This document shows positions 1-64,000 of a DNA stretch of 64,000 nt, piece after piece (within the stretch, counting starts at the first letter, position 1; every line of letters begins with the position of its first letter). This stretch comes from Styela clava. Its lineage: Eukaryota. Where the stretch lies: the NCBI RefSeq assembly GCF_964204865.1, contig NC_135257.1, positions 17,112,001 to 17,176,000 on the forward strand, read 5' to 3'. The notes under the pieces are model-generated. The model saw only the letters and a list, made by a program, of their open reading frames with translations, had not been told where the DNA came from and searched no databases. The position numbers and the translations under genes were made by a program.

Positions 1-146
1 CCAAAAAATAGTACAAATTCTTTTTTTTATTTCTATAGTTCTAGCAGCAATGACTGTCAGAAAACTGTATGCCAAATTTATTATATTTTTTGACGATTAT
101 AGACCTTATAGAGAGGAGAAAGAACACGCAAAAATTCTATCTAAGG

Positions 147-729
147 CAGCGGTTCCCAAACTATGGGTCGCGACCGACTGGTGGGTCGCAAAAGGAATCC
201 TCATGGGTCGTGAAAAGATGTGGAAAGCTGTGATTAATCATACTGGTTATTAGGATCGGTGGCGACTCGAATACGTAAATCTTCAAAAAACATAGGAAAT
301 TAAATTGAATTAAAATCCTAATGTGTAAAAATTTTCATTGCACGATCTTCTCAACGAACCAAATATTTGCTACACAAAGAATGACCATGTGGCTTTTTCA
401 CGCATAGCCGCATGCTATTCTCTTCATCTTATAAATGTGAATCTGGATTTTCAGCAATGGTTGGGATTAAAAGCAAATTTCGAAATAAACTGCAACTTTC
501 GCATTCTTTACGTCTAAAACTATCTCGAGTTGAAATGAATGTTAAGTCTATTATGGAAAGTAGCAAGAAACAAGCTCATCCTTCTAACTAGCTTCACTAA
601 AAATTTAATTTGAGAAAATAAATTTGTTTCCTCCACCAATGTTTTATTAATTTATTAAAGTTAAATGGGTCGCCATAAGCTGTGGTAGAAAATAGTGGGT
701 CCCAACTCTAAAAGGTTTGGGTACCACTG
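147..729 (+). mobile_element. Non-autonomous hAT (Buster/Charlie-type) DNA transposon with transposase C-terminal remnant
   Basis: TIRs CAGCGGTTCCCAAAC / GTTTGGGTACCACTG; near-TSD ATCTAAGG / ATCATAAGG. 412-591 translates to MLFSSSYKCESGFSAMVGIKSKFRNKLQLSHSLRLKLS...KQAHPSN*, the typical Buster/Charlie transposase C-terminus (YxCExGFS...K.K.RNRL...QAHPSH). Confidence 0.88.
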
Positions 730-1572
730 ATCATAAGGTATTATTCTCCACTTTATGCTTTATGTTGTGTTTTATACTCTGTTGCACTTTGATTGTTCAA
801 CTTATTGTTTGTTTATTTAAACAAAGCAATAAAATCTTGAAAGGTTGTTAACTGTTATATTAAATTAACAGGTGTAACATTGCTAGTAATTTATTTACTA
901 CGTTGTGATAATCGATAATCGAAGAATCCCAAAGTTTATCAGTGTTTATCCTTGATTAAATACCAGTAATTATCAATAATTGAAGGTTAATTGAGCTAAT
1001 TGACTTTTTTAAAAGTGTTCATTGAACTGGTAGCCCTCGGCTTAATCGGTAACCAGAAAGTAGCCTAAAGTAAGTAGGCTTCGAAAAGGTTGGTGACCCC
1101 TGCTCCATAGTATGCTATCTCTTGCTTAACGTGGTGTGCATTTAATCTCAAAGAGACATTCTCACAGAATTCAGTTCCGATTTCTAACTAAAATCACTGA
1201 GATCCCACAACCAATGAGAATCGCATACCAAAGTGGCACCCATTACTAGGTTTCATATGTTATGTAGGTTTCACACAAAAATAAAGTGAGTTTTCACATT
1301 TTGAGGCTGAACAGGGCTCTAGAGAGTCCAGACCAGAGGTGGGCAACCTCTTTCGGCTCGCGTGCCAAAATCGGTGAAATTCTCCCGCGTGCCGTTCTAC
1401 TGGGCAAATTTTGGCAGTGGCGATTGTCCATTCTTTGACCTCTTTTATCATTTTGATGACTGCCAAATTACTGATACTAGAATATTAGGTTTTAAAAAGA
1501 TGTTTTCATGATTGGTTTATTTACGAAAAGTTATCGATATAGATAAATGCATGTAAATAAAGATTTGCACAA

Positions 1573-1573
<1 letters not shown>

Positions 1574-1606
<33 letters not shown>
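1574..1606. repeat. (TA)n microsatellite
   Basis: Visible TA dinucleotide run just downstream of TANGO2. Confidence 0.9.
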
Positions 1607-1610
<4 letters not shown>

Positions 1611-1722
1611 CAATCTGAAATTTTCAGAATTTGCTCAGAGCAAGGATTATGCTCACGAGCTCAGAAAAAGAGAGACTGATTGAAGTTACACCTGGTCACT
1701 AAAATCTCAAATCCTTCAAAAA

Positions 1723-2577
1723 TTAACTTGAGTCAGGGTCAGTTATCATCGCAGTGAATGAATAAGAACTTTTCGACCAGGCGGTCCTATCTGCAGCATC
1801 ATATCCATTTAGCGACATTTCTGTAAAATGTATTTGATTGTTTCCATCAATTAAAACGATAGTTTGTGACCTAGTACCACACAATGTTATTCCACTGATC
1901 ATCACAGAGCAATATTTTTCTAGTACTGTATTACTGAAAGTTCCGTAACATTGTTCTTCCAAAAGTTCATCGGGATATAATGAGGTTGTATCAGATAATA
2001 AGGATTCCAACAAGCAATTGGTTAAATCACCCGCATTCATAGAAGAACTTTTCCCGATAATGTCATCAAAAGTTTTTCGTCCGTGTTTAATTTTCCTCCA
2101 ATTTCCATTCAGGGCTGTGCCTGCTACTACATTGGTTCTATCTGTCAATAACATTGGACTCTTGCCATCCCAGTTACTATAGTACCCAAGACAGATTTTC
2201 CCACATGAATCGATTTTCCCTGCAAGCATGTTGAATTCTCTATGTGTCTTATCTTGCAATGACTTTAAATAATCCAGAGGATCAACTTCATCTTTCAAAT
2301 AGTCAATAACTAACTTTCCTTTTCGTAGTTTGGAAGGATCTTTGGATCGGGCCATCACATTCGTCAGCGCAGAAAATTTTCCAGATTTTGAAACTCCGAG
2401 CCAAGTCCCTCCTTCGACACCAGATTTCATGTCAATTCCACAAATTATATTTGGGAAATAGGGATGAATATCAGCAGACTTCGTTGGTCTGCTCAAATAC
2501 TCATCTCTATTGGCGGCCATTATTAACTTATATTTTGCTCCCACATCATTATTAAAGTGTAAAAACACAATACACAT
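1723..2577 (-). CDS. TANGO2: Transport and Golgi organization 2 homolog (NRDE family), single coding exon
   Basis: 284-aa ORF starting MCIVF, with AANRDEY..RP, GGTWLG, ALTN and GTRSQT motifs of the TANGO2/NRDE family. Splice-acceptor-like tttcAG at 2611-2612, just upstream of the ATG. Confidence 0.95.
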   Translation of the reverse strand: MCIVFLHFNNDVGAKYKLIMAANRDEYLSRPTKSADIHPYFPNIICGIDMKSGVEGGTWLGVSKSGKFSALTNVMARSKDPSKLRKGKLVIDYLKDEVDPLDYLKSLQDKTHREFNMLAGKIDSCGKICLGYYSNWDGKSPMLLTDRTNVVAGTALNGNWRKIKHGRKTFDDIIGKSSSMNAGDLTNCLLESLLSDTTSLYPDELLEEQCYGTFSNTVLEKYCSVMISGITLCGTRSQTIVLIDGNNQIHFTEMSLNGYDAADRTAWSKSSYSFTAMITDPDSS

Positions 2578-2954
2578 TTTCGTTTTACTATACCTTACTA
2601 TGCCTTATATCTGAAACAAGTAAAATAGGAAAGGCTAAAAACGGTGAGGATAGGGCAGAGTTACCAACCTTTTTCAATAAATCCATCACACTTTATCTAT
2701 GCATAAAAACCCCAGAAACTCCGTTAAATGGGGTATTTATGAAGTCCTAAATCTTTTTAAAATTGCAAATGCAATTCATCGATATCGTAGATAGTTTTGG
2801 CATTCTGAGATGTATTAAATGAAGTAAAAATAATTGAACAAATACTGAATAAAAAAATGGTTAAGATATATTGAGAAGTGTCTTCAAAACAAAATTGAAA
2901 TTGTAAAGTGACTTTATGAACACTAGTTACGCGAGTCGCTATCACGCTTTTGTA

Positions 2955-3560
2955 CAGGGTGCTTCCAAAGTAAGTATACACTTTTAATTTTAGTTTGCTT
3001 TTCATGTACTCATCATAGAGCGTTCGTTTCTTCCGAATTCAGGTATTGTTCGCATTTTTCATCTACCCACAGAATGACAAGAAGATTAACCCAAGAAATG
3101 AGGTGCAAAATTGTTATTTGGCTAGAAACGTATAGATCAGTAAGGCAAAGCAAAGCGCCTCTTTAACAGAGAATTTGGAATTAATTCCACTCCTACACTA
3201 CAAACAGTATTTGCAATTCATTGCAAATTTATGGAAACTGGATCTGTAGTTGATGCACAAAGATCAGGAAGAAGATGATACTCTGAGAAAAACATTCAGA
3301 GCCAAATAACTCCAAATTCTCTGTTAAAGAGGCGCTTTGCTTTGCCTTACTGATCTATACGCTTCTTGCCAAATATCAATTTTGCACCTTATTTCTTGGG
3401 TTAATCTTCTTGTCATTCTGTGGGTAAATGAAATATGCGAACAATACCTAAATTTTTTTACTTATCCATACTATGTTTTCTGAAGAAATGAACGCTTTAT
3501 GATGAGTACCTGAAAAAAAAATCAAAATTAAACGTGTATACTTACTTTGAAGATACCCTG
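2955..3560. mobile_element. Tc1/mariner-superfamily foldback element (long inverted arms)
   Basis: TA|CAGGGTG...TACCCTG|TA ends. Arms of ~230-260 bp (2955-3185, 3305-3560) are reverse complements. The left arm plus centre reads as a decayed transposase N-terminus (MTRRLTQEMRCKIVIWLETYRS... KFMETGSVVDAQRSGR). Confidence 0.85.
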
Positions 3561-4834
3561 TATAGCTAAATTAGTTTAAGTGAATTATAGAAATGATAAT
3601 AAAGAATATGGGTAGTTTTACTACAGCACATACTAAGCAATATTTCTTCTGGGGGGGGAAGGGAGGGGGGGATTCGGCTCCCAGTGGGAAACGTTGGGTT
3701 ATTAGCGATAGTGCTAAGCCTAATTGTGACTTTTGAGCAGTTGAAAGTTGAAATAGTTTATATTGTGCCCATAAATATGTATTACGACAATTTTAACCTA
3801 GGCTAGGCCAGACGTCTTACGACACCGTGCAATTTGTTACGACGTCATAAAAAGCTGTCCCTGTTTATTTTATAATATTTATTTTGTCATGAACAAATTT
3901 TTAAATTGCGTGAAATTCTAAATATTATTTACATACGCAAAACATCGAAATACATTGGATAGTGAGTTGGGTTTGAAAAATTCCACGAAAACGTCATGGC
4001 ACCAGAAAACTCAACATAATAATACCCGTATTTATACCTTCATCTTTTGAAATAAATGGGACTACAACAGAAAAAAATCCGAAGGAGGTGAAAAAATTTA
4101 ATAATTCCTAACGATTTGGTCTTGATTCGATAAATTTGCATGGCTATATATCTATATTTTTCTACCTTTCCAAATTATAAATTATTATTGGGGAAAACTG
4201 TTCAATTAGTTTAAAATAGTATATTTTGTTTTTAAAATTATAGAGAGAGATTCAAATTGAGACAAATTTATTTATCTATTTGACTGTGTTTCATTTTTCA
4301 ACCTTTTAAATGAAAAGTATTTGTGACAAGAATCCTTAAACTAGATAACAAAAGTCTGTTTCATAAAATATCAAATATATTTTGTTATATTCTGGAACAA
4401 TCTTTGAAAAATAAAAACTTTGAAATGAATAATATTTCTGAATTGAATGTAAGGTCCTCTGAGGCGTGAGACCTCTAGGCTTCGGCTAATCTAGCTTGTC
4501 CAATGGTAAATCCCGCCCTGCCAACAATACTTAATAATAAAACGATATTAGTGAAACTACTACATATTATTTGTGTATTTCCTACAGGGCGCTATATATA
4601 TTTGCATAAAAGTTTAGCATTTTATCAAATTTAAGATCCTACTTAACTGAAGACACGGCTAAACAACAAAGCCAGCTACCACCTTCAAAATCAATTCTTA
4701 AAAAGTTTTCGTGTGAAAATAGAAACTGAAAGTATGCAGATGGATGTTGACAGGATCAAAACTTTGAATCGGAACAATTTTAGAAAACCAAACAAATTTT
4801 CACTAGTCGGAAAATACACTTTGAACGTGTACAG

Positions 4835-5760
4835 CAGTGGTCGGCAACCACTGGACCGCGACCCATCGCCTGTCCGCGGAAAGGGAAATACCGGTCCGCA
4901 GAAAGATAACTTAAAAGTAGACAAGGTTTCAATAACAATCTAACAGCCACAAACTCTACGATTAAAGAACAGCAAACCAGACAAACGCAACGCTATAGGA
5001 TTGACTTCTCAAACAATTGCCATGTCAGTATGTCGCAATATTGCTGCGTCAATTGCATCCTCTGCATCTGAATAAGAAAATCTTACATCAGTCCGAATAA
5101 GATCTTTCAGACAAAATGATTTTTGCTAACAACGTGACTGTGGGCTCGCAGCTATATAACTGGGCTTCTATTATTAAGGCGTTTCAACGCTACTTTCCTA
5201 GCGCAAACTACGCAAGAACTGTAAAGGTATGAATACGGGATCCCTTCGTAAATGAACCTAACGTATCAACGATGGGGTCGTCTTTTATACAAGGCAGTTG
5301 ACTAAAACTTCAAAAGATAGTGAGTTGAAAAGCGTCTTTCTGATATATACCTTGCGGTCGTATGTTCAAAACTCTCAAATGCATACTCGAACATAGCTAC
5401 AGAAGCTTTACACTTCACAGGAATAGTTAGCTTACCTTTCTCGACATCGTATTTAGGTGAGACCGGATTTTCAATATTAATAACTACAAAAACGAAACAT
5501 CGAAGTAGGCTGAATGTAAGAAACACGTTACGTATGTCACTGTCGACCATATCTCGGTATTAGAAACAGTTAATGGCCAGCAAACAAACGCAGATCTCGC
5601 ATTAAATAGCATCACCTTTGTTTTTGAATTTAGTGTCAACGTAAATTTTCTGATGCGTGTTATTTATCACATAAACTTAGTTCATTTGTGTAAAAGTGGT
5701 CTGCCAAAGTTTAGGTCAGGCTATACTGGTCCGTCACTCAAAAAAGGTTGCCGACCATTG
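4835..5760. mobile_element. Non-autonomous hAT element
   Basis: TIRs CAGTGGTCGGCAACC / GGTTGCCGACCATTG; perfect 8-bp TSD GTGTACAG (4827-4834, 5761-5768). Confidence 0.92.
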
Positions 5761-7670
5761 GTGTACAGCATGTCACAATGATAAAAATATATTGTTAACC
5801 TAACAAATAGTCTACCGGAACCAGGTCCCTCAATTCAAAAGTCGTTAAAGTCGCTGCTCGTTTTTTGTCAATTACAAACTATGTCGGAAATCGGGAATCC
5901 CTCCATCAGTTTTCGACGGAGTCCTAGTAAAGTTTGCTGAACGATGTTTATCTATAATTTTTGTACAGAATTTTGTAAAAGTTGTACAAATATATTAATA
6001 CCAGCGATTCTCGAACCAGAGTTAATCAGACTGTTTGTACTGACAATATGCGCCGATCGGAAATTATTCGACGAAATTGAATCTTCGGAAGTGATTGGAT
6101 AAATTGTTCACATAGAGATTTTTTCGCAAGTTTAAAAAAAATCAGACTGAGCATGCAATCGCATGACGAAGAAAGAATTAACATTAAATGAATAAAATGT
6201 GTAAAAATTATAATACACGGAAATTCAGGAAAGTTGCCAAAACTTGATGATGACTTGCGTTTAAATATTGTTTTCATGTTGTGTTCAGAAAACTGAAATA
6301 GCTCTCTTCGCGGTATTAAAAAAGGGATTTCAGAAAGAAGCTTTAGGAAAAAGAGGTGACGAAAAAACACGAAGCCATAGCCCACGGGTCTGCTAAACAA
6401 AATTTAAAAACAGGTAGACATGACTCATCATATGAGGCACTCTAACCAAATTTGGTAAAATCAATCTGTTAAAAAAAGACTCGCTTGAACCGAACGCGTA
6501 AAAGCCATCATAAAAATGGTAATGTCCTTTTCGATTATTGTTGTTTTGAAAACAGCGTAGGTTGATACATAAGACTTTGTTTTCGTTCACCTACCCCAAT
6601 GCTAACTTTCGTTGTAGTGAGTGTAGTGTTGTTTTTGAATAAAACATCAGCCCAACATCCATCATTGCCTGGCGAAAGAAAATGCTCTAAACCTTAAAAT
6701 TACCAAACCAAAATTCGTTTTCCCTTGCCTACAAACATAAATACAAGAAATTCAAAAGAACATCCATCAAAATTTCCTGTACCTGGATTACTTATTGAAG
6801 GAAATTGTTAGAATTAAATTATTCTACTTTGCATGGTTGATATAATTAATGCGCGGTTGAAAATAACTCGAAAATTTAATAATATTTTTGTATCTTGTTG
6901 TTGTTGTTGTACCATATATAAAATTGTAAATATGATACTTTTTATATTCTAACACTGTAAAGAGCACGTAAAGCACGGAAATAACAAAATGAAACCAGAT
7001 TATATTTTTTATCATTTCTGTACAACGTAGGTAGAAAACGGTCCATTGGTCGATATCCCGCCATGTAGCCAAACGACAAGAAATATTGTAATTGCAATTA
7101 GTAATTGTAATTTGTTTTGGATTTGATTTGGAAGTCGTAAGTCTTGGGAAATACATGGGATACATGTTTGGAACCACGTCTTCACTGCTATGTGTAACAG
7201 CAATCGTTTTGCAGAGCGGTATAGTTTCAAACTGAAATATTTATGGAGTAGGCCTTCAAAAACCAAAAATATTCAGCAATGAAAACTAATTACTCATAAA
7301 ATAATGAGCACCTTGAGCTTGTTTTGCTAAAACAAGGCGCTTCCTAGCCTCTCAAACCTAATTTCCTCCGTTAATTTTTTCCAAAAATACAGATCTCGCC
7401 CAAATTTATATGTTTCCTTTTGATTGAGGATAATTTTGCACTGCATTGTGCTTTAACATTGCCCGCTGTATTATTGCATTTATACTTGGTTTTTAGGCGA
7501 CCAAGTCAGGTCAATTCTCTCATATTAGATCTGAAATAATCATTGCAATTGACGTCGTGTCATGTATTTACGGAGGTTGGTGAAGTATAAAAGTCCAGAA
7601 ATGGAAATCATTCTGGGTGAAAAAGTCATTAATAATACTATTTCTGGATTTATATACTTCATTTCCTTAC

Positions 7671-7990
7671 CGAGGCGAAATATAGATTTTGAATAGCACC
7701 AAGTCACCAAGCCACGAACGTTGACCCGACGTGAATTCTTATCTCAATGTTTCTCAGTGATATTTTTCATGAATTTTACCACGAGTGTCTAAATTAGCGT
7801 CCATTTAATTTATGAATTATCATCTCTGCCTCATTAATTTTTGCGTGTGTTCTTTTTTCGTCTAAATGTGGTCCTGCATGCGAAACTCCGTGTTGCACTT
7901 GGAATGAAACTGTCTGCCAATCATAACAAAATTTTCTCACCCGTCTCTTGAATACGGCGTGAAAGCAACACCAAAATGCCACATGTAAAT
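7671..7990 (-). pseudogene. Possible decayed C-type-lectin exon
   Basis: ttctAG acceptor (phase 1) and GTAAGG donor (phase 0), the same phases as the CTLD exon of the intact lectins. One frame gives CCFHAVF...INEAEMIIHKLNGR...EIRIHVGSTFVAW*LG (compare CFWSVV...VDEAKRICGVNNGL...DIRRKISADTFIWTG) with 4 stops. Confidence 0.3.
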
Positions 7991-9129
7991 CTAGAATATG
8001 TTACAAGAATTTTATCACGAATGTCTAAATTAGCATCTATTTAATTTATAAATAATCTCTGCCTTATTATTTTTGCGTGTGTTCCTTTTTTGCGACATTG
8101 GTTTGCGCAGTTGGAAGCCAGTCAGTTTAATTAAACATTCCCGATTTCGGGCTTCTCATCGTTTAAATCTGGTCCTGCCTGTGAGACTCGAATTGAAACT
8201 ACTTACCAATCAAAAGAACCGTCTCAACCGTAGCTAAGAATACGTTGTGATAGCAACACTAAAAGCTGCTTTCAATAATTGCACAATTTTCAAATGTTAC
8301 CTGATTTTGAAACATGCCTCTCGCCTAAAATTTCTTGCCGCGCATTCACAGCGGGTTGTATCATCTTGCCAATGCAGAATAAAAAGTTTGCCGTAGCTTA
8401 GAGTTCAGCAAAAAAATTAGGGTTGTGGCAGGACAAATATAGTTACATTTAAATAAAAAAATTCTGAGCAAATATCACTAACCGGCCTTCCGACCCATCG
8501 GGTCATCCCCATCTCAGAGTTAAGTAATGCTTGCCATCCTATTGATTTACGATGTTTAGTTTAGTACTACACATTGCCAAGACATCATCAAAATCCTTCA
8601 AAACTAACAAATCTTTTCGATTTTTCACCTTTTAAAATCTTGTTTAAGATTGTTCTCCAAAATTTCTTGTTCAGACATTTTGAAAACTGTGATCACTGAA
8701 TTCCTTACAATTCATTCTTTTCCAATGTCAAATGGACGCAATATTGTTGTTATAATGTTCCTAACCGAATGTAATCGTAGATAGTTGATGCAATGAACTG
8801 CATATCATTATTGAACATTTTGGCTTACGGCTTAGTACAAACACAACAGATATGGCTTAATTCTGCTTTAGGTGGTGAATTACTGACATGGTACATTTAT
8901 TAGCCATTCGTTGATATTATTCAATATTTTTCCTAGTACTCAAGCCTATATTTCCAACTTGTTGTTTATCAGTCTATCATAATTCATCGCTCCCTTTTAA
9001 AAGGATTTGAACCTGGGTAACATACGAAGCCTTCTAAAGTGCTTCGCCGTCTCGTACGTGTACCAAGTATATCCAGGTACACCCACTGCAGTGACGGTGA
9101 TATACGAAATGTGCGAGATGCACGGACAG

Positions 9130-9242
9130 GGCCGCTCCAGAAGTATGTGTACCAAGAGGACGCACAACCTGATAACCCTAACCTAGTACACATACTATGT
9201 TCAGGTTGTGCGCCATATTGGTACACATACTTCGGAAGTACC
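9130..9242. mobile_element. Palindromic GG..CC MITE (paralogous copy at ~35168-35260)
   Basis: Hairpin CTCCAGAAGTATGTGTACCAA...TTGGTACACATACTTCGGAAG, same family as the copies at 44029-53078. Confidence 0.8.
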
Positions 9243-10373
9243 CAGACAGGAGCTAGGATTTAAAAGTAGAACAAAAGGAAGGAACGAAAATCTGGCGAGA
9301 TAACCTAAAATAAATTATGCAAACAATAACTCCACGCCTATGATCTAGTCCAGATTGATAAAGGCATAAAACGTGCCCAAACGTTATTGGGTATATTGAA
9401 TAAGAGGCTATTTATCAACAGCTTATGAATCGCTGCTATTGTCATATACAGTGCACGACAAGCATAATTTTTAAAGCGAACTTTACTGCAGTGTGAACTA
9501 TAAATAATGAATTTATACAAAACTCCATATGCGTCTATAACTAGCAATGGCTGAACTGGAAACCCCAATCTGGCTTTAGTATGAATTCATAATATATCTA
9601 ACAGAAATAAACAAATAATATGAATAAATCATCTATAACGGTAATGGTATTTAAAAAGGTAGAAGGCGTATGGCAGAACCTAAACTGGATTTGCTTACAC
9701 ACATAGCTATTATAAGATAACCCATTTCGTAGAATAAAGTCCCAAAATGACAGGGGTGAGTAAATAAAACGAATTAATTGCTTATAACGGAAATTATTCA
9801 CTTTCTTGAGACAATAAACTGCAAGGAATAAAAAGGAATACTAAGGATTTGCCTGCATACATAGAAATACGTAGCCCAAGAGTGGGCTCCAACTAGCGAT
9901 TGGTGTTAAACTGATTTTACTGGCTCAGATCGGGATCTTCTTTTTCGAATTACTTTCGACAAATCGAAAATTTTGACTATATATCCAAGTGTATAATGAC
10001 TGTATAAAAATGTATATATCCAAATAGTTTTTATGTGGATTCTTCAATTATTGAAATCAATATTTCTTCTTAAGTCGTTCAAATTTTCTCCGACCATGGT
10101 TGTAAACTTCACATTCATGTCGCAAAAGTGAATTCTTCAATTTATCAATTGCGGTTTGGGATTGAATACCTTTCCGCCTAGTATCTGTCTCCTTCCGCCA
10201 TCTTTTACCACTTCGCTTATATTATTTTAATGCTCCAGTGAAATAATTTAAAAGCATTTTTTCAAATAACTGTAATGTATTTTCAAATTCTTTTGTTGGT
10301 ACAATTGCTTAGTAATGGCAATGGGTTTCTCAGATACGAAGTGAACATACTTTTCGTTTTGCAAAATTGTTGT

Positions 10374-10678
10374 TACTTATCGATTTTAATTTGTCTGTTT
10401 GTCTGTCTGTCTGTTGGATGCACGCGATATCTCACGAAAGCGAGATTGAATCTGCTCCAGATTTTGTATGTGCATTCACCATATGTCGGACCAGAAGCCT
10501 ATTGATTTTGTATAATTAGCGTATAATTTGTATAATAATTCGTATAATTGTCGTATAATTAGCGAGTTATTGATTAATTAGTGATGGGACACAAAGTGCC
10601 ATTATGGAGTAAGAGCGCTGTTTTGGGGATCCCCTAACTTTCGATCGATAAGTCTTCGGTCTCTGACCGATATTCTCG
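10374..10678 (+). mobile_element. Helentron-associated non-autonomous element (HINE/DINE-1-like)
   Basis: Subterminal inverted repeat ACTTATCGAT...ATCGATAAGT, (GTCT)n tract, 3' stem-loop TCGGTCTCTGACCGA, T-rich target without TSD. Absent at the paralogous site near 36386. Confidence 0.8.
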
Positions 10679-13493
10679 TTTTATTCGTTATTGCTGAATA
10701 ATTGAAAAGGTACAAAAAATTGATTGACAAACCTATGTAAAGGGCTCTTCTTCAAATTTTAGCAAATCTGGAATGCTTTATATAAACTATATTCTATTAG
10801 TAACTTTTATTTAAACTGAATCAATTAAACAAATTTTCAAATTAATTCGTGGTATAGGTTCACTGGTTTTGAGAAAGAAGATTGGATTTAAAATTTCTTG
10901 AATGTTACTCACTCGGAGACATCTGGCAATTACATCTAAATTATAAGCAAAATAACAAACACTATTTTTGAATCCATCTGAAATATGAAAATAAATAACA
11001 AAATAGTATTCTTCAAAATCTGTACGCACTCTGTAGTACTAAGATTCTGGCAAGGGGGTTATGAGGCCATCGCTAAGTCAAAGAATTGTTGGACATAATT
11101 CTTATCTTAGTGATAAGGCTCATTATCTTACTCTGTTTTGGTTTATTGAAAACATTATTTATATTAGATATCTACGAATAGTTTTATCCGACAATAGAAC
11201 ATGTCGATCCATCAATCACTGGTCGCGCCTATTTCTGACCAAAGCGTAGTAATGATCTGCAACCAGCAAGACAATCTGCATATAGTCTATGAGCATCTCC
11301 CATCGGTGGCTTTTTTCACATGACTTTATGCTGAGCAATATGAAATAGGTAGAATCGCAATTTGAGTAAACTGACATCCAATTTGCCTTCTTGCGCAAAC
11401 TTTTGCAATTTCCAGTTCGTCGGGCAAACTTATATCTATAGACGTAACTTATCGCGCCTAAAAACACAATTAGTGGGTTTGATGAACCTATGAATAACGA
11501 AAAACAAATAAAACTTAATTTACGCTTATATCGGCGATATATACTACAGATGAGGCGCCATTTAAAAATTGCTCATTTTACTGATAAAATTTTTGCGTTA
11601 TGTTTGAAATTTGAACCATAGGAATTATTAAAACTGAAAATATTTGTCAGATTAATAAACTATCAAATTAAGTAAACAATTAACGGAAATGTCGAATCAT
11701 ATGTGTAGTACGTAATTACTCATTCGTTGTTTCAAAGATCGGCTATAAATCAGACCTTAATATTGGAAGGAAACAAACAATAATATTCTATTCAATGAGT
11801 CATTAACAATTGGCGCTGGATGTGATGGCACTAAATCGTAATCTTACTCCAAACCTCCACCAGTTTTGTTTCTATTAGGTCATATATAGGAACCATAGAC
11901 GAAAGGATTTAAATAAACATTTAAATAAAATCTCTTTCGTGCCGTCTGGCGAAGTGCGCTTGCACATACATTCTTGTGAAATATTTATTTTTGGATAATT
12001 CCATTTTCCCAGGACTGAAAAATACTTAAACCTACTCTCCAGAAATTTGGTGGTTGCTTGCTTACTTACGACCTTGTTCGAAATTCGCAGTACCAGTATA
12101 AATCACTATTTAATAATCAGTATTCTGATGATCGAAGACTAAGGACCCATGAACATCTCACTCAGAGCTTGGTTCGGTAAACCAGGGAAATCCAATCCAT
12201 AACATATAATGACTTATACAACTTAGTGAATGCTGAGTGGACGAAGTGCACATGACTTCGTTTAAAAACGAAGTAAACCTCCTCCGGCTCATAAATGTAG
12301 TAGTAGCCTGAAAATTCTTTGGTGCTACTTTGGTATGCGATCAAACGCATGGTAATCTTTTCTCAAGTTTATTAGATTCTATTGCGTTACGCAATGCGTC
12401 AATATTGGAGCGAATAATTACTATCTAAAATTTTCCGTTGTTCCTAAAAACTGAAAAGCCACGCATGCCAAAACCCCAATCAAGAAATATATTGCTATGT
12501 GACATAATATACAAATGTGTTATGTATTATTAATATGCAAAATTGAATCAAAGAGTAAAAGCACGGAGAATATATATACAAGCATTCAGCAATAGCAATA
12601 TCACATAAGTATTATTAAATCAATGTAATTAGTTGTAAGTTTACGCCTGATAGGCCGTGATTGGTATTGCAATGTTTAAGAACTAGTTTTAATAAATTCG
12701 GACGTAACTTTGTTTACCAAGTTTGAGTCTCGTTTTACCTTTCTTTTATTAGATCGATTTGATTTGATATTTACTTGCATTTATTTTACAAATTATTTCA
12801 ATCCCGGTCATTTCATTTTTTATTTCAACCCTATCAACCGAAAGAAATTTTATAGAAACTTGAAAACGAATATGCAAAACACTACGCGAATAAACCTAAT
12901 TTAACACATGAAAAAAAAGCATATTTCTTTGTATATTTACCAATTGGCAGAGAGCAAAACAAATCTATGTTTTTGAAGATATCAAAAAGAAAGTGAATAC
13001 ACCGGAATTTACAAATCCAGTGGCTTCTTAGAAACAAGTGCCTGCTTGTTATCATTGTAAAGGCCGAAGATCTAAAACAACTCGGAAGCATTTTTATGAA
13101 AATATCAACTGTTGGGAGCTTCATGTTATATATAACATGCCATACATTTATGTCACATATACTTGTCACATTTGCCAATATTAGGTTTCTCACTATCACA
13201 GGAAACCTTTTTCAATACTCCGATTGTGTGAGAAGAAAGTAAAGAAGGATTTTCACAAATATACCAAGAATGATGAATTCGGTAAAAAAGGTTTATTCAT
13301 CTGGCGGAGCAAGGATGTCTTCCGGTCATCAGTATAGATATGTTGTGGGAATAGTGAGCCAGCTTTCCACGCGATATAATCGGGAATGGCAACTTATCGT
13401 CAAAACTAAGTGAAACAGTGTTAAAATGTGTTTCACCAAATACAGAATTTGAAATATAATTCAAACATAAGGACATCTTGAATACATTGAATT

Positions 13494-16400
13494 CTATTTT
13501 TCACAAATGACGCCGTGAAATTTGCTTGTAGGTGGATCGTTTCCCATTCCTTGTCTGCTGGATGATGGGTCAGTTTGAACGTGGATATACAAACCTGATT
13601 CTCCTGCGTTCGGAAATCCACCAGTCCACCACTTGACATACGACGCCCTTGTTCCGTCTCGCATGAGTACTGCATTCGTCTGTTTAATACAGATTTTAAA
13701 GTATGACAAATGATTTAATTTAGAAATCCTATCCATAAGATGTAATTTAACATTAGAATCGTTCCAAATGCCAATAATAAAAAAAATTTAACATAAAATT
13801 TATTACATCGTGTTGCGGAAAATGTTCGTGGTAAGCTACTTACTGATATATCGACTTGCATGCCTGTCCAAATAAACGTATCTGCCGATATTTTTCTGCG
13901 AATATCAGCCATCAGGTCGTTCAGATGTTGCTCGTTATAAACATTTGCAGGAAGCCCATTGTTTACTCCACAAATTCTTTTCGCTTCATCCACATTGATA
14001 TCCTTAGATGAATGCACTACTGACCAGAAGCAATGACCTAGATATTGTACGGGACAAAGTCCTGTAGAAAAACAATGCAAAATTTTCCGTTAAACTTTCC
14101 GTTTTTCTAGCATTGGAGACTTAAGAATAAATCAGGCAACGTCAACTACTAGAGTTTGGTCGCTTGAATGACATAACATGTGGATCCTAATACTGCTTTG
14201 GCCACTTATAATAACTCTACTAATTCTGTTCGTTTCACTTTTAGCTTAAGGTTTGTGATTTAGTTTTTAAATAAATTAAAAGTGTTAAACGTTTTCATAC
14301 AGACAAATACAAATAAACACTAATATTATATTAAATCATTTATCTCTCTATAACGCAGAAACTTGTTTATTTATAAGATCGTTCAATCTGTTAATGATAG
14401 TCTTTGTGCATATTTTATAATAAACGTTGATGATTGTCATTATAGGTTTATTTCTCTTGTGTTGATTACTGTTACGAAATAAATCCACAGATACTTCGTC
14501 AGAAATAACTTTTTTTGATAGTGTACCTTGTAACTTCAGCTGCCTGTGAGGATCGGAAACAGTTCTATTCATTTTTCGAATCATTTCTTCCATTTTATTT
14601 ATTCTTCCAACCAATCCCGTGTTCACTTTATTGCATTCTGTAAAGTAAGATGAAATCTTTTACACGACCCAGCCTACTAACTAAACACATATTATATTGT
14701 AATTTAACCAGAAAACAAGTAGGCTACATGCGTATCAAAGAAATATAAAAGACATCGCTGGAGTGTGCATTCTAGTGGCAATAGAGCTGACATAATCTCA
14801 AGTTTAAGATACTGGTCACACCACATTCCAATAAAATGAGAGACATTTGTGCAAACTTTTGTTCAAAGAAAAGGCTCGAAAAACGTTTATCGGCACAAGC
14901 TGTATCATAGATTAACCGAAACTAGGCTTCGAACATTGGGACTTGTCGTATTATCCTAATTTCTATAGTGTATTGATTATTACTTGAAGACCTATAGATG
15001 CTTAATTCCCATTGTTACTTATCGATCTTAAGATCGGTAAGTATTTTGATGGGTATTATTACTTATCGATCTTAAGATCGGTAAGTATGTTGATAGGTAT
15101 TTTTACTTATCGATCTTAAGATCGGTAAATATGTTGATAGGTATTTATCCGTCTGTATGTCTGTGTGTTAGATGCACGCGATATCTCACGAAAGCGAGGT
15201 TGAATCTGCTCCAAATTTTGCATGTGCATTCATCATAGCTCGGATCAGATGCCTATTGATTTTGGATGGATTATGTCTTATAATTAGCGAGGTATTAATT
15301 AATTATTTATGGGACACACGGTGTTACTATGGAATAAGACCACTGTTTTGGGAGATCCCCTAACCTTCGATTGATAAGTCTTCGGTTTCTAACCGATATT
15401 CTAGTTATTTTCTTAAGATGATAATTATGGCCTAATATAAGTAACTCACCGATCGTTTGTTGCATGAAGGATATGTTCTTCGCAACTTGTTCTCCGGAAT
15501 TCTTAATCAAGCCGATCAAGTTTTTCTGACAATTTACTGTTATTGAAAACAAACGTTAAATGGTTAGTTTGTGAAATCTGACATAAGTAAAGTGTCTTAT
15601 GCGGATTAAAGACGCCGGTAGTCGCTGAGACAGTGGCGTATCTAGGGTGTGGCAGCCATGGGCTCGGTTTGGATATGGGCGCAAAATGAACGAAAAGTTT
15701 TAATCGTATAAAAGTCAAATTTGAATTAAACAAAACTCGTATTTTCACTTAAATAATACCGTATAAATATCCCAATTAAACAACAGTCGTTAAAAATTGT
15801 CAGCCAACGATCAAGGCGGCGCCTTCGGCATTGGCATTGGCGCCACGTAGATACGCCACTGCGCTGAGGATAAGAATAGGCCATGTCTGCGAATGGGTGC
15901 AATTTATTTATTTGCATAGATATTTCGAAGCCATTTAGATGATTTTTTTCCTATTTATCAAATAAAACATACATATTACGTCATTTGCAATTCGAGCGCT
16001 TTTCTTATGTTTACTATAGATTCGATATGATTGTCTTACCTCGTTTATCATCTAAATCTGCTAAATTCTTTGCAATCGTTTCGTATCTTTGAGACAATCG
16101 TTGAATGTTATTCATGGCCTGACTTTGAATGCGATCGAGTAGTTGCTTTGAGGAATTCATTTCCTTCTTTTGTTCGCTGGTGATGTTTTGCAAGATCATG
16201 ATTTCTAAACATTATAATATCGGAATTTTTTATGAATGGATAATCGCTTAACATAATATAGAATAAGATTTTTTTTTTGTGTGTACCCGACCAGGGTTAG
16301 GGCATAATTTTATTTCGATTTTCTTTATTTTAGGTGTATTACGAGTTTGAGGACTGTCTGTGTTAGTCAAGTGAATATGCCCCCTGCCCATAGGTTTCAG

Positions 16401-18912
16401 TCCCTTTACACAACTTGATGTAAAGTAGGTGAAAAAAATTAGTTACCTCTATATTGGTACACATACTACTGGAGCGCCGAATTTTATATTTAACCCGGAC
16501 AGAGGAAAGGCGGTTCAATCATATAGATTTTTGTTTCAGTACTATTAAAGAGTACTTTAGCGGAAAAAATAAACTCCGCTGACTTTCGCAGAGGACAATA
16601 AACACCCAATATCTGTGATGCCAAATGTTCCAATATTGTAGAGTTGCACAATTGAATTTCGCTTAATTGTAATTAATTGAAATACACCTAAATTCCTAAT
16701 AACGATTAGAATCCAAATTGAGATTATCAAAGAAATACAGTCCTTTTACAATTTCAATTTTGTTATGAAGTCGGTTCTCAATATATTTTAAAGCAGGTTT
16801 TTTGTTTTATAATCAGTAATTGTTTAAGCGAGGGTCAAAACAATATATGGTATCGATATATTCCCTTCGCACTTTTAAGAATTTTTCAAAGACTTCATGG
16901 ACATCATAATATATACAATCATCAGAGAACGCAGGAACGCGTTTTGAAACTCTCCGGGGCAGGAATTTTAGACAAACAGTGGTAATCGAAGTAGGAATTC
17001 AAATGAGATTCTAAGCAATCACAATCAAAGGAGCTCGCACACGCTAAATGGTGGTTTAGTTTTAGTTTTCTTGGATTTAGAAGATCGAAGTTTTTAAAGG
17101 ACTAAGATTTTGAAGTCAAGTGTGATTTTCCAGACCGTTTATCCGTGTTTTAAAATAAACGACTCTAGATCTTCGGGCGGGCTATATTTTTCACATTTTT
17201 CAGGGATTACTAAGAGCCATCTTTGTGGGATCATACTAACGCATATAGTGGAAATAGGCGCAATATAAGCTAACCTTCGTTTGAATCTTCAAGTTTAGTT
17301 GTCGCCTGTGCAAAAAAAAAATAAGATTCACTATGTTTTGTTTCGAGTCTTTGTTTATGAACTTGAGTAATTGGCTGTAAATTAAAGAAGGATTTGCTTA
17401 TTGAAACAGCAAATTGAACTTTAGGCAAAATATTTTCAATTTCGTGAGGTCACACATCAATAGGAGTTACTACAGTCAGCAGCTTACTCCGAAAATAAGA
17501 ACGTTAGAATGATTCTAAACGAAAAGCATTTTTATTCCATTTACATATTAATAAAAGTAAAATATACAAATTTTAAACAGGGAATATACAAGTATGGAAA
17601 TTCTTTGTAGTTGGGAAGTTTCTATTATACGTATCTGCTGACTTACTTCAACGTATTACAAACTCTATATTGTGACGTCACCATGCGGATATCGCAAGAT
17701 TTAGATTTCAATATCTATTTACAGCACGGTCTTCCCCATCGACATTGTTTTAGCTTTTATGCTAGCTTGACAAAAATAACTCAATTCTACCAAGTTGCAA
17801 CAACGAAACAAGTTAAATATTATTAAAATAATAATAGTGATACCTGAACCAAGAAGATAGTGATGCATATAAGACAAACAAATAACAGCGACATAAGAAT
17901 CAAGAATCCCACGGTTTTCCCAATATTCGATCTTTTTCCACTTGATTTAATTTCCTTACTCTCGGCAACGGCAACTGTACCTAAAAAGATTGGGGAAATT
18001 AACACTAGCAAATCAAAGTTTCGCAGCACCTGTGATTTTAAACACTGAATTTCCCATCTTGCCCTTTATATGAAGTGGAATCTAGAGTCTGTAAGTTTTA
18101 TTTCCAATTTTTGATTGATATCTGGGTTATTTTAGATATGTTTTATTAGAGGCTTGTGTGAGATGTGTAGTGTGAAATCACAATTTTGATACAGGTAAAC
18201 TTACACCAATTCCACACCCCACGGGTGTGCAACCTTTAATACAGCCGGGCCAGATACAAATGACTAGGTGGAAAGGCGGGTCGAACCTCTATTTGAGGTA
18301 AGATTTCTAGTAGTTGCAAGAACAAAATAACATTGTAATGTCATAGGCTTAGATATTAGAAAGACTTTGCAACGCAAAAAGATTGGAATTGCTCGCGGGC
18401 CGCAGACTATTCAAAATTGGCACTCAATATGCGGACCGGACATTTTTTTTTGGGGGCCGCATTTGGCCGCGGGTTGCAGGTTGCGCATCTCTCTAATAAT
18501 AAACAAATGAGCAATGCTCATATGTACGGACACTAAGGTCGTGTTTCAGTAGGGGGAAAATTTTAAAGAAAGCATCGGACCATGGGACTCTGATGAGAAA
18601 ATTAAAAAAAAAATAAGTAGCAGCTTTTTAGCGGCTCCTTCCATCTTTAAACACTAAAAATTTAAAATTAGACCATCATTAGCGACCCAAACAACCACAA
18701 CAACAAGATTTAAAAAAAAAAACGATTCAAATGTACACGTGTCCAATAACGATTTTACCTGTTTCAATATTTCCTTCCATTTGTATAACACGAGGGAGGG
18801 AGTTTTCGTAAATAGGATCTTGGACTGGTTCGTCTTGTTGTTGAGACCCAATCGCCATATTTTCAATCCCAGCATTTGGATGAAATCTGACTATCGGACA
18901 TTCGTAAGCCAT
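13494..18912 (-). CDS. Type II transmembrane C-type lectin-like receptor (~362 aa, 8 coding exons)
   Basis: GT-AG exons, all frame-compatible: 18912-18759, 17980-17844, 17305-17275, 16204-16040, 15536-15450, 14637-14527, 14061-13844, 13679-13494 (1089 nt). Encodes a cytoplasmic tail with DPIYENS, TM helix VGFLILMSLLFVCLICITIFLV, coiled-coil neck and CTLD (CPVQYLGHCFW..EAKRIC..IWTG..VICEK*). Confidence 0.85.
15015..15405 (+). mobile_element. HINE/DINE-1-like element with triplicated 5' end
   Basis: Same core as 10374-10678 (GATGCACGCGATATCTCACGAAAGCGAG); three tandem ~44-bp copies of TTACTTATCGATCTTAAGATCGGTAA...; 3' hairpin TCGGTTTCTAACCGA. Confidence 0.8.
15631..15861. mobile_element. hAT MITE
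   Basis: TIR CAGTGGCGTATCTA / TAGATACGCCACTG; TSD CGCTGAGA / CGCTGAGG. Confidence 0.88.
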
Positions 18913-21194
18913 AGCTATTATTTCCTATTTGTTGTCCTTCGCAAATAGAGGTATATGAAAGTTGAAAGTTAATTTTTTTTTTCTTATTATATATATATAT
19001 CATAAGAACTTCGCAATGAATGCATTTCGTTCGGTGCAAGTATTTATCACACTTTAAATAGGTTAGCACATTTAGTATCCAGCATATCGCTCAAATATTG
19101 ATTTCAAAATATTGAATTGATTTGTTCTGAAGAAGGGTTATTACTGGAGTGGCAGTCGTTTTTTTCGAACTCGTTGCAATCAAAATTTTGGGATTTGTTG
19201 AGTCGAATCTTCAGAATTTTGAGTGTGATAATTGAATCAAAATTCCCTACGGAGGCTCGAGAAAAAATTTAGTTTACTGAACGTTCTTCAGTCTATTATG
19301 GAAAGTCTGAATACGCCAAAGTTTTTGTCATCAAGATTTGATTTTATCGGTAGTTCGGAGCTGGAGTCACAATTACTATCAAATTCGAGTTCGGTTCAAA
19401 TTTATTTCAACCCGGAGTCTATTGTCAATTTTAACCGTCTCCATATTCTGACTCCAAATCCCAAGCAATAGGGCAATATTCAGATAGATAGACACAAAGG
19501 CCAAAACGAATTAATACGGGTTTAAATTCTTTCACAGTATCGTGTACGGAATCGCGGTCTTCGCGACTTCAACTGACCACATCGCAATGAGCGCGAACGC
19601 GGAACCGCCACAAGTTGCGCAATTTTTAATATGATGACATCATCACATACAAACTAACAAATCCGAAGAGCTCACAGAAATTTTTAAAATAAATAAAAGT
19701 AATAGTCTTCTAGCGATAACAACAATCTTTCACCACTGAAAATTACAAAGCAATTGGTCCAGGAATTTGAGAAAGAGGCGATTTCCCCACAACAACAAGA
19801 AAACGAATATAATTAAACTGCAATAACGTAATACTAAAACGATCTATACTTTCATCTTGTGTCCAATAAACGATGAAACCTCCTCGAAGCAAACATTCAC
19901 AAACTGATTCAACGTTTCATACTATTGTTGGACGAATTTGACATTTCCCTAACCTGACATTCCTGCTATCGGTCTATAGGGCGTATAGTTCACCATATTG
20001 TTGGGACGTCTTATTGTCTTTCTGCTCGTGATATTCATATACACCTCCTCTTTAACGTAAACTCAAACTCATTTTATATTTATTGAGAAACCGTTAAAAG
20101 TTACATGAAATTCAATATCGTTAACTCAATATAGTTTCTGAGATTTTTGTCAAATGCCTGATTAATTTTAAGTAAGAATTCACGCAAAGGGATTTTCAGC
20201 CAAATAATTTTGAGGCATACGACTCAGGCATATCTCAAGTCATCAGCGAGAACCTTGTCCATTCATTTTCAAAATTGCGCTTTTCTAAATAACTAATAGA
20301 CCTAGATATTACATGTCGTGTAAGACTGACTTGAATCGTCTCAGTCACAAATGCACAATTGAATCGATGACAAAGTGAAAATCAAATTACGTCCATGTCA
20401 CTGCGATCAGTTTTGGTCGATCAGCATAAATATAACGAACTAGATTCAATGAATAGCCTTTTCTTGAATGATGAATGATTCATATGTTCCAATATACAGG
20501 AAACTAAATTTTATAAACGACGATTTGCTTTACATATAACCTTACGTATCACCCGTCGCTTGAATATGGCGTGAAAGCAACACCAAAATGCCACATGCAA
20601 ACCTAGTATATTTACAAAAATTTTATCACAAATGTCTAAATTAGCATTCATTTAATTTATAAATCATCTCTGCCTTATTATTTTTTGCGTGTGTTCCTTT
20701 TTTGCGACATTGGTTTGCGCAGTTGGAAGCCTGTCAGTTTAAACATTCCTGATCTCGGGCTTCGTCGTTTAAATCTGGTCATGCCTGTGAGACTCCGTTT
20801 CGCACTCGAATTGAAACTGCTTACCAATCAAAAGAATCGTCTCAACCGTAGCTAAGAATACGTTGTGATAGCAACACCAAAAGCTGATTTTAATAATTGC
20901 ACAACTTTTCAAATGTTACCTGATTTTGAAACATGCGTCTCGCCTAAAATTTCTTGTCGCGCATTCACAGCGGGTTGGACCACCTCGATAGGGTTGGTAA
21001 CGTGCCATACATATACTGCCAAGAATATGCATATAGCGCCAACTGAATATTCATATACCGTCAATGTTATATACATATACAGCCAATTAATATCCAAATA
21101 CAGCCATTTTGGTGATTTACAATTACTGCCAAGTCATATGCATATATAGCCGAATCAATATATAAATAAAACAATCAAAATAAGATAGATTTAC

Positions 21195-21486
21195 CTATTT
21201 ATACCGGGAGAGAAGAAAGCCGAACCACGGCCGCTCGTCCGGTTACCATTTCATGTCGGGTATGGGATTAGCTAGGTATTTGTTTTCGGAAGCATGGACT
21301 TGATGGTGGAGGAAGCTGTAACCGTCAAGCGGTTACTTGAACCACCCTACGGCAGCAAGGAGACCAGAAATTTATTCGCACACAACCCTCCCCGCATGGG
21401 ATTCAAAACTGCGAACCCACGCAGATTAATCAGATTTGCGGTGGCGAGCGTATTCCTAACGCTTAGTACGATGAGTCACACCGCGT
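21195..21486 (-). mobile_element. tRNA-derived SINE (related partial copy at ~61655-61880)
   Basis: Minus strand starts GCGGTGTGACTCATCGTACTAAGCG (A-box-like) then GGGTTCGCAGTTTTGAATCCC (B-box-like); shared core GGGATTCAAA.CTGCGAACCCACGC at ~61810. Confidence 0.7.
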
Positions 21487-21859
21487 AAACTGCCAGTGTT
21501 AATATCATAATATATACCCCACAACAGCTGGTCATTGATTACACAAGAAATGTGCTGGCTGAAAATCGCTCTTCAGTGAACTATTCTTTGGCTAATGACA
21601 ATAAACTATTCACCAACTAATCGAATTAAAGCTTGGTGGAAAATGAAAAATATAAAACTGCCAATGTGCGTAGTTCTTGAGAAATATCCAATATGCACCA
21701 ACTTAGTTCTTCGGAGATATTCAATAAGCGCCAAATCAAGAAATATGCTGCATAAAAATCTATTTTTGAGGAACTATTTTTTGGCTATTGGCAATAAACT
21801 GTCCACAAAATAATCAAATAAACGCATGGTAGGAAATATAAACATAAAACTGCCAGTGC

Positions 21860-23409
21860 GCTAGTTCTTGAGAAATATCCAATAGGCGCCAAGTTAGTTC
21901 TCTTGAGAAATATCCAATAGGCGCCAACTCAGTTCTTCAGAAATATCCAATAGGCGCCAACTTGGTTCTTCAGAAATATCCAATAGGCGCCAACTTGAAT
22001 CTTCAGAAATATCCAATAGGCGCCAACTTAGTTCTTCAGAAATATCCAATAGGTGCCTACTTGGTTCTTCAGAAATATCCAATAGGCACCAACTTAGTTC
22101 TTCAGAAATATCCAATAGGCGCCAACTCAGTTCTTAAGAAATATCCAATAGGCGCCAACTTAGTTCTTAAGAAATATCCAATAGGCACCAACTTAGTTCT
22201 TCAGAAATATCCAATAGGCGACAACTCAGTTCTTAAGAAATATCCAATAGGCGACAACTCAGTTCTTAAGAAATATCCAATAGGCGCCAACTCAGTTCTT
22301 AAGAAATATCCAATAGGCGACAACTCAGTTCTAAAGAAATATCCAATAGGCACCAACTCAGTTCTTAAGAAATATTCAATAGGCGACAACTTAGTTCTTA
22401 AGAAATATCCAATAGGCGCCAACGTGATTCTTCAGAAATATCCAATAAGCGCCAACTTAGTTCTTCAGAAATATCCAATAGTCACCAACTTAGTTCTCCA
22501 GAAATATCCAATATGCGCAAACTTAGTTTTTCAGAAATATCTAACAGGCGCCAACTTAATTCTTCAGAAATATCCAATAGGCGCCCACTTGGTTCTTCAG
22601 AAATATCCAATAGGCGCCAACTTGGTTCTTCAGAAATATCCAATAGGCGCCAACTTGGTTCTTCAGAAATATCCAATAGGCGCCAACTCAGTTCTTAAGA
22701 AATATCCAATAAGCGCCAACTTGATTCTTCAAAAATATCCAATAAGCGCCAACTCAGTTCTTCAGAAATATCCAATAGGCGCCAACTTAGTTCTCCTGAA
22801 ATATCCAATAAGCGCAAACTTAGTTCTTCAGAAATATCCAATAGGCGCCAAATTGGTTCTTCAAAAATATCCAATAGGCGCCAACTTAGTTCTTCTGAAA
22901 TATCCAATAGGCGCCAACTTGGTTCTTCAGAAATATCCAATAGGCGCCAACTTAGTTCTTCAGAAATATCCAATAAGCGCCAACTCAGTTCTTAAGAAAT
23001 ATCCAATAGGCGCCAACTTAGTTCTCCTGAAATATCCAATAGCCGCCAACTTAGTTCTCCTGAAATATCCAATAAGCGCAAACTTAGTTCTTCAGAAATA
23101 TCCAATAGGCGCCAACTTGGTTCTTCAGAAATATCCAATAAGCGCCAACTCAGTTCTTCAGAAATATCCAATAGGCGCCAACTTAGTTCTCCTGAAATAT
23201 CCAACAAGCGCAAACTTAGTTCTTCAGAAATATCCAATAGGCGCCAACTTGGTTCTTCAGAAATATCTAATAGGCGCCAACTCAGTTCTTAGGAAATATC
23301 CAATAGGCGCCAACCTGGTTCTTCAGAAATATCCAATAGGCGCCAACCTGGTTCTTCAGAAATATCCAATAGGCGCCAATTTAGTTCTTAAGAAATATCC
23401 AATAGGCGC
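21860..23409. repeat. 30-bp tandem satellite, left part (~51 units)
   Basis: Consensus GAAATATCCAATAGGCGCCAACTTAGTTCTTCA-type repeat with 30-bp period. Confidence 0.97.
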
Positions 23410-26400
23410 TGTTGGGAAGTCTGATGAGCAGATTCTTTACAGATTACCAACTTGAGTGTCTTTGTATAAATCCAACGTTTGTGAATGAAGCATAACACAT
23501 TTAACCTAATGTAAGTCTAACTGTTAACAAAGATCTTAATACAACCAAATACTCCAATCAGTTAAATAGAAAATAACACAAACATGTATGATACAGGTAG
23601 AGAGAAATGGCATAGAAACAGAATGGCAGAAATGGCATACCCCAATATCTCCCCTTCGTAAAGGAAAAAGATATTTGTTTTTCAAAATATCACAAAATGA
23701 CAAAGTGAATAAATAACGAAATAGCAACAGGTAAAAAAACATTTGAACAGCAATAAACAAAGAAATAAAAATTGTTCAGTATTCATTATCAAATGTCTTA
23801 TTTTATCACATAGAACAGTCAGTATAGTCATGTTCATTCAGACAGCCCTGGCTTGTTGTAAGGCTGTAGGCGTCTCAAGGCCAGAGGTAATCTTGGTGGG
23901 TGCGTGGCTGGACGAGAAATAGCTGAGAGATTAGTTTGGTTTGACAAAGGGCGAAAAGGTGGGGGCCCCGAATTTGGAGGGTGGTTAGCTCTGGAGATAT
24001 GGCTAAAATGTGGCAGGTTGGGTGATATGGGAATTGTAGCTTTGGGTTCGAACAAAATAGGCTTTAGGAATCTCCGGTTTCGTGTGACTGTTCTTCCAGA
24101 TCCATCCATTCTAATCAAGTATTTACGGTGTTTGAAGCATTTCACAACTTTTCCTGACCTGTCCCATCTTTTGTTGATGGGATTTTGGATTGAAACGTTT
24201 GTTCCTTCTTCTAAAAATGGTAGGTCGTGTGCATGTTTGTTGTATTCAGTTTGTAGGTCAATATATTCCTGAGAAAGAGTTTTTTCTCTGGCTTTGGCTG
24301 CTTGTGTCCACAGTGGATTGAGCCGTAGGTTTGATGGGTGAATAGGTAAGAAGTCCCTCAGATGCCGAGAAAACAAAAGTTGTGCTGGACTGAGTCCAAT
24401 ATCACGGAGAGGGGTGTTTCGATATTGAAGAAGTGCTTCGCCGAATGAACGACTTTTTGGGGAACCGTCTGGCAGTAAATTGTCCCGGATGAGTCGTTTG
24501 GCTGTTTTTACGGCAAGTTCAGCTCGCCCATTTGATTGTGGATAGTGTGCTGACGAGATTCGACCTTTCACACCACAAATTTCCAGAAATTTCTTGAATT
24601 CCTCTGAAGCAAACTGAGGGCCACCATCAGTACTGAGTTCTTCAGCACAGCCAAAGCGCGTGAAAAGTTGTTCGAAAACAGGAATGATGCGGTTTGTGGA
24701 AGGTGATCGGTGAAAGTGGGCAATTTCAATCCATCCACTGAATCTGTCTGTGATTGCTAAGTAATCGTTACCATTTAGATAAAATAGGTCAGCACAGATT
24801 TGTTGAAAAGGCTATTGGGGTGAAGGTGTTGGTATGATAGTTTCTTGAACTTGAGATGGTGCAATATAGGAGCAAGTGGAGCAAGAAGATTTGAAGTTGA
24901 GAATGCATTTGTTCATTCCCGGCCAGTACACACAATCTTTTGCCCTAGCGACCATATTTGTGCAGCCCTGGTGGGCACTGTGTAGTGTATGGAGCACAGA
25001 TGATCTGAGCTGTCGAGGGATAACGAATCTTTTGTTATCTAAAACAATGATCTTGTTGTCGAAACAAGATAGTCTGTTACGTAGTTCCCAATAGGAGCGA
25101 ACCTCCGGTGAAGTGGCACTTCTTGTGGGAGGGAATCCAGAAGAAATAGTTTCATGTAACAGCTTATGTGATTTGTCAGCTTGACAAGCGTTTTGAAGCC
25201 TATCGATAGTCATTGCCCGATCCGTAAGAGGTCCATTCTCGTTTTCAATGTAACAATTTAAGGCTTGTATTGCATCGTGCATGAGAGACCAAGTGGTGTC
25301 GTCCTCTAGTTCAGCAGCAAAGAGGTCTTCATCAGTTGGATTAGAGGCAGAAAGTACTGGATTCCTTGAAAGCGCATCTGGCCCTCTGTGCCATTTTCCA
25401 CAACAGTGGTGTATGGAGAAATCGTATTGAGAAACTTTTGATCTGAATCTCAGCACGCGTGGGTTGCTGATGTCAGATAGTTGTCGGTTGCTGAACAATG
25501 GGACGAGGGGTTTGTGATCGGTTACTACAATGAGATCTTTACAGCCGAGGATGAAAGACTTGGCATGGTCTAAGCTCCAAGCAACCACAAGCGCTTCGCC
25601 TTCGATGGGTGCATAGTTTCTTTCAGCTCGTGAAGTGTGCCGAGAGCCGGCGTATACGAGATGCCAACCATCAGGGCAACAATTTGGGGCTTCATTTGTA
25701 CCGCAGGTGCAATATTTCTGTAGAAGTAGATATCCAATGCCGTCCTTGCTCCAGTCGCATTTGAATCAAAGATGGTCGATGAAGGTCAAATGATTTGATC
25801 CCTTCTTCACATAGGGTGATAAGTTTCGCTTTCGATTTCTCAAATATAGATTAAAGAGTGTCGTCCCATATGAATTTGGATCCCTTTTTTATTAGGTCGC
25901 GAAATGGGAGCATAATGGGGGAGATGGCGTAAGCCCATGATATTTGATTTACCAAGCCGTGCCAACTTCGAGCGTCGTGAATGTTTGTCGGAGGTGGGAA
26001 GTTTTTGATGGAGTCAAGAAGCGCTGGGGCAGGTGCAATCCCAGCAGGGGTTATTTTAAGGCCAGCAAATATGATGGTATCCTGACAGAATTTGAATTTA
26101 TCATGATTGAATACTATCCCCTTTTGAACGCTCAGTGTGAGAAAATCCCAAACTTGATAGAATGATGATTGAATGTCACTCTCATATAGGCATAGGTCAT
26201 CCACTACATGCTGTACTTTTTCAATGTTTGACTCTTCTAGAATGAGATCGAGGTTGCGATTGAAAATATCTCCTGCAGATTTAAAACCTTGAATAAGGCG
26301 TGTGTTCATAAATCTTCCCCAGGGTGTGATGAACGTTGTCAGTGGTTGATTTTCCTCATCTAGTGGGACGCTATGATAGCCATCAGTGATGTCCAAAATA

Positions 26401-28660
26401 GACTTTTTCGTGTTAGGAGGAATTTTGCAGGCAGCTTTGAATGGAGATGGATTATAGTGAGCTTCTCGTATGCACTGGGCGTTCAATTTCTGTAAATCAA
26501 TAGTTCGCCGGATAGATCCATTTTTCTTCAAGAGTGTGACCATGGGTGAACACCATGGTGTGATCATGCCTGGAGGTACGGGCTTTACTATGCCTTTTTC
26601 GACATCGTCCAGTAGTTTTTGCTTTGCTGGTTTCTCCATATGTATGGGTATTGGAATCGGTGTGTGGCGTGCATATGGGATAGCCTTCGGTTTGAGGTAG
26701 ATGTGTGCAGGTGGTCCCTGCATTGTGGGGAATGGTGGAGATCGGTCAAAGGCCCAGAATGTACTGTTTCAGTCTAGTTATGTTGTCCTCAGTTGGAGGA
26801 AAAGGAATGGACATAGGTCTGGTCGGTAGTGATTGAACCCGTTGATTTGTGATTGAGGGTTTTGTGGGAGACCTTGTGCTCGTAAGAGAGTTTATTGAGC
26901 TGGCATTAGGTGATGGCAGTGGAAAACTCTTCGGTAGGATGTCCAATGCTATACATGCATCTTTGCTTAAATATAGATGGCGTAGCTTTATCCCAGATTC
27001 AGTAAAGTATAGTTGTTGTTTTGTTTGTTTACCATATCCAATAATATTTATGTTTACGTTGGCATAGCAGTAAGCTTTGATAGTACTACCTCCTACAATG
27101 CGAATGCTTTTGTTACATTTTTGTAGAACTCTCTTCGATATGTGCAAATATGAAATATATGGATGTTCAGCGACACATATTGATGCTCCACTGTCCGGTA
27201 GTGCTGTCACAGGTTTGGAGCAGATGCTGTTTGCTGTAGACGAAGTATGAGAGATCTGAATTTTGATTTCAGCTAATGAGGAGTGTGGATCTCCAACGTT
27301 ATAAAGTGAAATTACGCTCAGATTTGCTTTTTCATCCACAGAATCTGAGTCTGACTGGGACTCGGATGATGTCATGGACTGTGCCTGTATTGCATTGCTT
27401 TTTGCGGAGAAGCATACTTTCTTGTAATGATTATCTTTTCGACAGTGAGAACAAGTTTTTTCCCATGCTGGGCCTCGATTCTTCCTGTCCATTTCTGTGG
27501 ATCCATGATTAAGACTGCCACATCCCCTACATGCAATGCGTCCTGAAGATGACTTCTTGCTAGGGCTTCTCTTTTGACGTTGTCTTTGTGTGGCGAAGTG
27601 TGATACAGAATATGATTGTGTGTGGCAGTGTATCGTTTCTTGATTTTGAATAGCCGATTCGTAAGCGGTGGCATACTTAACAACTTCCTCTAAGGTAATA
27701 AGGGCCTTTTTGTCTGCGCATTTGGACAGTATGTCAGCCTGAAGGGTTGTGTTGCAGATGCCCTTGATGAGCTGATCCCGAACGTGCCAGTCGGTTTGAT
27801 CAAACTTGCATGCTTCGCTTGGGCATATGTATTCGCAGTCGTGTGCCACAGAAAGCAGTCTGGCTACAAACTGTGTGACTGTTTCCCCAGTATGTTGCTG
27901 CATGTCCATGAATTTTGTTCTGTGCGTAAGAGGATTTAATTCTAGTGTGACAATGTTTCTGATTTTAGATAGGAATTCCTTTTCGGTTAAGTCTCTGAAC
28001 TCTGAACATGTGTTGTTGATGATTTTTTGAACTGCCTGATCACAAACAGAGTAAAGTAAATCATTGGCATGAACACTTGCATGTGGTTGAAGGTTCTTGA
28101 ATGTTGTCCACACGGATAAAGCAGTGCGAAAATCAGAACTAGACATTCTAGAATTCAGGTAACTTTACGGGCAGATTTAGTTTGGTGGGCTGAGAAGAGT
28201 TGGATATGTTTTGCTGAGAATGATTCAATATTTTAATTTGATGTGCTAAGATTGTTATACCCAAATCACTTTCAAGAGTATTTTTGTCCAGCTGTGGTAA
28301 TTCAGTCTCAGTGAGCTCATTAGCATGAAATGTATTTCCATATTCATCGGATCTCTCATCGGGGATGCCGAGAGATTTGAAAAAAGTACTCCAGCTGGTA
28401 GCATCTGTTAGTCGCAGCGCCATGTTGGGAAGTCTGATGAGCAGATTCTTTACAGATTACCAACTTAAGTGTCTTTGTATAAATCCAACGTTTGTGAATG
28501 AAGCATAACACATTTAACCTAATGTAAGTCTAACTGTTAACAAAGATCTTAATACAACCAAATACTCCAATCAGTTAAATAGAAAATAACACAAACATGT
28601 ATGATACAGGTAGAGAGAAATGGCATAGAAACAGGATGGCAGAAATGGCATATCCCAATA
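23410..28660 (-). mobile_element. Full-length Ty3/Gypsy (Mag-like) LTR retrotransposon, disabled
   Basis: 238-bp LTRs at 23410-23647 and 28423-28660 (3 differences seen); 5-bp TSD GGCGC; PBS-like TGGCGCTGCGA next to the 5' LTR; PPT AAGGGGAGA next to the 3' LTR; domain order gag-PR-RT-RH-INT. Confidence 0.96.
23834..28423 (-). pseudogene. Gypsy gag-pol polyprotein, broken by frameshifts and stops
   Basis: SAM-like N-terminus (28423-28148), gag with Cys/His knuckles (CRGCG..H, CSHC...H....C), protease LPDSGAS, RT (26723-25851, VVDD), RNase H, integrase HHCC plus TDGG and SNGRAE. Lesions near 28147, 26746, 25851 and 24812. Confidence 0.93.
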
Positions 28661-30556
28661 GGCGCCAACTTGATTCTTCAGAAATATTCAATAAGCGCCA
28701 ACTCAGTTCTTAAGAAATATCCAATAGGCGACAACTTAGTTCTTAAGAAATATCCAATAGGCGCCAACTTGATTCTTCAGAAATATCCAATAAGCGCCAA
28801 CTCAGTTCTTAAGAAATATCCAATAGGCGCCAACCTGGTTCTTCAGAAATATCCAATAGGCGCCAACCTGGTTCTTCAGAAATATTCAATAAGCGCCAAC
28901 TCAGTTCTTAAGAAATATCCAATAGGCGCCAACCTGGTTCTTCAGAAATATCCAATAGGCGCCAACCTGGTTCTTCAGAAATATCCAATAGGCGCCAACC
29001 TGGTTCTTCAGAAATATCCAATAGGTGCCAACTTAGTTCTTCAAAAATATCCAATAGGCGCCAACTTAGTTCTTCAAAAATATCCAATAAGCGCCAACTC
29101 AGTTCTTAAGAAATATCCAATAGGCGCCAACCTGGTTCTTCAGAAATATCCAATAGGCGCCAACCTGGTTCTTCAGAAATATCCAATAGGCGCCAACTTA
29201 GTTCTCCTGAAATATCCAATAAGCGCAAACTTAGTTCTCCTGAAATATCCAATAAGCGCAAACTTAGTTCTCCTGAAATATCCAATAGGCGCCAACTTAG
29301 TTCTTCAGAAATATCCAATAGGCGCCAACTTGGTTCTTCAGAAATATCCAATAGGCGCCCAGCCAACTTAGTTCCTCAGAAATATCCAATAAGCGCCAAC
29401 TCAGTTCTTCAGAAATATCCAATAGGCGCCAACTTAGTTCTCCTGAAATATCCAATAGGCGCCATTTTAGTTCTTCAGAAATATCCAATAGGCGCCAACT
29501 TGGTTCTTCAGAAATATCCAATAAGCGCCAACTCAGTTCTTCAGAAATATTCAATAGGCGCCAACTTAGTTCTCCTGAAATATCCAATAAGCGCAAACTT
29601 AGTTCTTCAGAAACATCCAATAGGCGCCAACTTGGTTCTTCAGAAATATCCAATAGGCGCCAACTCAGTTCTTGAGAAATATCCAATAGGCGCCAACCTG
29701 GTTCTTCAGAAATATCCAATAGGCGCCATCCTGGTTCTTCAGAAATATCCAGTAGGCGCCAACTTAGTTCTTAAGAAATATCCAATAGGCGCCAACTTGA
29801 TTCTTCAGAAATATCCAATAAGCGCCAACTCAGTTCTTAAGAAATATCCAATAGGCGACAACTTAGTTCTTAAGAAATATCCAATAGGCGCCAACTTGAT
29901 TCTTCAGAAATATCCAATAAGTGCCAACTCAGTTCTTAAGAAATATCCAATAGGCGCCAACGTGGTTCTTCAGAAATATCCAATAGGCGCCAACCTGGTT
30001 CTTAAGAAATATCCAATAGGCGCCAACCTGGTTCTTCAGAAATATCCAATAGGCGCCAACCTGGTTCTTCAGAAATATCCAATAGGCGCCAACTTAGTTC
30101 TTCAAAAATATCCAATAGGCGCCAACTTAGTTCTTCAAAAATATCCAATAAGCGCCAACTCAGTTCTTAAGAAATATCCAATAGGCGCCAACTTAGTTCT
30201 TCAAAAATATCCAATAGGCGCCAACTCAGTTCTTAAGAAATATCCAATAGGCGACAACTTAGTTCTTCAAAAATATCCAATAGGCGCCAACTCAGTTCTT
30301 AAGAAATATCCAATAGGCGACAACTTAGTTCTTAAGAAATATCCAATAGGCGCCAACTTGATTCTTCAGAAATATCCAATAAGCGCCAACTTAGTTCTTC
30401 AGAAATATCCAATAGGCGCCAACTTAGTTCTCCAGAAATATCCAATAGGCGCCAACTTAGTTCTCCAGAAATATCCGATAGGCGCCAACTTAGTTCTCCA
30501 GAAATATCCAATAGGCGCCAACTTGATTCTTCAGAAATATCCAATAGGCGCCAACT
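28661..30556. repeat. 30-bp tandem satellite, right part (~63 units)
   Basis: Same monomer as 21860-23409, resuming in register after the Gypsy TSD; one 4-bp insertion near 29360. Confidence 0.97.
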
Positions 30557-31735
30557 TCTTGGTTCATACAGAAATATGCAATAGGCTCCAACCTATGATG
30601 TCACAGTGCTCCACAACAGCTGATCGTTGATAATACGAGAAATGTGATAGCTGAAAATCTTATTTGAAAGAACTATTCTTCGGCTATTGGCAATAATCTG
30701 TCCACAAAATAATTAAATTAACGTTCGGTGGAATATATGAAACATAAAACTGTCTGTGCGCGTATTTCTTGATAAATATCCAATAAGCGCCAATCTATGA
30801 TGTCATAGTACCCCACAACAGATTATCTTGGATAGCGTGAGAAATGTGTTGCTGAAAATCTTTTTTTGGTGAATCGTGCTTTGGCTATTGACAATAAACT
30901 GCATAGAAATTAACCAAATTAACGTTTGGTCGAAACTATCATAGCTCACTATGCAGTTTGTTTAATTCAAGACAAATCGTCATTGTATTTAGTAGGATGA
31001 GACTACTACCGTTACGCGTACAGAAACTCGAAAACAACTTTTGATTAAAACATGAGAAATGACTTATAACAAGCGTAAAGTATAAGGATAAAAATATCCT
31101 AATATGAGCAGCATATAACATAAGACATAAAACTGCCGGTGAGGAGTTTTTGAGAAATATCCAATAGGCCCCAACTCAACTCTTCAGAAATATCCAATAG
31201 GCGCCAATCTATAATGCCATAGTGCTCCACAACAGCTGATCGTTGATAATACGAGAAATGTGATGGCTGAAAATCTTATTTGAAAGAACTATTCTTCGGC
31301 TATTGGCAATAACTGTCCACAAAATAATCAAATTAACGTTTGGTGGAATATATAAAACATAAAACTGCCTGTGCGCGTAGATCTCGATGAATATTCAATA
31401 GGCGCCAATCTATGATGTGATAGTGCTCCACAACAGCTGATCGTTAATAATACGAGAAATGTGAGGGCTGGAAATATTATTTGAAAGAACTATTCCACGT
31501 TTATTAGCAATAATCTGCCAAAAAAATAATCAAATTAACGTTTTGTGGAATATATGAAACATAAAACTGCCTGCGCGCGTAGTTCTCGATGAATATCCAA
31601 TAGGCGCCAATCTATGATGTCATAGTTCCCCACAACAGCTGATCGTTGATAATACAAGAAATGCGATGGCCAAAAATCTTATTTGAAAAAACTTTTTTTT
31701 GGCTATTGGCAATAATCTGTCCACAAAATGATCAA
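30557..31735. repeat. ~200-bp tandem repeat (further copies at 21495-21860)
   Basis: CCACAACAGCTGATCGTTGATAATAC-type motif recurs near 30610, 30813, 31227, 31428 and 31630; each unit contains one satellite-like monomer. Confidence 0.88.
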
Positions 31736-31741
31736 AAAAAT

Positions 31742-31915
31742 CATGCATCAGTGTATAACAGTCTTTTATCGAGTAAATATCCTGAAATCGTGCAGCTATG
31801 TGGGACCAATAGTGATAGTATCACAATTGAAGTGATGGCTGTTCAACAGCAGCGAGGAAATGAACGTGGGTACTTCGCTATAGTCAATGCCCTGGATCCC
31901 TGTATACTGACGTAT
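31742..31915 (+). pseudogene. Ulp1-like (peptidase C48) cysteine protease remnant
   Basis: VYNSL...IEVMAVQQQRGNERGYFAIVNALDP resembles the VYDSL...QQ..g.DCG.FAIA..DP consensus. Catalytic Asp and Cys would be lost by single transitions (GAC>AAC, TGT>CGT); the catalytic His segment is absent. Confidence 0.65.
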
Positions 31916-32069
31916 TGCAATAAATTTAATGAAGGGCTCGAAATGGCATTCATTCAATATGATATTGACGTTTGTTGGAGTCACATTAAACCTTATTCGG
32001 TTGAAGATTAAAAAAGAATGGAGAAATTGAGAACTTGGAAGATGTCATATTATTCCACCATGAACACCG

Positions 32070-32473
32070 ATGGTACTGTCAATCTACAATAGCATCCGTG
32101 ACCTATTTCCAAATACAACCTTGCCCACTGGTGACAACAAAATTAGAAGTGTTCCAAATGAAACATATTGCAAATTAAGCGGAAACACATCCAAAATTTC
32201 GACGGGCGGTACGTATAAAATCTACCTGGACAAATTCATAATTTTAATTTTGAAGCCGGATAAGCTTGATATTTCATTATTCTTTCACACGATTATGCAT
32301 AAAATGGCCCATGTCATGGTGCCGATAGAAACAGCCAGTCAAGCACATGCAAAAGAATTATAAAAATGTGGAATATTCATTCTAAGGCTTTTTAAATTGC
32401 ATCGAAAAATGTCACCTGAGCAGTGGCAGTGTTTTCCAGTAATTGACAAGTCAATTCTTAATAAGTCAGTATG
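32070..32473 (+). pseudogene. SprT-like zinc metalloprotease remnant
   Basis: LSIYNSIRDLFPNTTLP...HTIMHKMAHVMV......AHAKEL*KCG fits the SprT pattern (F...LP; TllHEMaH; H-G-x-x-F). HEXXH Glu>Lys by GAA>AAA; in-frame stop at 32361-32363. Confidence 0.6.
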
Positions 32474-32623
32474 ATGGAATATTTAATATTTTCACATGTA
32501 ATGAAAATACCTTTATCGAACTCAAGTTACAAGTACAAGCTAACAATTAAAATGTGTAACTATACAATCTTGCTGGCATTTATTTCGTAGTATATAATGT
32601 TGTGCCATTTTAATGCTCTAAAA

Positions 32624-32997
32624 CTGCGGTTCCCAAACTATGGGTCACGACTCACTGGTGGGTCGCAAGGGTAATCTCAGTGGGTCGTGAAAAGATGTAG
32701 AAAGCTTTGATCAATTATACTGGTTATTGGGATCGGTGGCAAAGCAAATTTCAAAATAAACTGCAGCTTTTCAAGTTTTTACGTCTAAAACTATATGACA
32801 TTGAAATAAATGTCAAGTCTATTATGGAAAATAGCAAGAAACAATTTCATCTTTTTCACTAGCTTCACTGAAAATTCAATTTGAGAAATTAAATTTGTTT
32901 CCTCCAATGTCTTGTTAATTTGTTAAAGTTAATAGGGTCGCCATAAGCTGTGGTAAAAAATAGTGGGTCCCAACTCTAAAAAGTTTGGGAACCACTG
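32624..32997 (+). mobile_element. Internally deleted copy of the hAT-Buster/Charlie element at 147-729
   Basis: Same ends and body; TSD CTCTAAAA / CTCCAAAG. Confidence 0.88.
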
Positions 32998-35900
32998 CTC
33001 CAAAGTCTAAAATATTATCTTATTTCTTTACAACAGGAGTTTTCGAATGGTGCGACACGGCGCACTGACGAGTCATTTTAATTTTGCTTCGCACAAATAT
33101 TTAATAGTCATACTTTACTGACTGTAGGTATGCATATTTAAATAAACTTACATAACTGTAGTCAATAATTACTGATCAAATCAAACCACAATGTTACTTT
33201 CTGAGTTCAAGATTAGTTCAATTTAGTGATACCGAAAAATTTGTGAATATTCAGCTTGTACCAAAAATGATACAAACGGTTTGTCCAAGAGCTTAACAAT
33301 GCTAAGTAATCACGTCTCATAAAGCTAACCAAACTTGATTTGCAGTGTTTCTCTTACGTAAAGTCTTACCGCTGAATGATGTTCAGATCATGGAATGATG
33401 TTCATATCATTTTTATATCTACTTTACGCTAGTTGCCAGTCATTTTTTTATATTGTTGGTTGGTTATACTGTTGGTTGTGATTATTTTTAATGGATAATA
33501 CACTTTTGTGGTTTATTGTTTTTATAATTAAATTACACATGAAGGGGCACAAAAGTCTTCAGTGCTTAGGGCACCAAAGGGGCTTAATCCGCCCCTGACA
33601 AGACACAATGAAAACGTATCGAACGCGCCACTCTCAGCCCCTTTATCCACGAATAAGACACATGCATTAATCAGCTTCTTCTTTATACACTTGGCAAAGA
33701 ACAGCGATTTTCTTAAATGAATAAAACACAATTGATCAACTTGCATATATATTCCGATCCGGGTGGCTAATACAATTACGATATATAACAGATAAGTAAA
33801 CAGTCCACAATACGGACAAATATCTGCGGCTCTTACACAATGAATACGTGATGCGAAAATGACCGAAAAAAAAAACGCTTAACAAGACAACAGATAAAAT
33901 TACTAATTTACGCTACAAGCAAAGGAAAAAAAAGGTAATAATGGGTCGACAATGATTGGTTACACGCAGCGCACGATGCACTGTATACAGAGGCAAAATG
34001 TAGGATAAAATTGTAAACAACGTACCACGAGAAGCTGACATTGTACGCTTCGAACAAATAACATGTTACTTGTCACTAGAGACTAAATGATGCTAATATC
34101 TCAATATATAATATGACATATATTTTATACTTATCGTAAGTAACTGCAACAAAAGTCGTTTTGGAGTTTCTGAGAGGTATTTTCAAAACCCTAACCCTAA
34201 CACACTTATTATATCATATGTATATCTAATTGGCTGTACATGCATATGACTTGGCAGTATTTGTACATCACCAAAATGGCTGTATTTGGATGTTAATTGG
34301 CTGTATATGGATATGACCTTGGCTCTATATAAATATTTAGTTGGCGCTATATGTATATTTAGTTGGCGCTATATGTATATTTTATGCTGTATATGTATAT
34401 CACGTTACCAACCCACTCGATCATCTTGCCAATGCAGACTAAAAAGTTTGCCGTAGCTTAGAGTTCAGCAAAAAATTAGGGTTGTGGCAGGACAAATATA
34501 GTTACATTTAAATAAAAAAAATTCTGAGCAAATATCACTAACCGGCCTACCGACTCATCGGGTCATCCCCATCTCAGAGTTAAGTAATGCTTGCCATCTT
34601 ATTGATTTACAATGGTTAGTTTAGTACTACACATTGCTAAGACATCATCTCCATCAAAACTAACAAACTTTTCGATTTTTCACCTTCTGATTTCTTTCTC
34701 AAGATTGTTCTCCAAAATTTCTTGTTTAAACTTTTCGAAAATATTATTTTGATGTGAAGTGTACAAACCGTGATTACTGAATTCCTTACAATACATTCTT
34801 TTCCAATCTCAAATGGACGCAATTATGTTGTTATAATGTCTCTAACCAAATGTAATCGTAGATACTTAATGCAATGAACTGGATATCGTTATTAAACATT
34901 TTGAATTACTGACATTTTAAGTATGCATGGTGCATTTATTAGCTATTCTTTGAAATTAATCAATTTTTTTCCTGGTACTCAAGCCTATATTTCCAACTTG
35001 TTGTTTATCAGTCTATCATAATTCATCGCTCCCTTTTAAAAGGATTTGAAGCTGGGTAACATACGAAGCCTTCCAAAGTGCTTCGCCGTCTCGTACGTGT
35101 ACCGAGTATATCCAGGTACAGACACTGCAGTGACGGAAATAAACAAAATGTGCGAGACGCACGGACAGGACCGCTCCAGAAGTATGTGTATCAAAATGAC
35201 GCACAACCTGATAACTGTTCAGGTTGTGCGCCATTTTGGTACACATACATCGGGAGTACCCAGACATGAGCTAAGATTTAAAAGTAGAACGAAATAAGGG
35301 AACGAAAACCTGGCAAGATAACTTAAAATAAATTAGACAAACAATACCTCCACGCCTGTGATCTAGTCCAGATTGATAATAGCATACTTTGAACTAACCC
35401 AGAAACGTGCCCAAACGTTATCGGGTATATTGAATAGGAATCGTTGCTATTGTCATATACAGTGAACTACAAGCATAATTTTTATAGCGAACTTTACTGC
35501 TGTGTGAACTATAAATAATGAATTCATACATAACTCCAAGTATGCGTCTATAACTGGCAATGGCTGAACTGGAAAACCCAATCTGGCTTTGGTATGAATT
35601 TATAATATCTATAACAGAAATAAACAAATAATATAAATAAATCACCTATAACGGTAATGGTATTTAAAAAGGCAGAAGGCGTATGGCAGAACTTAAACTG
35701 GATTTGCTTACACACATAGCAATTATAATATAGCCCATTTTGTAGAATGAGGTCCTAAAATGACAGGGGTGAGTAAATAAAACGAATTAATTGCTTATAA
35801 CGGAAATTATTCACTTTCTTGAGACAATAAACTGCAAGGAATAAAAAGGAATACTAAGGATTTGCCTGCATACATGGAAATACGTAGCCCAAGAGTGGGT

Positions 35901-38840
35901 TCCAACTAGCGATTGGTGTTAAACTGATTTTACTGGCTCAGATCGGGATCTTCTTTTTCGAATCACTTTCAAATCGAAAATTTTGACCGTATATATATCC
36001 AAGTGTATAATGACTGTATAAAAATGTATATATCCAAATAGTTTTTATGTGGATTTTTCAATTATTGAAATCGATATTTCTTCTTAAGTCGTTCAAATTT
36101 TCTCCGACCATGATTGTAAACTTCATATTCATGTCGCAAAAGTGAATTCTTTAAATTATCAATTGAGGTTTGAGATTGAATACCTTTCCGCCTAGTATCT
36201 GTCTCCTTCCGCCATCTTTTACCACTTCGCTTATATTATTTTAATGCTTCAGTGAAATAATTTAAAAGCATTTTTTCAAATAACTGTAATGTATTTTCAA
36301 ATTCTTTTGTTAGTCCAATTGCTTAGTAATGGCAATGGGTTTCTCAGATACGAAGTGAACATACTTTTCGTTTTGCAAAATTGTTGTTTTATTTGTTATT
36401 ACTTAATAATTAAAGAGATACAAAAAACTGATTTACAAACCTATGTTAAGGGCTTTTCTTCAAATTTTAGCTAAGCTGGAATGCTTTATATAAACTATAT
36501 TTTATTATTTTTTTTTATTTAAATTGAATCAACTAAACAAATTTTCAAATTAATTCGTGGTACAAGGTTCATTGGTTTTGAGAAAGGAGATTGGATTTAA
36601 AATTTCTTGAATGTTTCTCAATCAAACACATCTGGCATTTACATCAAAGCCATGAGCAAAGTAACAAACACTATTTTTGAATCCATCTGAAATATGAAAA
36701 TAAAAAATAACAAAATAGTATTTCTACAAAATCTGTACGCACTCTGTAGTACTAAGGTTTTGGCAAGGGGGTTATGAGACCATCGCTAAGTCGAAGAATT
36801 GTTTGATATAATTCTTATCTTAGCGATAGGACTCATTATTTCATTCTGTTTTGGTTTATTGAAAACATTATTTGTAGTTCAGATATCTACGAATAGTTTA
36901 ATCCGACAATAGAACATGTCGATCCCTCAATCACTGTTCGAGCCTATTTCTGACCAAAGCGTAGTAATGATCTGTAACCAGTAAGACCATCTGTATATAG
37001 TAGTCTATGAGCATCTCCCATCGGTGGCTTCTTGCACATGACTTTATGCGGAGCAATGTGAAATAAATAGAATCGCCATTTGAGTAAACTGACATCCAAT
37101 TTGTCTTATTGCGCAAAATTTTGCAATTTCCAGTTCGTTCTTAACATTCGTCGGGCAAACTTATATCTATAGACGTAACTTATCGCGTCTAAAAACCCAA
37201 TTAGTGGGTTGGATGTGGATGTGATAGTGGTTTGGCGCTGGATGTGATGGCACTAAATCGTAATCTTACTCAAAACCTCAACCAGTTTTGTGTTTCTATT
37301 AGGTCATATATAGGAGCCATAGCCGAAAAGATTTGAATAAACATTTAAATAAAATCTCTTTCGTTCCGTCTGGCGGATTACGCTTGCACATACAGTCTTG
37401 TGAAATATTTCTTTTTAGATAATTCCATTTTCCCAGGACTGAAAAATGCTTAAACCTACTCTCAAGAAATTTGGTGGTTGCTTGCTTACTTACGACCTTG
37501 TTCGAAAATCCCAGTACCAGTGTAAATCAATATTTAATAATCAGTATTTTGATGATCGAAGACTAAGGACCAATGAACATCTCACTCAGAGCTTGGTTCG
37601 GTAAACCAGGGAAATCCAATCCATAACATATAATGACTTAAACAACTTAGTGAATGCTGAGTGGACGAAGTGTACATGACTTCGTTTAAAAACGAAGTAA
37701 ACCTCTTCCGGCTCATAAATGTAGTAGTAGCCTGAAAATTCTTTGGTGCTACTTTGGTATGCGATCAAACGCATAGTAATCTTTTCTCAAGTTTATTAGA
37801 TTCTATTGCGTTACGCAATGCGTCAGTATTGGAACGAATAATTACTATCCAACATTTGCTCAATTTTCTGGAATTCTTAAAGACTAAAAAGCCACGCATG
37901 GCAAAACCCCAATCAAAAAAATATATTGCTATGTGACATAATATACATATATATGTGTTATGTTATATTAATAACATGCAAAATTTAATCAAAGAGTAAA
38001 AGCTCGGAGAATATATATACAAGCATTCAGCAATAGCAATATCACATAAGTGTTATTAAATCAATGTAATTAGTTGTAAGTTTATAGCGGAGTTTTACGC
38101 CTGATAGGCCGTGATTGGTATTGCAATGTTTAAGAACTAATTTTAATAAAATCGGACGTAAATTTGTTCACCAAGTTTAAGTCTCGTTTAACCTTTCTTT
38201 TATTAGATTGATTTGATTTGATATTAACTTGCTGCATTTATTTTACAAATTATTTCAATCCCGGTCATTTCATTTTCTATTTCAACCCTATCAACCGAAA
38301 GAAATTTTATAGAAAGTTGCAAACGAATTTCTTTGTATATTTACAAATTGGCAGAGAGCAAAACAAATATATGTTTTTTTACAAGTGCCTACTTGTAATC
38401 ATTGTTAAGGCCAAAAATCTAAAACAAATTGGAAGCATTTTTATGAAAATATCAACTGTTGAAAGCGTCATGTTATATATAACATGCAATACATTTATGT
38501 CACATATACTTGTCACATTTGCCAATATTAGGTTTCTCACTATCACAGGAAACCTTTTTCAATACTCCGATTGTGTGAGAAGAAAGTAAAGAAGGATTTT
38601 CACAAATATACCAAGAATGATGAATTCGGTAAAAAAGGTTTATTCATCTGGCGGAGCAAGGATGTCTTCCGGTCATCAGTATAGATATGTTGTGGGAATA
38701 GTGAGCCAGCTTTCCACGCGATATAATCGGGAATGGCAACTTATCGTCAAAACTAAGTGAAACAGTGTTAAAATGTGTTTCACCAAATACAGAATTTGAA
38801 ATATAATTCAAACATAAGGACATCTTGAATACATTGAATT

Positions 38841-41814
38841 CTATTTTTCACAAATGACGCCGTGAAATTTGCTTGTAGGTGGATCGTTTCCCATTCCTTG
38901 TCTGCTGGATGATGGGTCAGTTTGAACGTGGATATACAAACCTGATTCTCCTGCGTTCGGAAATCCACCAGTCCACCACTTGACATACGACGCCCTTGTT
39001 CCGTCTCGCATGAGTACTGCATTCGTCTGTTTAATACAGATTTTAAAGTATGACAAATGATTTAATTTAGAAATCCTATCCATAAGATGTAATTTAACAT
39101 TAGAATCGTTCCAAATTCCAATAATAAAAAAAATTTAACATAAAATTTATTACATCGTGTTGCGGAAAATGTTCGTGGTAAGCTACTTACTGATATATCG
39201 ACTTGCATGCCTGTCCAGATAAACGTATCTGCCGATATTTTTCTGCGAATATCAGCCATCAGGTCGTTCAGATGTTGCTCGTTATAAACATTTGCAGGAA
39301 GCCCATTGTTTACTCCACAAATTCTTTTCGCTTCATCCACATTGATATCCTTAGATGAATGCACTACTGACCAGAAGCAATGACCTAGATATTGTACGGG
39401 ACAAAGTCCTGTAGAAAAACAATGCAAAATTTTCCGTTAAACTTTCCGTTTTTCTAGCATTGGAGACTTAAGAATAAATCAGGCAACGTCAACTACTAGA
39501 GTTTGGTCGCTTGAATGACATAACATGTGGATCCTAATACTGCTTTGGCCACTTATAATAACTCTACTAATTCTGTTCGTTTCACTTTTAGCTTAAGGTT
39601 TGTGATTTAGTTTTTAAATAAATTAAAAGTGTTAAACGTTTTCATACAGACAAATACAAATAAACACTAATATTATATTAAATCATTTATCTCTCTATAA
39701 CGCAGAAACTTGTTTATTTATAAGATCGTTCAATCTGTTAATGATAGTCTTTGTGCATATTTTATAATAAACGTTGATGATTGTCATTATAGGTTTATTT
39801 CTCTTGTGTTGATTACTGTTACGAAATAAATCCACAGATACTTCGTCAGAAATAGCTTTTTTTGATAGTTTACCTTGTAACTTCAGCTGCCTGTGAGGAT
39901 CGGAAACAGTTCTATTCATTTTTCGAATCATTTCTTCCATTTTATTTATTCTTCCAACCAATCCCGTGTTCACTTTATTGCATTCTGTAAAGTAAGATGA
40001 AATCTTTTACACGACCCAGCCTACTAACTAAACACATATTATATTGTAATTTAACCAGAAAACAAGTAGGCTACATGCGTATCAAAGAAATATAAAAGAC
40101 ATCGCTGGAGTGTGCATTCTAGTGGCAATAGAGCTGACATAATCTCAAGTTTAAGATACTGGTCACACCACATTCCAATAAAATGAGAGACATTTGTGCA
40201 AACTTTTGTTCAAAGAAAAGGCTCGAAAAACGTTTATCGGCACAAGCTGTATCATAGATTAACCGAAACTAGGCTTCGAAAATTGGGACTTGTCGTATTA
40301 TCCTAATTTCTATGATTTATTGATATTATTTCGAAAAAAATAAATAGAGGTTCCCATTGTTTTCATATTTGGCATAATTTCGACACAAAATTATGGAAAA
40401 ATACCGTAAACACGACTTCTCGACAACGTTAAATTATCAAACAATTTCAATGAATTTTTTATTCGAATTCGACTGCACTCTTGCCACACGATGAAGATGT
40501 CTGTTTGTTTGTTGTATACTGATAAAAGCAAATAATCTTAATTATAACCTGAATATTCCATTCAAAAAAGTTTTTTATTTTTTTTCTCTGGAACACCGGT
40601 TATCAGGCTTAGATTAGATTTTGTCCATATTATTCTGAAACTTACCGATTTCGACATTTTCTTGAATTGCTCGGTTTATTCTTCTATAATCAACTTCTCC
40701 GGACGATCCCTTTAATCCTGCTGGGCCAACATCGCCTTTGGCGCCTCGTTTTCCTGGTCTAGAAGAATACGGATTTCTGAAATATAAATGTAATCAACCA
40801 GTGTGAATCAACAGTAAATTTAGATTTTGTAAAATGCATTATGGCTAATTAAAGTAACCTATATTTCAATATATTATTTTATATTTCAGTAATTTTTTTA
40901 AAATTTTAGTTAGGGAAAGCAATAGAATATAATATATATATATAAATATCCTGGTATCGTCCGAAAATCGGTGTTTCCATAACGAGTCACGTATGTCAAG
41001 ACCTGTTTTATTTGTATTTTTATGCGGTGTTTTCATGTCTAAGATGATTTTCGCCGAACAAATAATCCTTTCTACGCAGACACGGAATGGTTTAGAAGAA
41101 TGGAAACAATTTATTGCACCTCTGGTGAGTTGGTGTATTGCAGGACATGGAAATTGAGATCCTATAGTTTTATCTCTCATGAATTTCGGTCGATTGGATT
41201 ACCGCTTATTAGACTGTAAGGCACTGAACCGCCCAAGGACTACTAGGCAGTGGTGGGATTCAGCCGGTTCCCACCGGTTCTATAGAACCGTCTCACGGAA
41301 TTTTATAAGATTAGAGAACCGGTTAGCATTACTGGTTTATTTGCTAAAAAAAAAGATGATTTTTGAAACAGAACCGGCTGAAAAATATGACTTTTGTGAT
41401 GGAACAGGCTGACAAAAAATTTGAATCCCACCACTGCTTCTAGGGTGTCTCTAGTCTAACTCTAAATCATTATAATCGCAACCATAATCATAAGATGGTA
41501 ACATATATCTTACCTTGTACGTTCAATCACAGATTCTTCTTCTTTGACATTTATGGCTTCCAGTTGTTCCAGTTAGCCCTTAGATTAGACTCTAGGACAC
41601 TGAACCATTCAGAAGGTACTACGATGTTTCAAACACAAATGATCACCATAATATTACAACTAATTCCTTACCTTGTTCTTCCAATCCAAGATTGTACTTC
41701 TTCGTTATGTATGTCTTCAAGTTGCATGCAGATGCGTTGTTGATTCACTCCATTTGCCATGCAAGCGACAAACAAGGCGAAGAAGAGCAGTTGAACAATT
41801 TTCATCGAAGCCAT
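38841..41814 (-). CDS. Secreted collectin-like protein (signal peptide, 7 Gly-X-Y, neck, CTLD; ~262 aa, 5 coding exons)
   Basis: GT-AG exons 41814-41672, 40776-40646, 39984-39874, 39408-39191, 39026-38841 (789 nt, open frame). Signal MASMKIVQLLFFALFVACMANG; collagen-like GKRGAKGDVGPAGLKGSSGEV; neck+CTLD identical to the gene at 13494. Confidence 0.9.
41248..41436. mobile_element. hAT MITE in collectin intron
   Basis: TIR CAGTGGTGGGATTCA / TGAATCCCACCACTG; TSD CTACTAGG / CTTCTAGG. Confidence 0.9.
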
Positions 41815-42606
41815 TTTTATTTGAAACTGCAAAAACAAAATCACGATTGTAATCATCTAAATTCTAAAATACAACACGCGTCGAAAAGCCTACCATTAAA
41901 AAGCCAAAACCTAATTGGATTTATATGAGAGTTTACTATACTAAGTTTACTATTCTGTAATTATTTGGACAATTTGTAACTTGAATAATTTAAATTTTGT
42001 ATGTAGCTGTTTTTTATTTAAAAAATGAGGAGCACAAAATTCTTTTCCTTGGGCAGTAGTTTGCCCATCCCTGTCGTATTATATTTCATTTGTGATGCCT
42101 CTGTCCGTCCTTTACAAAGGCGTCAAATTATTATATTATTATAATTAAAATGATAATAATCTATAATACATAAATAATCTAATACAGATTTTATCGCTTT
42201 CTTATCGTTTTCAAAACATAAAAGGCATTAATTAACTATGGTAAAAAGATTTTTTAAATAAAAATAGAGTTTTAATTTCTTTCATGAGTAATTGTTAGAG
42301 TTTTCCAATTTCAGGCAAACTGATTTATTGGGCCGTATTCAATTTTCCAACCTTTCAAACAGAAATATTCGGAAAAGAGTATAATTAAAATGATTGAAAA
42401 TAAAACAAATTTTACTTCTTATAATTAAAACCGCTGGAATTATTTAACACGTTAACCTGATTTAAAAACAGAGAAAAAAAATGAGGAATAGTTCCAACTT
42501 TAAAAGTAAATACCCCAATAATATTGAGGCGTTAACTTTTAGCCTGCTTTCTTGCCTCCAAAAAACAAACATGCAACTTCACAAATAGATATTACTGACA
42601 ATTTAC

Positions 42607-42710
42607 CTTTGATTTAGTTTGTCCTTGTTATCACTTGCCCCAGTTTATACCAATCTGCTTGCCGGATTTAGCAAATAATTTGCAATGTTTGTTATCGCGG
42701 CTTATATAAG
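42607..42710 (-). promoter_or_regulatory. Candidate TATA promoter and non-coding first exon of the collectin-like gene
   Basis: TATATAA at ~42702-42708; donor AG|GTAAAT at 42607/42606; matching acceptor tttttgcAG at ~41828, upstream of the ATG. Confidence 0.4.
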
Positions 42711-42965
42711 AGACGAAAGTTTTTCTTGTCGCTGAAATTTATTTTAACATTGATAAAGGTTTATGAGAGAGACAATTGTTTTGTGCGAAGCCTCTCGAAG
42801 TTAGTAAAAATGTTTTTAGATGAATGGGCCTACTGAAACGATCGTTCCGCCATACTTAAAACAGTTGGTAACATGCAAGGTAATGCGATGGACAAAAAGA
42901 GTGACTACGAGTTGTGAGTCAGCGCGGATTCGTATTTTCTAACTACCCAAATTTCTAGAGTTTGG

Positions 42966-43247
42966 AACTAGATAGCGATCGCAGACCGCCGACTTATCAA
43001 TCTTGCGGTTTCGATTCCTTCGCTCTGACTCAATAGTGACACCGCGTCTCCCATCACTAATTAATTAATAACTTGATATATTTATAACACATCCATCCCA
43101 ATCAATAGGCTTCTGGTCCGAGGTATTATAAATGCACATGCAAAATTTGGAGCAGATTCAACCTCGCTTCCGTGAGATATCGCGTAACATACGAAAGTGA
43201 AACAAAAATACCTATTAACATACTTAGCGATCGAGATCGATAAGTAA
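42966..43247 (-). mobile_element. HINE/DINE-1-like element, third copy
   Basis: Reverse complement of the core at 10420-10510 and 15170-15260, ending ATCGATAAGTAA. Confidence 0.75.
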
Positions 43248-43629
43248 TGATTCAAACTACATATTATCCATTGCATCCATGCAATAACATCGGTGGCGAC
43301 TCATGTCGACTGTTGCATAATGTATTTGAATATACAGTAACTGATGCAAAGGAAAAGCTATAGGAAAACCCGTTCAAGAATATTTCTGAATAAGATAACA
43401 TATTTCAATACGTCATGTCACGGTTAAGTTGACAAATCTGTGCATGAATAATTAATTGTTTTTTTATTACTTAGTTTAAAAGCGAAATGTCTATAAAATT
43501 CAGAGGATTTTAGTAGAGCTGTTTTCGAGTTTTCGTTCAGAGTTCAAATTTTCTCTGAAGAACATCGTAAAACATTGAAATTTTTCATATCAGTAAGGCA
43601 ATTGAAATGACAAATGTTCGCGTAAAAGA

Positions 43630-46600
43630 TTAAGGAGGTTTAGATTCCCAAGATAAAAAAAAACCTGGTGTATATAAAACCGGAAAAATTCAAGGAGTTT
43701 TGTTTTCTAGTTTTTGACAAATCTTATTATGAGAAAGTTGTGCGATATCAATTAACAACATGATAAACAAAATTCCATATTTTTACGCACAAAGTTTCCT
43801 AAAGTTTCTCAATTTAAACTTGACTACGTGAGGAATCTATCTTATCCAAGTATACATCGTACTTATATCAATATTTGCTGATATTTTTATTACCGGATGG
43901 CAAGCTAGCAACGCAGTGGTATTGCATGTTTTGACTTGAATTGAAATTAACAATAACAATCTATTCAATTTTAAAATTTGAAATTGCCTCGCGCTGGATT
44001 GCAGATCGACTTTTGACAAAACAAATAAGGTGCTCCAGAAGCATGCGTACCAAGATGTCGCACAACCTGAATCCTAACAGGTACACACATACTATGTTCA
44101 GGTTGTGCGCCATCTTGATGCGCATACTTCTGGAGGTCCACAAATAAATATGACACCTGAAAGCAAGGCACATGTAGACATAATTGTATCGAAAATATTG
44201 ATTTTTTCTAAATAATAGTCAAAGCATTAGCGCTTCACAAGACAAAAGCCAACAGTTCATAATTTCTTTACAATACTTCTCCAAATTTTTATCGTGAGAA
44301 AATTTGAAATTATTTAGAAATACTCTAATTTGAAAATACATTTCCACATCATATATTTGCTGATACATTTTGAATTTTTAAAGCAGTAAAACAATAATCG
44401 AAGAAATAAAATAAATGATATTTGTACAGAAAATGTTAACGAATTTCAAGGAATTCATAGTGTCTTCTGTCTTTATAAATAAATTTATCTCTTTTCGGTT
44501 CATTCTTCCTTCTACAAATATAAACACCAAGTGTAAGTTGGATCAAACAAGATCACGAGTTTTTTTTTCGTAACAGATTTCTGGTGATAAAGACGCGGCC
44601 TTTAATATGATTAAATGAAGGTATATCGTTACAATGTGGATGCAACGAATAGCCTGGAATTTGAACCCCTTGAGGTCACACTGACGTGAATACAATGCAT
44701 TGTTCGCAGAGAAAATGTGAAATTGTAGCTCCGTGGTCATCTGTTGTTCGTCGTGAAAAAAATCAAAGTTCTTTTAGTCATACCTTTTTTATGCGTTCAA
44801 TCTTATCAATACAAAAATTCTAACATACGGAAGTTACGTGGAACAGGACCATAGGCAAGCAGCCAAAGTTTGAAACCGTTTCTTAATGACAAAGATTAAA
44901 TTTTCAGATTTTCAGCTCATATTAACTTAAAGTTATATTTTGATCGGAAATGTTTAACCATTTCCGTTTGATAAATTACTAACACAAGTTTGAGTGTTAT
45001 ATAATCTATATCAAATGTTAAAAAAAATCTCAAAAGATATTAGGATGGATGTTTTGACTTCCCTGACAAGATAGATTATTCGGCACTCTCGAAGTATGTG
45101 TACCAAAGTGGCGCACAACCTGAACCCCAACCTGGTACATATACTATGTTCAGGTTGTGCGCCATCTTAGTGCACATACTTTTTGGGGTCCGATTATTCT
45201 TGTAGTCAAGTATAATGTTGCTATTTGGTCAAGCATAATATATTGCAATGTACTCCAGAGTTTTGCCATCTCTGGCGCAATTTTCAATTGCATGCTTCTG
45301 GTAGAACAGACAGGTTCTTGACATGATATTTTTTGGATTTGTTGTTGTAAAGTAGAAGCAACGGATAACGTGGAATTTGAATCTTTTGAGACCACACTGA
45401 CGTAAATACAATGCATTGTTTGCCGAGAAACTGTGAAATTTTAGCTTCGTAGTCATCTGTTGTTGATTGTGAATAAAATCAAAGTTCTTTCAGTCTTACA
45501 TTTGTTTCATTTTGAAAAGTATTTCGAAAACATTACTCAAAAAAGCACTGTTCATTTTTTTAAAAAGTTGTGTTTAAATAAAGGTCATGTGATACGCAAA
45601 ATACCTTACCGAATATTCGACCTAATTTTATTTTATATATTTCCCTTCCTCCAAGCTTTCTGAAACATAACATAAGATAATAAAAAAAAACTGGTGTATA
45701 GAAAATCGGAAGAATTCAATAAGTTTTGTTTTCTAGTTTTTGACAAATCTTATTATGAGAAAGTTGTGCAATATCAATTAACAACATGATGAACAAAATT
45801 CCAGTTTTTTACGCACGAGGCTTCCCAATTTAAACTTACGTGAGGAAGCTACCCTGTCCAAGTATACATCGTACTTGTATCGATATTTTCTGAAATTTAT
45901 TTTATCGGATGTCAAGCTAGCAACGCCGTGGCATTGAATGTTTTGACTTGAATTGAAATTAACAATAACAATCTATTCAATTTTAAAATTTAAAATTGCC
46001 TCGCTCTGGATTGCAGATCGACTTTTGACAAAGCAAATAAATACGACACCTGAAGGCAAGGCACATGTAGTCAAAATTGTATCAAAAATATTGATATTTT
46101 TTAAATAATAGTCAAAGCCTTTGCGCTTCACAAGACAAAAGCCAACAGTTAATAATTTCTTTACAATACTTCTCTAAATTTTTATCGTGAGAAAATTTGA
46201 AGATTGATTTCGGTTTTCTATTCAAACATATTTAGAAATCCTTCAATTTAAAAATACATTTCCACATCATATATTTGCTGATACATTTTGAATTTCTAAA
46301 GCTGTAGAACAATAATCGAAGGAATATGATAAATGATATTTGTACAGAATTGTTAACGAATTTCAAAACCCTATTTCTCGAGGAAGAAAATTTTTTGTTT
46401 ACAAAAAGGTTTGACGCTCCAAAAGTATGTACACCAAGATGGCGCACAACCTTAACATAGTATGTGTACCAGGTCGGGGTTATCAGGCTGTGCGCCATCT
46501 TGGTGCACATACTTTGGGAGCACCAAAGGGGTACCTTGTGCTATGTAAAACCAAACTAACATTTTCATAAATATTCAACTATCTTTGTGGAGAGCACTTT

Positions 46601-49600
46601 ATTCAAAAAGAGTTCGCTTTATAATTACATACGAGACGGCAGTGCCCAACTTGCTCTTGTTGTTGATCTGGAGTGGAGAAATGAACCGGAAAGAGCCAGC
46701 TTTAAAATAACGCATTTAAAATTCATTGTATGTCTATCATGCTTGGATAACTTACAACTCCTGAATCGATATCTTCCATTTTATATCTTGTCAAGGAATT
46801 CATAGTGTCTATCTTTATAATTAAATTTATCTTATTTTTTACAAACCCTTTTCAGCTCATTTCTTTTCTACAAAGACAAACATCAAGTGTAAGTTGAATC
46901 AAACAAGATCACGAGTTTTCTTCCGTAACAGATTTCTTGTGGTAAAGACGCGGCATTTAATATGAATAAATGAAGGTATATCGTTACAATGTAAATGCAA
47001 CGGATAGCCTGGAATTCAAACCTCTTGAGGTCACACTGACGTGAATACAATGCATTGTAAGAAAGAAAGAGGTGAAGAAGAAGAAATAAAGTTACATTTT
47101 GGTCGGACATGTTTAGTGACCGCAAATAACAATTCCCGTTAAATAATCCACTAACACAAGTTTGAGTGTTATATACTCTGCAGTATATCGAATGTTGATA
47201 AAAATCTCAAAAGATATTAGAATGAATGCTATTCATTCCCGGACAAGATAGGTTATTCTTGTAGTCAAGTATGATGTTGCTATTTGGCCAAGCATAATAT
47301 ATTGCAATGTACTTCATAGTTTTTCCATCTCTTGCGCAATTTTCAACTGCATGCTTCTGGTGGAACAGACACGTTCTTGACATGATATTTTACATATTTG
47401 TTGTTATAAAGTAGAAGCAACAAATAACGTAGAATTTAAAACTTTTGAGGCCACGCTGACGTAAATACAACGCATTGTTTGCGGAGAAACTGTGAAATTT
47501 TAGCTTCGTAGTCATCTGATGTTGATTGTGAATAAAATCAAAGTTCTTTCAGTCTTACATTTGTTTCATTTTGAAAAGTATTTCGAAAAGATGACCCAAA
47601 AAAGCACGGTTTTTTTTTTAAGAAAGTTGTGTTTAAATAAAGGTCATGTGATACGCAAAATACTTAACCGAATATTCGACTAATTTTTATATATTTCCCT
47701 TCCTCCAAGCTTTCTGAAACATAACATAAGATAATAATAAAAAAAACTGGTGTATAGAAAATCGGAAGAATTCAAGGAGTTTGTTTTCTAGTTTTTGACA
47801 AATCTTATTATGAGAAAGTTGTGCGATATCAATTAACAACATGATAAACAAAATTCCAGTTTTTTACGCACGAAGCTTCCCAATTTAAACTTACGTGAGG
47901 AAGCTACCCTGTCCAAGTATACATCGTACTTATATCGATATTTTCTGAAATTTATTTTATCAGATGCCACGATAGCAACGCCGTGGTATTGAATGTTTCG
48001 ACTTGAATTGAAATTAACAATAACAATCTATTCAATTTTAAAATTTGAAATTGCCTCGCTCTGGATTGCAGATCGACTTCTGACAAAACAAATAAATACG
48101 ACACCTGAAAGCAAGGCACATGTAGACAAAATTGTATCAAAAATATTGATATTTTTTAAATAATAGTCAAAGCATTTGCGCTTCACAAGACAAAAGCCAA
48201 CAGTTAATAATTTCTTTACAATACCTCTCTAAATTTTTATCGTGGGAAAATTTGAAGTTTGATTTCAGTTTTCTATTCAAACATATTTAGAAATCCTTCA
48301 ATTTAAAATACATTTCCACATCATATATTTGCTGATACATTTTGAATTTTTAAAGCAGTAGAACAATAATCGAAGGAATATGATAAATGATATTTGTACA
48401 GAATTGTTAACGAATTTCAAAACCCTATTTCTCGAGGAAGAAAAATTTTTGTTCACAAAAAGGTTTGGCGCTCCAAAAGTGTGTACATCAAAATGGCGCA
48501 CAACCTGAAAATAGTATGTGTACCAGGTAAGGGTTATTAGGTTGTGTGTCAACTTGGTGCACATACTTCAAGAGCACCAAAGGTTGTGCTATGTAAAAAC
48601 AAATTAACATTTTCATAAATATTTAAATATCTTTGTGAAGAGCACTTTATTCAAAAAGAGTTCGCTTTACAATTACACACGAGACGGCAGTGCGCAACTT
48701 GCTCTTGTTGTTGATCTTGAGTGAAGAAATAAACCGGAAAGAGCCAGCTTTAAAATAACGCATTTAAAATTCATTGTATGTCTATCATGATTGGACAACT
48801 TACAACTTCTGAATCGATTTCTTACATTTTATTTGGTGCACCAAGATGGCGCACAACCTGAACTCTAACCTGGTATACACACACTATGTTCAGGTTGTGC
48901 GCCATCTTGGTGCACATACTTCTAGAGGTCCTATTTTATACATTGTCTATCTTTATAATTACATTTATCTTAATTTTTTACAAACCCTTTTTGGTTCATT
49001 CTTCCTTCTACAAATATAAACACCAAGTGTAAGTTGAATCAAACAAGATCACGAGTTTTCTTTCGTAACAGATTTCTGGTGATAAAGACGCGGCCTTTAA
49101 TATGATTAAATGAAGGTATATCGTTACAATGTAGATGCAACGGATAGCCTGGAATTTAAACCCCTTGAGGTAACACTGGCGTGAATACAATGCATTGTTC
49201 GCAGAGAAAATGTGAAATTGTAGCTCCGTGGTCATCTGTTGTTCGTCGTGAAAAAAATCAAAGTTCTTTTAGTCATACCTTTTTTATGCGTTCAATCTTA
49301 TCAATACAAAAATTCTAACATACGGAAGTTACGTGTAACAGGACCATAGGCAAGCAGCCAAAGTTTGAAACCCTTTCTTAATGACGAAGATTAAATTTTC
49401 AGATCTTCAGCTCATATTAACTTGAAGTTATATTTTGATCGGAAATGTTTATCCATTTCCGTTTGATAATTTACTAACACAAGTTTGAGTGTTATATAAT
49501 CTATATCAAATGTTAAAAAAAATCTCAGAAGATATTAGAATGGATGTTTTGACTTCCCTGACAAGATAGATTATTCGGCACTCTCGAAGTATGTGTACCA

Positions 49601-52600
49601 AAGTGGCGCACAACCTGAACCCCAACCTGGTACACATACTATGTTCAGGTTGTGCGCCATCTTAGTGCACATACTTTATGGGGTCCGATTATTCTTGTAG
49701 TCAAGTATAATGTTGCTATTTGGTCAGGCATAATATATTGCAATGTACTCCAGAGTTTTGCTATCTCTGGCGCAATTTTCAATTGCATGCTTCTGGTAGA
49801 ACAGACAGGTTCTTGACATGATATTTTATGGATTTGTTGTTGTAAAGTAGAAGCAACGGATAACGTGGAATTTGAATCTTTTGAGACCACACTGGCGTGA
49901 ATACAATGCATTGTTTGCCGAGAAATTGTGAAATTTTAGCTTCGTAGTCATCTGTTGTTGATTGTGAATAAAATCAAAGTTCTTTCAGTCTTACATTTGT
50001 TTCATTTTGAAAAGTATTTCGAAAAGATTACTTAAAAAAGCACTGTTCATTTTTTTAAAAAGTTGTGTTTAAATAAAGGTCATGTGATACGCAAAATACT
50101 TTACCGAATATTCGACCTAATTTTATTTTATATATTTCCCTTCCTCCAGCCTTTCTGAAACATAATATAAAATAATAATAAAAAAACTGGTGTATAGAAA
50201 ATCGGAAGAATTCAATAAGTTTTGTTTTCTAGTTTTTGACAAATCTTATTATGAGAAAGTTGTGCAATATCAATTAACAACATGATAAACAAATTTCCAG
50301 TTTTTTACGCACGAAGCTTCCCAATTTAAACTTACGTGAGGAAGCTACCGTGTCCAAGTATACATCGTACTTATATCAATATTTGCTGATATTTTTATTA
50401 TCGGATGTCAAGCTAGCAACGCAATGGTATGGAATGTTTTGACTTGAATTGAAATTAACAATAACAATCTATTCAATTTTAAAATTTGAAATTGCCTTGC
50501 TCTGGATTGCAGATCGACTTTTGACAAAGCAAATAAATACGACACCTGAAGGCAAGGCACATGTAGTCAAAATTGTATCAAAAATATTGATATTTTTTAA
50601 ATAATAGTCAAAGCCTTTGCGCTTCACAAGACAAAAGCCAACAGTTAATAATTTCTTTACAATACTTCTCTAAATTTTTATCGTGAGAAAATTTGAAGTT
50701 TGATTTCAGTTTCTATTCAAACATATTTAGAAATCCTTCAATTTAAAAATACATTTCCACATCATATATTTGCTGATACATTTTGAATTTTTAAAGCAGT
50801 AGGACAATAATCGAAGGAATATCATAAATGATATTTGTACAGAATTGTTGACAAATTTCAAAACCCTATTTCTCGAGGAAGAAAAATTTTTGTTCACAAA
50901 AAGGTTTGGCGCTCCAAAAGTATGTACACCAAGATGGCGCACAACCTTAACATAGTATGTGTACCAGGTCGGGGTTATCAGGCTGTGCGTCATCTTGGTG
51001 CACATACTTTGGGAGCACCAAAGGGGTACCTTGTGCTATGTAAAACCAAACTAACATTTTGATGAATATTCAACTATCTTTGTGGAGAGCACTTTATTCA
51101 AAAAGAGTTCGCTTTATAATTACATACGAGACGGCAGTGCCCAACTTGCTCTTGTTGTTGATCTGGAGTGGAGAAATGAACCGGAAAGAGCCAGCTTTAA
51201 AATAACGCATTTAAAATTCATTGTATGTCTATCATGCTTGGATAACTTACAACTCCTGAATCGATATCTTCCATTTTATATCTTGTCAAGGAATTCATAG
51301 TGTCTATCTTTATAATTAAATTTATCTTATTTTTTACAAACCCTTTTCAGTTCATTTCTCTTTCTACAAAGACAAACATCAAGTGTAAGTTGAATCAAAC
51401 AAGATCACGAATTTTCTTCCGTAACAGATTTCTTGTGGTAAAGACGCGGCATTTAATATGAATAAATGAAGGTATATCGTTACAATGTAAATGCAACGGA
51501 TAGCCTGGAATTCAAACCTCCTGAGGTCACACTGACGTGAATACAATGCATTGTAAGAAAGAAAGAGGTGAAGAAGAAGAAAAAAAATTACATTTTGGTC
51601 GGACATGTTTAGTGACCGCAAATAACAATTCCCGTTAAATAATTCACTAACACAAGTTTGAGTGTTATATACTCTGCAGTATATCGAATGTTGAAAAAAA
51701 TCTCAAAAAATATTAGAATGAATGCTATTCATTCACGGACAAGATAGGTTATTCTTGTAGTCAAGTATGATGTTGCTATTTGGCCAAGCATAATATATTG
51801 CAATGTACTTCATAGTTTTTCCATCTCTTGCGCAATTTTCAACTGCATGCTTCTGGTGGAACAGACACGTTCTTGACATGATATTTTACATATTTGTTGT
51901 TATAAAGTAGAAGCAACGAATAACGTAGAATTTAAAACTTTTGAGGCCACACTGACGTAAATACAACGCATTGTTTGCGGAGAAACTGTGAAATTCTAAC
52001 TTCGTAGTCATCTGTTGTTGATTGTGAATAAAATCAAAGTTCTTTCAGTCTTATATTTGTTTCATTTTGAAAAGTATTTCGAAAAGATGACCCAAAAAAG
52101 CACTGTTTTTTTTTTTTAAGAAAGTTGTGTTTAAATAAAGGTCATGTGATACGCAAAATACTTAACCGAATATTCGACTAATTTTATTTTATATATTTCC
52201 CTTCCTCCAAGCTTTCTGAAACATAACATAAGATAATAAAAAAAACTGGTATATAGAAAATCGGAAAAATTCAAGGAGTTTTGTTTTCTAGTTTTTGACA
52301 AAATTATTATGAGAAAAGTGTGCGATATCAATTAACAACATGATGAACAAAACTCCAGTTTTTTACGCACGAAGCTTCCCAATTTAAACTTGACTACGTG
52401 AGAAATCTATCCTGTCCAAGTATACATCGTACTTATATCAATATTTGCTGATATGTTTATTATCGGATGTCAAGCTAGCAACGCAATGGTCTGAAATATT
52501 TTGACTTGAATTGAAATTAACAATAACAATCTATTCACTTTTAAAATTTGAAATTGCCTAGCGCTGGATTGCAGATCGACTTTTGAGAAAGCAAATAAAT

Positions 52601-53860
52601 AGGACACCTGAAGCAAGGCAGCATGTAGACATAATTGTATCGAAAATATTGATTTTTTCTAAATAATAGTCAAAGCATTTGCGCTTCACAAGACAAAAGC
52701 CAACAGTTAATAATTTCTTTACAATACTTCTCCAAATTTTTATCGTGAGAAAATTTGAAGTTTGATTTCAGTTTTCTATTCAAACATATTTAGAAATACT
52801 TTAATTTAAAAATACATTTCCACATCATATATTTGCTGATACATATTGAATTTTTAAAGCATAACAATAATCGAAGAAATAAAATAAATGAAATTTGTAC
52901 AGAAAATGTTAACGAATTTCAAAACCATATATTTCAATGAAGAAAAATTTTTGTTCACAGAAAGGTTTGGCGCTCCATAAGTATGTGCACCAAAATGGCG
53001 CACAACATTAACCCTAACGTGGTACACGTACTATGTTCAGGTTGTGCGTCATCTTGGTGAACATACTTATAGAGGTCCCATTTTATACATTGTCAAGGAA
53101 TACATAGCTTTATATACATAGCAAATACAAACATCAAGTGTAAGTTGAATCAAACAAGCTCACGAGTTTCTTCCGTAACAGATTTCCGGTGGTAAAGACG
53201 CGGCCTTTAATATGATTAAAGGCTCATGGTAACTCGAAGTTACATTTTGGTCGGAAATGTTTAGTGACCGCAAATAACAATTCCCGTCAAATTATCTACT
53301 AACACAAGTTTGAGTGTTAAAAAAAATTTCAGAAAATATTAGGATGAATGCTATTCATTACCAGACAAGATAGATTATTCTTGTAGTCAAGTATGATGTT
53401 GTTATTTGGCCAAGCATAATATATTGCAATGTACTCCGTAGTTTTGCCATCTCTGGCGCAATTTTCAATTGCATGCTTCTGGTGGAACAGACACGTTCTT
53501 GACATGATATTTTATAGATTTGTTGTTGTAAAGTAGAAGCAACGGATAACGTGGAATTCGAACCCATTGAGGTCACACTGACGTGAATACAACGCATTGT
53601 ATGTGGAGAAACTGTGAAATTTTAGCTTCGTAGTCATCTGTTGTTGATTGTGAATAAACTCGTAGTTCTTTCAGTCTTACATTTGTTTCATTTTAAAAAA
53701 TATTTCGGAAAGATCACCCAAAATAGCACTGGTAATTTTTTTAGGAAAGTCGTGTTTGAACAAAGGTCACGTGATACGCAAAATACTCCACCTAATATTC
53801 GACCTAATTTTATTTTATATATTTCCCTTCCTCCAAGCTCTCTGGAAAATAACGTATTGC
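43630..53860. repeat. Tandem array of ~5 diverged 2.1-2.4 kb units with a ~4.5 kb higher-order dimer
   Basis: Landmark CTGGTGTATA.AAAA.CGGAA.AATTCAA near 43665, 45691, 47747, 50187 and 52246; offsets 45456>49951 and 47515>52011 are 4495 and 4496 bp. Confidence 0.93.
44029..53078. mobile_element. Eight ~110-bp palindromic GG..CC MITEs with 8-bp TSDs (Merlin-like ends) inside the array
   Basis: Copies at 44029-44139 (TSD ACAAATAA), 45082-45191 and 49577-49686 (GATTATTC), 46413-46524, 48467-48578, 48833-48931, 50908-51019 and 52969-53078. Empty sites are visible in sister units. Confidence 0.85.
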
Positions 53861-54453
53861 ATAAGCGAATCAGATAACAATAATGATTCATTTTTTTTTC
53901 GTTTATATATGTAACTCCTGGCCTTTATATATTTGTCTGATATTTAAACACAACCACACATATTACTCTTTCTTATGGATTGTTTTCCAAAATACGTTTA
54001 TAGAATTAGTGTCTTTGCGGGGTTTTTTCACCTGTGGGTTTGGCTTGTTGACGATTGTGTCTTTGAACCACGATTTCACCAAATCCCGGTTTTCATGTTT
54101 CCTACTGGGGCAGATAAATTTTATGTAGTCCTCTTCCATACATGAGCGTCATCTCATTGTGTTGAGGCAGTTTATGCTGGATGTGTTATGTATGGATCCG
54201 GAGAAGACAGGTCTTACAGCGCGCCCCGTCTATGCCGAGGAAAGATGACAATTTGGCACGGTAGAAGTCGAAAACCCATGCTGCGATATAAATCTACATT
54301 CCTTCTTTAACAAGTTTGGCGATTTCGAGTCACAACCTACTCGTATTGCCCTAGTTAAAAAATTAAATTATTAGTCATCTGTATTTAGGCTATCAATTAT
54401 GGTGTTTGACTATAAAACAAAGTCCAAGTCGCGTCATAGCCCTTAAAAAAGCC

Positions 54454-54460
<7 letters not shown>

Positions 54461-54494
<34 letters not shown>
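54461..54494. repeat. (GA)n microsatellite
   Basis: Direct GA run. Confidence 0.9.
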
Positions 54495-54498
<4 letters not shown>

Positions 54499-55024
54499 TT
54501 TTTTCGTCAACCAAAATAAAATAACAGTCATCATAATGAAAAAATAATAACATGTAATAAAATAGTTTGGTATAGACATGAGGGAGTGATACGACTACAC
54601 GGTCATCAAAGTCATCTCCCCCCTTCACGCTATTATGTTTAAGATTCACAAATTCAGATGACTAAATATTATAGTGCAACATTCGAAAGACTTATATTCA
54701 CAAAATGAAAGAATAAAATTGGGGAGGGGAACCCCAAAGTAAATCAAAGTATATTATCCATCATTATTCAGGCTACCAAATATGGTGCTTGACTATAAAA
54801 CAAAGTCTAATACATCCTTGCCGCAACATATCCGTTGAATGAAGCCACGCACCGCACACCGCTTGGTTACATTCCTTAGTTTATCCGGATTTTTTTTGCG
54901 GTTGAAAATGTCGAATGTCACTTGTAGAACCTTTGTTAAAAATATTAAATCATTAAACATCAGTACTTAGGCTACCAATTATGGTGCTTTGCTATAAAAC
55001 AAAGTCCAACTAATACATCTATGT

Positions 55025-55343
55025 CAGTGGTTCTCACCCTTTTTTCTTTCGTGGCCCATTTTCGCTGCACAAAAGATCTCGTGGCCCATTAACTTTTAAT
55101 TGCAAGGTATAAACTACAACAAAAATCTAAATTTTTATTCAAAAATGGACGCTTTCCCATTTATTAATTAGAATAAAAATTACCATTCAGTAGCAGAAAA
55201 CAGCATCATCAATCGTTGGTACTACAATTAAAATTAAAGATAGTGATACGAACAAAACTAGCAATTCTTGATAGTTCTGTGGCCTCCTCAAAATCTTTCT
55301 GTGACCCAGCAGTGGGCTATGGCCCACTGGTTGAGAACTAGTG
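55025..55343. mobile_element. hAT MITE
   Basis: CAGTGGTTCTCA / TGAGAACTAGTG ends; perfect TSD ATCTATGT. Confidence 0.88.
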
Positions 55344-57765
55344 ATCTATGTTAAATAAAAATGGATTTTCAGTCAAGTTTGAAAGGCGTTAATTTAATTT
55401 CTGAATGTTCAATTTTATTGAGGGTTTCCACAACATTCCTAATACAAGAAACGGAACCCAAATAAATGCCTCAATGTATTCAATATAGTTGTATGTTTTA
55501 GCGTTAAGCGCCTTTAACTTCGTTGGCGTATTTCTGGAGGATATAAATAACAAAAGTTTGAAATTACTTTAATCTGGTTTGCAGTCTAATAGCTCAGAAG
55601 GTTTGCGGTTGAGTGTTGTGTAGTGGTGATTCCAGATAGTGGTAGAGGGTTGGGGGTTGGATATAGGTAGGTGAGATATAGGTAGTCCTAGTAGGATTAG
55701 ACACAGGGAGTTCAGGTAGGGTTCCTGCGTCGGATTGGCAACAGGAAAGTTGATAGGGGTAAAGGGGTTAGCACCTTTCCACCTATACCCATTCAGTGTA
55801 TTTTTTCACGAACTTCAACTATTCTTGTAACTTTATCACGTTGCGTTATCTTTGTATCGAATTGGTCATTATCAGTACCTGTAATTATTAGTATTTTAAA
55901 AGTACAACATACCGATATCAATATACCTACATTTGCGTATTTTTTGTGTGTTTGTTTCTGGCCCAAGCCTCGTTTAACAAGGTTTGTGTATCTTTTGTGA
56001 GTCTGTGGTAAATGATATTTTTGATGTTTTCAACATTTATAATGGTTCTGCTCGCTCTGCAGAATTTTTAATCTATGTATATTTTGGAGTTTTTAAACTA
56101 TTTATCTATATTTACAGAAAAATTTGTGGCACCAATAGGTATATGAATGAAACTATTTGGCTCCAGAAGTGGTTTGAACTAACGCCAAAAGTAAGGTTTC
56201 GTTTTTTATCAATTCTAAAAAAAACATCGTGTTTTAAAACAAGGGCTTGTTTCAAATCAATTTTTTTTCTGTATTTTTTGATTTTTTTTATATTGAAATA
56301 CCCTTTGCATCGCCGCGAAACTACGCCAAAACGTTGCATTCTGGCAGCTGCACACGTAGCCGGAATTGTAATTTCAAAAATGTAAGTGAAATTTTTTATT
56401 TTGACTTTTACCACTATTGTGTACATTTATCGCCACTTTATATCTCCACCAAAGTCATAAGATTTTACCCGGCAAGTGCAGCCCTTCGGCAAAATGAGTG
56501 GGTTGCGATAATGAAGAATAATATGCTTATATCGGCGGTAATCTACTGATATGAACGATGAGACACCCTAACCTAGCCAATTTTAATTGTAAGTCCTCTG
56601 ATGCAAAGGCGCCACAACTAATCTGTTATGACCCATAATATGGATTTCGAGGTCATGCTTTGTCATTTTTCTCATAAAACCAAGTCATTGTTACGGTTAA
56701 TACTGTTCGGTTAATTTGTGCTTATCATACTCTGTTTTTCAAGGTTAATACAAACTGATTTATTCGATCGCATTTCAATTTTCGCAAGGTGGTTTCATCG
56801 CAGCAGGGTCGTTCACGCAATGGCTTATCGGTTGCGTCTTACTGCGCCAACTACTGAACTACAGCTTGAGAAGGAGTGCATGAGCCTCTATCGATATTTG
56901 TGGCGTTTTGAAAGATTTATTGCAAATAAGTAGCGCTTGGCAAGTTTTTACATCCATTTTTCTTCAACCTATTTAATACAAAAAAATCAAATAGTACAGC
57001 TATTTTGAACAAAACAGGCAAAAAAAATGATTTAAAACAATTGTTTTAAAAAATTTTTTTTTTTTTTGAACAAATCCCTAGCCATAAGAAACTTTCAATT
57101 CAAAGATTTTGCAAGATCCAAACGTTGTCACATATTAAATTATAGGTCAAGCCGTGAGTGTGACTGAGGAGAAACGAAACCTGAATAATGCAGTCTACAG
57201 GGTTGAGATTTAAAGAACTCTGAAAGAAATAGGGCAAAGTAAGTGCCAATTATAAAATATCGCTTTATTTCAGAAATATTGGGTAGGGTCATTTTGGGTG
57301 TGGGTGTGTTGGATCATTTTTGTCATTTATTGAAAACATTATCAAATTTACAATATTTTGTATCACAATCACGTCGGATAGAATGGTGATTTAGTATTCG
57401 CTAACCCAACTTTATCAACAACTTGAATAAGCGATACTGATGGTGATACTCGTTTCCAAAATGTGTCCACGCGGAATCTTTCCAATATACAACGAGTTTC
57501 CAAATCAATATAGCCTACATTCAAACTTCATAAAACTAACTGAGTATGCAATTGTGAGTTTTTCTCCATTTGATAATATTAGTTGTCGTTTAACATTTTT
57601 TAGTTATATATATATATGCGCTACAGTGATTGCTATCTCAATATACAATATGAGAAAATAAATGGAAATCGTGCCGTTAAAAGTTTGAGATTTTTTTATC
57701 TGCTCTGCATATACGTAAAATTGTCTTTATGAACAGGAACGGTGGATAAAATTCATCATTCAAGT

Positions 57766-60700
57766 TTAGTAGACTAGATCATCTGGAACATCCAAAATTG
57801 TACGTTCGTACGACAAAATAGATTTTACATTCGTAAAAATCTTCATCTCCAACGTTGATTAGCATGCTACGAAGAAAAGTATGACTCATATTTTTCATTA
57901 AAAAAATTAAGATATATATTTTAGTGAACATTTAAAGCAAAAAAATGAATATATCTGATCTGTTTATTCGTCTATTTCGGAAGAAGTATCTATTTGGACA
58001 CGATAAGCCTAACTGATATATATATATATATATACTTTTTTCTCCTAGGATAAATCTTGAATTGTGGAGTTTTGCGAATTTTGGTTGTAAATTCCAAGTT
58101 TGAATCACTTTCTCTAAGTATAAGCCAGCGTTTTAAAGGATATGATACAAAACAATGCAAACTTTAAATTCATGACTGATGTACTTACGTAGATTACAAT
58201 TTACTCCTGTCCAACCTTCATCGCAGGTGCATACTTCGGTTTTGTAGGTCCCGTGAAGACAAACTAAATGTACAAAAAATAATATGTTACCACCTATACA
58301 GGGACATCTATATTTATAATATTGAAAGACGTATTATATAACTTCATATTTGTCAAAGCTTTTACACGCGGATTATTCAGCTATGTCCAACCCACAATAC
58401 TTACGTATGTCGCATGCAGGACCGTGCCAGTTTTCAAAACAGTAACATGATATTAATCCGAACTGGGGTTCTCCGTTTATGCAAGCTGTTATCAAAAAAA
58501 TAAATGTTAGTTTTGTTATCTTTTCTTTGATACGGTATTTTACTTATTCCGAATTCTTTACTTATAATAAATACATATAAATTTATTCTCAACATCTAAA
58601 ATTAACGATAATATATCGGTATCTCCCCTTTCCTTAAAACATTTCTTTATTGCTTCTCACGAAATAATGGCAACCCTTTCCTCATAGCAGTTAATTTTGA
58701 AAAAGACAGGTAAAATGGTTTTAAGATTTTACTTTGGTTAAATTACACATAATTTGAATTAAGATGTATGCAATCAACTTACGTACGATCATGTAACCTA
58801 AGTCGGGGCCCCAACTTGTTGTTGTTATTCCGTTTTGGGTGCTTCCAAAAAATGTTGGTACCTCAAAAAGTTGTCTGTAAACCACAGATCCACCTTCATT
58901 GGCTTTGTAAGAGATACGATGGAAATACGTTAGGAAGGATTCAAAGTTTCGGGACGAACTTCTCTTATGTATTAAAATTGCGAACAACAGTTTTTTTCGT
59001 TTAAAAAAAATGCACACACGCCGCACTAACGGCCTTTTATGCGCCTAAATTTAAGTCTGCTTTCTCATTGCATATATATATGTGAATATATACAATTGCG
59101 AGTTATCGTACATTTTATTTCAGTTTTGGATCTGAATATATATAATCTTTTAGTTGTTCTGGAAGGAGCTGAACCTAGAGGATTGTATTTTGTCACTTAG
59201 TATACCTTTTATTTTGCCATCGTGTATTGCAGCAGGACAAATTTGAGTACGTTGTGTGTATTGTCCAGTTCCCTGTAATTCGTTGAAGATGTATAAGTCA
59301 CAGTTTGCCGGACAGACAATAATTGTTGCGTAATTTGTGACCACATCCCCACCCACCATTAAACACATCGGCGGAATCACCACTAAATAAAAATAAATAG
59401 TTACAATGTGAATAAACTATGTATCTACCATTTAACAAGTAGTAACAAAACATGGATCTTTTGTAGAAAACGTCCGTCACCAATACAAAATGTGAGATTC
59501 AAATGATCAGGAACGGTTAGGAATGTTTTGAAAATTTGAATTTTTCGAGCAATCTGAATTCGTAACCCTAACTGGGTAATTACTAATTTTCTTATTTTGA
59601 GCATTGGCGGCGGTGTTTTTTTTTTGGCGGGGGTTTTGTACAAAAGATCCCAAATCCTCGCCGAAGCAAGAGTTATTTTTAGGAACTCCAGTTAGACGGA
59701 ATTCAATCAGTATTCACTACCACGTCGTTTTATACGATAAGTGTTATAGCCTCAGTATCACTTGGCACTGGCCGTAATTTTGCTTACAACCCAATTTTCC
59801 TTTATTTTTGAGTGAGTGCCCGTGACCCTGGTTTTATTAAATTTCCTAAAAGAGGGGGAATAAAAAATTCAAATTCGCTCAATTGCCATTACCCGTTTGG
59901 TTGACAGCGGTGCGCGCCTGAGATTAATTTTCTTTGCTTTTAAATGAGAGCGCGTGGATGGGCCTTGAGCAAATTCTATTAAAAAGCTGTATTGACATCT
60001 AAAGTAACTTACTGTTAAAAACAAATCCTGGATAAAAAGAATCCCAAGTTTCAGTGGTAACGCCATTTGCTGAATTTCCCTGGTAGGATCCGAGTCCCGG
60101 AGTTTTAACAACGACTAAACTTACGATAACTGGAAACAAGCAACACATGAATATTCGAAAGGGCTTAAAAGTAGAGATGTACCAATGTAGTGATATCGAC
60201 AAGATCGACCATTTGTCGGAATTGGTATTTGATCGGTATCGGATAAATGTAGACCGATATATTTAGGTTTTAATTAGATCAAAAAATTTTTAAAAAATAA
60301 GTCAGAATAAGGATGTTCAAATTTATTTTTCCGTGCAGGGATCATGTTCGTGGTGTTTGCTCCGTTTCAACCATGCTCGTCCCCGCACCCGCAAGTAGTA
60401 ACGGGAACAAAATTCTCATTACATGATAATTATGAAGAAATATATCAGTCGAATAAAAGTGGATTTTCCAATGCGTAAAATGCAAGGTAAGACGTTATAT
60501 TGACACAGTCCTGCGCACGCAACTCAATGAATCCGTTTGATAGGATAAGTAAACATTTATTTATTTTACCATTCTTTCTAGCCAAACCCTATCCATGAGT
60601 TTCCTAATTAAACACCGAGATTCCTAGCGTCGGTGCAAAATGCATCTGAGTCACAATTTATTGTTATCTGGAATATCTCTTTTCCAAGCTAAAATAATGT

Positions 60701-63700
60701 GCACTATGAATGATGCTCACAGGCTAATGTTTTACCGCCTGCCTTGCACACTTGAGGTAATAATAAAACAGTATCGGTATCGGTCTTTTGAAATATCGAT
60801 TTCGGCGTTTTTCGTTTGAACAAAAGTGGCATCGATACATGTCTACTTAAAGTGAATGAGAGGTCATATCGATGTATATTTTTCATTGCATTTTTCAATT
60901 ATTTGCTTCCAGAGTTTACCCGCCATATTATATGGGGTACTCCCGAAGTATGTGAACCAAGATGGCGGACACCGCAACGTAGTATGTGTACCAGGTTAGG
61001 GTTAGGCCATAATTTCAGGTACAAATACTATGGGAGTCACTTGGGTAGTCCCCGAACTCGTAATAGAACTAAAATAAGGAAAATTGGAATAAATTATGGT
61101 CTAACTAACCCTAACCTGGTACACATACTACGTTCGGTGTCCGCCATCTTGATTCACATATAGAGAGGACCTATTATATAATGTACGGTATAAACATGAT
61201 AAATGTAATGAATGCGTAGAAAAAGGTATAATATATATATTAATAATCTGTTTTATTGAAAAATAACCAATAAATATCAGAAGAATGCTAATGAGGGCTA
61301 ATAGCCAAAAGAATGTGAAATACCATTTTCTTCCTCCAGTAATCCGTGATGTAACGCTGCCGTACAAATCTGAGAATCTCTTGTATACTCCCCCGTTCCC
61401 CAGGCATCGCTGACAAATGTGTGGCAACCTCGAACACATGGGTATGTAAATACCTTTAAATCAATATCTTCCGCCACCGTTGTACAAGCCGGAGAAATGG
61501 TCCCTGTAAGCGTAATTTGCAAGGGAATGTTTATCATGACAATGAACTATTTTGGCCTCACCCCAATCTGGTACACACATTCTACGTTCCGGTGTTCGCC
61601 ATCTTGATTCCCATACTCTGGGAGTACCAGTATAATATATCATTTTTGTCCTAGGTAAGAGTAACGCTAATAGAACGGCTTGATCATACAGCCTCTCACC
61701 CGGTTGCCAGTCTATGCGGGTATGGGAAGTTTGTCAGTTATTTTCTTTTCAGATGCATAGACTTGATGAAGTCCAGCAACAATCCGCTCACACAAAACTA
61801 TCCCCCGTGGGATTCAAACCTGCGAACCCACGCGGCGTATTCAGAGGTGACAGGGCAAGTCTTATGTGCCATAAGCCTATATTCTGCAAAAAAAGATTCG
61901 TGTCTCATTTTTCTTGGTGATTTTATTGAAGACCGCACACGCATTCTGACTCCCATTAATTAAGCAGATTAACTTTCTTGAGTAATGGGAATTCTAGACA
62001 ATAATATATTTCATCGTCTGTTGTGATCTCGCTGCTTACATCTTTTAATGCTCGATACTTATAGCCTATCACAGTCAACTTTACGACCTCGGATGTGAAT
62101 GCAATGAATGCCGCAAATGTAATTACGTTTTCTGAAAATCGCGATAAGTCAAGCTAGCTGAACACTTTATTTCTGCAAGACTAAAGCAGATAACATATAA
62201 CTATATAGAAGTTTTTTTTGAGCATATGCAAGTAAGATTATCATAAAAGGGGAATATAAATATATATAAAGTTCGTTAGACAATAATTAAAACTTCAGAA
62301 CACATATATATAGAATTTAAAGAGCTTTATTTTCATTCTCCACTAGTTTATTTTTCATTTAATAATGATAACTTATATTTCGTTTTCTAAAGGATACAAC
62401 GTTTAGAAATTGATATCTCAACGGTTGACGTTTTAAATAGCTTGACAGCAGAACTATGAATTACATCAGCGATTATTTTTATCACAATTCATACTTACTG
62501 GAGAATGTGAAACTGTCGTAAGCACCGTTGTATGTTTGAGTCGTCACATCGTTTTGCTCTGATCCAGGAAATGATGATTCCCCTGTAGCTTTCTCAACCA
62601 CCACTGTTCCTCCGAATTCCTCTTTTGGAAACAAGATAATATAAATTTTGTGCTTCACAGATTACGCTACTAAATTTTGTCGATTTCTTGTCATCGGATG
62701 TATATAATAATTTTTTCCTTCAAGAAAGACGGAAGGAGCAAGTTTGTATAATCATCTCGAAGTATATGAACCAAGATGGCGGACACCGGAACGTAGTATG
62801 TGTACCAGGTTAAAGTCAGGCCATAATTTCAGGTCCAAATACTGCGGGAGTCACTTGGCTAGTCCCCGAACTCGTAATACACAAATATCGGAAATGCGTT
62901 TAACCATAGAAATAACATTCCGGTATAATCGTACAAACCTAATACGTTTGAATCAATCTCTCCGGTAAAATACAGAATGTATAATTTTTCAGTACAGGTA
63001 TATAACATATATACATGAAGTCAATATAAAGAAATACCATATATACCTGTTATTCGCTCATCGTGAATAGCAGCCGCACAAATAAGAGAGTCTATAGTAT
63101 ATGGCGCAGATCCGTAAACTCCGAGAACATTTCCAGTAAAACAACCAGGAGGGCAGGTGAAAGTAAAAACATTCCGTGAAATTGATTCAGCGGTTTTATC
63201 ACAGCCCGCTGGTTGTAGAGTTGGTACTGCTGATCCAGTTGGTCCAGCTACAGAATGTTACGAAATATTTTGTTTGTGTATGTGCTCGTTTGATCTAAAA
63301 GCAACATAGACGACCGACCGAATCATTTCTGGGCCATTTTCACAATATACGGAAAATATACTGCGTATACGTATACCACACTTTTTTCTGACGAATAAAA
63401 GTAATTTTCTGCGAAGAAATGGGAAAATAATGTACGTGTATCTCCCACAGCCGTCCTATACATGAATTCCTACAAACCCCTAACCAGTGTTCCCTCTAAG
63501 GTGTGCGCGTGTGCGCGCGCACACAGCTTTCCGAGGCTGCACACATGCATAGATTTACTGCGCACAGACGTATTTCGATGTAATGTAACAATGTGCTCGG
63601 TTGGCAGGTTGAGAAAGTTTGTTGTTGGCCCACTTATTACCCGGTTAGAACGCCAAAATTTCTTCATCGGTTTTTGCACAAATATTAGTCATTTCCAAAA

Positions 63701-63937
63701 AATTGCGCACACACCAAAATTTCTGCGCACACATACTACAAAAAATTAGAGGGAACATTGCTCCCAACCCTTGTTGTAAATAAGAAATTCGCTACTCTAG
63801 GGAAATGCTCATAATTGTTAGTTTCTATTTCTTCAAGAATATTTATTCAAATAAATGTATTCAAAAAATAAATAAAAAGCCCGAAATAGTTTGCTATTTG
63901 TCTATCCTCACTTACATCTAGAAAGAATCAAGAAAAT
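57766..63937 (-). CDS. Multi-LCCL-domain protein with two C-terminal EGF-like repeats (5'-incomplete)
   Basis: Phase-1 exons 63247-63047, 62621-62499, 61503-61324, 60129-60013, 59382-59206 and 58902-58783 encode three LCCL domains (e.g. CPPGC...VYGS..YT.DS.IC.AAIHD). 58485-58405 and 58263-58189 are EGF-like (CxC..xW.G..C). Probable last exon 57782-57766 (HDLVY*); tentative 22-nt exon 63937-63916 (IFLILSR). Confidence 0.85.
60934..61171. mobile_element. Longer member of the GG..CC MITE family (fragments at ~61555-61628, ~62755-62880, ~16285-16478)
   Basis: Inverted arms TATGTGAACCAAGATGGCGGACACCG; perfect TSD TATTATAT. Confidence 0.88.
63485..63760. mobile_element. hAT MITE
   Basis: TIR CAGTGTTCCCTCTAA / TTAGAGGGAACATTG; near-TSD CCCCTAAC / CTCCCAAC. 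Confidence 0.85.
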
Positions 63938-64000
63938 CTAAATTTTTAAACATGATATATATCTACAAGATAGATCGAAAACAAATAAACAATCAAGTTT

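What the first reader, a model, noticed from the sequence alone, without database searches (positions are those of the whole stretch)
13494..41814. Paired membrane receptor and secreted collectin with an identical recognition domain
Seen: two neighbouring genes have unrelated 5' exons. One encodes cytoplasmic tail + TM + long coiled coil; the other encodes signal peptide + 7 Gly-X-Y. Both splice in phase 1 (both donors ATCG|GT) onto three exons encoding the same ~170-aa neck+CTLD, with only one synonymous difference seen. Known: collectins act as soluble opsonins and type II CTLD proteins as cell-surface receptors, normally with distinct CTLDs. Inferred: this is a two-component system with a soluble sensor/decoy and a signalling receptor of matched specificity, possibly hetero-oligomerising through the shared neck. 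The order (collagen exons, block 2, TM exons, block 1) also fits an ancestral two-promoter locus whose shared 3' exons were duplicated.
Basis: partly seen in the sequence, partly recalled or inferred. Interest (0 to 1): 0.85.

Follow-up and report, generated by a model that had tools for sequence, protein, structure and literature searches.

The report
Chimeric membrane lectin converted by neighbouring collectin
In the sea squirt Styela clava, a secreted collectin-like lectin gene and a neighbouring membrane lectin gene share an identical binding domain in this assembly, but that identity comes from a very recent copy-over (gene conversion) seen only in this assembly, in a membrane gene patched together from two older genes.

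Summary
On the minus strand lie two Styela clava genes that NCBI annotates as uncharacterized. LOC120345958 encodes a signal peptide, 7 Gly-X-Y, a neck and a C-type lectin domain (262 aa). LOC120346062 encodes a tail, a membrane anchor, a coiled coil and the same neck and lectin domain (362 aa). Their last 171 residues are 171/171 identical, with one synonymous exon difference.

- The membrane gene is a young chimera. Its 5' half (15405-20547) is an 87-93% copy of the 5' half of a scavenger-receptor (SRCR) gene on contig C19. Its 3' half (8360-14988) copies the neighbouring collectin-like gene.
- The identity is a 1.8 kb conversion tract (13142-14933, 4 differences) between ~90-97% identical sequence on one side and the end of homology on the other.
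- It is not fixed. In the earlier RefSeq annotation the membrane gene's module is only 135/171 identical to the collectin module, and an RNA contig splices that diverged neck exon onto the membrane-gene exons.

So this is not a conserved matched sensor/receptor design or an ancestral two-promoter locus. It parallels vertebrate SRCL/CL-P1 and conversion-homogenised paired lectin receptors. The same scan separately noted the conversion tract on this window.

The parts
41672..41814 (-). Collectin-like gene LOC120345958, exon 1: ATG, signal peptide, N-terminal Cys; donor in phase 2
   Evidence: (identical to NCBI model P0044)
40646..40776 (-). Collectin-like gene, exon 2: 7 Gly-X-Y triplets and the start of the helix; donor ATCG|GT in phase 1
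   Evidence: (Pfam Collagen 20.3 bits, below cut-off)
38841..39984 (-). Block 2: neck exon 39984-39874 and lectin-domain exons 39408-39191 and 39026-38841 (with stop) of the collectin-like gene; the inferred donor of the conversion
18759..18912 (-). Membrane gene LOC120346062, exon 1: cytoplasmic tail. NCBI start is at 18912; a second in-frame ATG is at 18858
   Evidence: (joint 17980|18759)
17844..17980 (-). Membrane-anchor exon (19-residue hydropathy 3.17; 4 K/R on the N-terminal side, which fits type II orientation)
17275..17305 (-).
   Evidence: (joints 16204|17275 and 17305|17844 in three runs)
16040..16204 (-). Coiled-coil exon 1
   Evidence: (Matrilin_ccoil E 2e-4, below cut-off)
15450..15536 (-). 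Coiled-coil exon 2; donor ATCG|GT in phase 1
   Evidence: joint 15536|16040 in three runs; contig X2 #10 joins 15450 to 14637
13494..14637 (-). Block 1: neck exon 14637-14527 and lectin-domain exons 14061-13844 and 13679-13494 (with stop) of the membrane gene
13142..14933 (.). Conversion tract: 1792 bp with only 4 differences from 38489-40280
8360..14988 (.). 3' duplication, copy 1 (partner 34420-40335). Outside the tract, BLAST pieces are 87-92% identical and 500-column windows 90-97% (mismatches only). It ends 351 bp upstream of the neck exon
34420..40335 (.). 3' duplication, copy 2 (the collectin-like gene's last intron end, three exons and about 4.4 kb of downstream flank)
15405..20547 (.). 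5' duplication: 87-93% identical to G000:C19, about 14126678-14132173, which is the 5' half and upstream region of the SRCR gene LOC120334494
14989..15404 (.). Junction of the two parental segments inside the chimeric intron: a 44-bp tandem repeat (15011-15146) and a dispersed repeat that also lies inverted at 43024-43247

Best explanation
Two real, expressed Styela clava genes sit 25 kb apart.

- LOC120345958 encodes a secreted collectin-like lectin: signal peptide, N-terminal Cys, 7 Gly-X-Y, helical neck and a divergent C-type lectin domain. It belongs to a Styela family of at least 20 such genes.
- LOC120346062 encodes a type II membrane protein with a coiled-coil stalk and the same neck plus lectin domain.

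The membrane gene is a young chimera. Its promoter region, tail, anchor and coiled-coil exons were duplicated from an SRCR-ending, scavenger-receptor-like gene now on contig C19. Its last three exons and 3' flank were duplicated from the neighbouring collectin-like gene. The two segments join in an intron at a repeat, and phase-1 exon borders keep the frame.

In the haplotype assembled here, a 1.8 kb interlocus gene conversion (collectin gene to membrane gene) then overwrote the membrane gene's own, diverged lectin exons. That gives 171/171 identity. Other individuals carry the unconverted membrane allele (79% identical module).

Inferred, not shown: the secreted form acts as a soluble, oligomeric recognition or opsonin molecule, and the membrane form as a cell-surface, probably endocytic, receptor. 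In the converted haplotype the two would have the same binding specificity.
For: - Gene models and splicing. They are identical to NCBI models P0044 and P0042.
- Topology.
- Lectin fold with neck: the AF2 model has pLDDT 94-98 over most of the lectin domain. Foldseek top hits are tetranectin, SP-A, MBP, CD23, SP-D and CL-K1, with 482 hits at E<=0.001. The family profile hits solved C-type lectin domains, including SP-A at 1.5e-5 and SRCL/CL-P1 at 2e-4.
- Chimera: the anchor and coiled-coil exons have exactly one other copy in the genome, on C19 (98% and 87% amino-acid identity). DNA identity is 87-93% over window 15405-20547. That gene's product P0045 ends in an SRCR domain (Pfam E 2.4e-29).
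- 3' duplication and identity profile: flanks are 90-97% identical in 500-column windows, and three successive windows over 13253-14752 are 99.6-100%.
- Not fixed, and direction of conversion: the old annotation's collectin P0041 is 166/171 identical to the window module, but the old membrane protein P0003 (same gene ID) is only 135/171.
- RNA contig X2 #10 joins all the membrane-gene exons to a neck exon with 7 differences. Three of them recode exactly to P0003's residues: E18G, M19I and K22E.
- In run X5 the membrane-gene 5' exons are covered, but no contig at >=95% likeness lies on its three lectin-module exons.
- No P0003-type lectin exon exists anywhere in this assembly.
- The secreted short-collagen architecture is the common one among paralogs.
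Against: - The allelic comparison therefore rests on protein models plus one RNA contig.
- No RNA contig shows the converted (window-type) neck exon joined to 15450.
An assembly error in block 1 is therefore not formally excluded.
- Which of the C9 and C19 genes is the parent of the 5' half is inferred by parsimony, not rooted.
- The protein tree of the module was unresolved.
- Function, oligomeric state and ligand are untested.
Confidence: 0.8

Rival explanations
1. One reading: this is a selected two-component system. A soluble sensor or decoy and a signalling receptor are kept at matched specificity, possibly forming mixed oligomers through the shared neck.
For: - The modules are 171/171 identical in this assembly, with intact frames and splice sites in both genes.
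- Both genes have contigs in the same two RNA runs, X1 and X2.
- Conversion-maintained paired lectin receptors exist in vertebrates: Siglec-5/14 (PMC4042635) and Siglec-11/16 (PMC5701461).
Against: - The identity is absent from the previous reference (135/171) and from the membrane-gene transcript seen in RNA.
- Run X5 has the membrane gene's 5' exons without any window-type lectin exons.
- The tail has no ITAM/ITIM-type tyrosine motif.
- No evidence bears on mixed oligomers.
Confidence: 0.1
2. Assembly artefact: block 1 in this assembly was wrongly filled with or polished to block 2 sequence, and the true membrane gene carries the diverged (P0003-type) exons.
For: - No RNA contig supports the window-type neck exon joined to 15450.
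- P0003-type exons are absent from the whole assembly.
Against: - The two copies still differ at 4 sites inside the tract and at 3-10% in 5 kb of adjacent flank, so the assembler kept the loci apart.
- The tract ends inside homologous sequence, as conversion tracts do.
- The RNA runs come from other studies and probably other individuals, so their lack of the converted form says little.
Confidence: 0.07
3. Ancestral two-promoter locus: one gene with alternative collagen and membrane 5' exons sharing its 3' exons, later resolved by duplication of those 3' exons.
For: - The gene order (collagen exons, block 2, membrane exons, block 1) fits.
- Both 5' parts end with the same ATCG|GT phase-1 donor.
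Against: - The membrane 5' exons plus upstream DNA are a ~91% duplicate of an SRCR gene on another contig, with homology ending 45 bp into the intron.
- None of the other paralogous loci examined (two clusters on C9 and one locus on C1) has membrane-type exons.
- The duplication carries about 4.4 kb of 3' flank, and a repeat marks the junction.
Confidence: 0.03

Closest known systems
Vertebrate collectins (MBL, SP-A, SP-D, CL-K1) and tetranectin
   Same: - Signal peptide, N-terminal Cys, Gly-X-Y stretch, helical neck and C-terminal C-type lectin fold.
- The best structural matches are the neck plus lectin-domain fragments of tetranectin, SP-A, MBP, SP-D and CL-K1.
- Collectin-like proteins are known from Styela plicata and Ciona (reviewed in PMC5465252).
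   Different: - There are only 7 Gly-X-Y triplets, and Pfam Collagen and Lectin_C both score below their cut-offs.
- The sugar/Ca motif reads FPN ... E ... GND instead of EPN/QPD ... WND.
- The inner disulfide of the lectin domain is absent (reading of the sequence).
- Sugar binding is therefore not assured.
SRCL / CL-P1 (SCARA4, COLEC12), the class A scavenger receptor that ends in a C-type lectin domain
   Same: [quoted passage not shown]
- It is related to receptors that end in an SRCR domain instead. PMC3567963 proposes a domain swap between SRCR and lectin ends for the vertebrate family.
- Here the swap is visible at DNA level.
   Different: - The membrane gene has no collagenous region.
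- Its origin is independent and recent (about 91% DNA identity to the SRCR parent within Styela), so it is an analogue, not an orthologue.
Paired lectin receptors homogenised by gene conversion (Siglec-5/14, Siglec-11/16)
   Same: Neighbouring genes with unrelated 'other ends' have ligand-binding exons made near-identical by a short conversion tract (PMC4042635, PMC5701461).
   Different: - The pair here is secreted versus membrane-bound, not activating versus inhibitory.
- The domain is a C-type lectin fold rather than an Ig fold.
- The conversion was seen in one haplotype only, so there is no evidence that it recurs or is maintained.
Type II coiled-coil C-type lectin receptors (CD23, langerin, DC-SIGN)
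   Same: Tail, anchor, coiled-coil neck and a single lectin domain; CD23 lectin domains are among the top fold matches.
   Different: No sequence kinship beyond the fold. The stalk here comes from an SRCR receptor gene.

Membership tests
Collectin | Secretory signal peptide and N-terminal Cys-containing segment | tested here: met
   Hydrophobic N-terminus (residues 1-19) followed by Cys29. No dedicated signal-peptide predictor was available.
Collectin | Collagen-like Gly-X-Y region | tested here: inconclusive
   There are 7 uninterrupted triplets. Pfam Collagen scores 15.7-20.3 bits against a cut-off of 27.2. This is far shorter than in vertebrate collectins (own knowledge).
Collectin | Alpha-helical neck followed by a C-type lectin fold | tested here: met
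   The AF2 model has helices at 78-117 and 121-130, then a domain with pLDDT 94-98 in most 10-residue blocks. Foldseek finds neck plus lectin fragments of tetranectin, SP-A, MBP, SP-D and CL-K1. The family profile hits solved lectin domains. Pfam Lectin_C scores 19.8 bits against a cut-off of 22.6.
Collectin | Canonical Ca-dependent sugar site (EPN or QPD, plus WND) | tested here: not met
   The sequence reads FPN ... GES ... GND, and these positions vary among paralogs (FPQ, YPD, FPG). The assignment is by motif spacing, not by a structural superposition.
Collectin | Trimer formed through the neck | not testable with these tools
   No usable computational result; it needs SEC-MALS or cross-linking.
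Class A scavenger receptor, SRCL/CL-P1 type | Type II membrane anchor with an N-terminal cytoplasmic tail | tested here: met
   19-residue hydropathy of 3.17 at residues 78-96 of P0042; net charge +4 on the N-terminal side and -3 on the C-terminal side.
Class A scavenger receptor, SRCL/CL-P1 type | Extracellular coiled coil | tested here: inconclusive
   Weak Matrilin_ccoil match (E 2e-4, below cut-off) on exon 16204-16040. The exons are heptad-like and helix-rich by eye. No structure was predicted for this part.
Class A scavenger receptor, SRCL/CL-P1 type | Collagenous region (at least 70 aa in the definition used by PMC3567963) | tested here: not met
   The membrane protein has no Gly-X-Y run.
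Class A scavenger receptor, SRCL/CL-P1 type | Shared descent of the stalk with SRCR-ending receptors | tested here: met
   The 5' half is 87-93% identical in DNA to LOC120334494, whose product ends in an SRCR domain. Orthology to vertebrate SCARA genes was not tested.
Conversion-homogenised paired receptors (Siglec-5/14 type) | Near-identical binding-domain exons inside a sharply bounded tract, with older divergence beside it | tested here: met
   4 differences in 1792 bp, against 3-10% divergence in the flank.
Conversion-homogenised paired receptors (Siglec-5/14 type) | Homogeneity kept across individuals or species | tested here: not met
   In the older annotation the module is 135/171 identical, and an RNA contig carries the diverged neck exon.
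Conversion-homogenised paired receptors (Siglec-5/14 type) | Opposing signalling tails | tested here: not met
   One partner is secreted, and the other has no ITAM/ITIM-type motif.

The most novel reading that the evidence does not exclude
The membrane receptor gene is polymorphic for its whole recognition domain. One allele carries its own diverged lectin domain; the other carries the neighbouring secreted lectin's domain, copied in by gene conversion. Selection would keep both alleles in the population, as a way to vary and to match innate recognition between a soluble opsonin and a cell-surface receptor in an invertebrate chordate.
Probability: 0.2. Interest if true: 0.65.

Novelty: new variant of a known kind. 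Interest (0 to 1): 0.45.

Why it matters
- It gives a dated, DNA-level example of how a membrane lectin receptor can be built by exon shuffling. A scavenger-receptor front end is joined to a collectin back end at phase-1 exon borders. The same swap has been proposed, but not seen in the making, for vertebrate SRCL/CL-P1.
- It shows interlocus gene conversion replacing an entire recognition domain in one haplotype of a tunicate immune-type gene. That yields two very different alleles (79% identity), which can be genotyped and assayed.
- It warns that 'identical domains' in a single reference genome need not reflect a conserved functional design.

Tried and rejected
- Pfam on single exons gave no Lectin_C hit. 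Only full-length database proteins gave sub-threshold hits, so I relied on fold and profile searches.
- Complex prediction on three copies of the neck plus lectin module (P0044 residues 78-262) returned no verdict. It is not used as evidence either way.
The older assembly's locus and transcript contigs could not be fetched, and no DNA-level dN/dS between the two membrane-gene alleles was possible.
- A maximum-likelihood tree of the module was unresolved and is not used.
- Reads were laid on the membrane gene. It rests on NCBI's model being identical to mine and on contig X2 #9: a perfect neck exon plus 303 letters lying elsewhere, which fits collagen exon plus exon 1 by length only.
- The two-promoter origin was rejected (see rival explanations).
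- I looked for ITAM/ITIM-type motifs in the tail and found none.
Exons were searched by reference, and full-length searches used the database proteins P0042 and P0044. A local script showed that P0044 equals the spliced translation and that P0042 equals it plus 18 N-terminal residues.


Full report
**What is in the sequence**

The window is G000:C9:17112001-17176000. The organism is Styela clava, as shown by the names of the matching NCBI proteins. Both genes lie on the minus strand.

The collectin-like gene has these coding exons:
- 41814-41672 (ATG, hydrophobic leader, Cys)
- 40776-40646 (seven Gly-X-Y, then the start of a helix; donor ATCG|GT, phase 1)
- 39984-39874, 39408-39191 and 39026-38841

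The membrane gene has these exons:
- 18912 (or 18858)-18759
- 17980-17844 (membrane anchor)
- 17305-17275 (31-nt mini-exon)
- 16204-16040 and 15536-15450 (donor ATCG|GT, phase 1)
- 14637-14527, 14061-13844 and 13679-13494

All introns are GT-AG and both frames are open, giving 262 aa and 344/362 aa. It is needed to link a phase-0 donor to a phase-1 acceptor.

A local script showed that my spliced translations match NCBI's current models. XP_077971396.1 (P0044) is identical, and XP_077971797.1 (P0042) is identical apart from 18 extra N-terminal residues. Exons were searched by reference, and full-length work used these database proteins.

**Expression and splicing**

RNA-type contigs from four runs in three studies were laid on 13400-19000. 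They give these joints: 13679|13844, 14061|14527, 15536|16040, 16204|17275, 17305|17844 and 17980|18759.

One 696-nt contig (X2 #10) runs from exon 1 through every membrane-gene exon into the neck exon, so it joins 15450 to 14637. A second contig (X2 #9) carries a perfect neck exon preceded by 303 letters that lie elsewhere. By length that fits collagen exon plus exon 1.

**The shared module**

The last 171 residues are 171/171 identical. The only exon difference is 13871/39218, ATT versus ATC.

Pfam does not recognise single exons and gives only sub-threshold Lectin_C hits on full proteins (19.8 bits against 22.6). Three other results establish the fold:
- A family alignment gave an AlphaFold model with pLDDT 94-98 in most 10-residue blocks of the C-terminal domain and a long helix before it.
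- Foldseek found 482 PDB matches at E<=0.001. They are led by tetranectin, SP-A neck plus lectin domain, the MBP trimer fragment, CD23, SP-D and CL-K1.
- The family profile hits solved C-type lectin domains by sequence, including SP-A and SRCL/CL-P1.

So the module is a neck plus C-type lectin fold. By my reading of the motif spacing, the sugar/Ca site reads FPN ... E ... GND rather than EPN/QPD ... WND, and the inner disulfide is missing. Paralogs vary at these positions. Sugar binding is therefore possible but not assured.

**The family**

Exon B has at least 150 lectin-exon relatives in the genome. Close paralogs lie 16.5 kb left of the window, in a second cluster 1 Mb away on C9, and on C1. 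The annotated relatives are nearly all S. clava proteins of 230-280 aa. Many have a signal peptide, 7-10 Gly-X-Y, a helix and this lectin domain. Some are named 'collectin-46-like' or 'surfactant protein A-like'. The secreted short-collagen form is thus the common architecture. The membrane form is a one-off.

**Origin of the membrane gene**

Self-comparison shows that 8360-14988 duplicates 34420-40335. That stretch is the last 351 bp of the intron, the three exons and about 4.4 kb of 3' flank.

The anchor and coiled-coil exons have exactly one other copy in the genome, on contig C19 (98% and 87% amino-acid identity). At DNA level, window 15405-20547 is 87-93% identical to C19 around 14.127-14.132 Mb. 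The homology stops 45 bp after exon 15536-15450.

The C19 gene (LOC120334494, P0045) has the same tail, anchor, mini-exon and coiled coil, but ends in an SRCR domain (Pfam E 2.4e-29). It is therefore a scavenger-receptor-like type II protein.

Between the two parental segments (14989-15404) lie a 44-bp tandem repeat and a dispersed repeat. The membrane gene is therefore a chimera: an SRCR-receptor front end joined to a collectin back end, with the frame kept by phase-1 exon borders.

Both duplications show similar divergence, about 7-10%. That the C19 gene is the parent of the 5' half is a parsimony argument. The lectin module's usual partner is the collagen exon, so the membrane-lectin combination is the derived one.

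**Why the modules are identical**

Identity along the 3' duplication is 90-97% in 500-column windows, but 99.6-100% in three successive windows over 13253-14752. Between 13142 and 14933 there are only four differences, while 11 differences fall in the 108 bp just outside. This is the pattern of an interlocus gene conversion.

The identity is not a property of the species:
- The previous RefSeq annotation, made on another assembly (protein versions .1 against .2), gives LOC120345958 a module 166/171 identical to the window's. It gives LOC120346062 (P0003) a module only 135/171 identical.
- RNA contig X2 #10 shows seven differences in the neck exon. The three listed ones (14575, 14582, 14586) recode exactly to P0003's residues E18G, M19I and K22E. 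So the diverged allele is a real transcript of this gene.
- In run X5 the membrane-gene 5' exons are covered, yet no contig of 95% likeness or more lies on its three lectin-module exons.
- No P0003-type lectin exon exists anywhere in this assembly.

The collectin gene carries the window-type module in both assemblies. The membrane gene was therefore the acceptor of the conversion.

**How it most likely works**

Shown:
- One product is secreted and one is type II membrane-bound.
- Both end in a neck plus lectin fold.
- Both genes are transcribed.

Inferred from the families named above:
- The secreted protein is a soluble, probably oligomeric, recognition or opsonin molecule.
- The membrane protein is a cell-surface receptor of the SRCL/CD23 kind, probably endocytic. 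Its tail has no ITAM/ITIM-type motif but has a Tyr-x-Asn motif, which is kept in the C19 paralog.

In the converted haplotype both would bind the same ligands. In the unconverted haplotype they would probably not, because 36 of 171 residues differ.

Whether matching is advantageous is unknown. For comparison, the module of the window's collectin gene and that of the paralog P0002 differ with dN 0.14, dS 0.40 and ratio 0.35. That points to ordinary purifying selection with fairly fast change.

**Comparison with what is known**

- The secreted gene is collectin-like, but it fails the canonical sugar motif and has a minimal collagen stretch. Collectin-like proteins of Styela plicata and Ciona are described (PMC5465252).
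- The membrane gene works like SRCL/CL-P1. Whelan et al. (PMC3567963) proposed an SRCR-to-lectin domain swap for that receptor's history. Here the swap is recent, independent and readable in the DNA.
- Conversion between neighbouring lectin receptor genes is known for Siglec-5/14 and Siglec-11/16 (PMC4042635, PMC5701461). Here the conversion is between a secreted and a membrane gene and is seen in one haplotype only.
- I found no paper on these two genes.

**Limits**

An assembly error in block 1 keeps about 7% in my estimate. The four differences inside the tract and the well-separated flanks speak against it.
- The trimer prediction gave no verdict and is not used.

**Verdict**

The architecture is right. 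Matched specificity is true only for this haplotype and arose by conversion. The two-promoter origin is wrong.
- It is a new variant of known kinds (chimeric lectin receptor; conversion-homogenised lectin pair), of moderate interest.

Noticed in passing
window 1723-2577 (-): An intron-less 284-aa ORF with a full-length TANGO2 domain (Pfam E 2.3e-54).
   Followed up: partly
window 41514-41563 (-), donor GT at 41513-41512: A partial tandem copy of the 3' end of collectin exon 1, with its own GT donor. It reads LEAINVKEEESVIERTR. That is closer to the old-assembly allele P0041 and to paralog P0002 than the exon actually used in this assembly, which suggests structural polymorphism at exon 1.
   Followed up: partly
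window 21862-23409 and 28650-30592: Two 33-bp minisatellite arrays (47 and 59 copies, 89% matches). They lie inside the 13.4 kb element that another note of the scan places at 20990-34415, and that element separates the two lectin genes.
   Followed up: no
G000:C19, about 14126100-14130310 (loci L029/L030): The SRCR parent gene LOC120334494 has a tandemly duplicated coiled-coil exon. It also has an annotated isoform (P0046) that skips the anchor and mini-exon, and so would not be membrane-bound.
   Followed up: partly
G000:C9:17092179-17095776 (+) and C9:18120000-18151200: There are further paralogs of the collectin-like gene. One lies 16.5 kb left of the window; its collagen exon carries a TGA, and it is annotated only as the 150-aa P0043. 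A second cluster of three lies 1 Mb away; one of them has a TGA in exon B.
   Followed up: partly
window 40618-40788 against C9:18128809-18128979: The collagen exon is 94.7% identical in DNA between the window's collectin gene and the paralog P0002, while their lectin exons are 77-87% identical. This means either stronger constraint or a separate conversion of the collagen exon.
   Followed up: no
window 15083-15269 and 16205-16950: Intronic repeats covered by RNA contigs at summed depths of thousands, so they are dispersed, transcribed repeat families. One also lies inverted at 43024-43247 and twice on C19.
   Followed up: no
P0042 residues 33-38; P0045 residues 33-38: A Tyr-x-Asn motif in the cytoplasmic tail (PIYENS / PIYVNT) is kept in both the chimeric gene and its SRCR parent. 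It may be an SH2-docking or sorting signal; this was not tested.
   Followed up: no

Follow-up and report, generated by a model that had tools for sequence, protein, structure and literature searches.

The window, i.e. the whole stretch of 64,000 nucleotides of Styela clava DNA that was analysed, contains at 20990-34415 a terminal inverted repeat (TIR) element of 13,426 bp. This element is very probably old and non-autonomous, derived by deletion from a cut-and-paste transposon of the CxC4/KDZ type (Zisupton/HMGXB3-like), whose autonomous form, with the same high likelihood, encodes one protein of 1,500-1,700 amino acids carrying zinc fingers, CxC4, a transposase core, and Ulp1-like, PHD and SprT-like domains. 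On sequence grounds, the two protease fragments of the window copy appear to be the 3' end of this gene, in the same domain order as in relatives from other animals. The window copy has lost the core and the PHD finger, its active sites are broken and it is dead. The earlier note had described adjacent Ulp1-like and SprT-like genes; both are now read as belonging to a single transposase gene, of which they form the decayed 3' end. The pairing of the two proteases in a transposon family is real, but they are not stand-alone passengers of an unknown large element. The features of the window copy are the following:

8240-8480, forward strand: paralogous site without the element, about 9 bases missing at the junction
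20984-20989: left copy of the 6-bp flanking duplication CTCGAT
20990-21185, forward strand: left TIR, containing 22-bp subrepeats; its bases 2-14 match the terminus of the L050 relative exactly
21227-21434: nested dispersed repeat, second copy at 61688-61845
21519-21931, forward strand: subterminal repeat units of about 200 bp, same family as 30600-31736
21862-23409, forward strand: 33-bp tandem array, left part, 46.8 copies
23410-28660, reverse strand: nested Ty3/Gypsy-type LTR retrotransposon
28650-30592, forward strand: 33-bp tandem array, right part, 58.6 copies
30600-31736, forward strand: repeat units of about 200 bp adjoining the truncated gene
31742-32008, forward strand: Ulp1/C48-like domain, C-terminal half
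32012-32063, forward strand: probable helical-linker remnant ahead of the SprT domain (by eye, from spacing)
32064-32471, forward strand: SprT-like zinc-protease domain, extending to the family C-terminus
32617-33005: nested high-copy MITE-like repeat, second copy at 140-732
33467-34067: further high-copy repeat pieces in the 3' region (from read depth and loose ends)
34208-34415, reverse strand: right TIR, with one 22-bp unit more
34416-34421: right copy of CTCGAT

The element is thus bounded by TIRs of about 190 bp, which are 83.6% identical over 171 bp in one alignment and 85% over 152 bp in another. The TIRs had been called long and subrepeat-rich; 22-bp subrepeats are indeed found within both, but the length is modest. 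Within the window, the terminal 13-mer occurs only at the two element ends (2 matches, 0.05 expected). The CTCGAT duplication was found as previously noticed, and is exactly 6 bp when the element ends are set as in loci L050 and L134. With ends one base shorter, it becomes 6/8 with both outer bases mismatched, in an old copy whose paralog is deleted there. The paralogous empty site also stands in part: its junction closes correctly at 8360, but about 9 bases including CTCG are absent, so that it gives no proof that CTCGAT was the target. A 24-base pattern of the window TIR had no match in metagenomes.

The 13.4-kb element of the earlier note is real, although most of it is nested material, with a 5.2-kb Gypsy-type element, satellite arrays and smaller repeats all adding to its length. 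The nested LTR element accounts for 5,256 of the 13,426 bp and shows a gag-like region, RT, RNase H and integrase in this order, with broken frames, LTRs 98.7% alike and a 5-bp duplication (GGCGC). It is no part of the TIR element proper and, like the small repeats, was inserted later. The 33-bp array makes up about 3.5 kb, and its left part carries a motif resembling the subterminal motif of the relatives. The dispersed repeat at 21227-21434 may be SINE-like, and the MITE-like repeat is missing from other element copies in sequencing-read runs.

The two co-oriented decayed protease fragments reported previously were both recovered with family profiles. A profile of the SprT part, built from 11 relatives, matched 32073-32459 over positions 36-166 of 171 (E 3e-13), and the next-best window chunk reached only E 7. 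When the seed protein was left out of the profile, the SprT piece scored 48.1 bits, compared to 5.0 for the best of 500 shuffles, and hhalign gave 96% (E 3e-9). The Ulp1 fragment at 31742-31906 matched the family profile with E 1e-4; its 20.5 bits were reached by none of 500 shuffles (best 15.0), the values with the search motif masked were 10.5 vs 3.9, and hhalign gave 92%. A generic profile of animal Ulp1-like proteins scores this piece equally well (21.8 bits). In the Ulp1 piece, the catalytic His region is absent and the Asp and Cys positions are substituted. In the SprT piece, the Glu of HExxH is substituted, one stop is present and the frame differs from that of the Ulp1 piece. Judged by eye from the spacing, the PHD finger of the relatives is missing. 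The statement that the element holds no recognisable transposase was borne out as well, the family transposase profile giving a best E of 0.59 over 642 six-frame chunks of the window.

It could be argued that the fragments were captured from an unrelated host gene (SENP plus SPRTN/GCNA), or that the resemblance arose by chance in an interval full of repeats. Indeed, direct searches with the decayed fragments gave no protease match in Pfam, PHROGs, NCBIfam or PDB sequences, no match among 1.84 billion representatives, none in homologue searches and none in phage tblastn. Of the domain-profile check proposed earlier, the Pfam part failed on the fragments themselves and the family profiles succeeded on both. 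A RecA row in the PDB sequence search was a four-fold repeat artefact, the ESM Atlas yielded leads at or under 0.9 only, and a single-sequence model of the window SprT piece (pLDDT 38) had no structural match reaching Z 5. Against a host gene or chance stand the family-profile scores relative to shuffles, the domain order, the intronless layout, the terminus shared with L050 and the presence of several divergent element copies in four sequencing-read runs. This explanation is highly improbable, and already largely refuted by the profile scores and the shared terminus. In the same runs, which may stem from another population or species, other element copies read Cys at 31865, so that the Ulp1 catalytic Cys is kept; none of the 40 variants listed (393 further) covered the zinc-motif codon. 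Read depth was not taken as copy number because raw reads did not cover the flank and the runs shared at most 0.27 of words. Copies with an intact Cys, for which the earlier note proposed to look, therefore exist elsewhere, and HExxH together with a transposase was found in the relatives from other animals.

These relatives have a single frame of about 1,500 amino acids, in which a CxC4/KDZ-type transposase precedes Ulp1, a PHD finger and an SprT-like domain with HExxH. Pfam matches among 28 relatives were obtained for CxC4 (PF18717) in 15, Peptidase_C48 in 10, PHD in 11 and SprT-like in 11, the last being above the Pfam cut-off in 4; CxC4 and SprT occurred in one chain in 5/28. Both uninterrupted ORFs, L121 and L122, are single-exon and combine CxC4 with SprT. 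Across 120 loci, the transposase profile matched three, all with the SprT part, which was found in four overall. The Pfam KDZ profile (PF18758) matched none of the 28 relatives at E 0.05 and none of 5 pieces; the core columns C-x-H, D, D-x-x-H and E-Q are conserved and look KDZ-like. Ulp1 residues H69, D87 and C137 and SprT residues H352, H356 and H369 are invariant in 12/12 aligned rows, the Glu nearly so, and HExxH is present in all 11 relatives of the SprT profile. The PHD matches were H3K4me readers, among them Spp1, PHF2 and BPTF. SAP was found in 2/28, both of them fish proteins that do not belong to the SprT group, and a weak SAP_new25 in one; a SWIM-like CxCx(n)CxH was seen by eye and had no Pfam match. 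NCBI lists one of the relatives as HMG domain-containing protein 3. In a midpoint-rooted tree of 23 of the 28 rows (five lacked enough core), drawn from a search that favoured tail-bearing proteins, two tail-less fish proteins fall outside. No relatives turned up in viral contigs scanned by motif and by alignment, and locus L001 was discarded as a chance octapeptide within a glycosyltransferase-like ORF.

The tail of L121 was modelled with a pLDDT of 84. Its Ulp1 part matched SENP3, SENP5 and Ulp1 with Z 15.5-16, tied with the NEDD8 protease SENP8 (Z 15.0), and the model points to a His-Asp-Cys triad on a CE-clan fold. For residues 272-405, the best match was SPRTN (6MDX; Z 9.9, rmsd 2.9, 103 aligned), within about 1 of the YbeY-like AQ_1354 (Z 8.7) and followed by Wss1 (Z 7.9). 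This last domain is thus predicted to have a minimal zincin fold that carries HExxH and a third zinc His, as in SPRTN, Wss1 and GCNA. It differs from them in that only the protease core aligns (SPRTN chain range 41-152), in its fusion to a transposase and in being dead in the window copy.

Since the window retains no transposase sequence, the link between the element and the transposase rests on the 3' domains and on the termini. At L050, TIRs enclose a CxC4 gene; bases 2-14 (13 bases) are those of the window ends and base 1 differs, with no flanking duplication at that locus. Under the Repbase rule, TIRs of family members align over bases 1-11 with one mismatch allowed (PMC4455052), as do the window ends with the L050 end, which was compared in place of the named Repbase Zisupton ends. 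In genome G001, a 15-base motif was confined to the region upstream of the L121 ORF and to the interior of such a terminus (7 matches, 1 control), and the start of this ORF lies no more than 300 bp from the subterminal motif. No paired termini were detected at L121, L122 or L033. At L030, a 15-base terminus match was dropped as it sits in a palindromic repeat of a different kind.

Another possibility is that the ends come from a MULE/Rehavkus-type foldback element and that a MULE-like transposase moved the CxC4-Ulp1-PHD-SprT gene, or its tail, as cargo. At L134, an identical 17-base terminus with subterminal repeats lies 1.2 kb from an open 794-aa frame, which has no Pfam match, is unrelated to the CxC4 family and carries apparent DDE and CxxH-like motifs of MULE/NOF type. 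Moreover, Rehavkus is described as having TIRs of 26-400 bp, a minisatellite and a PHD finger (PMC6446971). On the other hand, Rehavkus and MULEs make 8-11-bp duplications and the window element has no 9-bp duplication; L134 shows one end only and its ORFs are unmatched in the window, whereas both L050 ends flank a CxC4 gene and the L121 ORF adjoins the subterminal motif. A 9-bp duplication and a MULE DDE transposase, the marks of MuDR/Rehavkus, are thus lacking in the window, and the cargo explanation is improbable.

Among known systems, fish Zisupton carries a C-terminal Ulp1, and HMGXB3 is a Zisupton derivative. The element was placed near Zisupton/KDZ because its proteases lie at the C-terminus of a CxC4/KDZ-type transposase, separated by PHD. 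Further likenesses are CxC4, TIRs and a transposase of 1,400-1,600 amino acids, and SWIM-like and weak SAP-like motifs may be shared as well (PMC12730594, PMC11343200, PMC9297572). Unlike Zisupton, described there as multi-exonic, the relatives have single-exon ORFs, add PHD and an SprT-like protease at the C-terminus and are unmatched by Pfam KDZ; the window duplication, with the ends set as at L050, is 6 bp rather than the 8 bp given for Zisupton and Dileera (PMC12730594, PMC11343200). Ginger1 and MuDR/Rehavkus likewise fuse Ulp1 and PHD behind the transposase, and Rehavkus shares long TIRs and a minisatellite, but their transposases are others, with TGT ends and duplications of 4 bp (Ginger1) or 9 bp (Rehavkus), and the text at hand reports no SprT domain for them (PMC2836005, PMC6446971). 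IS3EU, hAT6, Dada, Polinton and Ginger, considered from duplication length (6 bp in the first four) or Ulp1, were rejected: IS3EU ends are TAYGG and Dada has no TIRs. No hAT, integrase, polymerase or capsid genes occur in the TIR element proper or the 28 relatives, and polymerase B, integrase, capsid and adenain, all absent, exclude Polinton/Maverick.

As for mechanism, the window copy would have been moved in trans by the relatives' transposase, which would bind the subterminal motif amplified in the 33-bp array; confidence in the underlying homology is high. The tail may be a chromatin-clearing module, a proposal that we hold somewhat short of even. The PHD finger would dock on methylated H3K4, and the Ulp1 domain would remove a tag, either SUMO or some other ubiquitin-like protein. 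The SprT domain, being tethered, would cut a protein blocking the DNA ends or the target; the likeliest substrate would be the transposase complex itself, still tightly bound after strand transfer. The earlier note had put forward two possible functions, countering SUMO-dependent silencing and clearing protein-DNA complexes, which are likewise conjectural. Alternatively, the element being the same and the function alone differing, SprT could be an autoprocessing or self-destruct protease, which splits a polyprotein into a transposase and an Ulp1/PHD portion or limits the transposase level. SPRTN has its own DNA-sensing zinc module, which is absent here since only the protease core aligns; the SprT domain ends the protein, a long low-complexity linker separates core from tail, and SPRTN and Wss1 cleave themselves. 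Nevertheless, this linker is not conserved, and autoprocessing appears rather unlikely. A bolder reading is equally doubtful: a distinct, undescribed animal KDZ-clan lineage with GGGTTGGTAACGT ends and 6-bp duplications, whose transposase would carry its own SPRTN-like protease in order to destroy, where the element inserts, either host chromatin proteins or the complex of transposase and DNA.

A full-text literature search found neither an SprT-type metalloprotease fused to a transposase nor the pairing of the two proteases in a transposon, a result to be read with Bohne 2012, Iyer 2014, supplements or Repbase in mind, which could mention one. The available portions of six papers hold nothing on an SprT domain in transposases (PMC6431247, PMC7599744, PMC7325037, PMC5718144, PMC3424704, PMC12062965). 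Several transposases are known to carry Ulp1 and PHD as add-ons; the SprT add-on was not found described.

The window copy itself is only a fossil, and the interest lies in the family behind it. The family bears on how a eukaryotic transposase complex is removed from DNA after integration and on why transposons collect ubiquitin/SUMO proteases, and the intact natural ORFs (L121, L122, P0005, P0007 and P0011) make both questions directly testable. If the lineage with its own SPRTN-like protease is real, it would provide a transposon-encoded counterpart of DNA-protein-crosslink repair, with de-SUMOylation and histone reading in one chain.

The interval 20990-34415 of the AT-rich eukaryotic window (hereafter the element) proved to be bounded as the earlier note had described: its inverted ends, at 20990 and 34415, are 83.6% alike over 171 bp and contain 22-bp subrepeats, and both are flanked by CTCGAT. 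The terminal 13-mer has two matches in the window, both at the element ends (0.05 expected). The empty site that had been reported stood only in part. Element-free paralogues of the flanks do exist, at 7937-8366 (89.6%) and 8360-10374 (87.4%), but about 9 bases, CTCG among them, are missing from this site as well, and it therefore does not confirm the target. The other features of the window are as follows.

1723-2604, minus strand: intronless TANGO2-family ORF (Pfam E 3e-54)
7937-14985 versus 20549-20985 and 34420-40331: segmental duplication spanning some 7 kb, the copies 87-93% alike
23410-28660: Gypsy-type LTR element of young age (98.7% similarity between its LTRs), with a 5-bp duplication and matches to RT, RNase H and integrase
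43650-53860: block in which units of 2-4.5 kb, 86-95% alike, follow one another in tandem; it also has MITE-like repeats in both orientations

An exon-like frame, lectin-like by eye and with no Pfam match, is repeated within the segmental duplication (13715-14089 and 39062-39436). The nested Gypsy-type element, whose frames are broken at three places, makes up 5,256 of the element's 13,426 bp and was inserted into an array in which a 33-bp unit is repeated about 105 times. Most of the remainder consists of ~200-bp units, a repeat common to 61688-61845 and a MITE-like repeat common to 140-732.

When the two protease fragments were searched directly, Pfam, PHROGs, NCBIfam and PDB gave no match to a protease family for either, and 1.84 billion representatives and two homologue searches likewise gave no match. 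Taken at face value, this would fulfil the refuting condition that the earlier note had set, but the window copy has decayed too far to be recognized with one sequence as query. ESM Atlas gave weak leads to a Peptidase_C48 cluster (0.88) and a SprT-like cluster (0.83). Scanning with a degenerate form of the Ulp1-like motif yielded 119 metagenome loci, one of which, L050, matches both fragments in conserved order. It holds, in one frame with two stops, CxC4, a transposase-like core, Ulp1, PHD and a SprT-like HEMAH. With L050 as query, 27 proteins were obtained, some of them from sea cucumbers and one listed in the database as HMG domain-containing protein 3. Among these 28 relatives, Pfam recognized CxC4 in 15, Peptidase_C48 in 10, PHD in 11 and SprT-like in 11 (4 above cut-off), and KDZ (PF18758) in none. 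Two uninterrupted ORFs (1,497 and 1,602 codons), on contigs L121 and L122 of a bacterial genome bin, have the same layout as L050.

Profiles built from the relatives matched both fragments: SprT (11 relatives) at 32073-32459 (E 3e-13, positions 36-166 of 171) and Ulp1 at 31742-31906 (E 1e-4). Without the seed protein they scored 48.1 and 20.5 bits, respectively, and 0 of 500 shuffles reached either value; masking of the search motif left the Ulp1 piece with 10.5, versus 3.9. Since a generic Ulp1-like profile scored this piece equally (21.8), the lineage assignment rests on the SprT piece. The family core profile found no transposase core in the window, as the earlier reading had held. In the relatives, 212-236 residues separate Cys from HExxH; in the window the distance is 433 bases, PHD is missing and a frame shift separates the two pieces. 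In this copy both proteases are defunct: Ulp1 has lost its His region and has substitutions at Asp and Cys, SprT has one at the zinc-motif Glu, and a stop is present.

Several divergent pieces covered the protease region in four public runs. The search for copies with an intact Ulp1 Cys succeeded: at 31865, where the window has Arg, 8/8 raw reads and 4 contigs (three contig runs) carry the Cys-giving base. Joined forms without the MITE were present, and one contig has 18 additional bases across 31800-31965, approximately the gap predicted by the family alignment. In 4/4 runs the depth was greater over the TIR region than over the protease region, which we do not take as a measure of copy number.

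The proposed pairing of Ulp1 and SprT in a transposon family was found in the relatives, not as two genes but as domains of one frame with the CxC4 core. The core profile matched 3/120 loci, all of which carry the SprT part; overall this part occurred in 4/120, though 63/119 had room for it. By these counts, the pairing is a trait of the CxC4 lineage and not of Ulp1-like genes generally. The SprT part was present in 13/28 relatives, in a search biased toward tail-bearing proteins; the other rows stop before it or have no tail (the C-terminal Ulp1, PHD and SprT part).

The loci L002-L120 form a large family of animal Ulp1-like domains on varied long ORFs, usually followed by a PHD finger; most have no SprT domain. 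In the bacterial bin, transposon contigs of animal type occur together with numerous PHD-finger ORFs, so that one relative, P0014, is misfiled as bacterial. Directly after the transposase ORF of L122, 84-bp tandem arrays (5901-7800) alternate in orientation.

In L050, the gene is enclosed by TIRs that agree with those of the element at bases 2-14. The locus has 168-bp subterminal units, no duplication at its ends, and the 5' third of the gene is gone. In the bin, a 15-base motif is confined to two places: upstream of the L121 ORF (2 copies) and within an L134 terminus (5 copies) that is the same sequence as the family terminus. One base shorter, it occurs 104 times in the window, always within the element, which suggests that the 33-bp array is an amplified putative binding motif. 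In L134 (4491-11449), however, the terminus precedes a 794-aa ORF unrelated to the CxC4-family transposase, which from its motifs we take to be of MULE/NOF-like DDE type; a USP-like peptidase piece is presumably also there, again by motifs. The L134 ORFs had no Pfam match, and no second end was found in L134. This locus argues against a clean link between terminus and CxC4 transposase, and two transposase types may share these ends.

Ulp1 and PHD behind a transposase, as in our relatives, are known in Ginger1 (PMC2836005) and Mutator elements (PMC6446971), and CxC4, SWIM and KDZ constitute the so-called Zisupton layout (PMC11343200). A SprT domain on a transposase was not found in the literature searched, which did not extend to Repbase or the two primary papers on KDZ, and the domain combination is already present in database annotations. 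The duplication of Zisupton and Dileera is given as 8 bp (PMC12730594; PMC11343200). That of the element may be 6 bp exact, or 6 of 8 bp if the ends are placed one base shorter. The element probably works like Zisupton; with PF18758 in 0/28 relatives and this duplication, formal membership is putative. Very probably, it is a cut-and-paste element that would be mobilised in trans by a CxC4/KDZ-type transposase.

The L121 tail was modeled from 12 alignment rows (pLDDT 84). In the model, residues 1-179 match SENP3, SENP5, Ulp1 and SENP8 (Z 15-16); as the NEDD8 protease SENP8 ties with the SUMO proteases, SUMO specificity is only putative. Residues 272-405 best match SPRTN (Z 9.9, rmsd 2.9, 103 aligned), followed by YbeY-like AQ_1354 (8.7) and Wss1 (7.9). 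The closest solved relatives of the PHD are Spp1, PHF2 and BPTF. Across the 12 rows (26-60% identity), the catalytic residues of both proteases vary little or not at all, an argument that both predicted activities are under selection. That the tail processes itself is the main rival and seems rather unlikely. The reading that we tentatively favour, from the predicted folds and SPRTN/Wss1 biology, is a chromatin-clearing role: the PHD would read histones, the Ulp1 domain would take off SUMO or a related tag, and the tethered SprT domain would cut a DNA-bound protein, probably the transposase complex after integration.
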